Source of the DNA: an uncultured Anaerolineales bacterium
GTDB taxonomy: Bacteria; Chloroflexota; Anaerolineae; UBA1429
Direction of reading: 5' to 3'
Length of the DNA: 33,954 bases
Assembly: GCA_964614895.1 (NCBI GenBank)
Contig: CAZTMY010000001.1
Coordinates: 1 to 33,954 of the forward strand
Shown here piece by piece: positions 1 through 33,954 of the stretch; position 1 is the stretch's first letter, and each line of letters starts with the position of its first letter. Below the pieces are notes generated by a model that worked only from the letters and a program-made list of their open reading frames with translations, did no database searches and had not been told where the DNA came from. The translations under genes and the position numbers were made by a program.

Positions 1-629
1 GCGTCATCGTGGCCGGCTCGGGCATGCACATCCACCAGAGCCTGGCCCGTGTGGATACTGGGGAGAATGCCTTCTCGGATCCTGACGCACCCTATGGCCT
101 GTCAGAGCTCGCACGCCAATTCATCGCCGGGCAGCTCGCCCACGCTCGGGGCATGTGCGCCGTCCTCGCCCCGCTGGTGAACTCGTACAAGCGACTGGTA
201 TCCGGGTTCGAGGCACCCGTGTATGTCAGTTGGGCCCGCGTGAATCGATCGGCACTGATCCGAGTGCCTCGCGCCACAACGGCCGCTGCCGTTCGCGCCG
301 AACTGCGCTGCCCAGACCCTAGCTGCAACCCGTATCTGGCCGCTGCCGTCATGCTGGCCACCGGGCTGGACGGCATCCGTAACCAGATGCGCATCCCCGA
401 CCCGACCGAGGAGAACCTGTTCGAATCCGAGTCGGCGCGACATGGCCTCACCACCTTGCCCGGCTCGCTAGAAGAGGCCGTGGATGCTTTGGAGCAGGAC
501 CCCGTCGTCCAGGACGCCTTGGGGCCGCACATATATGAGCGATTCGTCGATGCCAAGCGGCAGGAATGGGAAGCGTTCCGCGTCCAGGTGACCGAGTGGG
601 AGCGCCAGCGCTACCTACCTCTCTTCTGA
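1..629 (+). CDS. glnA: Glutamine synthetase, C-terminal catalytic part (5' end lies outside the window; reading frame 3)
   Basis: The frame of ORF 9..629 is open to the window edge. It translates as ...VIVAGSGMHIHQSL..., the GS catalytic-domain GSGMH.H.SL motif, followed by a typical GS C-terminal sequence (NSYKRL, RVP, R.E.R.PD...NPYL). Confidence 0.8.
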   Translation, partial: VIVAGSGMHIHQSLARVDTGENAFSDPDAPYGLSELARQFIAGQLAHARGMCAVLAPLVNSYKRLVSGFEAPVYVSWARVNRSALIRVPRATTAAAVRAELRCPDPSCNPYLAAAVMLATGLDGIRNQMRIPDPTEENLFESESARHGLTTLPGSLEEAVDALEQDPVVQDALGPHIYERFVDAKRQEWEAFRVQVTEWERQRYLPLF

Positions 630-667
630 CAGCAACGTACTTACACCGCCAGAGATGCGAGCTAGCG

Positions 668-689
668 GGAGGGCGCCTCAGCGCCCTCT
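668..689. terminator. GC-rich hairpin between convergent glnA and MFS genes (possible bidirectional terminator)
   Basis: GAGGGCGC (669-676) / loop CTCA / GCGCCCTC (681-688) is a perfect 8-bp stem, extendable by a G-U pair. A T-containing tract follows. It lies in the 89-nt convergent gap. Confidence 0.45.
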
Positions 690-718
690 GGTGATGTGTT
701 GCCCACCGAGCCGTGGAG

Positions 719-2044
719 CTAGCCTTCGCTAGGCAACGCCAGAAACGGCACCGTAGCCAACACCTGCAATCCGGCCACAACGATCAGGGCAGTGCCAAGC
801 CCCAGACCATCCCCCAAGCGCGCCCCGATCAGCGGTCCTACGAACATTGCCAGATTCGCCGCCATACTCCAGACGGCCCCAAACAGCGGCTGTCGCTCAT
901 CCGGGCAGGAAGCCAGCATCAGGTCAAACAACGCGATGTCTATGCCCGGCGCCGATAAGCCCCATACAAGAGCCGCAGGTAGCAGCCAAATCGCCGACGG
1001 CGAGAGCCCGGTCATCAGTACATAGCTCGCGAGGCCCCACGCTCCCGCGAACAGCACTCGACGGTGTCCCCACCGTCCGGCCAAGTGCCCCCACGTCACA
1101 TACCCTACCACCAAGGCCAGCGATCCCAGGGTTGCCCGGAACCCAAGCAAACCGTCCGATGCATGGAGGTTGTTCACCCAGAACAGGCTAAAGAGGGGCG
1201 CTCCCAGGAATAGCGTCACCCGGTACAAACTGGTCGCCAGCAGGTATTTGACAAAGGGGCGATAGCTCAGCGCCGGCCGGACGTACTGAACCAGACGCAG
1301 CCACGGCGAGGAATTTGACTCTAAGCGCGGGATGGGCGTTGGCTCGACCTCTACCCGGCTAAAGATCAACGGGTCGAGCATTGAAAGGGCGAATGAGATC
1401 AGAAACACGATCTGGTAGTTCAGTGGAAACGTGATCCGCTCCAGAAGCTGGCCGAACAGCGCGCTGCCGAGAGCACCCGTCAGGCTCATGATAGCCCATC
1501 GAGCGCCGTTGACCCTAGCGCGCCGCCTGGGAGAAAAGCCCCGCGCCATCACGGACGTCCATGCGGGCAACGCCACTGCCTCGGGGAAAGCCTTGAGCAG
1601 CCAAACGCCTACGAGGATGGGAGCGAGCAGATGGTAGTGGTCTGGCGACACCGCAAAGGGTACGAGGGCAACGAGCAGATAGACGACTCTGATCAGATAG
1701 GCACTTCGAACGCGCACCCGCACCTGATCGGTGCTGCGCTCAGCAATCATGGCGCCAGGTATCAGAAGCCCCGTCGCCAGCAGGGCGGGCGCGGCATTGA
1801 ACCACCCCAAAACTGTCGAAGACGCACCCAGGCGAGCCAAGAACACGGGCAGAAAGGCCATGATGCCGCCCGCCGCAAAGCCGAACATCCCGGTGTTCAG
1901 GTAGAACAGGATCTCGTTGCGATCCTCGCGGGTTTTCGGATGCAACAGGCGACTATGCGCCAGACGCGAGCCCACGAGACGCCAGACATAGGCGAGGGAT
2001 ACAGACATACTCCTCCAAGCGATAGCTGGTTGGCCGTCCGCCAT
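719..2044 (-). CDS. Major facilitator superfamily transporter
   Basis: 441-aa ORF made almost entirely of hydrophobic helices (about 12 predicted by eye), with short Arg-rich loops typical of MFS. Substrate not inferable. Confidence 0.7.
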   Translation of the reverse strand: MADGQPAIAWRSMSVSLAYVWRLVGSRLAHSRLLHPKTREDRNEILFYLNTGMFGFAAGGIMAFLPVFLARLGASSTVLGWFNAAPALLATGLLIPGAMIAERSTDQVRVRVRSAYLIRVVYLLVALVPFAVSPDHYHLLAPILVGVWLLKAFPEAVALPAWTSVMARGFSPRRRARVNGARWAIMSLTGALGSALFGQLLERITFPLNYQIVFLISFALSMLDPLIFSRVEVEPTPIPRLESNSSPWLRLVQYVRPALSYRPFVKYLLATSLYRVTLFLGAPLFSLFWVNNLHASDGLLGFRATLGSLALVVGYVTWGHLAGRWGHRRVLFAGAWGLASYVLMTGLSPSAIWLLPAALVWGLSAPGIDIALFDLMLASCPDERQPLFGAVWSMAANLAMFVGPLIGARLGDGLGLGTALIVVAGLQVLATVPFLALPSEG

Positions 2045-2114
2045 TCTACGCCGTAAGCATAGCGACGCAACTAACCATGGTGCGGTCGTTCGCTATCGGA
2101 GCGCAGCTACACGC

Positions 2115-2143
2115 TTGACGTAGTGACGCCAGGCCCCTAGAGT
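2115..2143 (+). promoter_or_regulatory. Putative sigma70-type promoter for rfbC
   Basis: TTGACG (2115-2120), 17-nt spacer, TAGAGT (2138-2143), about 75 nt upstream of the rfbC ATG. Confidence 0.35.
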
Positions 2144-2219
2144 AGTGGTTACCATCGCCGCCGGGAGAAGCCTACGTATCGGGAGCTCTTGTCATCAGCC
2201 AAACAAGCGAGGCAGTTCT

Positions 2220-2780
2220 ATGCGCGTCATCGATACTGATCTACCAGGACTCTGCATCATCGAGCCTACAGTACACCGAGACAGCCGTGGCTTTTTCATG
2301 GAGAGCTACAACTACCGCGTCTTTGCCGAGCATGGCCTAGATGACGTCTATGTTCAAGACAATCACAGCCTCTCGACGCGCGGCACGCTACGTGGATTGC
2401 ACTACCAGCTCCCACCTGGCCAAGCCAAGCTGGTGCGCGTCGTCGTCGGGCGTGTGTACGACGTCGCCGTAGACATCCGCCACGGCTCACCCACGTACGG
2501 CTCATGGCTAGGGGTCTGGCTCTCGGCCGAGAACAAGCGGCAGCTCTACATCCCTACCGGCTATGCCCACGGGTTCTGCGTCGTCAGCGAACGCGCCGAG
2601 TTCCTCTACAAAGTCACAGGCTACTACAACCCCGACCTAGAGCGCGGTATTGCCTGGGATGATCCCGATCTGGCCATCACCTGGCCCATTGAAGACCCGC
2701 TGCTCTCACCCCGCGATCGCCAACATCCCCGCTTGCGCGATGCCGAGAACACGTGGGTATACGGAGCCTCTGAGACGTGA
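2220..2780 (+). CDS. rfbC: dTDP-4-dehydrorhamnose 3,5-epimerase
   Basis: MRVIDTDLPGLCIIEPTVHRDSRGFFMESYN...LRGLHYQ...KLVRVV.G.VYDVAVD.R..SPTYG is the textbook RmlC cupin sequence. I chose the ATG at 2220 (GAGG 7 nt upstream) over the GTG at 2145 in the track. Confidence 0.9.
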   Translation: MRVIDTDLPGLCIIEPTVHRDSRGFFMESYNYRVFAEHGLDDVYVQDNHSLSTRGTLRGLHYQLPPGQAKLVRVVVGRVYDVAVDIRHGSPTYGSWLGVWLSAENKRQLYIPTGYAHGFCVVSERAEFLYKVTGYYNPDLERGIAWDDPDLAITWPIEDPLLSPRDRQHPRLRDAENTWVYGASET

Positions 2781-2784
2781 CCCA

Positions 2785-3954
2785 TCAGTGACTTGGAGGT
2801 CTCACCCCCGCAGTCAAAGCCCCGTCGGCTGGGGTCTGGAGCTCGCCCAGGCGATCCGGCGCGACGACTCCTCTCTGCGTGATAAAGGCAGCGACCAGGC
2901 TATGGGGCGTCACGTCAAAGGCGGGGTTATGCGCCCTGGCGCCCTCGTGCGCCAGGCGGACGCGCGTGAGCTCACCGCGATCATCCCGACCATAGGCGTA
3001 CAACACCTCTTCCTCTCCCCGCTCCTCGATGGGGATCAGATCGCCCGAGGCGCAGTCCATGTCGATGGTGCTGGTAGGCGCAGCCACGTAAAAGGGAACG
3101 CCGTGTGCCTGGGCGCAGAGAGCCTTCTCATACGTGCCGATCTTGTTTGCCACGTCACCGTTGGCCGCAATGCGATCCGCGCCCACGATGACCATGTCGA
3201 CCTCGCCACGCTGCATCAGATGGCCAGCCGCATTGTCCGCGATGATAGCGTGAGGCACACCCTCACCCTGAAGTTCCCAGGCGGTCAGCCGGGCCCCTTG
3301 GGAGCGAGGCCGAGTCTCGTCCACCCAAACGAACACCTCGATGCCCGCACGGTGCGCGGCATACACGGGGGCCAGAGCGCTGCCCCAGTCCACAAAGGCC
3401 AGCCAACCAGCATTGCAGTGCGTCAAGATGTGCACACCGCTCGCCGCTGGGTCCAGCAGATCCGCAGCATCCTGCTCGCCAGCTAGGCGAGATATCAGCC
3501 CCACGCCCCGCCACCCGATGGCCTCACACCAGGCAGCATCCTCATCGGCGATGGCCTGAGCCTCGCCTACCGCGACCTCCCGCGCCTCGTCCAGCGTGCT
3601 GGCCGCCATCGCCGCCTTGAGCACGCGACTTACGGCGTAGAACAGATTCTGCGCGGTAGGCCGGGTAGCCCGCAATGTCTCCGCGCCACGTTCCAGATAC
3701 GCCCGCCAGCCATCGGCTGGGGCCTCGAGAGCCACCTGAGCCATGCCAAACCCAGCGGCCGCCCCGATAGCTCCAGCGCCTCGAACCACCATGTCCTTGA
3801 TAGCACGAGCGGTGGCTCGGTGGTCCAGAAGATCCACGATCTCAAAGCGGTGGGGTATCAGCGGCTGATTGATCATCTTGACGACGGCCCCACCCCCTGC
3901 CGTTCCCTCCATCCAGACCGTGCGATAGTGGTGACCGTTGACGATCATGCTCAT
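2785..3954 (-). CDS. mtnA: S-methyl-5-thioribose-1-phosphate isomerase (eIF-2B alpha/beta/delta family)
   Basis: Contains INQPLIPHRFE, MVVRGAGAIGAAAGFG, ILTHCNAGWLA, DETRPRSQGARLTAWEL, VGADRIAANGDVANKIGTY and the FYVAAP motif series of MtnA. It carries about 30 extra C-terminal residues. Confidence 0.8.
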   Translation of the reverse strand: MSMIVNGHHYRTVWMEGTAGGGAVVKMINQPLIPHRFEIVDLLDHRATARAIKDMVVRGAGAIGAAAGFGMAQVALEAPADGWRAYLERGAETLRATRPTAQNLFYAVSRVLKAAMAASTLDEAREVAVGEAQAIADEDAAWCEAIGWRGVGLISRLAGEQDAADLLDPAASGVHILTHCNAGWLAFVDWGSALAPVYAAHRAGIEVFVWVDETRPRSQGARLTAWELQGEGVPHAIIADNAAGHLMQRGEVDMVIVGADRIAANGDVANKIGTYEKALCAQAHGVPFYVAAPTSTIDMDCASGDLIPIEERGEEEVLYAYGRDDRGELTRVRLAHEGARAHNPAFDVTPHSLVAAFITQRGVVAPDRLGELQTPADGALTAGVRPPSH

Positions 3955-4019
3955 CTCCTTCGGCTAATAGGTGCTGTCCGTAAGAAGCGGCAGCTCGGTC
4001 TTGGACGAGCGCCACAATG

Positions 4020-4715
4020 CTATTCAAGCCCCTCACTGCTCTCAATAAAGGCGACAATGCCATTCGCGATACCAGCCGCCACGCGACCCTGCTCCTGGGT
4101 CAACAGCGACCGATCGCCGCCCATGAACCCGCACTCGATGATCGCGGCTGGCGTCTCGGGCGCGACCTGGCGAAAGGCATGGTACTGCGTCATATCCTCG
4201 GTCATCGTCTCGGCATGCACGTCGAGGCCCGTCGCCACTCCATAGCTCGTGGTGAGCGCCTCGACCAGCAGATCGTCTCGGCGCGGATCGGGCGAATCGG
4301 CGCCACGCGCAACCTTGTAGCCCGAAAGCTCCACGCAAGAATCGGCATGAATGCTCACCAGCGCATCGGCATGGTACCCTTGCAGCCGCGAGGCGTACTC
4401 TGGCAGGACCTCCACCCGGTAGCCCTGATCCCGTAACAGCCGCTCGACTCGCCGCGCGATAGCGAGATTGAGATCCACCTCGCGCAAGCCGTCGGGACAT
4501 ACAGCGCCGCTATCGCTCTGCCAGTGGCCAGCGATCAGCCCCACCGTAGGAGCGCGGTGCAGTATCCGCTCGGCCGTTGCGCGCACGGCGGGGATCCGAT
4601 ACATAGCCTGGATCGCCAGCACGACCAGAGCCGCTAGGAAGAGCGTACGGATGCCACACCCTATGGCACGTATGGGATTTGCTTGCCTAGCCGCGCCGAC
4701 CCTTCCCGTGCCCAC
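4020..4715 (-). CDS. N-acetylmuramoyl-L-alanine amidase (Amidase_3 type), membrane-anchored
   Basis: N-terminal hydrophobic anchor (LFLAALVVLAIQAM), then GLIAGHWQSDSGA...EVDLNL.IA..V...L...GY.V......ADALVSIHADS...ECGFM, which is characteristic of CwlD/AmiC-type amidases. The start codon (GTG at 4715) is uncertain. Confidence 0.75.
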   Translation of the reverse strand: MGTGRVGAARQANPIRAIGCGIRTLFLAALVVLAIQAMYRIPAVRATAERILHRAPTVGLIAGHWQSDSGAVCPDGLREVDLNLAIARRVERLLRDQGYRVEVLPEYASRLQGYHADALVSIHADSCVELSGYKVARGADSPDPRRDDLLVEALTTSYGVATGLDVHAETMTEDMTQYHAFRQVAPETPAAIIECGFMGGDRSLLTQEQGRVAAGIANGIVAFIESSEGLE

Positions 4716-4814
4716 GCCACCCCCTGCGACATCACTCCGCTGCCAGCCCTGCTCGGGAAGAGTCTATCCAGCGAGGGTTGCCAAGTCAACGGTGATCCCC
4801 TTTGCTAGCCCCGC

Positions 4815-4843
4815 TTGGATCGGCATCCGCCCGGGGCTATAAT
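4815..4843 (+). promoter_or_regulatory. Near-consensus sigma70-type promoter upstream of the rfbD operon
   Basis: TTGGAT (4815-4820), exactly 17 nt, TATAAT (4838-4843). The next + strand gene start is rfbD at 5017, implying a leader of about 165-170 nt. Confidence 0.5.
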
Positions 4844-5016
4844 GCACGCATTAGAGACGGTGGCTTGGCGCGCAGCAACCACGTCTGTCTGGTAAGGGCA
4901 GATGCAGAACGCAACCTAGGGCCGCGCACGCCGCTCGCGACCAAGCCGTGGCTATTATCTAGAGGCTCCGGGACAGCATCGGCGCTACGACGTCGGACAC
5001 AGGGTGGAGGCAGGGC

Positions 5017-5844
5017 ATGCGTATTGCGGTGACGGGCAGCGAAGGTCAACTAGGAAAAGCGATTCAAGCCCTCGTCCCAGAAGACAACCTCCTGCCAATG
5101 GACCTGCCAGAACACGACATCACCGATTTGGCACACACGGTGGAGAGCATCCGCACCTTTGCGCCAGACGTGGTCATCCACACTGCCGCCATCACCGATG
5201 TGGATGGTTGTGAGCGTGACCCCGACCTGGCCTACCGAGTCAATGTCATCGGAACGCGAAACGTCGCCGTCGCCGCTTGCCAGGCAGGTTGCCCCGTGGC
5301 CTATATCAGCACCGACTATGTCTTTGATGGCGCCAAGACCTCGCCCTACCGCGAGTATGACGCTCCCCATCCACTCAGCGTCTATGCCGAGACCAAAGAG
5401 GCCGGCGAGCGCGTGGTGCGCAATCACGCCCCTGCCCACTATATCGTGCGCGTCGCGTGGCTATACGGGGCGGGGCCGCGCAACTTTCCCCAGACGGTGT
5501 TGCGTTTGGCCCGTGAGCGCCGCGAGATGACCATGGTCACTGACGAGATTGGCTCGCCCACCTACGCACACGATGTGGCCCAAGCGCTACTGCAATTGGT
5601 CGCGATGCCCGCCTATGGGACATACCACCTCACGAACGGCGGCGTCTGCTCGCGCTACGAGTTGGCCCAAGCCATCATCGAACTCGCCGGAATCGAGGGC
5701 GTGATGATCCACCCCAGCGAGAATTACCAACGGCTGGCCCGTGTGCCCAAGCGGTGCGAGCTAAAGAATACTATGGCCGCGCAACTGGGTATCCGCATGC
5801 GTCCTTGGCAAGACGCACTTGCTGCCTATATCGAGTCATTGTGA
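5017..5844 (+). CDS. rfbD: dTDP-4-dehydrorhamnose reductase
   Basis: MRIAVTGSEGQLG (Rossmann GxxGxxG)...VVIHTAAITDVDGCE.DPD.AY.VN..G..N.A.A......ISTDYVFDG....Y.E.D...P...YA.TK is classic RmlD. SD GGTGGAGG lies upstream of the ATG. Confidence 0.9.
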   Translation: MRIAVTGSEGQLGKAIQALVPEDNLLPMDLPEHDITDLAHTVESIRTFAPDVVIHTAAITDVDGCERDPDLAYRVNVIGTRNVAVAACQAGCPVAYISTDYVFDGAKTSPYREYDAPHPLSVYAETKEAGERVVRNHAPAHYIVRVAWLYGAGPRNFPQTVLRLARERREMTMVTDEIGSPTYAHDVAQALLQLVAMPAYGTYHLTNGGVCSRYELAQAIIELAGIEGVMIHPSENYQRLARVPKRCELKNTMAAQLGIRMRPWQDALAAYIESL

Positions 5845-5845
5845 G

Positions 5846-6901
5846 ATGAACACAGTCGCGACCTCGGACGAGCCCCGTGCGACACCCGACCACCCCCGGG
5901 CATCAGTCATCATCCCCAACTGGAACGGGTGGCGTTACCTTCGCCCTTGCCTCGCGTCGTTGGCCGCGCAAACCTACCGATGCTTTGAGATCATCGTCGT
6001 AGACAATGCCTCCACGGACGGCTCGGTAGAGGCGGTGCGACGCGAGTTCCCCAACGTGCGAGTGCTGGCACTCACGAGGAACGGGGGCTACAGTGCCGGT
6101 TGTAACGCGGGCGTCCGAGAGGCGCGCGGCGAGATCGTCGTCTTTCTGAATAACGACATCGAGGCCGAGCCCACCTGGCTGGAGGCCCTCCTAGATGCCT
6201 TGGATCGGCACCCCGACGCGGGGTCTGCTGCCTCGCGAATGATGCTCTACGATCAGCCCACGCACATCCACTCTGCCGGCGACACCTATGGGGTGGATGG
6301 CTTGCCGGACTCGCGGGGTGTCTGGCAGCCGTATGGGCCGCCATACGATCTCGAGCGCTATGTCTTTGGTGGGTGTGGAGGAACGCTAGCCTACCGCAAA
6401 GACGTGCTGGATGAGATTGGCCTGTTCGATGAGACATTCTTCATGTACTGCGAAGACGTGGATCTGAACTGGCGAGCGCAACTGGCTGGCTATCGCTGCA
6501 TCTACACGCCCGATGCCGTGGTACGCCACCACCTCTCGGCGACGGGAGGCGGCAGCCTGTCCAGCTACTATGTGGGACGAAACACCCTCTGGGTAATCGC
6601 CCGCAACTACCCACCCGAGCTGCTGCGACGTCACCGCGGCCAAGTGTTGAGGGCTCAGTGGCGCATCGCCAAGGATGCCCTTCGGTCCTTCCGGGGCAAG
6701 GCTGCTCGAGCACGTCTGCGGGGCCAGATTGTGGGCCTGCTGACCGCATGGCGGTGGCATGCCTATCGTCGAAAGCTCATGGCTCGGCGCAGGGTCTCGG
6801 ATGCCTATATAGCATCGATCCTCGAGCATCCCGATAGCTCGAATGTCCAATGCCAGGGGGCGGCAACCACGGATGATCAGGGAGCACGGCACAATGGCTG
6901 A
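5846..6901 (+). CDS. Family 2 glycosyltransferase (WbbL-like, possibly a rhamnosyltransferase)
   Basis: SVIIPNWNG..YL..CL.SL..QTY..FEIIVVDNASTDGS......F..V.....RNGGYSAGCN.G......E.VVFLNNDIE is a GT2 Rossmann-like domain with DxD-type motifs. The ATG at 5846 lies 1 nt after the rfbD stop. Confidence 0.8.
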   Translation: MNTVATSDEPRATPDHPRASVIIPNWNGWRYLRPCLASLAAQTYRCFEIIVVDNASTDGSVEAVRREFPNVRVLALTRNGGYSAGCNAGVREARGEIVVFLNNDIEAEPTWLEALLDALDRHPDAGSAASRMMLYDQPTHIHSAGDTYGVDGLPDSRGVWQPYGPPYDLERYVFGGCGGTLAYRKDVLDEIGLFDETFFMYCEDVDLNWRAQLAGYRCIYTPDAVVRHHLSATGGGSLSSYYVGRNTLWVIARNYPPELLRRHRGQVLRAQWRIAKDALRSFRGKAARARLRGQIVGLLTAWRWHAYRRKLMARRRVSDAYIASILEHPDSSNVQCQGAATTDDQGARHNG

Positions 6902-7661
6902 TCCATACCTTTCCGTGGTAGTGCCCTGCTACAACGAGAAAGAAAACCTGCAGCGCGGCGTCCTGCAGGAGATGCACGCCTACCTCTCGCGTCAGCCGTG
7001 GTCCTACGAGGTGATTGTCTCCGACGACGGCAGCACCGACGCCAGCCGCGACCTCGTGCGCCAGGCGATAGCCGAGCTGCCCCAATTCCGCCTGCAAGCG
7101 AACCCACACCGCGGCAAGCCCGGAGCTGTTTGGGCGGGCATCCAAGCTGCTCGGGGCGAGCTCGTGCTATTTGCCGACATGGACCAATCCACGCCCATCG
7201 ACCAGCTCGACGCGCTGTTGCCAATGTACGCATCCGGCTATGATGTCGTCATCGGGTCGCGTGGCGTCCAGCGAGCCAACTTTAGCTGGTACCGGCGCCT
7301 AGGGTCAGCGATCTTTCGTACACTGCGACGCCTCCTGATGCTGCGTGACATTTCGGATACGCAGTGCGGCTTCAAATCCATGCGACGATCCGTGGCCTTG
7401 GAGCTCTTCCCGCGGCTGGACGCCATTCGCCACGCCGGAGAGGTGACAGGCTGGAAAGTGACCGCGTTCGACGTCGAGCTGCTCTACCTTGCCGAACGGG
7501 CCGGCTATGACATCGCCGAGGTGACCGTTGCCTGGGCGAACCGTGATACCGCTACGGGCAAGGGCAAGAGCTACCTGTGCGAATCCAAGGAGATGATCGC
7601 GCAGATCTGCCGTATCAAGTGGAACGAGATCCGCGGTCGCTACCAGCAGGACGCTCAGTAG
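6894..7661 (+). CDS. Family 2 glycosyltransferase (polyprenol-phosphate sugar transferase / DPM1-like)
   Basis: LSVVVPCYNEKENL......E.......PWSYEVIVSDDGSTD.S......GKPGAV..G...A.GELVLFADMDQSTP...L...DVVIGSR...RR......DTQCGFK is a typical DPM1/GtrB-like GT2. The ATG at 6894 overlaps the upstream stop (ATGGCTGA). Confidence 0.8.
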   Translation: MADPYLSVVVPCYNEKENLQRGVLQEMHAYLSRQPWSYEVIVSDDGSTDASRDLVRQAIAELPQFRLQANPHRGKPGAVWAGIQAARGELVLFADMDQSTPIDQLDALLPMYASGYDVVIGSRGVQRANFSWYRRLGSAIFRTLRRLLMLRDISDTQCGFKSMRRSVALELFPRLDAIRHAGEVTGWKVTAFDVELLYLAERAGYDIAEVTVAWANRDTATGKGKSYLCESKEMIAQICRIKWNEIRGRYQQDAQ

Positions 7662-7877
7662 GCAGCTCCCATTACGCTGATAGCCATTTGCGTATCCTGC
7701 CTAGTAGCCCAGATGACGCGATCGCGGTTCGCACTCGTACGCGCGTTCAGCAAGCGAGATGGGGTTTCACAGCGCCCCAACATCCATCCTAGCTCGGCTG
7801 CAATCGCTGACCGGCGGTGCCGGAGCTTGGGCAGCCTCCTCGCGTCCCGTACTGCAAGCACCGGCGCAGCCACAATT

Positions 7878-7906
7878 TTGACGCAAGCGTTCAGACCACG
7901 TAAAAT
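7878..7906 (+). promoter_or_regulatory. Putative sigma70-type promoter giving a near-leaderless diguanylate cyclase mRNA
   Basis: TTGACG (7878-7883), 17 nt, TAAAAT (7901-7906). The first ATG of the ORF is at 7919, only 12 nt after the -10 element. Confidence 0.45.
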
Positions 7907-7918
7907 CGCTTAACTGTC

Positions 7919-9520
7919 ATGCGGGAGATGGGCAATCACGGCGCGATGCCTGTCCCCCCCAGAAGAGAGTCCACGGTGCACTGGGATTTCACACCATATG
8001 CTTGGCCCCTCCTCGCATCGGGCGTTGTCAGCATCGCGTTCGCGGTGCTGGCGCTCAAGCGTCGCCCCACCAAGGGAGCACTTGCCTTTGCTTCCCTCGA
8101 ATTCGCCGTCGCGATCTGGGCAGTGGCCTATGCCCTAGAGCTCTGTAGCCCCTCCCTCAACCAAAAGCTCTTTTGGTCCAGCATCGAATACATCGGCATC
8201 GTGGCGACACCTGTGATCTGGTTCATGTTTGCGCTCCAATACGGCGGCCGACCCGTACGTCCTTGGAGCCCCACCGCTTTGCTCCTGATCCTGATGTCAG
8301 TCGTCACCCTCATGATCGCTTGGACGAACCGCTACCATCTGCTCTTGCGCAGGGATGTGACCCTCCAGACGGTTGGTGATCTCACCATCATCGGCAAGAC
8401 TTACGGCCCCTGGTTCTGGGTGCACACGGTCTTTTCCTACACGCTGCTGGCCACAGGGACATTCGTCCTCATTCAGGAGCATTCCCGATCATCGCGGCTC
8501 TACCGGGCACAGACGGTTGCCTTGGTGCTGGGCGCTGTCATCCCCTGGATCAGCAACGCCCTCTACCTCACGGGAAACAACCCCGTGCCTGGCATGGACA
8601 TCACGCCCGCAACGTTTGCCATATCTGGGGTCGCCATTGCACTGGCGCTATTCCGGTACGGCCTGCTCGACCTGGTCCCCGCCGCACACGACACCATCAT
8701 CGCTTCGCTAAGCGATGGCGTCATCGTGCTGGATGACCGTGGCCGGATCGTCGACATGAATCCCGCCGCCGAGCACATTACCGGCCTCAGTACCTCCGAT
8801 GCCATCGGCCAGCATGCAAGTGTGATCTTTGCCGACCACTCCCAGGATCTGTCCCATTGCTGGAGCGCCTTGGACGCGCGCGCCGAGATCAGTCTGGGTT
8901 CGGGCGACGAGGCGGAACACTATGACATGCGCGTGTCGCCCCTATATGACGGGCGCGGATTGCTTACAGGGCGCGTCGTGCTCTTGCACGACGTCACCGA
9001 GCGCAAACTATTCGAGCAACAGCTCACCTATGTGAGCACGCACGATCCCCTCACAGATCTCTACAATCGCGGCTTTTTTGAAGACGCGATGGACCGTCTC
9101 AAAGAGTTCCCGGGCCCCGTCGGCGTGGTTACCGTGGATATCAACGAGTTAAAGGCCACCAACGACCGCTTTGGCCATCCGGCGGGGGATGCACTGCTGC
9201 GTCGCGTGGCCACCATGCTCCGAGCAGTCTTTCGTACCAACGACGTTGTTGCCCGTATCGGCGGCGACGAGTTTGGCATCCTCTTGCCCGGAGCCGACAA
9301 GACCGGCACCACCACGGCCCTCAACCGCATGCGTCGTGCCCTGGCTGCGCAGCGCGAGCTCGACAAGAGCGAGCGCATCAGCCTCTCCATGGGCAGCGCG
9401 GTAGCCCCCAAGGGGGCCAGCGTACGTCGTGCCTTCAGGGAAGCCGACGCGAGCATGTACGCAGACAAGCAACGCTACCGCGCCGCCAACGGCATCAGCC
9501 GCGACACGCGTTCTGCCTGA
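7919..9520 (+). CDS. Diguanylate cyclase with N-terminal multi-pass (7TM-type) sensor domain and PAS domain
   Basis: About 240 aa of hydrophobic helices resembling the histidine-kinase N-terminal 7TM module. A PAS-like segment follows (LSDGVIVLDDRGRIVDMNPAAEHITG). The GGDEF domain has RIGGDEF (GGDEF codons at 9260-9274) and an RxxD I-site (RTND) exactly 5 residues upstream. Confidence 0.85.
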   Translation: MREMGNHGAMPVPPRRESTVHWDFTPYAWPLLASGVVSIAFAVLALKRRPTKGALAFASLEFAVAIWAVAYALELCSPSLNQKLFWSSIEYIGIVATPVIWFMFALQYGGRPVRPWSPTALLLILMSVVTLMIAWTNRYHLLLRRDVTLQTVGDLTIIGKTYGPWFWVHTVFSYTLLATGTFVLIQEHSRSSRLYRAQTVALVLGAVIPWISNALYLTGNNPVPGMDITPATFAISGVAIALALFRYGLLDLVPAAHDTIIASLSDGVIVLDDRGRIVDMNPAAEHITGLSTSDAIGQHASVIFADHSQDLSHCWSALDARAEISLGSGDEAEHYDMRVSPLYDGRGLLTGRVVLLHDVTERKLFEQQLTYVSTHDPLTDLYNRGFFEDAMDRLKEFPGPVGVVTVDINELKATNDRFGHPAGDALLRRVATMLRAVFRTNDVVARIGGDEFGILLPGADKTGTTTALNRMRRALAAQRELDKSERISLSMGSAVAPKGASVRRAFREADASMYADKQRYRAANGISRDTRSA

Positions 9521-9570
9521 GCCTGGCCCAGCCTTCTGGCCTTGCCCCGCGCAAGCCGGCCCTCCCCACC

Positions 9571-9599
9571 TTGGCGTTCCGTGCTGCTTGCCCTATACT
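9571..9599 (+). promoter_or_regulatory. Putative promoter for the URO-D-like / sulfatase bicistron
   Basis: TTGGCG (9571-9576), 17 nt, TATACT (9594-9599). The ATG is at 9634, preceded by GGGAGGA. Confidence 0.4.
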
Positions 9600-9633
9600 G
9601 AGGGCCGTTGTGCACACGCCCTTGGGAGGAAGC

Positions 9634-10623
9634 ATGAACCATGTCGAGCGTTTTCGGGCGCTGATGGCATTCCAGCCCGTAGATCGCCTACCTAGGTTAG
9701 AGTGGGCTACTTGGTGGGACCAGACCATCGAGCGCTGGCATCAGGAAGGCCTGCCCCCGCACTTGACCGATACGTACGACATCGATCTCTACTTTGGCCT
9801 TGACCCGCACAAGCAGTTCTGGTTCAGCCCGCGCCTGCGCAGCATGCCACCGCCAGCGCACCACGGGGCAGGCGTTATCGCGAACAGCGACGACTATGAA
9901 CGGCTACGCGTACATCTGTTCCCGCCGGTTGAGCCGCTCGTGGCCAACATGGCCCCCTTTGGCGAGTTGCAGGACCGGGGCGACTGTGTAGTTTGGTTCA
10001 CCATCGACGGATTCTTCTGGTACCCAAGAACCCTGCTCGGGATCGAACGTCACCTATACGCCTTCTATGATCAACCTGAGCTCATGCATCGCATGAACGC
10101 CGAGTACACGGAATGGGCCATCGACCTTGTCCACGCCATGTGTCGCGTCTGCAAACCCACGTACATGACCTTTGCTGAAGACATGTCGTACAATCACGGC
10201 CCGATGCTGAGCAAGAGCTTGTTCGACGAGTTCATAGCACCCTACTACCGGCGCATCGTGCCCGTGCTGCGCGAGTATGATATTCTGCCCATCATCGATT
10301 CCGATGGCGATATCACCAAGCTGGTCCCCTGGTTCGCCCAAGTGGATGTACACGGATTCCTGCCACTAGAACGCCAAGCGGGCGTCGATCTCGCCAGCCT
10401 GCGCGCAGAGCATCCGCGGCTCCGAGTCATCGGCCACTTTGACAAGATGACCATGACCCGCGGCACCGACGTCATGCGCGCCGAGTTCGAGCGCCTGCAG
10501 CCGATCATGGAGCAGGGAGGGTACATCCCCAGCGTGGACCATCAGACACCGCCGGGGGTGTCGCTGGCTCAATACCGGCAGTACTTGGCGCTACTCTGGG
10601 AATTCACGGCCAAGGCGCCATAG
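9634..10623 (+). CDS. Uroporphyrinogen decarboxylase (URO-D) family protein, paralogue 1, function unknown
   Basis: MNHVERFRALMAFQPVDRLPRLEW...; central FAEDMSYNHGPMLS..LFDEF; C-terminal IPSVDHQTPPGVS. This is the architecture of URO-D/MtaA-superfamily TIM barrels. I chose the ATG at 9634 with a good SD over the TTG at 9571. Confidence 0.7.
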   Translation: MNHVERFRALMAFQPVDRLPRLEWATWWDQTIERWHQEGLPPHLTDTYDIDLYFGLDPHKQFWFSPRLRSMPPPAHHGAGVIANSDDYERLRVHLFPPVEPLVANMAPFGELQDRGDCVVWFTIDGFFWYPRTLLGIERHLYAFYDQPELMHRMNAEYTEWAIDLVHAMCRVCKPTYMTFAEDMSYNHGPMLSKSLFDEFIAPYYRRIVPVLREYDILPIIDSDGDITKLVPWFAQVDVHGFLPLERQAGVDLASLRAEHPRLRVIGHFDKMTMTRGTDVMRAEFERLQPIMEQGGYIPSVDHQTPPGVSLAQYRQYLALLWEFTAKAP

Positions 10624-10639
10624 CAGAGAGGAGGCTCCC

Positions 10640-12082
10640 ATGCCAGACCGACCCAACATAGTCCTGATCATGGCTGATCAGTGGCGAGGAGACTGTCTCT
10701 CAGTGTACGGGCATCCGACCGTGTTCACCCCCTATCTCGACCAACTGGCGGGCCGAGGCGTACGGTTCACGCGAGCCTATTCGGCTACCCCAACCTGTAT
10801 TCCGGCACGCGCCGGCCTCTACACCGGGCAATCCCCGCGCACACATGGCCGGGTGGGCTACCGCGACGGCGTGCCTTGGAACTATCCCGTAACGTTGGCT
10901 GGCGAGTTCACCCGTCACGGCTACCAGACCGAGGCCGTGGGCAAGATGCACGTGTACCCAGAACGCTCGCTGATGGGGTTCCAGCATGTCACGCTGCACG
11001 ACGGCTTTTTGCACTTTGCCCGTAGCCGCCATGCCAATCTCGCCGAGGTCGATGACTATGTCCCCTGGCTCCGCGAGCGTCTGGGACGCGATGCCGACTA
11101 TTTCGAGCACGGGGTGAATTGCAACTCGATGGTTGTTCGCCCATGGGACAAGGAAGAGTACCTCCACCCCACCAACTGGGTCACCAGCCAGGCCATCCGG
11201 TTCCTGCAGCGGCGCGACCGCCGCCGTCCGTTCTTCCTGTTCGTTTCCTACCATCGCCCTCACCCACCCCTAGATCCTCCAGCATGGGCCTATGAGATGT
11301 ACGCCCATCAGAACATGCCTGATCCGCCCATCGGCGACTGGCACCGCATCTTTGCCGAATCCTCGGCGCCCCACCGGGCCGACCCACTCTATGCCCATCT
11401 GGACTCGCGCGCGCTCCAGATGGCACGCGCCGGTTACTATGGGCACATGACACACATCGATCATCAGATCAACCGCCTGCTCGAATCCCTTCCGGAGAAC
11501 GGCGTCGGGGACAACACGTACATCTGCTTCACGGCAGATCATGGTGAGATGCTGGGAGACCATCACCTCTTCCGCAAGGCGTACCCCTACGAGGGGTCAG
11601 CGCGAGTGCCGCTGCTGCTGGCAGGACCAAGTGGTTCTGGAATCGTGCCAGATAGCGTGAGCCACAACGTGGTTGAGCTGCGGGACATCATGCCCACGCT
11701 GCTGACCGCCGCGGGGCTCCCGGTGCCAAGCACGGTCGAAGGCAAGAGTCTGCTACCCCTCGCGCGCGGCGAGGATGTTCCTTGGCGGCCCTACCTCCAC
11801 GGGGAGCATACCGCCATCGGCCAATCCATTCAGTGGCTGACCGACGGACACACCAAGTACGTCTGGTTCAGCGGCACAGGGCAAGAGCAGCTCTTTGATC
11901 TGGTATCGGATCCCCAGGAGACGATCAACCTAGCCACCAGAGCCGATATGCAAACACAGCTTGAGCGCTGGCGGCGAATCCTTATGTCCGAGCTTTCCGG
12001 ACGTGAGGAGGGGTTCACAGACGGAGAGAGGCTGATCACTGGGCGGCCGGTGCGCCCTTGCCTGGCCCACGTGCGCGCTTGA
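10640..12082 (+). CDS. Sulfatase (S1 family, Cys-type), no signal peptide
   Basis: PNIVLIMADQWRGD at residues 5-18. The formylglycine signature TPTC(53)IPARAGLYTG has its Cys codon at 10796-10798. Downstream are GKMH, a DHG-type motif (TADHGEMLGDH) and a C-terminal LFDL..DP.E..NL motif. It lies 16 nt after paralogue 1, with GAGAGGAGG as SD. Confidence 0.9.
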   Translation: MPDRPNIVLIMADQWRGDCLSVYGHPTVFTPYLDQLAGRGVRFTRAYSATPTCIPARAGLYTGQSPRTHGRVGYRDGVPWNYPVTLAGEFTRHGYQTEAVGKMHVYPERSLMGFQHVTLHDGFLHFARSRHANLAEVDDYVPWLRERLGRDADYFEHGVNCNSMVVRPWDKEEYLHPTNWVTSQAIRFLQRRDRRRPFFLFVSYHRPHPPLDPPAWAYEMYAHQNMPDPPIGDWHRIFAESSAPHRADPLYAHLDSRALQMARAGYYGHMTHIDHQINRLLESLPENGVGDNTYICFTADHGEMLGDHHLFRKAYPYEGSARVPLLLAGPSGSGIVPDSVSHNVVELRDIMPTLLTAAGLPVPSTVEGKSLLPLARGEDVPWRPYLHGEHTAIGQSIQWLTDGHTKYVWFSGTGQEQLFDLVSDPQETINLATRADMQTQLERWRRILMSELSGREEGFTDGERLITGRPVRPCLAHVRA

Positions 12083-12174
12083 GTGGAAGCGCCCTTTAGC
12101 GCCCGATTAGCGTGCTCACCACTGGCGGTGCCACCAAGCAAGCGACTAGATCATCTAACTTGTGCGCGGCCGTG

Positions 12175-13158
12175 TCAGCGACCCGTCGCATAGACGTGAT
12201 AGGCCCGACTGTAACTGATGATGGCGTCCAGGCAGGCCGCCGCCTGTAGGAACACGCCTGCTACTTGCGAGGTGTACCCTATGATGCGAGCCATATCCCC
12301 CGCCGTCAGCCCGATCTGGTCCCGCCGAGCCAACGCCAGAAAGACAACCAGGAACTGACTGCCAATCAGCGCTGCGTATCGCAGATAGAGATACCATTGG
12401 TGGCGTGAAACCAGCTCCACAAATACCTCTTTTCGACGCCGCAACACATCGCGCAGACGATCGCGATGCGCCTCTTCCCGCGGCGCCGTGAGCGCGCGGA
12501 TACATGCCCCCTCCACCTGGTTGATCAGCCCATACTGGTCGTCACGCAGCACGCGCAAGCGATTGTTAAAGATCACCGTCATAGCGGCAGGGATCACCAA
12601 GCTTGCAAGATATGCCAGCCCCAACTGCGTGTTCATGGCGAGCAGGCTCGAAGAGACGACGATAATCTTGATGATCACCGGAAGAAACGAGCCCAAGACA
12701 TGGTAGGTGGCGTTGGTGATACCGCTAACCGCATTGGCGATACGGGCGTTGGCCTGTCCCGCGGCCTCGGCATCGATCTCGCGGCCCTCGTCGCAAAGCG
12801 CAACGGTCATCTGCACGCGCTTGGAGAAATCAGTCTCGTAGAACATCTTGTGGCGCAATACGATGTTGCCGCGCAAGACCAGAGGTGCCAGCAGGGACGC
12901 GCCGAGAAATAGCAAAACGACGCTACCCAGATCCGCCGTAGAGAACCGATCGATGAACTCGCCCAATAGACTGACGGGCCACAGCGCCACAATCTCCTGG
13001 ATCGCTGTTACCACCAGGATGGCGAGAGCGTACCACTTGTAATCCATGATCAGACCCCAGACATCGCGCCAGAAAGCGGCGTTGGAATCCGTCGCCATGG
13101 GCCCAGAAGGGCGCCTAGCAAACAACCTTGAGATTGGGGATCGTCTGGGAGTGCTCAT
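12175..13158 (-). CDS. ABC exporter-type transmembrane domain protein lacking a nucleotide-binding domain
   Basis: The 327-aa ORF has the six-helix layout and long intracellular-loop helices of type I ABC exporter TMDs. No Walker A/B or LSGGQ is present anywhere in the ORF. Only 92 nt remain before the convergent sulfatase gene. Confidence 0.5.
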   Translation of the reverse strand: MSTPRRSPISRLFARRPSGPMATDSNAAFWRDVWGLIMDYKWYALAILVVTAIQEIVALWPVSLLGEFIDRFSTADLGSVVLLFLGASLLAPLVLRGNIVLRHKMFYETDFSKRVQMTVALCDEGREIDAEAAGQANARIANAVSGITNATYHVLGSFLPVIIKIIVVSSSLLAMNTQLGLAYLASLVIPAAMTVIFNNRLRVLRDDQYGLINQVEGACIRALTAPREEAHRDRLRDVLRRRKEVFVELVSRHQWYLYLRYAALIGSQFLVVFLALARRDQIGLTAGDMARIIGYTSQVAGVFLQAAACLDAIISYSRAYHVYATGR

Positions 13159-13336
13159 TCTCAGGTACCACCATATTCGACTAGGAACTCGGCATGAACC
13201 GCGATGATACGTCTGATTCCCCAGGATGCAAATGCGCGAGCGTGATCCACACGCACGCTTGCCAACACGCTGGATGGTAGCTATGTTATGGCGTCACTTG
13301 GGTATGAGAAGAGTACAATCGCAAGCGAGGCACCTC

Positions 13337-14419
13337 ATGAGTATGACGGGCAAAGAACGGATGGAACGCATCCTCCGCCACGAGCCGGTGGACCGCATCG
13401 GCCTGATGGAACATTTCTGGTCAGACACGGCAAGCGCTTGGACGAGCCAGGGCCACCTTCAGCCAGGAGAGAACCTAGCGGATCATTTCGGTTTTGACCT
13501 CGAGCTAAGCTGGGCGCTCAACATGGTGGCAGATCTGGACTGGGAGCCCGAGGTGCTCGATGAGACGGACGAGACCATCCTCACGCGCAATGGCAACTAT
13601 GCCGTGATGCGTACGCACAAGCTACACGACGCCACACCAGAACACGTCGATTTCGCCGTCAAGGGACGCGAGGCTTGGGAGGAACTGATCAAGCCCAAAC
13701 TCACGCCCGATCCGCGCCGCATCAACTTCCAGGCGTACCGCGAGACCAAAGAGCGAGCCGCCAAGGCTGGCCGCTTCTTTATGCTGTCAGGCGTGAACGT
13801 ATTCGAGATCATGAAGGACGTCACCGGTCATGAGCACATGCTCGTAGGCATGGCGCTGGACCCCGACTGGGTGCGCGACATGGCCGACACGTACGCGCAT
13901 CTGATCATCGAGCTACAGGAGATGCTATTCGCCCAAGAGGGCTGGCCCGACGGCATCTGGTACTATGAGGACATGGGATTCAAGGCCAAGCCCTTCATGT
14001 CGCCGCGCATGTACAAGACCATCGTCCAACCGGCTCACGAGCTGACCCTAGGCTTTGCCAAGGAGCACGGCTTGCCGACGATCGTCCACTCGTGCGGCTA
14101 TATCGAGCCTCTCATCCCGGGGCTCATTGAGGCCGGCATGGACTGCCTGCAAGTCATTGAGGTGAAAGCGGGCATGGATCTGCTCAAGCTTTATGCCGAG
14201 TTTGGCGACCGCATCTCGTTCATGGGCGGCATCGACGTGCGCGTGCTCTATACCAACGATAGAGCACAAATCGACGCCGAGCTGGAGGCCAAGATCCCCA
14301 CCGTCATGCAGAACAACGGCTATGTCCTCCACAGCGATCACTCGATCCCCAACACGGTACACTATGACACGTATCGCTACTTTATCGACAAAGGGCTCGA
14401 GCTAGGGACGTATCGCTAG
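13337..14419 (+). CDS. URO-D family protein, paralogue 2 (carries an H-x-C-G motif), function unknown
   Basis: MSMTGKERMERILRHEPVDRIGLMEHFW...; YYEDMGFKAKPFMSPRMY; TIVHSCGY (His-Ser-Cys-Gly codons at 14087-14098); VLHSDHSIPNTV. Same fold signature as paralogue 1. I chose the ATG at 13337 over the start at 13226. Confidence 0.7.
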   Translation: MSMTGKERMERILRHEPVDRIGLMEHFWSDTASAWTSQGHLQPGENLADHFGFDLELSWALNMVADLDWEPEVLDETDETILTRNGNYAVMRTHKLHDATPEHVDFAVKGREAWEELIKPKLTPDPRRINFQAYRETKERAAKAGRFFMLSGVNVFEIMKDVTGHEHMLVGMALDPDWVRDMADTYAHLIIELQEMLFAQEGWPDGIWYYEDMGFKAKPFMSPRMYKTIVQPAHELTLGFAKEHGLPTIVHSCGYIEPLIPGLIEAGMDCLQVIEVKAGMDLLKLYAEFGDRISFMGGIDVRVLYTNDRAQIDAELEAKIPTVMQNNGYVLHSDHSIPNTVHYDTYRYFIDKGLELGTYR

Positions 14420-14434
14420 GCACACGCACATAGG

Positions 14435-14467
14435 AAAGCGGGCGGACGCTCCACGTCCGCCCGCTTT
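14435..14467. terminator. Bidirectional intrinsic terminator hairpin
   Basis: AAAGCGGGCGGACG (14435-14448) / loop CTCCA / CGTCCGCCCGCTTT (14454-14467) is a perfect 14-bp stem. The A-run on one side and T-run on the other give a U-tract on both strands. It lies between convergent genes. Confidence 0.7.
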
Positions 14468-14478
14468 TCGCTCCCAAG

Positions 14479-15984
14479 CTAGTGCCCCGGCGGCAGCGCC
14501 GCATCCGCCGGAGTCGGTAGCGGCCCTTCAGGTGGCTGCGGCACGGGTAGGGCATCCTCCGTCATGATGGCCCAATCTCCCAGCCGCTGCCGCAAGTTCG
14601 CCTCCACCGCGGCGTACGCTGGCTCCGCTGCCACGTTCCTCAGCTCCCAGGGATCGTTCTCCAGATCGTAAAGCTCATCCAGATCGCCCATGGGGTCATG
14701 GACGTACTTCCAGCGACGGGTGCGGATCATCTTCCGCCTTCCCTCGGCCTCGCGCCAACGCAGCGAGCGCAGGAGCGACGCCCGGCCACGCGGGGCATCC
14801 AGCGCCCGCAGATCATCCATGGTGAAAGCCGGCCCACCGCAGCCATACTCCGAGAACGCCGCATCGCGCGGCGCGGCCTCTGTCACCGTGGGCAAAGGAT
14901 GGCTCTGAACCCACCAAGGTATCGTGTCGCCCTGCAGCGTCATCAACGTAGGCACCACGTCCACCAAACTGACCATGCTGTCATCAACCACCCCCTCGGG
15001 GACGTTTCCGGGCCATGACACCACCATGGGAATGCGGGTCAGCGCGTCGTAAAAGACCCCGCCTTTGCATTGCATGCGGTGCTCCCCAGCAAAGTCGCCG
15101 TGGTCCGCGCAGAACACAACTATAGTGCGCTCACGGAGGCCGAGACGCTCCAGCGCATCTAGAATCTGTCCCAGAGCATCATCCAGAAAGCGCACCATGC
15201 CATAGTAGGCCGCCAGCAGGCCATAGATGTGCTCCGTGGGCTCGTCCTCCAAGCCGAGCATCTGATAGAGCACGCGGTTACGCTCAGGTGCGCCGTCGAG
15301 CTCGCCTTCGCGCCAGGGCGGAAGCTCGATTACGTCAGGCGAAAACATCTCGGCATAGCGACGAGGCGCTTCGTAGGGCTCGTGCGGATCCGGGAACGAG
15401 ACCCACAGCGCAAAGCGGTCCTCTTGGTGCTGCTCCAAGAACCGCTCTGTCTGTAACGCCACCAGGCCTGTGCCATAGTCGGCCAAATGGTAGTCCGTGT
15501 GCGCGTACGAGAACATGGGGCTGACGTCTGGCATGTGGCGTCGCACGCTGTGAGCGCGGATCACGCCGTCAATGGGCCGCGCCCAGGCCAAGCCCACTGG
15601 CGGCTCGGAAGCGGGCCCGCCGTGGCTGATCTCGCACCACGTCCCAAAGAGCGCGCGGTTGTCCGCATCGTAGAAGCAGTGGTTCTTGCCGATGAGGCCA
15701 CAGTGGTAGCCCTGCTGATGCCAGTGAGCAAAGGCGTGCGGCCGCCCGACCGGCATCGGGGTCTCGTTGCGTCGCGCCCCATTCTGGTGGGGATAGCTAG
15801 CAGTCCAGAGGGCCACGCGCGCTGGCATGCATAGCGGATGCGGGGTGAAGGCGTGCCGAAAGGTCACTCCCTCGTCAGCGAGCCGCTGGAGTGACGGCGT
15901 CTGGCAGAAGGTATTGCCGTACAGATGGCTGGCAGTAGCTTTGAGCTGGTCGCACATGATGACGAGGATGTTGGGCTGGGGCAT
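14479..15984 (-). CDS. Sulfatase (S1 family, Cys-type), no signal peptide
   Basis: PNILVIMCDQ at residues 4-13. The signature is PLC(52)MPARVALWT, with the Cys codon at 15829-15831 (minus strand). Also CADHGDFAGEH and a C-terminal LYDLENDPWELRN. AGGAGG lies just upstream of the ATG. Confidence 0.9.
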   Translation of the reverse strand: MPQPNILVIMCDQLKATASHLYGNTFCQTPSLQRLADEGVTFRHAFTPHPLCMPARVALWTASYPHQNGARRNETPMPVGRPHAFAHWHQQGYHCGLIGKNHCFYDADNRALFGTWCEISHGGPASEPPVGLAWARPIDGVIRAHSVRRHMPDVSPMFSYAHTDYHLADYGTGLVALQTERFLEQHQEDRFALWVSFPDPHEPYEAPRRYAEMFSPDVIELPPWREGELDGAPERNRVLYQMLGLEDEPTEHIYGLLAAYYGMVRFLDDALGQILDALERLGLRERTIVVFCADHGDFAGEHRMQCKGGVFYDALTRIPMVVSWPGNVPEGVVDDSMVSLVDVVPTLMTLQGDTIPWWVQSHPLPTVTEAAPRDAAFSEYGCGGPAFTMDDLRALDAPRGRASLLRSLRWREAEGRRKMIRTRRWKYVHDPMGDLDELYDLENDPWELRNVAAEPAYAAVEANLRQRLGDWAIMTEDALPVPQPPEGPLPTPADAALPPGH

Positions 15985-16072
15985 GAGACCTCCTGGCAGC
16001 TAGACGACGGGGAGATTGCACAGCCTGCCCGATAAAGCGCGCCGCCTCCATAGCGTGGGGTCAAACCTCCTA

Positions 16073-16327
16073 GCACCCCACCACCGTTGGCGCCGCTAGA
16101 TCCGGGTAGAGACCCGCCATGGGAATACCCACCTCGATGGCAAGAGACACGAGCCACTCGATGGTGGCACGTGCCTCGGTGGTCAGCGGGATGCCTCCCT
16201 TGGCCATGGTGAGCGCAATCAGCTTGGCGCCATGCTTGGCCTAGGTCGAGTTGATCATCGCTCGCTTCTTGGCCGGCTTGGCCTCTAGCTCCAGAAATGT
16301 GGTGCCCAACGCGTCTAGCGCCTCACC
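16073..16327 (-). pseudogene. Possible decayed fragment of a pterin-binding (MeTr/MtrH/MetH-type) methyltransferase domain
   Basis: My translation of the minus strand gives GEALDALGTTFLELEAKPAKKRAMINST*AKHGAKLIALTMAKGGIPLTTEARATIEWLVSLAIEVGIPMAGLYPD. An in-frame TAG sits at 16241-16243 and stops lie at both ends. The pattern INS-x-...-K.GA.(V/L)IAL-...-GIP.T.E.R-...-A.E.GIP-...-D resembles the central strands of pterin-binding barrels. The match is made from memory only. Confidence 0.3.
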
Positions 16328-16521
16328 CTAGGGAATCCGCCCCTGTAGGCCACTCCCACGACGCCCAGCATCAAACCAGCGAACGATGCCATATACGTCA
16401 AGCCGTTGAGCGCAAACGTGGATGGCAAGATGTGCAACACCATCAGCAACGCCAACATGACGCTCAAGCACATGAGAACGATACCGACAATCAGATACAG
16501 GGAGCCCCTGGACGCTCTCAC
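16315..16521 (-). CDS. Hypothetical small membrane protein (two predicted TM helices)
   Basis: 68-aa ORF with LYLIVGIVLMCLSVMLALLMVLHIL and a second hydrophobic stretch. Its GTG start overlaps the upstream ATPase stop (GTGA, 16518-16521). It could instead be a chance ORF in the decayed region. Confidence 0.35.
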   Translation of the reverse strand: MRASRGSLYLIVGIVLMCLSVMLALLMVLHILPSTFALNGLTYMASFAGLMLGVVGVAYRGGFPRVRR

Positions 16522-17540
16522 TGGAAAAGCCAGCAGGCCGCCGTATGGTTCGGCTCAATCTCAAACTCGGGCGGCTGCTCGACGTCGCAGAGCCCCGCGA
16601 TCGCGCGGCTGCACCGGGGGTGGAATCGGCACCCGGCAGGCGGATGCACCAAGCTCGGTGGCTCGCCAGGCGGCACATCCTTGAATTTTAACGCGTTCTC
16701 TGGATCGGGGTCCGAGGTAGCCGCAAGAAGAGCCAGTGTGTAGGGATGGCTGGGATTCGCCAGGAGGTCGTCCACCTTGGCCTTTTCAACAATCTGCCCC
16801 GCGTACATTACAAAGATCCGCTCGGAAAAGTAGCGTACGGTGGACAGATCATGCGTGATATACATCACTGCGAGGCCGTGCGCTTCTTGCAGCGCGCGCA
16901 TCAGTCTGAGGATCTCCACGCGGATGGATGCGTCCAGCATCGACACAGGCTCGTCAGCCACCAGCATCTCGGGCTGCAGGATCATGGCGCGCGCGATTAC
17001 CACACGTTGCTGCTGACCCCCGCTCAGCATGTGCGGGAACTTGGTTATAAAGTCCTCAATCGGGGTGAGCTTGACCTCTTCAAGCGCCTGAACGATCCGC
17101 TCCTGCCGCTCCTCCTTGTCGCGCACACCATTGATGACCAGCGGCTCCTCTATGATTCGCGAGATCGTCATGAACGGCGGCAGAGCACCAAAAGGATCCT
17201 GCTGCACGTATCCCACGTGCGATCGGTACCACTGCATCTCTCGCGAGCCAAGCTCGCTTACATTGGTACCCTCAAAGACGATCTCGCCCTCCGTAGGGAG
17301 ATGCAGCCCAAGAATCGCCTTCATGAGCGTTGACTTGCCACAGCCACTCTCGCCCACCACCGCAATGGCCTCGCCATAGCCAAGATCAAAGCTCACACCG
17401 TCGACAGCGCGAACCGAACCCGCATGCCCAAAGCCCCAACGCCGAAGCTCAAACCAGATCCGTAGGTCCTTGACGGACAGCATCACTTCCTGGGTTCTGT
17501 CCGTTTCCACTCGCGACGAGGAGCTAGCTACCACATCCAT
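16518..17540 (-). CDS. Opp/Dpp-family ABC transporter ATP-binding protein (OppF/DppF-like)
   Basis: Walker A GESGCGKST, signature LSGGQQQRV, Walker B LVADEPVSMLD, and a Cys-rich oligo_HPY-type C-terminus (GCRFHPRC...C...ACW). I preferred the ATG at 17540 with an AGGAGA SD over the TTG at 17567. Confidence 0.9.
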   Translation of the reverse strand: MDVVASSSSRVETDRTQEVMLSVKDLRIWFELRRWGFGHAGSVRAVDGVSFDLGYGEAIAVVGESGCGKSTLMKAILGLHLPTEGEIVFEGTNVSELGSREMQWYRSHVGYVQQDPFGALPPFMTISRIIEEPLVINGVRDKEERQERIVQALEEVKLTPIEDFITKFPHMLSGGQQQRVVIARAMILQPEMLVADEPVSMLDASIRVEILRLMRALQEAHGLAVMYITHDLSTVRYFSERIFVMYAGQIVEKAKVDDLLANPSHPYTLALLAATSDPDPENALKFKDVPPGEPPSLVHPPAGCRFHPRCSRAIAGLCDVEQPPEFEIEPNHTAACWLFQ

Positions 17541-17622
17541 TAGGTTCTCCTGATCCCACACCCCCAACGCGCCTCAGACACGCTCGCGGCCCTGTCAGCA
17601 ATACCCGCTCCCAGGCCGTCGT

Positions 17623-18624
17623 CTACGCCCGCGCGGCCTGTTCTGCCGCTTCGTGCGTCTCCGCTCCGTCGTACAGCCAGCATCGCACCTCACGGCCATC
17701 GACCTCAAATACCGGCGGGTCCTCACTGCAGCGGTCATGACACATCGGACAACGAGGCGCGAACCGGCAGCCTGGCCCCAGCCCGAGCAAGCTCGGAGGC
17801 TGCCCAATGATGAACTCCGGCTCGACATCCCCGCGTAGGCGAGGCACACTGGCCATCAGCTTCTGCGAGTAGGGATGGAGCGGCTCGGTGAAGAAACGGA
17901 AGGCATCGCTCACCTCGACGATCTGCCCAGCGTACATCACCGCTACCTTGTCGGCCAGCTCGCTGGACGTAGCGATGTCGTGGGTGATCAGTATAAGGCT
18001 GGTCTCCATCTCGTCTTTGATACGCTTGAGCATATTCATGATGTTCGCCTGCGTAAGCACGTCCAGCGCGGACGTGGGCTCATCTAAAATGATGAGCGCC
18101 GGCGCCGTCACCAACGACATAGCGATGGCCACGCGCTGACGCATGCCGCCACTCAACTCAAAGGCATATCGCCGCATAAAGTCCAGTGGTACGCCCACAT
18201 GTTCAAACATCCGCTGCGCCTGCGCCAGGGCTTCTTCCTTGCCCACGCCATAGTGGACCATCATGGGCTCTGCAACCTGATCGCCCACCCGCAGTACGGG
18301 ATTCAGCGCGTTCATCGCTGCCTGCGGCACAAGGGACATCTTGACCCAACGCACCTGCCGTCGGAATGCTTCCTCATCCAGTTGCATCACGTCCGTGCCG
18401 TTGAGAAAGACCTCGCCTTCGTAGGTCTCCACATTCCTGGGAAGCAACCGCAACACGGCCTTGGCCAGGGAGCTCTTGCCACAACCTGACTCACCAATCA
18501 CCACGACGGCCTCGTTGTGCCCCAAGTTGAGCCGCACGCCGTCCACAGCCTGCACGATGCCCTGGGTAGTGCGGAAATACAGCTTCAGATCTCGCAGACG
18601 GAGCAGATTACCCTGTGCCATCAC
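17623..18624 (-). CDS. Opp/Dpp-family ABC transporter ATP-binding protein (OppD/DppD-like)
   Basis: Walker A GESGCGKSS, LSGGMRQRV, Walker B LILDEPTSALD, and C-terminal GCRFAPRCPMCHDRC...RCW. The start lies 1 nt after the upstream permease stop. Confidence 0.9.
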   Translation of the reverse strand: MMAQGNLLRLRDLKLYFRTTQGIVQAVDGVRLNLGHNEAVVVIGESGCGKSSLAKAVLRLLPRNVETYEGEVFLNGTDVMQLDEEAFRRQVRWVKMSLVPQAAMNALNPVLRVGDQVAEPMMVHYGVGKEEALAQAQRMFEHVGVPLDFMRRYAFELSGGMRQRVAIAMSLVTAPALIILDEPTSALDVLTQANIMNMLKRIKDEMETSLILITHDIATSSELADKVAVMYAGQIVEVSDAFRFFTEPLHPYSQKLMASVPRLRGDVEPEFIIGQPPSLLGLGPGCRFAPRCPMCHDRCSEDPPVFEVDGREVRCWLYDGAETHEAAEQAARA

Positions 18625-18625
18625 G

Positions 18626-19969
18626 CTACAGACCCCTCAACCTAGGGTTAAAGACACGATCTAACGAAAAGCCCACCATCGCGAACGACAGGCCCACCAC
18701 CATCAAGAGCGCGGCCGGCTGTAGGACCCAGTAGTACTGCCCGTTGTGCAACGCTCCCTGGGCCCGCGCATCCTCGATGACCTTACCCCAGGTAGGCAGC
18801 ACCGGATCGCCCAAGCCCAGCAGCGTCAGCGACGCCTCCAGGAACACATACACCGGCACACCACTCACTAGCGAGGGGATCATCACCGGGATGATCCGCG
18901 GAACCAGGTACCGCACGATGATCCGCCCGTTGCTGGCGCCGTAGGCTCTAGCAGCCTCGATGTAGGGCGCCTCTCGCACCTGGAGGAAAATGGCCCGAAA
19001 AGTCTTGATAGAGCCGCCAAAGATGCTCAGAGCAATCACGCCACCCAGCATGATCCAGATGCTGCGCGAATAGAACGTTCCTACCATGATGAGAATGGGT
19101 AACACCGGCAATACCATGTTGATCTCGGTGATGCGCTGGACGATCGCATCCACCCAGCCACCAAACCAGACCCCCACAGCGGCCACCAACATTGTCGTGA
19201 GCGTCGTGCCGAGAGCCGCGAGCAGGCCAAAGGCTAACGCGATGGGTGTTCCCCACTCCAGGGCCACCATCAGGTCGCGGCGGCGATGATCGGTTCCCGC
19301 TAGGCCATGCACCTGTCCGTAAGCAACCCACTTGGCCTCTACATCGGCATCGGGCTCAAAGGTCGTCACCCGGATCTCTAGCTCGTACGTGCCCTTCAAG
19401 GGCGTCGGCGTCTCGGATTCTGGATCAGCAAAGAGCGCTATCTGCGGAGGCACGTCTCCCAGCCGCCGCGCGAGGCGGTCATCCAGAGCCGGGCGGTAGG
19501 TCTCTGTAGGACGGAGGGACAACCGCCCCAGCCTGATCTCCCGCCCGTCCGGAGTATGCCACATCAAAGACGCATACGGCGACTTTTCGTCATAGGTGGT
19601 CTGAAAGAAGACGGCCAGCTCCTGTGGGAAATCATCGTACTGGTAGTCAAACGTATACACCAAGGTGATATCCTGACCGTCCTCCATGAGCGGCTCCGTC
19701 GTCTTGACGGCCTCGCCCTTGAGACTATCGAGGACGATGGTCGGCGGCAGCTTGTAACGTGAGAATAGGTTGTACCAGATGGGCCGCGCCGTCTTGGGGT
19801 ACTCGCCCCAGACATCCTCGCCGCCGCGCCACAGACGGATCGCCTCGCTGTAAGGCAACGTCACCACAGTATAGATGCCGAACACTACAAAGAGTCCGAT
19901 GATCGTCAAGCCAATGATAGCCGAGGGGTAGCGACTGATCTGACGAATGTTATTCCAGAGATTCCTCAT
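18626..19969 (-). CDS. Opp/Dpp-family ABC permease (OppC/DppC-like) with a long extracytoplasmic N-terminal loop
   Basis: TM1 is followed by about 200 aa of hydrophilic sequence, then a BPD-transporter core with the EAA-like motif (REAPYIEAARAYGASNGRII.RYL.P). Confidence 0.85.
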   Translation of the reverse strand: MRNLWNNIRQISRYPSAIIGLTIIGLFVVFGIYTVVTLPYSEAIRLWRGGEDVWGEYPKTARPIWYNLFSRYKLPPTIVLDSLKGEAVKTTEPLMEDGQDITLVYTFDYQYDDFPQELAVFFQTTYDEKSPYASLMWHTPDGREIRLGRLSLRPTETYRPALDDRLARRLGDVPPQIALFADPESETPTPLKGTYELEIRVTTFEPDADVEAKWVAYGQVHGLAGTDHRRRDLMVALEWGTPIALAFGLLAALGTTLTTMLVAAVGVWFGGWVDAIVQRITEINMVLPVLPILIMVGTFYSRSIWIMLGGVIALSIFGGSIKTFRAIFLQVREAPYIEAARAYGASNGRIIVRYLVPRIIPVMIPSLVSGVPVYVFLEASLTLLGLGDPVLPTWGKVIEDARAQGALHNGQYYWVLQPAALLMVVGLSFAMVGFSLDRVFNPRLRGL

Positions 19970-19983
19970 TGTACCCTCAGCCT

Positions 19984-21111
19984 TTAGCTACCAACTCGGA
20001 CACGCGGGTCAACCAGCGCGTAGATAAAGTCCAGCAGGAACACGGTGATCGCCAACAAGTAGGCATAAATCACGGTTGACCCCACAATCACGGGCGTATC
20101 GTACAAGTGGATAGCCGAATAAAGCAACCTACCTAGGCCTGGCCAGTTAAAGACCGTCTCCAAGATGATGGCCCCGGTCCATAGGCCGATCAGCAGCAGC
20201 GCAAAGTTGGTGATGATATTGGGGAGCGTTGGCCGCAAGATGTACCGCCGCTCGATCTCGCGCGACGGCAGCCCCTTGGCCTTGGCCATCTCCACATAGT
20301 CCTCACTGGAGAAGATCAAGAAAAAGGTGCGCCAGGCATACACTCCACTAAAGACCCCGCTCAACAGCCACGCCGTCACCGGTAACACCAGGTGATACAG
20401 GACGCTGACACCGTACGCGAGTTTGTTATCAGGAGGCGGGGCCACCACCATCCCACCGAACGGGAACACGTTCCACTTGGCAGCAAAGATAAGCAGCAAG
20501 AAGATGCCATAGAACCATGCCGGAGCCGAGGACAGGGGTGACAGCGCGATAACCATACGGTCGAGGAACGTGCCGTACTTGCGTGAAAGATAGAGAGCAA
20601 AGAAAACGCTCAACACAAAGAGTAGCAGGTTTGACGTTGCCATGAGCAGCAGCGTTGCTGGAAGCCGCTCGAGGATGATCAGGCGCACGAGCCGAGATCC
20701 GCTATCGCTGGAGATCTGCTCGGCGCGCCCCAGGTCTAGGCGCAGCGCATCTCCCAAGAAGCCAAAGCTGCGCACGATAAAGGGCCGGTTCAATCCCAGA
20801 CGCTGTTCCTCTACCGCCACGATCTGGTTGATCATGCTCGTGCGCTGATCCGCGTCGAGATGTTTGAACTCCGGGTCCGCGCTCATCCTGAGAGCCACTT
20901 CCTCGCGAATCTGACCGCGACGGATATCGTCTACATATCCACCCATGTTGGCGATGAGGATCGTCAGGTACACGCCCACCACCACGGTGAAAAACAGCGC
21001 CACTGTCCTGGTGGCCGTGTACTTGAGGACCCTCGAAACCGTGCTGCTCCCGCGGCGTTCCCTCCGCGACGGTACGGCAGCTTCGCCCACAGCACCTGTC
21101 ACATCGGTCAT
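19984..21111 (-). CDS. Opp/Dpp-family ABC permease (OppB/DppB-like)
   Basis: Typical OppB layout: an N-terminal TM helix, a GLNRPF-type loop, and an EAA motif (EDYVEMAKAKGLPSREI.RRYILR). I chose the ATG at 21111 over the longer start at 21186. Confidence 0.85.
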   Translation of the reverse strand: MTDVTGAVGEAAVPSRRERRGSSTVSRVLKYTATRTVALFFTVVVGVYLTILIANMGGYVDDIRRGQIREEVALRMSADPEFKHLDADQRTSMINQIVAVEEQRLGLNRPFIVRSFGFLGDALRLDLGRAEQISSDSGSRLVRLIILERLPATLLLMATSNLLLFVLSVFFALYLSRKYGTFLDRMVIALSPLSSAPAWFYGIFLLLIFAAKWNVFPFGGMVVAPPPDNKLAYGVSVLYHLVLPVTAWLLSGVFSGVYAWRTFFLIFSSEDYVEMAKAKGLPSREIERRYILRPTLPNIITNFALLLIGLWTGAIILETVFNWPGLGRLLYSAIHLYDTPVIVGSTVIYAYLLAITVFLLDFIYALVDPRVRVGS

Positions 21112-21285
21112 GTTTGTCTCACTCTCACAAAAAGCGCTCTCTACCACCCTATCAGCCCGGTCTACTGGGCCGAGGCCTGACCTCAATCCGTGAGCCTACA
21201 GCAATCAGCACAACGTATCCGTTCAGCACTCCGGAGGGACACGACGTGTCGTGTCCCTCCGGCGCAACTCTCGGTCTCGTACCAG

Positions 21286-23886
21286 TTACTGGGTCACAAA
21301 CAGGAGAGCGTCAGTGCTGGGCACTGCCACCCGCTTGGACACCACCACCACCTCGAGCCGGTTCGAGCCAGCGGCGAGGCCACTAGTTAGGTCGGCGTCC
21401 AATACGATCTCATACAAGCCTTCTCCAGCAGCCTCGGCGTCACCCACGACAGCGAGTTCGCCCGTCGCGTCAAACACCAGGTAGCGCACTTGCTCAATGT
21501 CGTCTGACGGATACGGCTTGCCCTTAAAGTCCACGTACACATCATAGACGGCCTCGGACCCGATGGCCACGCGGTCGGGGCCATCCACCATGACCTCCGC
21601 CAACATGGGCTCGGCAAAGCCAGTCCACTTTTCAGAAAGATCGGGATACATGGCATTCCGCTTCAACGAGACCGTGCCTTCCACGGGATAGGCGCGATCC
21701 AGATAGAGTGGGCCAGTGCCGACCCAGAAGTGTCCGTGTTCCTCGTACCAGTTGCTCAGATTGCCGTACCGAGCCTTGGCCTCCGCCTCACTGACGTACT
21801 CGCTCATCGTCGGCGCGAATGGCACAAACCCTTCCGCGACCGCCTCGTCGAGTTGCGCCTTCAGCACATCGATGGTCGGACCAGCGATGTAGCTCAGCCA
21901 CTCGGCCTCGAGCGCGTCCGCCTTGGAGGAGCTAAAGGCCGCCTCGCCCTTTTCCTCGGCCATCAAGCCCAAGGCTAGAGTATGCCAGGAGCCCTGCCCC
22001 TGATCATAGTACGGCCACCAGAAGTCCGGACATAGCTCCGCATCCAGGTTGTAGAGGTCGCTGTAGGTCTCGATGACCAGCGGATCCGTGGAGACTATGC
22101 GCACGCCGCGGAAAGCGGACATGAACGCCTGATAGTCAGCTACGGCCGACTCGTCATAGTACGGGCTGGCCTCTTTGGCCCGATCAAATGTGAGGATCAT
22201 GTACATCAGGACGTCGCCAATGGAAAAGTTCGACCCGTCATGCCACTTGACGGTCTCATAAAGATCGTCCGGGTAGTAGACGGTGCTCTTGCGAGCGACG
22301 GTCTGCGTCTCCGTATACTTTTCGCCGGCGGTGATAAAGCGCTGCTCTACTGGATCCCAGTCTGCCCAGGCATCGTCAGGCACGACGATCTCCGGAGCAA
22401 ATTCCACATTGACCCAATCGAGCGTCTTGCCAACCGGGAGCCCCTCCTTGACCACGACGTCGGCCTTTTCCACGCGCTGTGCCCAGTAGAGACCGGTGTA
22501 CGGATCGGGCATGTAGGCCCTCTCGCCGGTGCCGCGGATCAGCATCATGTCATAGATCCAGTTGCTGCCGGCGATGGGGTTCCAAGGCTCTGGCAAGATG
22601 CTGGGCATGGCGATAGTCACTCTGCCGCCCACTTCGCCCTCGCGCTGGAGGGTGAATGCCCACAGCCATGAACCGCTGATGGCACCGTACAGGTCCGCGC
22701 CGACCTTGATCTCCTTACGGAAGGGGGAGATGCTAGCGCGGTCGCAGAGCCAAACGCGCGCCGAGTCCTTCATGGACATCTCGAGCGCCTGGGCCATCAT
22801 GTCACGGCGTTCTTCCAACGTGCTATAGTCGCGGTTGAGCAGACGCTCAGCCAGCTTGTAGAACTCGGGGGTGTTCTTGTAGGCCTGCCACAGCGGCCAC
22901 GGGATACCCATGTCGGTGTAAAAGAAGGCAAAGTTATCGCCCAAGTCCCGCGGCACGACGGTGGTGATCCAGCCGCCGGTGTAGACATGCCACAATCCAT
23001 CATTTGGATCGCTCTGCACCCAAAGGGGCGAGGCCTCAGCGGACGTCTTATAGTCGCGCGTCACGGTAAAGCCAATGTCTTCCAATTGGTTCGATACATA
23101 GTCGCCGATATCGCGGCGCTCATCCTCGGTACGGATGAGAACGATGAGCTCGACCGGCTCGCCGTTGTACTGCCACTTGCCGTCGACCATCTCGGCGCCC
23201 AGCGCAACCATCTCTTCACCGATGATCTCGGCAGCTCGGTCCTTGTTATAGGCGTACTGCAGCTCGAGCTTGCGAGCTACGTCCGCCAGCTTGGCATAGT
23301 CGTTGGAGGCTTTGTTGAAAGGCAACCAACGCGGCTCCGCCAACCCGCCCATGATCTCATCGACCACATACTCGCGATCAATTAGATAGTTCATGGCCTC
23401 GCGGATCCGAGGGATCGCAAACGGGTTCAGCTTGCCGGTGCCAGAAAACACGGGCCCGGCAACGTTGAAGGTCAGCTCGTTGTAAGAGCCGAATGACTGT
23501 GCATAGTCAAGGTTCGGCGATTCCTCGACCTTGGCCAGAACCTCGGGGTTCGACACGGTAAAGGCATAGACGTCAATATCGCCGCTTTCCATACGCGTGA
23601 CGGCCGCGTCCGCCGAGGGCTCCTCGACGGCCACGACTTCGTCCACCCACGCGCCAGTCAGCTTACGAGCGACCTCTTTCTCGACCTCGACCTCTTTCTC
23701 GACGACGACCGTCTCTTTGACGACCTTCTCGACCTCGACTGTCTTCTCGACCGGGACCTCTTTCTCCACCACCACCGTCTCTTTGATCACTTCGGGTGTG
23801 GGGGCCGCGCAGGCCGAAAGCACCATGGCAGCCGTGACCACTATGGTCAATACGGCCGCCCACCGCTTGCTTCTTCCGATCATCAT
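21286..23886 (-). CDS. Family 5 (peptide/oligosaccharide) ABC substrate-binding lipoprotein, unusually large (about 866 aa)
   Basis: MMIGRSKRWAAVLTIVVTAAMVLSAC is a signal peptide plus lipobox Cys. A VEKE-rich linker follows, then an SBP_bac_5-like core with insertions and an extra C-terminal beta-rich segment of about 130 aa. GAGGAGAAG SD lies directly upstream of the ATG at 23886. Confidence 0.8.
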   Translation of the reverse strand: MMIGRSKRWAAVLTIVVTAAMVLSACAAPTPEVIKETVVVEKEVPVEKTVEVEKVVKETVVVEKEVEVEKEVARKLTGAWVDEVVAVEEPSADAAVTRMESGDIDVYAFTVSNPEVLAKVEESPNLDYAQSFGSYNELTFNVAGPVFSGTGKLNPFAIPRIREAMNYLIDREYVVDEIMGGLAEPRWLPFNKASNDYAKLADVARKLELQYAYNKDRAAEIIGEEMVALGAEMVDGKWQYNGEPVELIVLIRTEDERRDIGDYVSNQLEDIGFTVTRDYKTSAEASPLWVQSDPNDGLWHVYTGGWITTVVPRDLGDNFAFFYTDMGIPWPLWQAYKNTPEFYKLAERLLNRDYSTLEERRDMMAQALEMSMKDSARVWLCDRASISPFRKEIKVGADLYGAISGSWLWAFTLQREGEVGGRVTIAMPSILPEPWNPIAGSNWIYDMMLIRGTGERAYMPDPYTGLYWAQRVEKADVVVKEGLPVGKTLDWVNVEFAPEIVVPDDAWADWDPVEQRFITAGEKYTETQTVARKSTVYYPDDLYETVKWHDGSNFSIGDVLMYMILTFDRAKEASPYYDESAVADYQAFMSAFRGVRIVSTDPLVIETYSDLYNLDAELCPDFWWPYYDQGQGSWHTLALGLMAEEKGEAAFSSSKADALEAEWLSYIAGPTIDVLKAQLDEAVAEGFVPFAPTMSEYVSEAEAKARYGNLSNWYEEHGHFWVGTGPLYLDRAYPVEGTVSLKRNAMYPDLSEKWTGFAEPMLAEVMVDGPDRVAIGSEAVYDVYVDFKGKPYPSDDIEQVRYLVFDATGELAVVGDAEAAGEGLYEIVLDADLTSGLAAGSNRLEVVVVSKRVAVPSTDALLFVTQ
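23650..23800 (-). repeat. In-frame imperfect tandem repeats encoding the (V/E/K/T)-rich linker of the SBP
   Basis: GACCTCTTTCTCGAC occurs at 23671-23685 and 23689-23703 (18-nt period). ACCGTCTCTTTGA(C/T) occurs at 23708 and 23774 (66-nt period). The protein reads KETVVVEKEVPVEKTVEVEKVVKETVVVEKEVEVEKEV. Confidence 0.7.
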
Positions 23887-24696
23887 CTTCTCCTCACATG
23901 TGTAGAGACGCCAACAGCGTGTTAACCGTGCGGATGCGGCATTCCGCTGGTCGAGGCCAGACAGCACGTCTGCAGAGCCGCGTGACCACCTCCTCAGATC
24001 TCTGCACGCTAGACGGCTAGCTGCCCGAGCCGCCGATTACCCGCAAATCCCTCGTGAGAGACATCTGCGCGTCCGGCCGCCGTGGGAAGCTTGGGTTCGG
24101 CCCACAAATCAGAGCCCGAGACCCAACCGTCCGTTACACTCATGTCACATGCCATAAAACGGTACGATACGCTGAGAATAATACACCATAGGGGAATTGT
24201 CAAGGGACCCCTGTGGCTGCGCCAGTTCTTGGGTCTCAGGTATATCCTGACGCAGCGATGTGAAGAGATCCTAAGCCCCTTCAATCGCCATGAGATCAAT
24301 GGCCCTGCGGTCAGGAAGAGCAACCGGAGCAAGGTCATCCTCCGAACCAAGTATGGCTATTGAAAAATGGGGAATCTAGGGCTCCAGATCCTGATGACCA
24401 ACCGCCCAACTATACTGAGGCACCGTACTAGCACCACACTTCTCGACATAGAGCCCTCCCTCTACGCCACTTGGCGAAGCACATGCCGTTTGGCGCGCCA
24501 CGCCCTGCAGGCAGACAGTCTCGACACGAACTTGCTGTACGGGCCGCACCGTTTCTGGTAGGATGACTGTCAAATGAAATACGTTCCGCCATACGCGCAT
24601 AGTAGCCCATGCTGTGGGCGCCCACCCGGCAGGAGAGGCCTCAAAGGGCATTCCTTCGCTTTGGTGTCCGCTGCTAGGTAACCTCGAGGAGGCCAC

Positions 24697-26805
24697 ATGC
24701 CCGACGACCAAGCCACGCTTCGCAACGGCGCCTACGACCTACGGATCCGTATAGCGCCACAACAGGTGTACATCCATCTGTATGATAACAAGATGGGCCT
24801 CTGCCTGGCCGATGAAGCCTATCTGTACCGCACCACCAAAGGCCATCCAGAAGGACATCTCGTGGCCTCTGGCCTCCAAGGCGCTGCCGTCCGCCACGAC
24901 GGCGACGCCCTGGTGATCACGGGCACGCTAGCTGGGCTGAGAGTCCGACACACGCTGCGCCTTCCCTCCGACGCCGACGTCCTCGAGGAGCGTATCCAAC
25001 TGCATAACCCTACAGAAGAGACCGTGCGTCTAGAGCGGCTAACGGCCGGCTTCCAGCGAAAGGCAGCTTCAGGCTTTGGGGCTGTCCTGCCAGAGATAGC
25101 GAGAGACCGGTTGGCAGCGATTCCATTCAAGCATCGGGCAACGGACCCGACGGGGTTCGATGCCGACTTCTCTCTTTCGGATCTGGTGAGGCAGCCTGGC
25201 CTGGAGCGCAGGGCAACGGACCGCCCCAAGACCTTTGCCCACGGCCATGCGCCGGCGACGCAGTGGGCATCGGAAGGCTGGGCATGGACCCACGAGGACC
25301 ACAGCCTCGCGATCTGCACCTTCAACCAGGATGCGATGCAGTTCAGCACACTGGCCCTGGAGGCCTATGATGATCATCTGGCCCTGCGCTTTGGCGGCGT
25401 GAGCACCGTCGACGGCGAACCATCAGCACTGCAACGCTTGGGGCCTGGGCAGACAATCGACCTGGGCATCACGCGCTATGAGACGGTTGAGGGCGGGTAC
25501 GAGGAGGCTAGCTATGCCTTCCGAGCCTTTCTGGATGCCCAGGGCTGCCGGTTCCCCGATGACTTTGACCCACCTGTCCACTGGAACGAGCTATACGACA
25601 ACCCCGAGTGGAACCTAGCTCGCCCCAGCGCTGCTCCAGCCCGACGCATGACGCGCCCAAAGGCTTATACCAGGGCCTTGCTAGAGCAAGAAGCGGAAAA
25701 GGCCGTCGCCTACGGTTGCCAGGCGCTCTACCTGGATCCCGGGTGGGACACTGACTTTGCCACCTTGTTGTGGGGCGAGGAGTGGCTAGGCCCGCGAAGT
25801 GAGTTCGTCCGCGATATGCGGGAGAAACACGGCCTCAAGGTATCGCTGCACTGCCCCCTCGCCACCTGGCTCTCGATGGACGGTCGCGGGGTCCTCTCGT
25901 GGCCAGAGGAAGCGTACCAGATGAACGCCCAAGGCGAGATCATCGAGGGGGCCGTATGCCTCGGCTCCAGGCAATACCTTGACGCCGCGACGGAGAGGCT
26001 GCTGGCTCACTGTCGCGATGGGGTCAGCTTTCTCATGTTCGATGGCAACTGGTGGAACGGCGGCTGCTGGAACCCCGATCACGGCCATCCCGTGCCTTAC
26101 ACCAAAGAAGATCACGCCCGGGCAAACCTAGAGCTGGCACGCCGCATCCACCAGGAGTACCCCGACGTGCTCATCGAGATGCATGATACGATATCAGGAG
26201 GATCGCTGCAGCGCTATACACCAGTGTACTACAAGTACGGTCTCCCCGGCAGCTATGACGATAACTGGGGCTTTGAGCTGATGTGGCAGCCGATGGAGGA
26301 CCTCCGTAGCGGACGGGCACGCAGCCTGTATTACTATAACCTTGGCTGCAACGTGCCAGCCTATCTGCACATTGACCTACGCGATGACAACATCCACTGT
26401 GTCGTGCTCTGGTGGTACGCTTCCACATGCCGGCATCTGGGCATCGGGGGCACCCACAGCGATCCCATGGTCGCGCAGGCACAAAAGTTGGCGATGCAGA
26501 CATACCGCCGACTCGAACGCTTTTACAAGCGCGGCGAATTCTATGGCATGGGGGAGGGAATTCATCTCCACGTCTTGCCGGACGAAGAGAGCTTTGTCGT
26601 GAACCTGTTCAACCTCTCGGACGAGGAACAGGTGATCGAGGGCAGCCTGCCCTTTGCGCGGATGGGCCTCGATCCGACCCGCTGGTACGACATGAAGAAG
26701 GGACTGGCCATCGACCCGGCCAGCAAAGCCCTGGTTGTGCGGCGACGGTTGCCGGCCTGGGGCGCGGAGGTATGGGAGGTGCGTTCATACAGCCAGGAGG
26801 CGTGA
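24697..26805 (+). CDS. Uncharacterised 702-aa protein; possible clan GH-D-like (melibiase/alpha-galactosidase fold) glycoside hydrolase, no signal peptide
   Basis: Strong SD (GAGGAGG) before the ATG. The motif order ALYLDPGWD ... GLKVSLH ... FLMFDGNWW ... LIEMHDTISGG loosely parallels the DDGW / KWD / acid-base-strand order of GH27/36 barrels. That it is a real CDS is likely (about 0.85); the function is weakly supported. Confidence 0.45.
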   Translation: MPDDQATLRNGAYDLRIRIAPQQVYIHLYDNKMGLCLADEAYLYRTTKGHPEGHLVASGLQGAAVRHDGDALVITGTLAGLRVRHTLRLPSDADVLEERIQLHNPTEETVRLERLTAGFQRKAASGFGAVLPEIARDRLAAIPFKHRATDPTGFDADFSLSDLVRQPGLERRATDRPKTFAHGHAPATQWASEGWAWTHEDHSLAICTFNQDAMQFSTLALEAYDDHLALRFGGVSTVDGEPSALQRLGPGQTIDLGITRYETVEGGYEEASYAFRAFLDAQGCRFPDDFDPPVHWNELYDNPEWNLARPSAAPARRMTRPKAYTRALLEQEAEKAVAYGCQALYLDPGWDTDFATLLWGEEWLGPRSEFVRDMREKHGLKVSLHCPLATWLSMDGRGVLSWPEEAYQMNAQGEIIEGAVCLGSRQYLDAATERLLAHCRDGVSFLMFDGNWWNGGCWNPDHGHPVPYTKEDHARANLELARRIHQEYPDVLIEMHDTISGGSLQRYTPVYYKYGLPGSYDDNWGFELMWQPMEDLRSGRARSLYYYNLGCNVPAYLHIDLRDDNIHCVVLWWYASTCRHLGIGGTHSDPMVAQAQKLAMQTYRRLERFYKRGEFYGMGEGIHLHVLPDEESFVVNLFNLSDEEQVIEGSLPFARMGLDPTRWYDMKKGLAIDPASKALVVRRRLPAWGAEVWEVRSYSQEA

Positions 26806-26862
26806 GTGTCGGCGTCTCCTAGCGTAACGCACCTGCCCGAGGAAACACCCACGCCCGGCATG

Positions 26863-26910
26863 GTAGCGCGGCGCGCCCGATACAGTTGGTGCCCATCACG
26901 ACCGCGCTAC
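26863..26910. terminator. Possible hairpin between convergent genes
   Basis: GTAGCGCGG (26863-26871) and CCGCGCTAC (26902-26910) are a perfect 9-bp inverted repeat, but the loop is 30 nt and there is no U-tract. Confidence 0.25.
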
Positions 26911-26935
26911 TCGCCGTCGCGCTCTGGCGTGCCGC

Positions 26936-28417
26936 CTAGGCATCCGCTGGGCGCGTCCGATCACCCTCGCGGATCTCCCGCAGCCGAGCCGACATCCTCT
27001 CCACGATGGCCGTCTGCTCCCTGGCCACGTTCCTGATCTGCCCGATGTCCAGCGACAAGTCGTAGAGCTGCGGCACGGGCGCATTGCCCGTCTCTATCCC
27101 GGTCGTGCTGCTGACGGCTGGCCCCTCATGAGGCGGGATATAGGCCCAGTTTCTCTGCCGGAGCACCGTCTTGCCCTGGGTTCCTTCGGTGACCAACTCT
27201 GTACGACCCTCCTCCGTTCTGCCGAGGAGCGCCGCAAGCACGTCGAACGAATCGGGAGCTGCATCGGGCCTCAGGGGGATCCCCACCAGCGAAGCGAACG
27301 ATGCGAGGAAATCCACGTGACTCACGATGGCCTCCGACTGGCCAGGCTCCACGGTGCCAGACCAACGAAGGATAAACGGAACGCGCGTGCCGCCGTCGTA
27401 CATGCTATACTTGCCGCCCCGCAGCGGTCCTGTCGGTCGGTGATCGCCGCAAAGCTCAACGGCCTTATCTTGGTAGCCATCGTCCAGGACTGGCCCATTA
27501 TCGCTCGAGAACAGGACGATCGTGTTCTCACCAATCCCCAGCTCATCCAAGGTACGCACCATCTCGCCGACACACCAATCCATCTCCGCGATGACATCCC
27601 CTCGGGGACCGAGCTTGGTGGCGCCCACGAAACGCTTGCCCGGTATGCGCGGGACGTGCGGCTGGTGCAGAGCATAGTACAGGAAGAAGGGGCCATCCCG
27701 ATGCTCACGCACGAACAAAGTCGCTTGGTCGAGAAAGACCTCGGCCATCTCGTCGTCCTTCCAGAGGGCCGTTCTGCCGCCCCTCATGTACCCAATCCGG
27801 CTGACCCCATTCACGATGGTCATGTCATGGCCGTGGCTGGGCCGCATGGCGAGCAGCTCTGGGTTGTCACGCCCCGTTGGCGTACCCGGAAAGGGATTGC
27901 TGGCCTCATAGCTCACCTCGATGGGGTCCGTGGGATCGAGATTGGACACGTGTCGGCCATCGACATAGACGCAGGGGACGCGGTCGTTGGTGGCAGCCAT
28001 GATGAAGGAGCGATCAAAGCCTAAGTCAAGAGGCGTCAGGGGGATCTCATCGTTCCAATCGAGGTCGCCGTCGCCCAACCCGAGATGCCACTTGCCGACG
28101 ATGGCGGTGTGGTAGCCCGCTTGCTTTAGCAGGGAGGGCAAGGTTAGCATGCCAGGAGGGATGATCAGCGGCGCATCGCCGGCCAGAATGGCGGCCCTCT
28201 GGTTGCGCCAAGGATACGAACCCGTCAGCAGGCTGTAACGCGAAGGCGTGCATGTGGCGGCGGTGGCATAGCCCTGCTGGAACCGGATCCCCTCAGCAGC
28301 GAGCTGATCGACATTGGGGGTGGGAATGCCGGTGCCGCCGTAGCATCCGACATCGCCAAAGCCGATATCGTCTGCGTACATGATCACGATATTGGGACGT
28401 GTGCTACGCTCAACCAT
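26936..28417 (-). CDS. Sulfatase (S1 family, Cys-type, arylsulfatase-A-like), no signal peptide
   Basis: PNIVIMYADDIGFGDVGCYG. The signature is ATC(56)TPSRYSLLTG, with the Cys codon at 28250-28252 (minus strand). Also GKWHLG and SDNGP. I preferred the ATG at 28417 (GGAAGGAG SD 8 nt upstream) over 28444 or 28546. Confidence 0.9.
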   Translation of the reverse strand: MVERSTRPNIVIMYADDIGFGDVGCYGGTGIPTPNVDQLAAEGIRFQQGYATAATCTPSRYSLLTGSYPWRNQRAAILAGDAPLIIPPGMLTLPSLLKQAGYHTAIVGKWHLGLGDGDLDWNDEIPLTPLDLGFDRSFIMAATNDRVPCVYVDGRHVSNLDPTDPIEVSYEASNPFPGTPTGRDNPELLAMRPSHGHDMTIVNGVSRIGYMRGGRTALWKDDEMAEVFLDQATLFVREHRDGPFFLYYALHQPHVPRIPGKRFVGATKLGPRGDVIAEMDWCVGEMVRTLDELGIGENTIVLFSSDNGPVLDDGYQDKAVELCGDHRPTGPLRGGKYSMYDGGTRVPFILRWSGTVEPGQSEAIVSHVDFLASFASLVGIPLRPDAAPDSFDVLAALLGRTEEGRTELVTEGTQGKTVLRQRNWAYIPPHEGPAVSSTTGIETGNAPVPQLYDLSLDIGQIRNVAREQTAIVERMSARLREIREGDRTRPADA

Positions 28418-28758
28418 TTGCCAGGACTCCTTCCACTCTGCCATGTCTAAAACCCTATTCAGACCGATCGTACTGCCCCTAGTCGGGAATTCTGGCGCTC
28501 GCCACGTCGCTCCTCTTCGCCCACGTCCTCTTGCCTTGTCGTGCATGCTAGCGCGGCCTCAGGAACCGACAGAGGTCCCATGTCCGTGCTCCACGAGCGA
28601 TGGCCCCTGACCCAGGCCGCCCCCACAGAACCGCCGAGGGTCGCCGAACCGTTGGACACGCGTCAGCCGGAGGCCACGGCGACGGAAAGCCCGGAGACAC
28701 CATCGGCAACAAGACGCCCTTGCGACGAATCTATGCTCCCGGGATGCCACCCGAAAGT

Positions 28759-29742
28759 TCAGACGTGTAGCTCCACGATATCGCCGTCCGAAAGCACATA
28801 GTCCCTGGCGACCCTTTGCCCGTCATAGACCCGCTCACCCCAGACGCGCGCTGACTTGAGCTTCTCGTAAAAGTCGCGATGAACCTTGGCGGCAAAATCC
28901 GCCACAGTGCTCCCTTGCTCGAGCGTAAAGGGCGCATCCAGATCGGGCGGCTGGCCCGGCACCTTGGAGTACACGCGGATCACGCCAAGGTGTTCAAACA
29001 CGCGCGCCTTTAGCAGGTCCAGGTGCCGTCCAGTGGTGGCGGATACATCCAGCGCCGGCCAGTCGTCCTCCAGCAACAGACAAAATAGCTCGAACAGCTC
29101 GGAAGACGCGTCATCGTCGCTCTTGTTGGCCACAATCAAAAGAGGGATGAACGTTCCCGCGTCAGGCCCATACGCCTCCAGGCTTTGCAGGGGCAGGATG
29201 CGGTGCTCTCGCAGGAGAGCCAGCGTCTGCTCGAACTGGTCCACTGGATTGGCCTGCAAGTCCACCACGAGCAACACCAAGTCGGCTCGCCGAATGAGGT
29301 CGAGAAGACCCGGCTCGGTAAAGTCGGCGCTAAGCGGCGGCGTGTCGATGAGTTGAATCTGAATATCGCCATAGGGCATCATCCCGGGGGTTGGCTCCCA
29401 GGTTGTAAAGGGGTACTCGGCAACCTCCGGCTTGGCATTGGTAAGGGCGCTTACCAGCGCCGACTTGCCCACGTTGGGCGCCCCGACCAGCACCACCTGC
29501 CCGGCCCCCTCCTTGCCAATGGCATAGGGCGACACACGCCGCGTACCGGTCTTGCGGGACCGCGAGGTGCGCCGCAGCTCTGACAGGCGACGACGCAGAT
29601 CCGCGCGCAGTTTGTCGGTGCCCTTGTGTTTGGGCACCAAACTGAACATCTCCTCGAGACGCGCAATCTTTTCCTCGATGGATTCGGCCTCGCGGAATAG
29701 CCTCTCGGCCGCGTGATAGTCAGGAGGTAGATTGGTTGGCAT
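28759..29742 (-). CDS. DRG/Rbg-like OBG-class GTPase with C-terminal TGS domain
   Basis: N-terminal helical segment KHKGTDKLRADLRRRLSELRR, G1 GAPNVGKS, G2 region YPFTT, G3 DTPP, G4 NKSD. The C-terminus LGVIRVYSKVPGQPPDLDAPFTL..GSTVADFA.KVH.DF......ARVWG.......Q.V..DYVL.DGDIVEL matches the DRG S5D2L/TGS arrangement. Start ATG at 29742. Confidence 0.85.
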   Translation of the reverse strand: MPTNLPPDYHAAERLFREAESIEEKIARLEEMFSLVPKHKGTDKLRADLRRRLSELRRTSRSRKTGTRRVSPYAIGKEGAGQVVLVGAPNVGKSALVSALTNAKPEVAEYPFTTWEPTPGMMPYGDIQIQLIDTPPLSADFTEPGLLDLIRRADLVLLVVDLQANPVDQFEQTLALLREHRILPLQSLEAYGPDAGTFIPLLIVANKSDDDASSELFELFCLLLEDDWPALDVSATTGRHLDLLKARVFEHLGVIRVYSKVPGQPPDLDAPFTLEQGSTVADFAAKVHRDFYEKLKSARVWGERVYDGQRVARDYVLSDGDIVELHV

Positions 29743-30040
29743 GACCCCCAGCTCCCAAAGCGTGAGGCCCCAGACACGTACGGGCGCGCCTCTTGCGAGC
29801 GGTTGGCGTTCTACCGCAGCAGAGGATTCCCACACCACCAAACGCATCATACCACAAGCACGTTGACCAATTCCAGGCCAGATGTGCCTCCGAGCGAGAC
29901 GCTCAGAGGCAAAGATGCTGGGTCCTCGTCAGCACAAGCCAAGTCGGAGAGGGAGATCACGGCCACGCGCGGTCGCACACCAACGGAAACTGAAGGCGTG
30001 TTCAGCTTCGGTAACATTCTATATGAGGGATCGCGTGGCC

Positions 30041-30069
30041 TTGACGGGCACCCGTGAGGCGCCTATGCT
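30041..30069 (+). promoter_or_regulatory. Putative promoter for the GH78-like gene
   Basis: TTGACG (30041-30046), 17 nt, TATGCT (30064-30069). An AGGAGG SD at 30086-30091 precedes the ATG at 30098. Confidence 0.4.
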
Positions 30070-30097
30070 GGCCCCATAATCCTTGCAGGAGGTAAGC

Positions 30098-32512
30098 ATG
30101 CGAGTTCCTTGTGAGACCAATCCCTTCCCACCTCTGGACATTCCAGGTGTGAACGAATCGGCCAGCTTCCCAGCCCGTTGGGTGTGGCATCCCGATGTAA
30201 GCCCAGAGGAGCCTACCGTACTTGCGTTTCGACGTGCGTTCACTCTGGACGAGCCGCAGACGGTACGCATCCACGTGAGCGCGGATCATCGCTATGAGCT
30301 ATTCCTCGACGGCGAGCGCCTAGGGCGCGGCCCAGAGCGCGGCGACCCTGCCCATTGGTGCTTTGAGACCTATCGTCTCGAGCTCTCGGCAGGCGCTCAC
30401 CTATTAGCTGCGCGTGCTTGGTGGTTCCCCGAAGATGGCTCGCCAATGGCCCAGATGACCATCGTGCCCGGGTTCCTGCTTTACGCTGAAGGGCCTCTTG
30501 CCGAGACGCTCTCCACTGGCTCTGGTGATTGGCAGGTGACCAAGATCACCGCGTACGAACGCGAGCCAATCGACATGCGGGCCTACTATGTGGTGGGCTG
30601 GTCCTTTGCGGTGCATGGCAGTCAGTATCCGTGGGATTGGCAAACGGATCCAGCCGCGGTAGCCGACTGGGTGCCCCCCGCCGTCCTGCGACCGCCCGCA
30701 GATGGCCATAGCAACCGCTACTACTCGTGGGAAACACCACAACGCAAGCTGGACCCCCACCTAATGCCCGCCATGCTGCCGCCCATGATGGAAACGCCAC
30801 GCAACGTGGGCCGCGTGCGGCACGCCGCATGGCTCAAGCCCGAGGGATTTCTAAAGGTCAACGCTGAAGAGCATGATAGCAAGCTCGCCGCTGACATCCA
30901 GTCCATGCTGGATGGTAACGCCCCGCTAGAGATCCCGGCCGGGCAGTCCTTCCGCGCGATCATCGACCTAGAGGATTACTACTGCGGCTTTCCCGAGATC
31001 ACGACGACGGGCGGCGCCGGCACCCATATTACCGTGGGTTGGGCTGAGGCGCTATATGAGATCCACGAGGGTCAATGGCCATCCAAGGGGAACCGGGACG
31101 TCATCGAAGGCAAAGTATTCTACGCGCCTCACGATCGCTTCATCCTGGAGGGTGGCGATGCCCGCACTTATGACACCCTCTGGTGGCGCGCGGGACGCTA
31201 CATCGAGCTAACCGTACAGAGCGGTGACGCTCCAGCGACGTTAAACGCCCTGCGCGTGCGCGAGACCCGCTACCCTCTGGAGCGCGAGGGCACCTTTGCC
31301 TCCAGCGATCCACGGATGGAGGAGGTCGCACCGATCATGCTCCGCGCGCTGCAGATGTGCTCCCATGAGACCTACATGGACTGCCCTTACTATGAACAGC
31401 TCATGTACGTGGGTGATACGCGCCTAGAGGTCCTGGCCACCTATGTCACGACCTCGGATCCGCGCTTGCCCATCAAGGCTTGCCGGCTCTTTGACTGGTC
31501 ACGTAGCCCCGATGGTCTTACCAAGAGCCGCTACCCCTCCGAGATTCCCCAAGTCATCGCGCCCTTTAGTTTGTGGTGGGTGTCGATGGTACATGACCTA
31601 CACATGTGGCGCCAGGCTGATGATACCGTCCGCGAGCTACTCCCCGGCATCGACGCCGTGCTGACGGCCTTTGCCGGCTATCGCGACGATGATGGCCTAG
31701 TAAGCGCCGTGCCCGGTTGGAACTATTGCGACTGGGTGCGAGAGTGGCCTGCCGGATGCCCTCCCGACAGCCGCCACGGCGCCAACGCCCTCATCAACCT
31801 GATGTACCTCTATGCGCTGGAGCGGGGCATCGCCCTGCATGAAGACATGGAGGAACCGCACCTGGCCGCACATTGGCGACAGGTAGCCGATGCACTTCGG
31901 CCGTCCATCGTCAAGGCCTTCTGGGATGATCAACGCGGCCTACTGGCTGATGACCACGCCCATACCTGCTATTCCGAGCACGCGCAGTCCTTGGCAATCT
32001 TGACCCACCTGCTAGATGGGGCGCGCCACGAGCGCCTGGTAGAAGGGCTGCTGGGAGCCAGCGACCTCGCTCGTACCACCATCTACTTCTCGCACTATTT
32101 GCTGGAGGCGCTGCGTGAGATCGGACGCGGCGATCTCCTCATCCAGAAGCTGGGCTTTTGGTATGGCCTGCAGGAACGTGGCCTCAAGACGACCAGCGAG
32201 TCGCCCGAGCCAACGCGCTCGGACTGCCACGCCTGGGGCGCGCACCCACTCTACCACTACTATGCCTCGATACTCGGCGCCAGGCCCAGCGCGCCCGAGT
32301 TCAGGCGTGTGCGAATTGCACCACAGCTCGGAGAGCTCACCTCCATTGCCGGAGAGATGCCACACCCGTCTAGCGATACCATCCGCTTTGACCTACAGCG
32401 CGAGGGTGAGAGGCTAACGGGCGAGATCTGGCTCCCCGAGGGCGTCTCGGGCGAACTCGTCTGGGGCGACATACCACGTCCGTTGACGCCTGGGCGCAAC
32501 GCGCTGGCCTAG
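30098..32512 (+). CDS. Alpha-L-rhamnosidase-like glycoside hydrolase (GH78-type six-hairpin enzyme), no signal peptide
   Basis: The N-terminal segment ARWVWHPD...AFRRAF.L......RIHVSADHRYELFLDGERLGRGP is typical of the rhamnosidase N domain. The catalytic-domain motif is ETYMDCPYYEQLMYVGDTRLE. The C-terminus reads SDCHAWGAHPLYHY....LG..P....F..V.I.P. Confidence 0.7.
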   Translation: MRVPCETNPFPPLDIPGVNESASFPARWVWHPDVSPEEPTVLAFRRAFTLDEPQTVRIHVSADHRYELFLDGERLGRGPERGDPAHWCFETYRLELSAGAHLLAARAWWFPEDGSPMAQMTIVPGFLLYAEGPLAETLSTGSGDWQVTKITAYEREPIDMRAYYVVGWSFAVHGSQYPWDWQTDPAAVADWVPPAVLRPPADGHSNRYYSWETPQRKLDPHLMPAMLPPMMETPRNVGRVRHAAWLKPEGFLKVNAEEHDSKLAADIQSMLDGNAPLEIPAGQSFRAIIDLEDYYCGFPEITTTGGAGTHITVGWAEALYEIHEGQWPSKGNRDVIEGKVFYAPHDRFILEGGDARTYDTLWWRAGRYIELTVQSGDAPATLNALRVRETRYPLEREGTFASSDPRMEEVAPIMLRALQMCSHETYMDCPYYEQLMYVGDTRLEVLATYVTTSDPRLPIKACRLFDWSRSPDGLTKSRYPSEIPQVIAPFSLWWVSMVHDLHMWRQADDTVRELLPGIDAVLTAFAGYRDDDGLVSAVPGWNYCDWVREWPAGCPPDSRHGANALINLMYLYALERGIALHEDMEEPHLAAHWRQVADALRPSIVKAFWDDQRGLLADDHAHTCYSEHAQSLAILTHLLDGARHERLVEGLLGASDLARTTIYFSHYLLEALREIGRGDLLIQKLGFWYGLQERGLKTTSESPEPTRSDCHAWGAHPLYHYYASILGARPSAPEFRRVRIAPQLGELTSIAGEMPHPSSDTIRFDLQREGERLTGEIWLPEGVSGELVWGDIPRPLTPGRNALA

Positions 32513-32607
32513 GTCGGCAGGGCACGGTGACGAGCCGAACGCGGTCAACGGCCTGGCTAGAGCCCTGGAGCACAAGCGCGGTCGCGTTCACTCCACACAC
32601 ACATAGA

Positions 32608-32642
32608 GCCGGGAGCCGCCCGTGTGACGGGCGGCTCCCGGC
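32608..32642. terminator. Strong GC hairpin between convergent GH78-like and OsmC genes
   Basis: GCCGGGAGCCGCCCG (32608-32622) / loop TGTGA / CGGGCGGCTCCCGGC (32628-32642) is a perfect 15-bp stem. The flanking U-tracts are weak. Confidence 0.6.
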
Positions 32643-32660
32643 AATGCTATCCAGCCGACG

Positions 32661-33119
32661 TCAGGCTCCTACAGGCTCCGGTTGACAAACGCGATAGCTC
32701 TCTGCGACCGACACGCCCGAGAGCGTATCCTTCACAGGGCAACGCTCGAGTGCCAGTTCGATTAGCTCGTTCACCTTATGCTGTGGCTCTGGCGATGCTA
32801 CGTTCACCTTGACCCGGATGTCCTGAAAGCCGGGCCGTACGGGCGCTTTCCCGGTGAACCCATCGGAGTCCAGATCGCCCTCCAGATCCACGCTCAAGTC
32901 GTCGATCTGCAAGCCCTGTTCCTGCGCATAGGCCGAAACCAGAACAGCGATGCATCCCCCCAAAGCCGATAGCAGCAGTTCAACCGGGTTCATAGCTCGG
33001 TTGGTGCCACCTAGTGACTCGGGCTCGTCCATGGCAACCTCAAAACCGCGGAAGCGGCTTGTCACATAGACCCCCTGCCCCGACCACTTTGTGCTCCCCT
33101 TGAATGTCATCTTGGCCAC
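32661..33119 (-). CDS. OsmC/Ohr-family peroxiredoxin-like protein
   Basis: GGTNRAMNPVELLLSALGGC(I)AV ... and the C-terminal LALERCPV carry the two conserved Cys contexts of OsmC. The GTG at 33119 sits 6 nt after AGGAGG; the alternative ATG at 33110 is 15 nt away. Confidence 0.85.
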   Translation of the reverse strand: MAKMTFKGSTKWSGQGVYVTSRFRGFEVAMDEPESLGGTNRAMNPVELLLSALGGCIAVLVSAYAQEQGLQIDDLSVDLEGDLDSDGFTGKAPVRPGFQDIRVKVNVASPEPQHKVNELIELALERCPVKDTLSGVSVAESYRVCQPEPVGA

Positions 33120-33163
33120 AATCTGCCTCCTCACAACTAGCTGTGCATCTTGACTGCACACAT

Positions 33164-33192
33164 AAGATAACATACTTGAGTATTTTTGTCAA
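33164..33192 (-). promoter_or_regulatory. Putative promoter for the OsmC-family gene in an AT-rich divergent region
   Basis: On the minus strand: TTGACA (33192-33187), 17 nt, TATCTT (33169-33164). The spacer contains the inverted repeat ATACT-CA-AGTAT. Confidence 0.4.
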
Positions 33193-33303
33193 ATTACATC
33201 AGAGAACATTTGGAAATGGCCCGCATCTTGCCCGCTTGACAGGTCGCCGTAGCCGCACTTGAATGCTGTGGTGGCTTTTCATCGTCGCCCAGGAGCTTTT
33301 GCA

Positions 33304-33954
33304 ATGAACCAACGCCAACGCATGCTCGCCGTCATCCGCGGCGAGCCGCTCGATCAGGTCCCCTTTGTGCAGTATGACAACATGTGCGCGCCCAACGAGA
33401 TCATCTGGCAAGCCTTGGGCGCCAATAGCATGGGCGTGCTCCGGTGGACCACGGTTCATCGCGTGGAGCATCCGCACTGCCGGTTCGTTACCGAGGAGGC
33501 CCTGATTGATGGCAAGCCCGGCTGGCGTGACACGCTCATCACGCCAGCGGGCACGCTCACCCAGGAACGCGTGCGTGTGAGTGGGCTGGGCGTCAGCGCC
33601 TACGCCAAGCATTATGTCGAGTCGCTGTCCGACTATGCACTCGTACGCGCCTACCTGCGCGACGCCATCGTGCTTCCAGACATAGAGCCCACCGTCAGGG
33701 CGCACCGTGAGCTAGGGGATCATGGACTCCCTCACGTCGCCCTAACGCGCACGCCCTACCAGCAGATGTGGGTCCAGTGGGTGGCCCTCACTGACTTTTG
33801 CCTGCACCTAGCGGACGATCCCGGCATCGTCGGCGAGTGCATGGATCTGATGGGCCAAGAGGTGCTGAGGATAGCCGAGATCGCTCGCCAGGCGTCTCGT
33901 GAGACGCTGATCCCTTACGTGGATATGCCAGACAATATCACAGCAGGCCCCATT
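33304..33954 (+). CDS. URO-D family protein, paralogue 3 (3' end outside the window; not in the supplied ORF track)
   Basis: My translation from the ATG at 33304 (AGGAG 8 nt upstream) stays open for 217 codons to the window end: MNQRQRMLAVIRGEPLDQVPFVQYDNMCAPNEIIWQALG...YVDMPDNITAGPI. The N-terminal R....L.GEP.D.VP and (Y/F).(E/D)M......P segments parallel paralogues 1 and 2. Confidence 0.7.
   Translation, partial: MNQRQRMLAVIRGEPLDQVPFVQYDNMCAPNEIIWQALGANSMGVLRWTTVHRVEHPHCRFVTEEALIDGKPGWRDTLITPAGTLTQERVRVSGLGVSAYAKHYVESLSDYALVRAYLRDAIVLPDIEPTVRAHRELGDHGLPHVALTRTPYQQMWVQWVALTDFCLHLADDPGIVGECMDLMGQEVLRIAEIARQASRETLIPYVDMPDNITAGPI

Follow-up and report, generated by a model that had tools for sequence, protein, structure and literature searches.

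The window analyzed here is a 33,954-nucleotide stretch of an Anaerolineae (Chloroflexota) contig, of which 24 kb carry genes for three S1 sulfatases, a GH78 enzyme, a protein with a GH36 fold, two URO-D/MtaA-like proteins and one Opp operon. A preliminary description had taken these 24 kb for one locus serving the use of sulfated (rhamno-)oligosaccharides; its gene inventory is mostly real and its observation is partly confirmed, and its interpretation was only partly right. The 24 kb divide into nine or more transcription units, which lie on both strands, and the single-unit arrangement is broken by three genes which the preliminary description did not mention. These are a DRG/Obg-type GTPase with a TGS domain (28759..29850, minus strand; Pfam MMR_HSR1 and TGS), which is a housekeeping gene outside any sugar function, an OsmC-like peroxiredoxin (32661..33173, minus; Pfam OsmC, 3.4e-24), which has no relation to sugar functions, and a polytopic membrane protein of 327 aa (12175..13158, minus; sub-threshold Pfam ABC_membrane match, E 0.0048). 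The latter resembles the transmembrane domain of an ABC exporter but is without an ATPase domain; it is 81% conserved in a related locus (L013), where it adjoins the orthologue of the second URO-D-like gene. Searches of the window found no regulator gene, no operator motif common to its transcription units, no riboswitch, no formylglycine-generating enzyme or anSME, and no peptidase. Positions 10502-15000 were recovered in two independent assemblies at 99.1-99.6% identity.

The presence of three CxPxR S1 sulfatases was borne out (motifs CIPAR, CMPAR and CTPSR; Pfam Sulfatase E-values of 1e-42 to 3e-54), and all three are, as judged by sequence, of the Cys type and catalytically complete. Sulfatase 1 (10640..12082, plus; CIPAR; Pfam Sulfatase 1.5e-50; no signal peptide) is S1_46-like and scores 679 bits against the 481-bit cut-off of the NCBIfam arylsulfatase model PRK13759. 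Its matches in the PDB include 9KOQ (EfAS, 1e-117) and 7OZ8 (BT1918, 1e-100), and of the four residues by which BT1918 recognizes GlcNAc it has three, with the equivalents of Y94 (in GRVGYRDG), N174 and R327 kept and that of Y408 lost. Its closest solved homologue is EfAS, a promiscuous arylsulfatase that desulfates the sulfotyrosine peptide caerulein and estrone sulfate, i.e., aryl and tyrosine sulfates and not sugars. Sulfatase 2 (14479..15984, minus; CMPAR; Pfam Sulfatase 1.3e-42; no signal peptide) belongs to an unclassified subfamily and has no informative relative; its top PDB matches, at no better than about 1e-44, are 4UPI and 4UPL, deposited only as "sulfatase family protein", which we take to be promiscuous arylsulfatases. 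L013 has no such gene at the orthologous position. Sulfatase 3 (26936..28420, minus; CTPSR; Pfam Sulfatase 2.7e-54) is a predicted Gal/GalNAc-6-O-sulfatase of subfamily S1_15, with an ORF that opens at 28546 and a likely start at M43 (position 28420); the orthologue in L001 has 494 aa. It matches 7OZE (3e-171, 574 bits), the BT3333 GalNAc-6-O-sulfatase 6S20 (2e-159, 535 bits) and the "S1_15A" entry 9BAS (1e-147). Marine sequences make up about 65% of S1_15, and the galactose triad is missing from nearly 70% of them; unlike those, sulfatase 3 has the published Asp/Arg/His triad intact, in the motifs FIMAATNDRVP and HDMTIV. Sulfatases 3 and 1 can thus be placed, by sequence, in carbohydrate subfamilies. 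The rhamnan-sulfate or ulvan substrate suggested earlier is not backed by these assignments, as none of the three sulfatases is near the ulvan sulfatases 6HR5 and 6HHM (E 1e-26 to 1e-33, versus 1e-44 to 1e-171 for their own best matches).

No N-terminal hydrophobic segment, TAT motif or lipobox was seen on inspection of any of the enzymes. Over their first 70 residues the 12-residue Kyte-Doolittle score never exceeds 1.4, as opposed to maxima of 2.75-2.97 for the substrate-binding protein (SBP), OppC and an amidase, and the ORFs allow no longer N-terminus. The enzymes thus lack signal peptides, as had been proposed, and the sulfatases and glycosidases are predicted to be cytoplasmic; the larger part of the enzyme set is carbohydrate-active by type. 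The contrast drawn with SusC/D PULs is not as new as had been claimed. A published account of Anaerolineae (bioRxiv 10.1101/2022.05.18.492586) already credits them with many CAZymes that have no signal peptide, together with sulfatases, for "downstream" oligosaccharide degradation, and proposes that they degrade sulfated EPS inside the cell in this "downstream" role.

The GH78 gene (30083..32512, plus; no signal peptide) encodes a predicted alpha-L-rhamnosidase-type enzyme, in agreement with its earlier assignment, with matches to Pfam Bac_rhamnosid6H (3.6e-17) and to Bacillus RhaB (2OKX, 7e-47) and a sub-threshold match to Bac_rhamnosid_C. The second putative glycosidase, of 702 aa (24697..26805, plus), belongs to a family which has no Pfam model; the protein itself gave no sequence match above threshold in Pfam, NCBIfam or PDB, Glyco_hydro_36N being sub-threshold (E 0.077). 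Its AlphaFold model (pLDDT 87.6, pTM 0.90) retrieved only GH36 structures as top matches in Foldseek (E 6e-21 to about 1e-20, TM about 0.6); this modelled fold of clan GH-D supports the call as a glycosidase. Invariant alignment columns provide D347, D351, D449, E494, D497, D560 and D564 as acidic candidates. The family comprises 568 clusters at 50% identity, some of whose members carry CBM-like fusions. Across 83 loci its neighbours were SDR (13), GH2 (9), GH38 (7), GH42-like (6), Opp-type permease (6), sulfatase (5) and URO-D (5) genes. A sulfatase or a URO-D-like gene beside this family is therefore a minority pattern (5/83 loci each). In all five of the sulfatase-bearing loci the sulfatase lies at most about 0.9 kb from the GH36-like gene. 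In the window the GH36-like gene and sulfatase 3 are tail-to-tail, a pair kept in the nearest relative, and together with the GTPase they form a sub-module which is 79-83% conserved in L001, where the flanks are unrelated. The only other recurring piece is the Opp operon with the second URO-D-like gene and the membrane protein.

Three URO-D-like enzymes had been listed, of which two stand. The first (Pfam URO-D 5.4e-12; weak NCBIfam MtaA/CmuA matches) lies at 9634..10623 on the plus strand, in an ORF which opens at 9571 with a likely start M at 9634, and is without the HxC motif, having DSDG instead in the alignment. It ends 17 bp upstream of sulfatase 1 on the same strand, and because of this spacing the two are probably co-transcribed. 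The second, of 360 aa (13337..14419, plus; Pfam URO-D 5.5e-13), has an H-S-C-G motif that is invariant in the alignment of its homologues. These number more than 3600, the best 120 listed being 70-86% identical and from Anaerolineae/Chloroflexi and Planctomycetota. Its AF2 model (pLDDT 93) has a fold like those of HemE (TM 0.70) and MtaA (TM 0.64-0.69) at 11-16% identity. The supposed third member, a truncated ORF of at least 217 aa from the six-frame reading that runs off the window end (33304..33954, plus), has no match in Pfam (even at E 10), NCBIfam, an HMM of the URO-D-like relatives or BLAST, and hhalign aligned only 23 N-terminal residues (probability 3.6%). Elsewhere URO-D-like genes do occur within glycosidase operons, as in the order GH95-UROD-UROD (L014) or GH36like-DUF4432like-UROD-GH38-GH38 (L121, L124 and L136).

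The Opp-type ABC importer with its lipoprotein SBP was found as described (operon 23883..16518, minus). The SBP (21286..23883, minus; 865 aa; Pfam SBP_bac_5 3e-23) is a family-5 (Opp/Dpp-type) lipoprotein with the lipobox MIGRSKRWAAVLTIVVTAAMVLSAC; it also has a linker rich in E, V and K and is extended at the C-terminus. The protein truly begins at M29 of the ORF as listed, matching the 865-aa database copy, and it has more than 1900 homologues (top PDB match 7FI3, 3.6e-27). It is followed, all on the minus strand, by OppB (19984-21186) and OppC (18626-19969), both with Pfam BPD_transp_1, and by OppD (17623-18624) and OppF (16518-17567), both with ABC_tran and oligo_HPY. A sixth gene, whose start overlaps the OppF stop, encodes a small 68-aa protein with two TM segments (16315..16521, minus). 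It is homologous to the 66-aa ORF after OppF in L004, and tblastn placed matches immediately behind OppF in 37 loci, among them those of Pseudothermotoga, Halobacteroidaceae and Acetothermia. The operon is a widely conserved, self-contained six-gene module (SBP-BCDF and the small TM protein). Its neighbourhood was compared across 52 orthologous loci (797 kb, SBP identity 49-89%), in about 43 of which the SBP and OppBCDF block is intact, and in none was a sulfatase, GH36-like or GH78 gene present within 10 kb of Opp. These enzymes are thus not syntenic with the importer, which is kept as a module of its own, and a locus "built around" it is not borne out. In the closest relative (89% SBP identity) PepF, PepX, adenosine kinase and PEPCK are upstream of the SBP, and where SBP identity is 74-89% the positions of the window enzymes are taken by peptidases, DegV or BipA. 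Genes that recur near Opp encode an ECF sigma factor, a second SBP_bac_5, an amidohydrolase and TrmD; the Pseudothermotoga orthologues have PepF near and GH13 genes adjoining, and URO-D-like genes are near Opp in all three of the closest relatives (L013, L014 and L024).

That Opp imports sulfated (rhamno-)oligosaccharides for the flanking sulfatases, glycosidases and URO-D-like enzymes to dismantle in the cytoplasm is unlikely. All of the parts do lie inside 24 kb, where sulfatases are far denser than in related DNA, with the SBP as sole lipoprotein beside cytoplasmic enzymes, and operons joining an Opp-family transporter and a GH36-like gene exist in other organisms (L148, with a GH38 gene in addition, L122 and L142); the GH13 and URO-D-like neighbours of Opp orthologues point the same way. 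Against this are the 52 orthologous loci and the genes that replace the enzymes in them, the many transcription units with interspersed housekeeping genes, the 330 bp between the last Opp gene and sulfatase 2, the lack of any regulator, shared operator or riboswitch in the window, and sulfatase subfamilies not indicative of rhamnan sulfate or ulvan. The Opp operon is probably a bystander of the enzyme cluster. Because of the Opp and GH36-like operons elsewhere and the GH13 genes in Pseudothermotoga, its substrate may still be a sugar, and physical adjacency could allow local co-use of Opp and the enzymes in this genome.

Clustering without function, by rearrangement in a genome where sulfatases, CAZymes and URO-D paralogues may abound, would be consistent with the mixed orientations, the unrelated genes in between and a gene order that changes on either side of each sub-module even among the closest relatives. 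The sulfatases argue against it: three are present in 24 kb, compared with none around the Opp orthologues and five in the 730 kb that surround 80 GH36-like homologues, so that their clustering exceeds chance relative to these related flanks, which served as the baseline rather than the host genome's own density. As the adjacency of sulfatase and GH36-like gene also recurs independently in five loci, and sulfatase 1 is so closely spaced with its URO-D-like neighbour, we regard this explanation as quite improbable. Highly improbable, in our view, is that the sulfatases scavenge S and C from aryl sulfates, sulfated steroids or sulfotyrosine peptides, with sulfopeptides possibly entering via Opp and the glycosidases unrelated. 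The arylsulfatase score and EfAS homology of sulfatase 1, the presumed activity of the relatives of sulfatase 2, and the peptidases beside the nearest Opp orthologue would fit, but sulfatase 3 is clearly S1_15 with its triad, sulfatase 1 keeps most of the GlcNAc-recognition residues, sulfatases accompany the GH36-like family in four further loci and the window has no peptidase.

On balance we lean towards a cluster that is loose and specific to the lineage, and whose cytoplasmic enzymes complete the breakdown of small oligosaccharides, sulfated or decorated, once these have been taken up; it would not be a single co-evolved locus. The substrates would be oligosaccharides with sulfated Gal, GalNAc or GlcNAc and rhamnose, trimmed in the cytoplasm. 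Sulfatase 3 may take the 6-O-sulfate off Gal or GalNAc, exposing an alpha-galacto-type residue for cleavage by the GH36-like enzyme; sulfatase 1 would remove a GlcNAc-3-O-type or aryl-type sulfate, GH78 would take off alpha-L-rhamnose, and the URO-D/MtaA-like TIM-barrel proteins may perform some accessory step on sugars. The Opp operon would be an ancient six-gene module brought here by genome rearrangement, with a substrate determined by the orthogroup to which it belongs; peptides, or some other oligomer of ubiquitous occurrence, are the likelier candidates. With Opp as an independent module, the importer of the sulfated sugars is therefore not identified within the window. What is newest here is the dark GH36-like family, along with the URO-D-like genes that recur in glycosidase operons.

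The gene map, built from an ORF listing and Pfam/NCBIfam scans, divides the region from 9571 onwards into at least nine transcription units, a division which the preliminary description had missed together with a GTPase, an OsmC gene and a membrane protein, while getting most of the inventory right. On the plus strand a URO-D-like gene (#1, 9571/9634-10623) is followed by sulfatase #1 (10640-12082), the two probably forming an operon. Then come the gene of the 327-aa membrane protein (12175-13158, minus strand), URO-D-like #2 (13337-14419, plus), sulfatase #2 (14479-15984, minus) and, again on the minus strand, the Opp operon, which starts with the substrate-binding protein (SBP, 23883-21286), continues with OppB, OppC, OppD and OppF (ending at 16518) and is followed by a 68-aa ORF (16521-16315). 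Beyond it lie a 702-aa protein with no database domain, called GH36-like here for its predicted fold (24697-26805, plus), sulfatase #3 (26936-28546, minus), a DRG-type GTPase (28759-29850, minus), GH78 (30083-32512, plus), OsmC (32661-33173, minus) and an ORF from 33304 (plus) that is truncated by the window edge. Upstream of the region there are, in order, a glutamine synthetase fragment, an MFS transporter, RmlC, an IF-2B/MtnA-like protein, a cell-wall amidase, RmlD, two GT2 glycosyltransferases and a 7TM-PAS-GGDEF protein. Contig chimerism was considered and set aside, as G+C content is even across the window (about 0.58-0.64) and the segment at 10.5-15.0 kb is reproduced in two independent assemblies with 99.1-99.6% identity. 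A look-up of the sulfatase #1 sequence matched only two short contigs of the same population. Two non-coding gaps are unusually long, one of 813 bp separating the SBP gene from the divergent GH36-like gene (23884-24696) and one of 330 bp between the last gene of the Opp operon and sulfatase #2 (15985-16314); no Rfam match and no convincing ORF was seen in either, and the Rfam scan of the window as a whole gave no matches. There is no regulator gene in the stretch, and a search for a shared operator in seven upstream or divergent regions found 6 shared 8-mers, compared to a shuffled mean of 3 and maximum of 10.

The importer itself is of the Opp/Dpp (PepT-family) type, with a family-5 SBP, two BPD_transp_1 permeases and two oligo_HPY ATPases. 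Its conservation was addressed in one genome per GTDB species, which yielded 52 orthologous loci (SBP identity 43-89%) from Anaerolineae, Chloroflexia, Caldilineaceae, Pseudothermotoga, Halobacteroidaceae, Acetothermia, Elusimicrobia, Spirochaetales and one Thermoproteota archaeon. Searching these loci by tblastn with every protein of the window showed the SBP-OppBCDF block to be intact in about 43 of them. A sulfatase, GH36-like or GH78 gene within 10 kb was found in none of the 52, a result with which two further Opp contexts agree and which does not sustain the earlier view of a locus built around this importer. The recurrent neighbours are instead an ECF sigma factor (13 loci), a second SBP_bac_5 (11 loci), an amidohydrolase and TrmD. 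The nearest relatives also differ from the window and from each other. In L013 (74% SBP identity) URO-D-like #2 and the membrane protein are kept after OppF, while sulfatases #1 and #2 and URO-D-like #1 are missing, with BipA in their place; in L014 (73%) DegV adjoins the SBP and a GH95-UROD-UROD operon lies 4 kb away; and in L024 (89%) the genes upstream of the SBP are adenosine kinase, PepF, PepX, IMP cyclohydrolase, a URO-D-like gene and PEPCK. The same MAG as L024 carries L001, where synteny with the window (79-83%) extends over the GH36-like gene, an S1_15 sulfatase and the GTPase; Fur/FeoA lies at one end of this group and a mechanosensitive channel at the other, and no Opp or GH78 gene is present. 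The absence from all 52 loci and the differing nearest relatives mean that only small sub-modules are stable. When the neighbourhood of sulfatase, URO-D, Opp and GH78 was checked for conservation, just two such units persisted, GH36-like/S1_15/GTPase in L001 and Opp/URO-D-like #2/membrane protein in L013; the conserved co-localisation of transporter and enzymes which marks a utilisation locus was not found. The large arrangement is specific to the genome of the window.

The substrate class of this Opp orthogroup is ambiguous, with both PepX/PepF and GH13 neighbours seen: genes for GH13 and PepF lie upstream of the Pseudothermotoga orthologues (L045 and L057), and in L024 two cytoplasmic peptidases, PepX (S15) and PepF (M3), precede the SBP (3745-7436). 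Papers citing 7FI3, the best structural match of the SBP, were AlphaFold benchmark papers only. Directly after OppF, with a start overlapping the OppF stop, there is a protein of 64-68 aa with two predicted transmembrane helices (window 16315-16521, minus strand; 17359-17559 in L004; 9496-9699 in L013), which is kept in 37 loci including those of Pseudothermotoga, Halobacteroidaceae and Acetothermia and appears to be a sixth subunit or accessory component, so far unannotated, of Opp importers of this type. The SBP carries a repetitive E/V/K-rich linker after its lipobox at residues of about 30-70 (23600-23810, minus strand; VVVEKEVPVEKTVEVEKVVKETVVVEKEVEVEKEV) and, past the family-5 fold, about 130 further residues at its C-terminus; both features seem typical of the 850-870-aa orthogroup. 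The 327-aa membrane protein resembles the transmembrane domain of an ABC exporter without its ATPase domain; it is divergent from URO-D-like #2, and this arrangement is kept in L013 (11035-12036) at 81% identity.

All three proteins described as CxPxR sulfatases are borne out as such, with PF00884 matches (E 1e-42 to 3e-54), the formylglycine motifs (C/S-x-P/A-x-R) CIPAR, CMPAR and CTPSR, which place them in S1, and the usual signatures for metal binding and catalysis (DQ or DD close to the N-terminus, GK.H, and either DHG or DNG). Pfam scans of the ORFs of the 34-kb window gave no FGE-sulfatase or radical-SAM match for a maturation enzyme (FGE or anSME). Sulfatase #3 is, by its closeness to characterised members, unambiguously assigned to S1_15 on sequence, with bit scores of 574 (7OZE), 555 (7OZC), 535 (6S20, the GalNAc-6-O-sulfatase BT3333) and 466-496 (9BAS/9BAU, labelled S1_15A/B), and less than 186 bits for the next family. 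The Asp-Arg-His galactose recognition triad of S1_15 lies within FIMAATGDRVP and HDQSIV (bioRxiv 10.1101/2021.07.23.453482); sulfatase #3 has FIMAATNDRVP and HDMTIV and retains the triad, so that 6S-Gal/GalNAc is the best prediction for its specificity. Sulfatase #1 exceeds the cut-off of the NCBIfam model PRK13759 "arylsulfatase", and its closest solved homologue is the Mn-arylsulfatase EfAS of Enterococcus faecium (9KOQ; 1e-117, 397 bits, full length), followed by BT1918 (7OZ8; 1e-100, 341 bits), an S1_46 3S-GlcNAc sulfatase with specificity residues Y94, N174, R327 and Y408. In the alignment to BT1918 three of these four have equivalents in sulfatase #1, namely Y94 (GRVGYRDG), N174 (CN for WN) and R327 (FRK), and the Y408 motif HATCY is missing. 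Sulfatase #2 has only distant PDB matches (4UPI and 4UPL, about 1e-44). In the PDB comparison none of the three was close to the ulvan sulfatases 6HR5 or 6HHM, and an ulvan or rhamnan-sulfate substrate, as originally suggested, was rejected because the sulfatase similarities point elsewhere.

The second glycosidase of the preliminary description is the 702-aa protein, for which an exact-sequence look-up returned no record. Over 700 homologues of similar length (about 700 aa) and more than 50% identity occur in Anaerolineae, Caldilineaceae, Latescibacterota, Hydrogenedentota, Planctomycetota and Bacillota; none of them has a Pfam domain and almost all are annotated as "hypothetical". When 1.84 billion representatives were searched with a profile, 568 clusters at 50% identity were obtained, from Chloroflexota, Planctomycetota, Latescibacterota, Hydrogenedentota and Bacillota, again with no Pfam model; some members have an N-terminal CBM-like PF14683 domain. 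No Pfam Melibiase/GH36 model reached threshold, the only hit being Glyco_hydro_36N at E 0.077 (12.9 bits vs a 27-bit cut-off), and neither the sequence nor the profile found anything significant among PDB sequences (the family profile reached only E 0.71, to a GH31). With these searches empty, it was the fold search alone that linked the protein to GH36. The AlphaFold (AF2) model (pLDDT 87.6, pTM 0.90) predicts an N-terminal beta-sandwich, a (beta/alpha)8 barrel and a C-terminal beta-sandwich, as in GH36 and clan GH-D, and the top 25 Foldseek matches were without exception alpha-galactosidases or galactosaminidases of GH36 (E about 1e-20, TM about 0.6, probability 1.0, identity 12%), followed by GH31 and GH97. 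The three-domain architecture of the model is common to AgaA, AgaSK and FpGalNase (9AWT), from which the protein differs in its 12% identity and in its lack of a Melibiase/GH36 match at threshold. Acidic residues at the ends of the barrel strands are invariant (D347, D351, D449, E494, D497, D560 and D564), and in the model D449 (FLMFDGNWW, strand 445-449) and D560/D564 (strand 556-560) are candidates for the nucleophile Asp, which clan GH-D places after beta-4, and the acid/base Asp, which it places after beta-6. The name "alpha/beta hydrolase" on the NCBI record of one family member finds no support in the predicted GH36-type fold.

Across 83 loci of the GH36-like family the neighbours counted were SDR (13 loci), GH2 (9), Zn-ADH (7), GH38 (7), GH42-like (6), Opp-type permeases (6), M24 peptidase (5), a sulfatase no more than about 0.9 kb away from the GH36-like gene (5), URO-D-like (5) and gluconolactonase (5). 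Clear operons are seen in L148 (GntR/LacI, SBP_bac_5, OppB, OppC, GH36-like, GH38, GH99-like) and in L121 (56-10205), L124 (9821-17752) and L136 (1467-11759), where the order is GH36-like, DUF4432-like, URO-D, GH38, GH38. Given the predicted GH36 fold and these neighbourhoods of glycosidases and transporters, the 702-aa protein is probably a glycosidase of carbohydrate catabolism, and a functional pair with the S1_15 sulfatase is plausible.

Two of the three URO-D-like enzymes initially proposed stand, #1 and #2 both scoring above the cut-off of PF01208, the URO-D TIM-barrel domain; for the third, the ORF from 33304, confirmation came neither from Pfam (to E 10) or NCBIfam nor from an HMM built on relatives, BLAST or hhalign. 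URO-D-like #2 has more than 3600 homologues, and the best 120 of these, found in Anaerolineae/Chloroflexi and Planctomycetota, show 69-86% identity. Its HSCG (HxC) motif is invariant; such a motif forms the initial part of zinc sites of the MtaA type, and no second conserved Cys was found at the expected spacing. The predicted structure of #2 resembles HemE as much as MtaA (TM 0.64-0.72, 11-16% identity), and NCBIfam scores of 15-37 bits against cut-offs of 235-303 place the URO-D-like proteins in neither equivalog. URO-D-like #1 is 23% identical to #2 and is without the HxC motif. Neighbours of the #2 orthologues vary (an enolase-superfamily dehydratase, an aldo-keto reductase, another URO-D, or none of these), and among the contexts examined there was no sulfatase or Opp gene beside them. 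URO-D-like genes do recur in glycosidase operons, both those of L121, L124 and L136 and the co-directional GH95-UROD-UROD operon of L014 (1654-6226), which supports a sugar-related role and suggests that this branch of the URO-D/MtaA superfamily has an as yet unassigned function in sugar processing. A full-text literature search returned no paper on URO-D with sulfatase in Anaerolineae or Chloroflexi.

GH78 is confirmed as a predicted alpha-L-rhamnosidase by PF17389 (Bac_rhamnosid6H, the (alpha/alpha)6 catalytic domain; 63 bits vs a 24.5-bit cut-off) and by a match to Bacillus RhaB (2OKX, 7e-47 over residues 361-769), with PF17390, for the C-terminal beta domain, sub-threshold. In Formosa, GH78 occurs with S1_25 in ulvan PULs. 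Just upstream of the region, at 2145-7661, there is a cell-envelope polysaccharide biosynthesis cluster (RmlC, RmlD and two GT2), followed by the 7TM-PAS-GGDEF diguanylate cyclase at 7919-9520. The presence of this cluster indicates that the cell itself makes rhamnose-containing polymers, and GH78 could serve their turnover. The location originally given to the products holds by a hydropathy heuristic and by ORFs which cannot be extended upstream: all of the enzymes are without an N-terminal hydrophobic segment, TAT motif or lipobox, and a classical lipobox appears in the SBP when the start is shifted to M29, in agreement with an 865-aa database copy.

On balance we lean towards a loose cluster of cytoplasmic enzymes predicted to trim sulfated or otherwise decorated oligosaccharides; the Opp module would then be a bystander, with a substrate determined by the conserved orthogroup to which it belongs. 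The original model, in which a single locus is integrated around the Opp importer, has a precedent in Thermotoga maritima, where Nanavati and colleagues are said to have described in 2006 Opp/Dpp-family oligosaccharide ABC transporters, made up of a family-5 SBP, two permeases and two oligo_HPY ATPases, beside cytoplasmic glycosidases, and L148, which contains another Opp, has the same arrangement of family-5 SBP, permeases and glycosidases. The Opp of the window, in contrast, belongs to a different orthogroup, with an 865-aa SBP, and its 52 orthologues are not linked to glycosidases or sulfatases, bar the GH13 in Pseudothermotoga, and we hold this model to be unlikely. A full-text search returned no paper on cytoplasmic sulfatase, oligosaccharide and ABC transporter together. 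That the juxtaposition is meaningless would fit the many transcription units and an arrangement confined to one genome; set against this is the density of sulfatases, which is 3 per 24 kb here compared to 0 per 797 kb around the Opp orthologues and 5 per 730 kb around the GH36-like homologues. The enrichment over related DNA is real, and we regard a meaningless juxtaposition as improbable.

Sulfatases serving non-carbohydrate sulfate esters, including sulfopeptides, would be in keeping with the resemblance of sulfatase #1 to EfAS, with which it shares the motifs GRVGY, CNS and FRK(A/G)YPY(E/Q)GS and which desulfates caerulein and estrone sulfate in vitro (PMC12421950). EfAS, a Mn-dependent enzyme, differs in having been assayed on aryl, steroid and sulfopeptide esters and in having no reported glycosidase context (PMC12421950); with sulfatase #3 predicted to act on 6S-Gal/GalNAc, we consider this explanation very improbable. 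The trimming of decorated oligosaccharides by a loose cluster, which we prefer, has its parallel for S1_15, and for the tentatively S1_46-like sulfatase #1, in the PULs of B. thetaiotaomicron with S1_15 and S1_46 sulfatases (bioRxiv 10.1101/2021.07.23.453482), where these lie by exo-glycosidases and the S1_15 triad is conserved. The window differs from Bacteroidota PULs directed at sulfated glycans of hosts or algae in having no SusC/D pair, signal peptides, sensor or regulator, in not being one operon and in not keeping its synteny; its sulfatases are of the Cys type and predicted to be cytoplasmic. Closer in lineage are the MAGs of Shark Bay mats, in which clusters of CAZymes and sulfatases from Anaerolineae and Verrucomicrobia were read as intracellular "downstream" degradation of sulfated EPS (bioRxiv 10.1101/2022.05.18.492586; PMC9723792). 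The Anaerolineae were there described as having many signal-peptide-less CAZymes and sulfatases acting on oligosaccharides from primary degraders (bioRxiv 10.1101/2022.05.18.492586). They are of the same class as our organism and share with it glycosidases without signal peptides, sulfatases, and an inferred uptake of oligosaccharides followed by cytoplasmic breakdown; unlike the present analysis, that work was a genome-level census, with no locus, Opp transporter, GH36-like dark family or URO-D-like partners. The general idea of intracellular glycan trimming in Anaerolineae is thus already in the literature (bioRxiv 10.1101/2022.05.18.492586), and our finding is therefore a further member of a known pattern.

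The leads worth following are the widespread GH36-fold family, which lacks annotation, the URO-D-like partners in glycosidase operons and the conserved small membrane protein of the six-gene Opp module. Tentatively, the GH36-fold family and the URO-D/MtaA-like proteins may be new players in cytoplasmic glycan catabolism. The former would be a new glycoside hydrolase family of clan GH-D, acting in this lineage with the S1_15 sulfatase on 6-sulfated alpha-Gal/GalNAc-type residues, and the latter could perform a sugar-decoration step new to their superfamily, either the zinc-dependent removal of O-methyl groups from methylated deoxy-sugars or a decarboxylation. There is also a negative lesson, namely that adjacency to an ABC transporter is insufficient for substrate assignment. 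If the enzymes do act together, monoderm Chloroflexota would finish the degradation of sulfated glycans intracellularly, the candidate substrates being algal, cyanobacterial or animal-type Gal/GalNAc/GlcNAc sulfates, and such a step would bear on how carbon and sulfur are turned over in mats, sediments and digesters.

Follow-up and report, generated by a model that had tools for sequence, protein, structure and literature searches.

UroD-superfamily proteins of three uncharacterised subfamilies in an Anaerolineales sulfatase locus and their possible link to corrinoid-dependent methyl transfer

Introduction

Some members of the UroD superfamily are corrinoid methyltransferases with O-, S- or halide-demethylating activity (PMC10418091). 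Three members of the superfamily, here named P1, P2 and P3, lie in a locus of an Anaerolineales bacterium that was analysed as one stretch of 33,954 nucleotides, referred to below as the window. The closest described systems are the methylcobamide:thiol methyltransferases MtaA, MtbA and CmuA (MT2; structures 4ay7 and 4ay8), which have the UroD TIM-barrel (TM ~0.65-0.7) and an N-terminal 'PVDR' motif in common with P1 and P2. P2 also retains the His-x-Cys-Gly and downstream Glu of MtaA, and in one clade of P2 homologues a corrinoid protein follows directly. These enzymes differ from P1 and P2 in sequence, with identities of ~14-15% and scores of 17-37 bits where the family cut-offs are 235-400. 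P1 has Asp-x-Asp in place of the His-x-Cys of MtaA, while P2 carries an extra beta-sheet insertion (residues 55-106) and shows Asp-His where the last zinc-ligand Cys (MtaA Cys319) is expected, H335 of this pair being aligned to HemE only. The context of MtaA is methanogenesis, whereas that of P1 and P2 is bacterial glycan degradation.

The corrinoid O-demethylases MtvB, OdmB and MtoB of anaerobes belong to the same superfamily (PMC10418091). The reaction type that we propose below, transfer of an ether methyl group to Co(I), is likened to theirs by description only, and multi-paralogue gene arrays are found in both. Their substrates, however, are methoxylated aromatics and not sugars, and their genes normally occur with their own corrinoid protein and MT2. 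HemE shares the fold and the Pfam family, and the C-terminal His of its 'GHG' motif aligns with H335 of P2; it differs in being without acidic or Cys metal-site residues, and P1 and P2, which stand outside any haem context, score far under its equivalog cut-off. A role like the one proposed here, the clearing of methyl ethers that block the catabolism of algal-glycan sugars, is played in the porphyran pathway by a cytochrome P450 that demethylates 6-O-methyl-D-galactose (PMC6292453). That enzyme is of an unrelated family and acts oxidatively, requiring O2 and freeing formaldehyde, whereas the methyl transfer proposed here would be O2-independent.

The original prediction for this locus was that UroD-like proteins and sulfatases form an uncharacterised enzyme partnership, with decarboxylation of sugar acids or demethylation of O-methyl sugars as possible roles. 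Our analysis supports this interpretation in part.

Results

P1, P2 and P3 represent three large subfamilies

The Pfam URO-D model (PF01208, threshold 23.9 bits) matched P1 with 45.8 bits and P2 with 49.1 bits, in both cases over the C-terminal half only. The P3 fragment (217 residues) had no Pfam match of its own; its membership of the superfamily is confirmed indirectly, since its full-length homologues of ~355 residues, P0241 (88% identity) and P0242 (78%), carry PF01208. The locus thus holds the three superfamily members initially described. Compared across their whole sequences, P1 and P2 share 22% identity (hhalign probability 98%). Their AF2 models (pLDDT 91 and 90.8, respectively) show the UroD-type (beta/alpha)8 barrel fold, and the best PDB matches of both are HemE and MtaA (TM ~0.7, E ~1e-10).

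Assignment of the three proteins to HemE was rejected, in keeping with the original prediction: with the TIGR01464 equivalog model (cut-off 302.95 bits) P1 reached 15.4 bits, and P2 and P3 gave no match. There is virtually no chance that a genuine HemE has landed in a glycan locus by accident. In its favour are the generic match to PF01208 and a fold resembling that of HemE structures, but identity to those structures is 11-20%, three such paralogues lie in the window, the families occur in a glycan-degradation context, and hem genes were found neither among the window genes nor among the common neighbours of homologues. P1 and P2 were also rejected as bona fide MtaA or CmuA, with TIGR01463, NF004889 and NF040654 giving 17.6-17.9 bits for P1 and 32-37 bits for P2; the best NCBIfam models for P2 are of the MtaA type, with 33-37 bits, far under their cut-offs.

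The P1 and P2 families comprise thousands of homologues, all unnamed, and our literature search returned nothing on the P1, P2 or P3 families, in agreement with the earlier statement that no role had been characterised. P1, P2 and P3 belong to three different large uncharacterised subfamilies of the UroD/MtaA/MetE superfamily.

The subfamilies differ at the MtaA zinc-ligand positions

Residues H251-S-C253-G and E275 of P2 align with 'LHICG' and the glutamate of 'SVEE' in M. mazei MtaA (4ay7), whose His, Cys and Glu we take to be the zinc ligands. The MtaA-type pattern, His-x-Cys with a Glu ~20 residues downstream, is present in P2 and absent from P1 (D222-S-D224, E246) and from P3-type proteins (His-Met-Asp). 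At the zinc-ligand positions P1 reads Asp-x-Asp, Glu and Asp-His, P2 His-x-Cys, Glu and Asp-His, and P3-type proteins His-x-Asp; the corresponding segments are DSDG in P1, HSCG in P2 and VHMDG in the P3 homologues. The Asp-His pairs (D302-H303 in P1, D334-H335 in P2) fall at the position aligned to the C-terminal His of HemE.

In the P2 family, E211, D212, H251, C253, E275, D334 and H335 are 100% conserved among 81 sequences. The invariant motifs of P1 are AEDMSYNHGP, D222-S-D224-G-D, LPLERQAGVD, GHFDK and DHQTPP, and its invariant site is rich in carboxylates (E182, D183, D222, D224, E246, D270, D302 and H303). P1, P2 and P3 would be cytoplasmic TIM-barrel metalloenzymes.

Organization of the locus

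The features of the window are listed in Table 1. S1, S2 and S3 are type I (formylglycine) sulfatases, identified by PF00884 (E 1e-42 to 1e-54) and by the C/S-x-P-x-R motif, which reads CIPAR from residue 53 in S1, CMPAR from residue 52 in S2 and CTPSR from residue 99 in S3. S1 scored 679 bits with the NCBIfam arylsulfatase model PRK13759 (cut-off 481). The sulfatase domains begin at residues 4-5 (residue 5 in S1), leaving no space for a signal peptide, so the enzymes are predicted to be cytoplasmic.

Table 1. Features of the window, with coordinates counted from its first nucleotide.
Feature	Coordinates	Strand	Evidence or remark
Sigma-70-like promoter match TTGGCG-17-TATACT	9571-9599	+	9/12 match, upstream of P1
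P1, UroD-superfamily 'D-x-D' subfamily, 329 aa, cytoplasmic	9634-10623	+	Pfam PF01208
S1, Cys-type (formylglycine) sulfatase, no signal peptide	10640-12082	+	Pfam Sulfatase E=1.5e-50
Membrane-like protein, 327 aa, divergent from P2	12175-13158	-	Weak ABC_membrane match, E=0.005
P2, UroD-superfamily MtaA-like 'H-x-C' subfamily, 360 aa, cytoplasmic	13337-14419	+	Pfam URO-D
Perfect 16-bp hairpin, candidate bidirectional terminator	14433-14469	.	Between convergent P2 and S2
S2, Cys-type sulfatase, no signal peptide, tail-to-tail with P2	14479-15984	-	Pfam Sulfatase E=1.3e-42
Opp-type ABC importer: 2 ATPases, 2 permeases, 893-aa SBP_bac_5 binding protein	16518-23967	-	
702-aa protein	24697-26805	+	Weak GH36 N-domain match only, E=0.077
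S3, third Cys-type sulfatase, adjoins no URO-D gene	26936-28546	-	Pfam Sulfatase E=2.7e-54
GH78-like six-hairpin glycosidase (alpha-L-rhamnosidase fold)	30083-32512	+	Pfam Bac_rhamnosid6H E=3.6e-17
P3, N-terminal 217 aa, UroD-superfamily 'H-x-D' subfamily, runs off window end	33304-33954	+	

No Pfam or NCBIfam family was found for the 327-aa and 702-aa proteins. The former is kept beside P2 in two related loci, L084 and L086 (83-87% identity), the same importer directly follows P2 in L086, and the glycosidase is syntenic with L164 (84% identity). A haem-biosynthesis gene, a corrinoid-binding protein (PF02310/PF02607), a cobalamin riboswitch and RACo are all absent from the 34-kb window, which bears out the reported lack of haem or corrinoid context at this scale. 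The locus would serve to take up, through the Opp-type importer, sulfated oligosaccharides that probably contain deoxyhexoses and to break them down inside the cell; the three cytoplasmic sulfatases and the GH78-like glycosidase would degrade the imported glycan.

The 16-nt gap between the P1 stop codon and the S1 ATG was confirmed and contains the RBS GAGAGGAGG; P1 has the RBS GGGAGG ahead of its own ATG. For the single promoter of the proposed bicistron the only evidence is the 9/12 sigma-70-like match, and support is weak because such matches are only ~2-fold above shuffled sequence (5 in the region versus 2.3 expected by chance). P2 and S2 indeed converge, as described, over a spacer of 59 nt, and the hairpin within it (-33 kcal/mol, z = -7.1, 0/200 shuffles equally stable) has AAA next to one end and UUUU next to the opposite end. 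Its proposed function as a shared bidirectional terminator is plausible from the sequence, but a scan for consensus terminators did not report it.

Sulfatase adjacency is a local arrangement

In related loci the UroD-like genes usually neighbour glycosidases, among them GH106 and GH78 rhamnosidases, as well as AraC regulators and additional UroD paralogues. GH106 rhamnosidases account for 10/119 immediate neighbours of P1 orthologues and occur within 6 kb in up to 16 of the 80 loci; GH78, GH127, GH2, GH4, GH10, GH140, GH29, AraC regulators and sugar transporters recur too. One contig (P0301) carries a 20-kb array of at least nine UroD genes.

The frequency of sulfatases was compared between adjacent and non-adjacent genes in 80 loci of each family. 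In the P1 family, sulfatases made up 3/140 adjacent genes (2.1%) and 10/502 non-adjacent genes of the same loci (2.0%; odds ratio 1.08, p=1). The values for the P2 family were 2/123 and 1/392, respectively (p=0.14), with a close relative of the window supplying one of the two adjacent sulfatases. Adjacency is thus no commoner than chance, essentially the outcome that the original prediction had named as refuting it, and the general partnership proposed for these genes did not hold: the pairing is a local operon arrangement and not a family-wide one.

At the family level these statistics largely refute a dedicated two-enzyme partnership in which each UroD paralogue serves the sulfatase next to it on a shared sulfated substrate, and we consider such a partnership improbable. 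The window does contain two adjoining pairs, of which P1-S1 is retained in L005 and P2-S2 in L084; a P2 homologue precedes a sulfatase by 25 nt in L125, and in L067 an ORF with a sulfatase domain lies directly 3' of a P1 orthologue. On the other hand, S2 is missing beside the 85% identical P2 of L086, neither P3 nor its relative P0241 has a sulfatase neighbour, S3 lacks a UroD neighbour, and the paired sulfatases come from different subfamilies (mutual identity 25-31%). The UroD-then-sulfatase order recurs independently in another Anaerolineales MAG (L052), where the genes run UroD, sulfatase, unknown gene, GH29 fucosidase, UroD, sulfatase. This repetition in a second lineage keeps a lineage-specific cytoplasmic pathway plausible, and the two kinds of protein may be functionally coupled to some extent in Anaerolineales. 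In the lineage of the window, they may share the cytoplasm and the same imported glycan fragments.

Neither FGE nor a radical-SAM maturase (anSME) is encoded in the 34 kb, despite the three CxPxR sulfatases, which could be taken to mean that the UroD-like proteins mature or assist the Cys-type sulfatases in some new way, such as by taking part in formylglycine generation. This explanation is very improbable: sulfatases are absent from the vicinity of most family members, and the P0301 contig has a separate FGE-sulfatase gene beside its UroD array. Sulfatase maturases are, besides, normally encoded elsewhere in the genome, which counts against such a role.

A possible link to corrinoid-dependent methyl transfer

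Genes for corrinoid proteins (PF02310 plus PF02607) lie directly downstream of P2 homologues in L127, L137, L129, L157 and L139. These homologues form a single neighbour-joining clade, in which the corrinoid protein is present in every member with enough downstream flank, and they have every active-site residue of P2 at ~65% identity. Among the relatives of P1, a 58% identical orthologue (L083) is accompanied by a homocysteine S-methyltransferase, a corrinoid protein and an H-x-C-type UroD protein, and RACo, the corrinoid activase, is divergent from another (L069). With these neighbours and the His-x-Cys/Glu site of P2, the O-demethylation idea of the original prediction gained support, whereas decarboxylation gained none.

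We tentatively favour the reading, at somewhat less than an even chance, that P1, P2 and P3 transfer methyl groups in a corrinoid-dependent manner, probably taking them from O-methyl sugars, and that their corrinoid protein is encoded elsewhere in the genome. Family membership, fold, residue conservation and neighbour frequencies are results of the analysis, whereas we infer that a metal is bound, that a corrinoid is required, what the substrate is, and which of the enzymes would be MT1 or MT2. Corrinoid-dependent methyl transfer would be the most likely chemistry of these proteins, with P2 acting as a zinc methyltransferase of the MtaA kind. Together with P1, P2 might strip methyl ethers from glycan-derived O-methylated sugars such as methyl-rhamnose or methyl-fucose, the methyl group passing via the distant corrinoid protein.

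Several observations run counter to methyl transfer. The corrinoid-related genes missing from the window are rare in the relatives as well, with a corrinoid protein in 5/80 P2-family loci and a corrinoid-related gene in only 2/80 P1-family loci (the corrinoid protein of L083 and the RACo of L069), and no gene for a corrinoid protein lies within 10 kb of the P0301 array. Characterised O-demethylase systems usually encode the substrate methyltransferase beside its own corrinoid protein. P1 orthologues are frequent in aerobic Planctomycetota and Verrucomicrobiota. The Asp-x-Asp of P1 is unlike any characterised zinc-thiolate methyltransferase and would fit a hard metal and a different kind of reaction.

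The proteins might instead be TIM-barrel enzymes that depend on a metal but not on a corrinoid, that retain nothing of UroD beyond its fold, and that catalyse another step on imported sugars or sugar acids, with decarboxylation, epimerisation/isomerisation and hydrolysis as candidates. This is conceivable and somewhat less likely than methyl transfer. More than 90% of loci are without corrinoid genes, the carboxylate-rich site of P1 resembles those of hard-metal sugar enzymes, and the weaker fold matches of P1 include metal-dependent sugar epimerases/isomerases (TM ~0.45). Neighbours related to sugar-acid catabolism (GH4, 2-hydroxyacid dehydrogenases, aldo-keto reductases, MR/MLE dehydratases and DHDPS-like aldolases) point the same way. 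Against it stand the identical active-site residues of the corrinoid-linked P2 clade and the placing of P1 orthologues beside genes for a corrinoid protein, a homocysteine methyltransferase and RACo, which is far more specific than expected of random genes. We know of no UroD-superfamily member with any of these three activities on sugars.

If methyl transfer is correct, P1 may work alongside P2 as another methyltransferase in one system. A P1-like protein (DTDG), a P2 homologue and the corrinoid protein are encoded consecutively in L129.

Three URO-D proteins in one locus

The window (33,954 bp, ∼62% G+C) comes from an Anaerolineae metagenome-assembled genome (MAG). Exact copies of P2 and of the sulfatase S1 are recorded as Anaerolineae MAG proteins under the names 'hypothetical protein' or 'uroporphyrinogen decarboxylase family protein' and 'arylsulfatase', and the loci closest to P1 derive from Anaerolineales MAGs.

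The observations behind the original prediction were confirmed. P1 and P2 belong to the uroporphyrinogen decarboxylase (URO-D) superfamily, scoring 45.8 and 49.1 bits against a Pfam threshold of 23.9, and are homologous to each other from end to end, with 22% identity. The P3 fragment, cut by the window end, has no Pfam match itself; its membership was established through full-length homologues carrying PF01208 (two of 88% and 78% identity and ∼100 more distant). P1 and S1 are separated by 16 nt with a ribosome-binding site, as described, and P2 and S2 are convergent. The terminator said to be shared by the latter pair matches a perfect 16-bp hairpin with short A and U flanks in their spacer (RNA folding, −33 kcal/mol, z=−7.1), but a consensus terminator scan did not call it. 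The reported lack of haem or corrinoid context also held, as neither haem genes nor a corrinoid-binding motif or corrinoid homologue was detected in the window. An Rfam scan of the window returned no riboswitch or other RNA family.

Features of the window and their coordinates
Feature	Position	Strand	Remarks
dTDP-rhamnose genes RmlC and RmlD, two GT2 glycosyltransferases	2145-2780 and 5017-7661		upstream of P1
7TM-PAS-GGDEF diguanylate cyclase	7919-9520	+	directly upstream of P1
P1	9634-10623	+	Pfam URO-D
Sulfatase S1	10640-12082	+	motif CIPAR
Membrane-like 327-aa protein without family	12175-13158	-	conserved beside P2
P2	13337-14419	+	Pfam URO-D
Sulfatase S2	14479-15984	-	motif CMPAR
Opp-type ABC importer, five genes	16518-23967	-	
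702-aa protein	24697-26805	+	between transporter and S3; no Pfam or NCBIfam family
Sulfatase S3	26936-28546	-	motif CTPSR
GTPase			between S3 and GH78-like gene
GH78-like six-hairpin glycosidase	30083-32512	+	rhamnosidase fold
OsmC			between GH78-like gene and P3
P3, incomplete	33304-end	+	full-length homologues carry PF01208

The 7TM-PAS-GGDEF protein keeps its place upstream of P1 in three related loci (L004, L005 and L006; 74–82% identity) and could have a sensing or regulatory function here. The window pairs rhamnose biosynthesis (RmlC, RmlD and GT2) with a GH78-like rhamnosidase fold, and P1 orthologues elsewhere adjoin GH106 and GH78 genes. The SBP_bac_5 solute-binding protein (21286-23967, minus strand) is unusually long at 893 aa, its family model matching residues 106–337 only. 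The sole match of the 702-aa protein is a weak one to a GH36 N-domain (E=0.077); the protein is possibly a glycosidase of a kind not yet described.

Family, fold and candidate active site

By the curated NCBIfam models, P1 and P2 are placed outside HemE and MtaA/CmuA. P1 scored 15 bits against the HemE model (cut-off 303), and the MtaA/CmuA models (cut-offs 235–400) gave 18 bits for P1 and at most 37 for P2. An identity as HemE was rejected for the window proteins. Confident AlphaFold models (pLDDT 91 for P1 and 90.8 for P2) had HemE structures and Methanosarcina mazei MtaA as their best PDB matches, predicting a related fold at TM ∼0.7 and identity of only 11–20%, with MetE as a more distant match. 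With P1 and P2 as single queries, sequence comparison with PDB chains yielded nothing useful, and a P1 profile yielded noise only.

Each of the two proteins stands for a large family under tight conservation. For P1, 6,465 homologues are detectable; its orthologues occur in at least 587 species genomes and share ∼57–67% identity across Chloroflexota, Planctomycetota, Verrucomicrobiota, Armatimonadota, Hydrogenedentota, Latescibacterota, Lentisphaerota and Aminicenantes. P2 has 3,844, the best 120 being at least 70% identical. No homologue of either protein bears a functional name.

P2 aligns with MtaA over 'LHICG...SVEE', which places H251, C253 and E275 at positions that in MtaA we take to be the His/Cys/Glu zinc ligands. 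These residues, and also E211, D212, D334 and H335, show no variation among 81 sequences. In a profile–profile alignment, D222, D224, E246, D302 and H303 of P1 share the columns of P2 and are invariant in 18 diverse orthologues, while P3-type proteins carry H-M-D-G at the corresponding columns. Since aligned columns hold different residues in the three types, the paralogues appear, as judged from these alignments, to have one architecture with three ligand sets. We know of no precedent for the all-carboxylate site of P1 among the corrinoid methyltransferases of the superfamily.

Adjacency to sulfatases

The general partnership of URO-D proteins with sulfatases put forward in the original prediction was examined in 80 species-level genome loci with P1 orthologues and 80 metagenome loci with P2 homologues (62–93% identity), with flanks of up to 10 kb. 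Non-adjacent genes of the same loci served as control for sulfatase frequency in adjacent genes. Gene calling used a filter on codon-position GC, with which the gene map of the window is reproduced; its miscalls (among them 15–17.6 kb of L052 and the corrinoid genes of L137, L157 and L139) were recovered by tblastn and ORF listing.

A sulfatase lay within 10 kb in 11 of the P1 loci and 3 of the P2 loci. In the P1 family, sulfatases made up 3/140 adjacent genes (2.1%) versus 10/502 non-adjacent ones (2.0%; odds ratio 1.08, p=1.0). The P2 family gave 2/123 versus 1/392 (p=0.14), and a 93% identical relative of the window itself accounts for one of these two adjacent cases. Of the 57 genes directly downstream of P1 orthologues, Pfam scans marked 3 as sulfatases, and of the 107 immediate neighbours of P2 homologues they marked 2; among 62 upstream neighbours of P1 orthologues, sulfatases fell outside the 25 most frequent families. 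In L086, where P2 is 85% identical, the 327-aa protein, P2 and the ABC transporter are retained and S2 is missing between them; the 88% identical relative of P3 has no sulfatase neighbour. Adjacency at chance level, the absence of S2 and the P3 relative therefore leave a family-level partnership unsupported. That claim is downgraded, and the eye-catching pairing in the window should not be generalised. In both L084 and L086 the 327-aa protein (83–87% identity) again lies upstream of P2 in divergent orientation, and it is therefore a steadier partner of P2 than S2.

The pairing is nevertheless not pure coincidence, as it recurs elsewhere. In L052, an unrelated Anaerolineales MAG whose P1 is 59% identical, genes on the same strand run from the P1 orthologue and a sulfatase through an unknown gene and a GH29 fucosidase to a URO-D paralogue and a second sulfatase; a third sulfatase is close by. 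In L125 a sulfatase follows the P2 homologue after 25 nt. Among close relatives of the window, L005 keeps the order GGDEF–P1–S1 (synteny).

S1, S2 and S3 are canonical Cys-type sulfatases. No signal peptide was found in them or in P1, P2 and P3, and the sulfatase domains of S1 and S2 begin at residues 4–5. The S3 ORF has ∼50 non-hydrophobic residues ahead of its domain; translation probably begins further in, at Met 35 or 44, which again leaves no signal peptide. In these Chloroflexota, URO-D enzymes and sulfatases, both cytoplasmic, would act on the same imported oligosaccharides, which could be why they end up in common operons.

Two further readings were rejected. P0384, an 814-aa 'P1–S1 fusion' from another assembly of the same locus (window 9634-12082), was discarded as Rosetta-stone evidence: at its junction the P1 C terminus is read through out of frame, which identifies it, from its sequence, as an apparent frameshift or assembly artefact and not a true fusion. 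A role of the URO-D proteins as sulfatase maturases was likewise dismissed, as a sulfatase is lacking near most family members. Directly after the P1 orthologue of L067, a 1,245-aa ORF (11025-14759, plus strand) combines GH127, DUF7402 and sulfatase domains; this could be a real fusion, but also an artefact of ORF calling.

Glycan-catabolic context of the families

Both families occur among genes for the catabolism of glycans and sugars, tending towards glycans that contain deoxyhexose. The commonest neighbour of P1 orthologues is GH106 α-L-rhamnosidase (10 of 119 immediate neighbours), and a protein cluster with large GH106-type members is represented within 6 kb in 16 of 80 P1 loci; GH78, GH127, GH2, GH109, AraC regulators and Opp-type transporters follow. 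P2 homologues are most often accompanied by other URO-D paralogues (8/107 immediate neighbours, 11/80 loci), and further by AraC regulators, GH140 apiosidase, GH4, GH10, 2-hydroxyacid dehydrogenases, MFS sugar transporters and sugar-acid enzymes. On a single 502-kb JGI contig (P0301), at least nine PF01208 genes lie in 20 kb around a P3 homologue, interspersed with two ∼410-aa unknown proteins, a DinB_2/FGE-sulfatase-domain protein and an aminotransferase; no corrinoid protein was found within 10 kb of this array.

Corrinoid links and a possible role in sugar demethylation

Classical methyl-transfer systems consist of a substrate-side methyltransferase (MT1), a corrinoid protein and an acceptor-side methyltransferase (MT2). 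Components of such systems adjoin relatives of P1 and P2. A regex and tblastn sweep detected bona fide corrinoid proteins (PF02310 together with PF02607) directly downstream of P2 homologues in L127, L137, L129, L157 and L139. These homologues form one clade in a neighbour-joining tree; wherever the downstream flank of a member is long enough, the corrinoid protein is present, and their candidate active-site residues are identical to those of P2. In L129 a P1-like URO-D protein (DTDG motif) precedes the P2 homologue and the corrinoid protein. In L083, a Luteolibacter MAG, a P1 orthologue (58% identical) is accompanied by a homocysteine S-methyltransferase (PF02574), a corrinoid protein and another H-x-C-type URO-D protein, and in L069 a gene for the corrinoid activase RACo is divergent from the P1 orthologue.

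The superfamily includes corrinoid methyltransferases that demethylate O-, S- and halide substrates (PMC10418091). In view of these activities and of the corrinoid-gene neighbours, we favour P1 and P2 as putative corrinoid-dependent methyl-transfer enzymes. A corrinoid-independent sugar-modifying activity is a strong rival: corrinoid genes occur in only 5/80 P2 loci and 2/80 P1 loci, and it would suit the all-carboxylate P1 site, but it leaves aside the corrinoid proteins downstream of a clade that shares the residues of P2. The same evidence bears on the original suggestion of O-methyl-sugar demethylation, which is favoured by the corrinoid neighbours of relatives and weakened by their rarity and by the P1 site.

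Should corrinoid-dependent transfer apply, O-methylated sugars would be the likeliest methyl donors because of the glycan context, and the corrinoid protein would be encoded outside the window. We tentatively raise the possibility, which we consider rather doubtful in its full breadth, of a widespread, so far undescribed and oxygen-independent sugar O-demethylation system in glycan-degrading Chloroflexota, Planctomycetota, Verrucomicrobiota and allied phyla. It would comprise the D-x-D (P1) and H-x-C (P2) subfamilies and an often unlinked corrinoid protein, passing methyl groups from methylated deoxyhexoses or other methyl-sugars of complex and in part sulfated glycans to one-carbon metabolism or methionine.

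Methyl ethers such as 2-O-methyl-fucose, 2-O-methyl-xylose, 3-O-methyl-rhamnose, 4-O-methyl-glucuronate and 6-O-methyl-galactose block sugar catabolism. The P450 acting on 6-O-methyl-galactose needs O2, whereas the proposed P1/P2 system would be oxygen-independent. This P450 (PMC6292453) is the sole sugar O-demethylase found in the literature searched. UroD-family proteins in glycan or sulfatase loci were not described there, nor did anything relevant come up on UroD in connection with sulfatases, rhamnosidases, methylated sugars, CAZymes or fucoidan, in agreement with the earlier remark that no characterised role of URO-D-like proteins in glycan or sulfate-ester metabolism was known. P1 and P2 are classed here as new subfamilies within a known superfamily, and their metabolic context is likewise undescribed. 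If they are corrinoid sugar demethylases, this would explain how anaerobic and facultative degraders handle methylated glycans, give a function to several thousand misnamed 'uroporphyrinogen decarboxylase family' database proteins and tie polysaccharide turnover to B12 and one-carbon metabolism. The role of these abundant enzymes in glycan degradation is the broader, testable question.

Genes for SAM-dependent (CMAS or class I) methyltransferases were also seen beside a P3 relative (L164:5264-6556) and beside a corrinoid-linked P2 homologue (L127:9149-9907), and 3 of the 107 genes neighbouring P2 homologues carry Methyltransf_11/25 domains.
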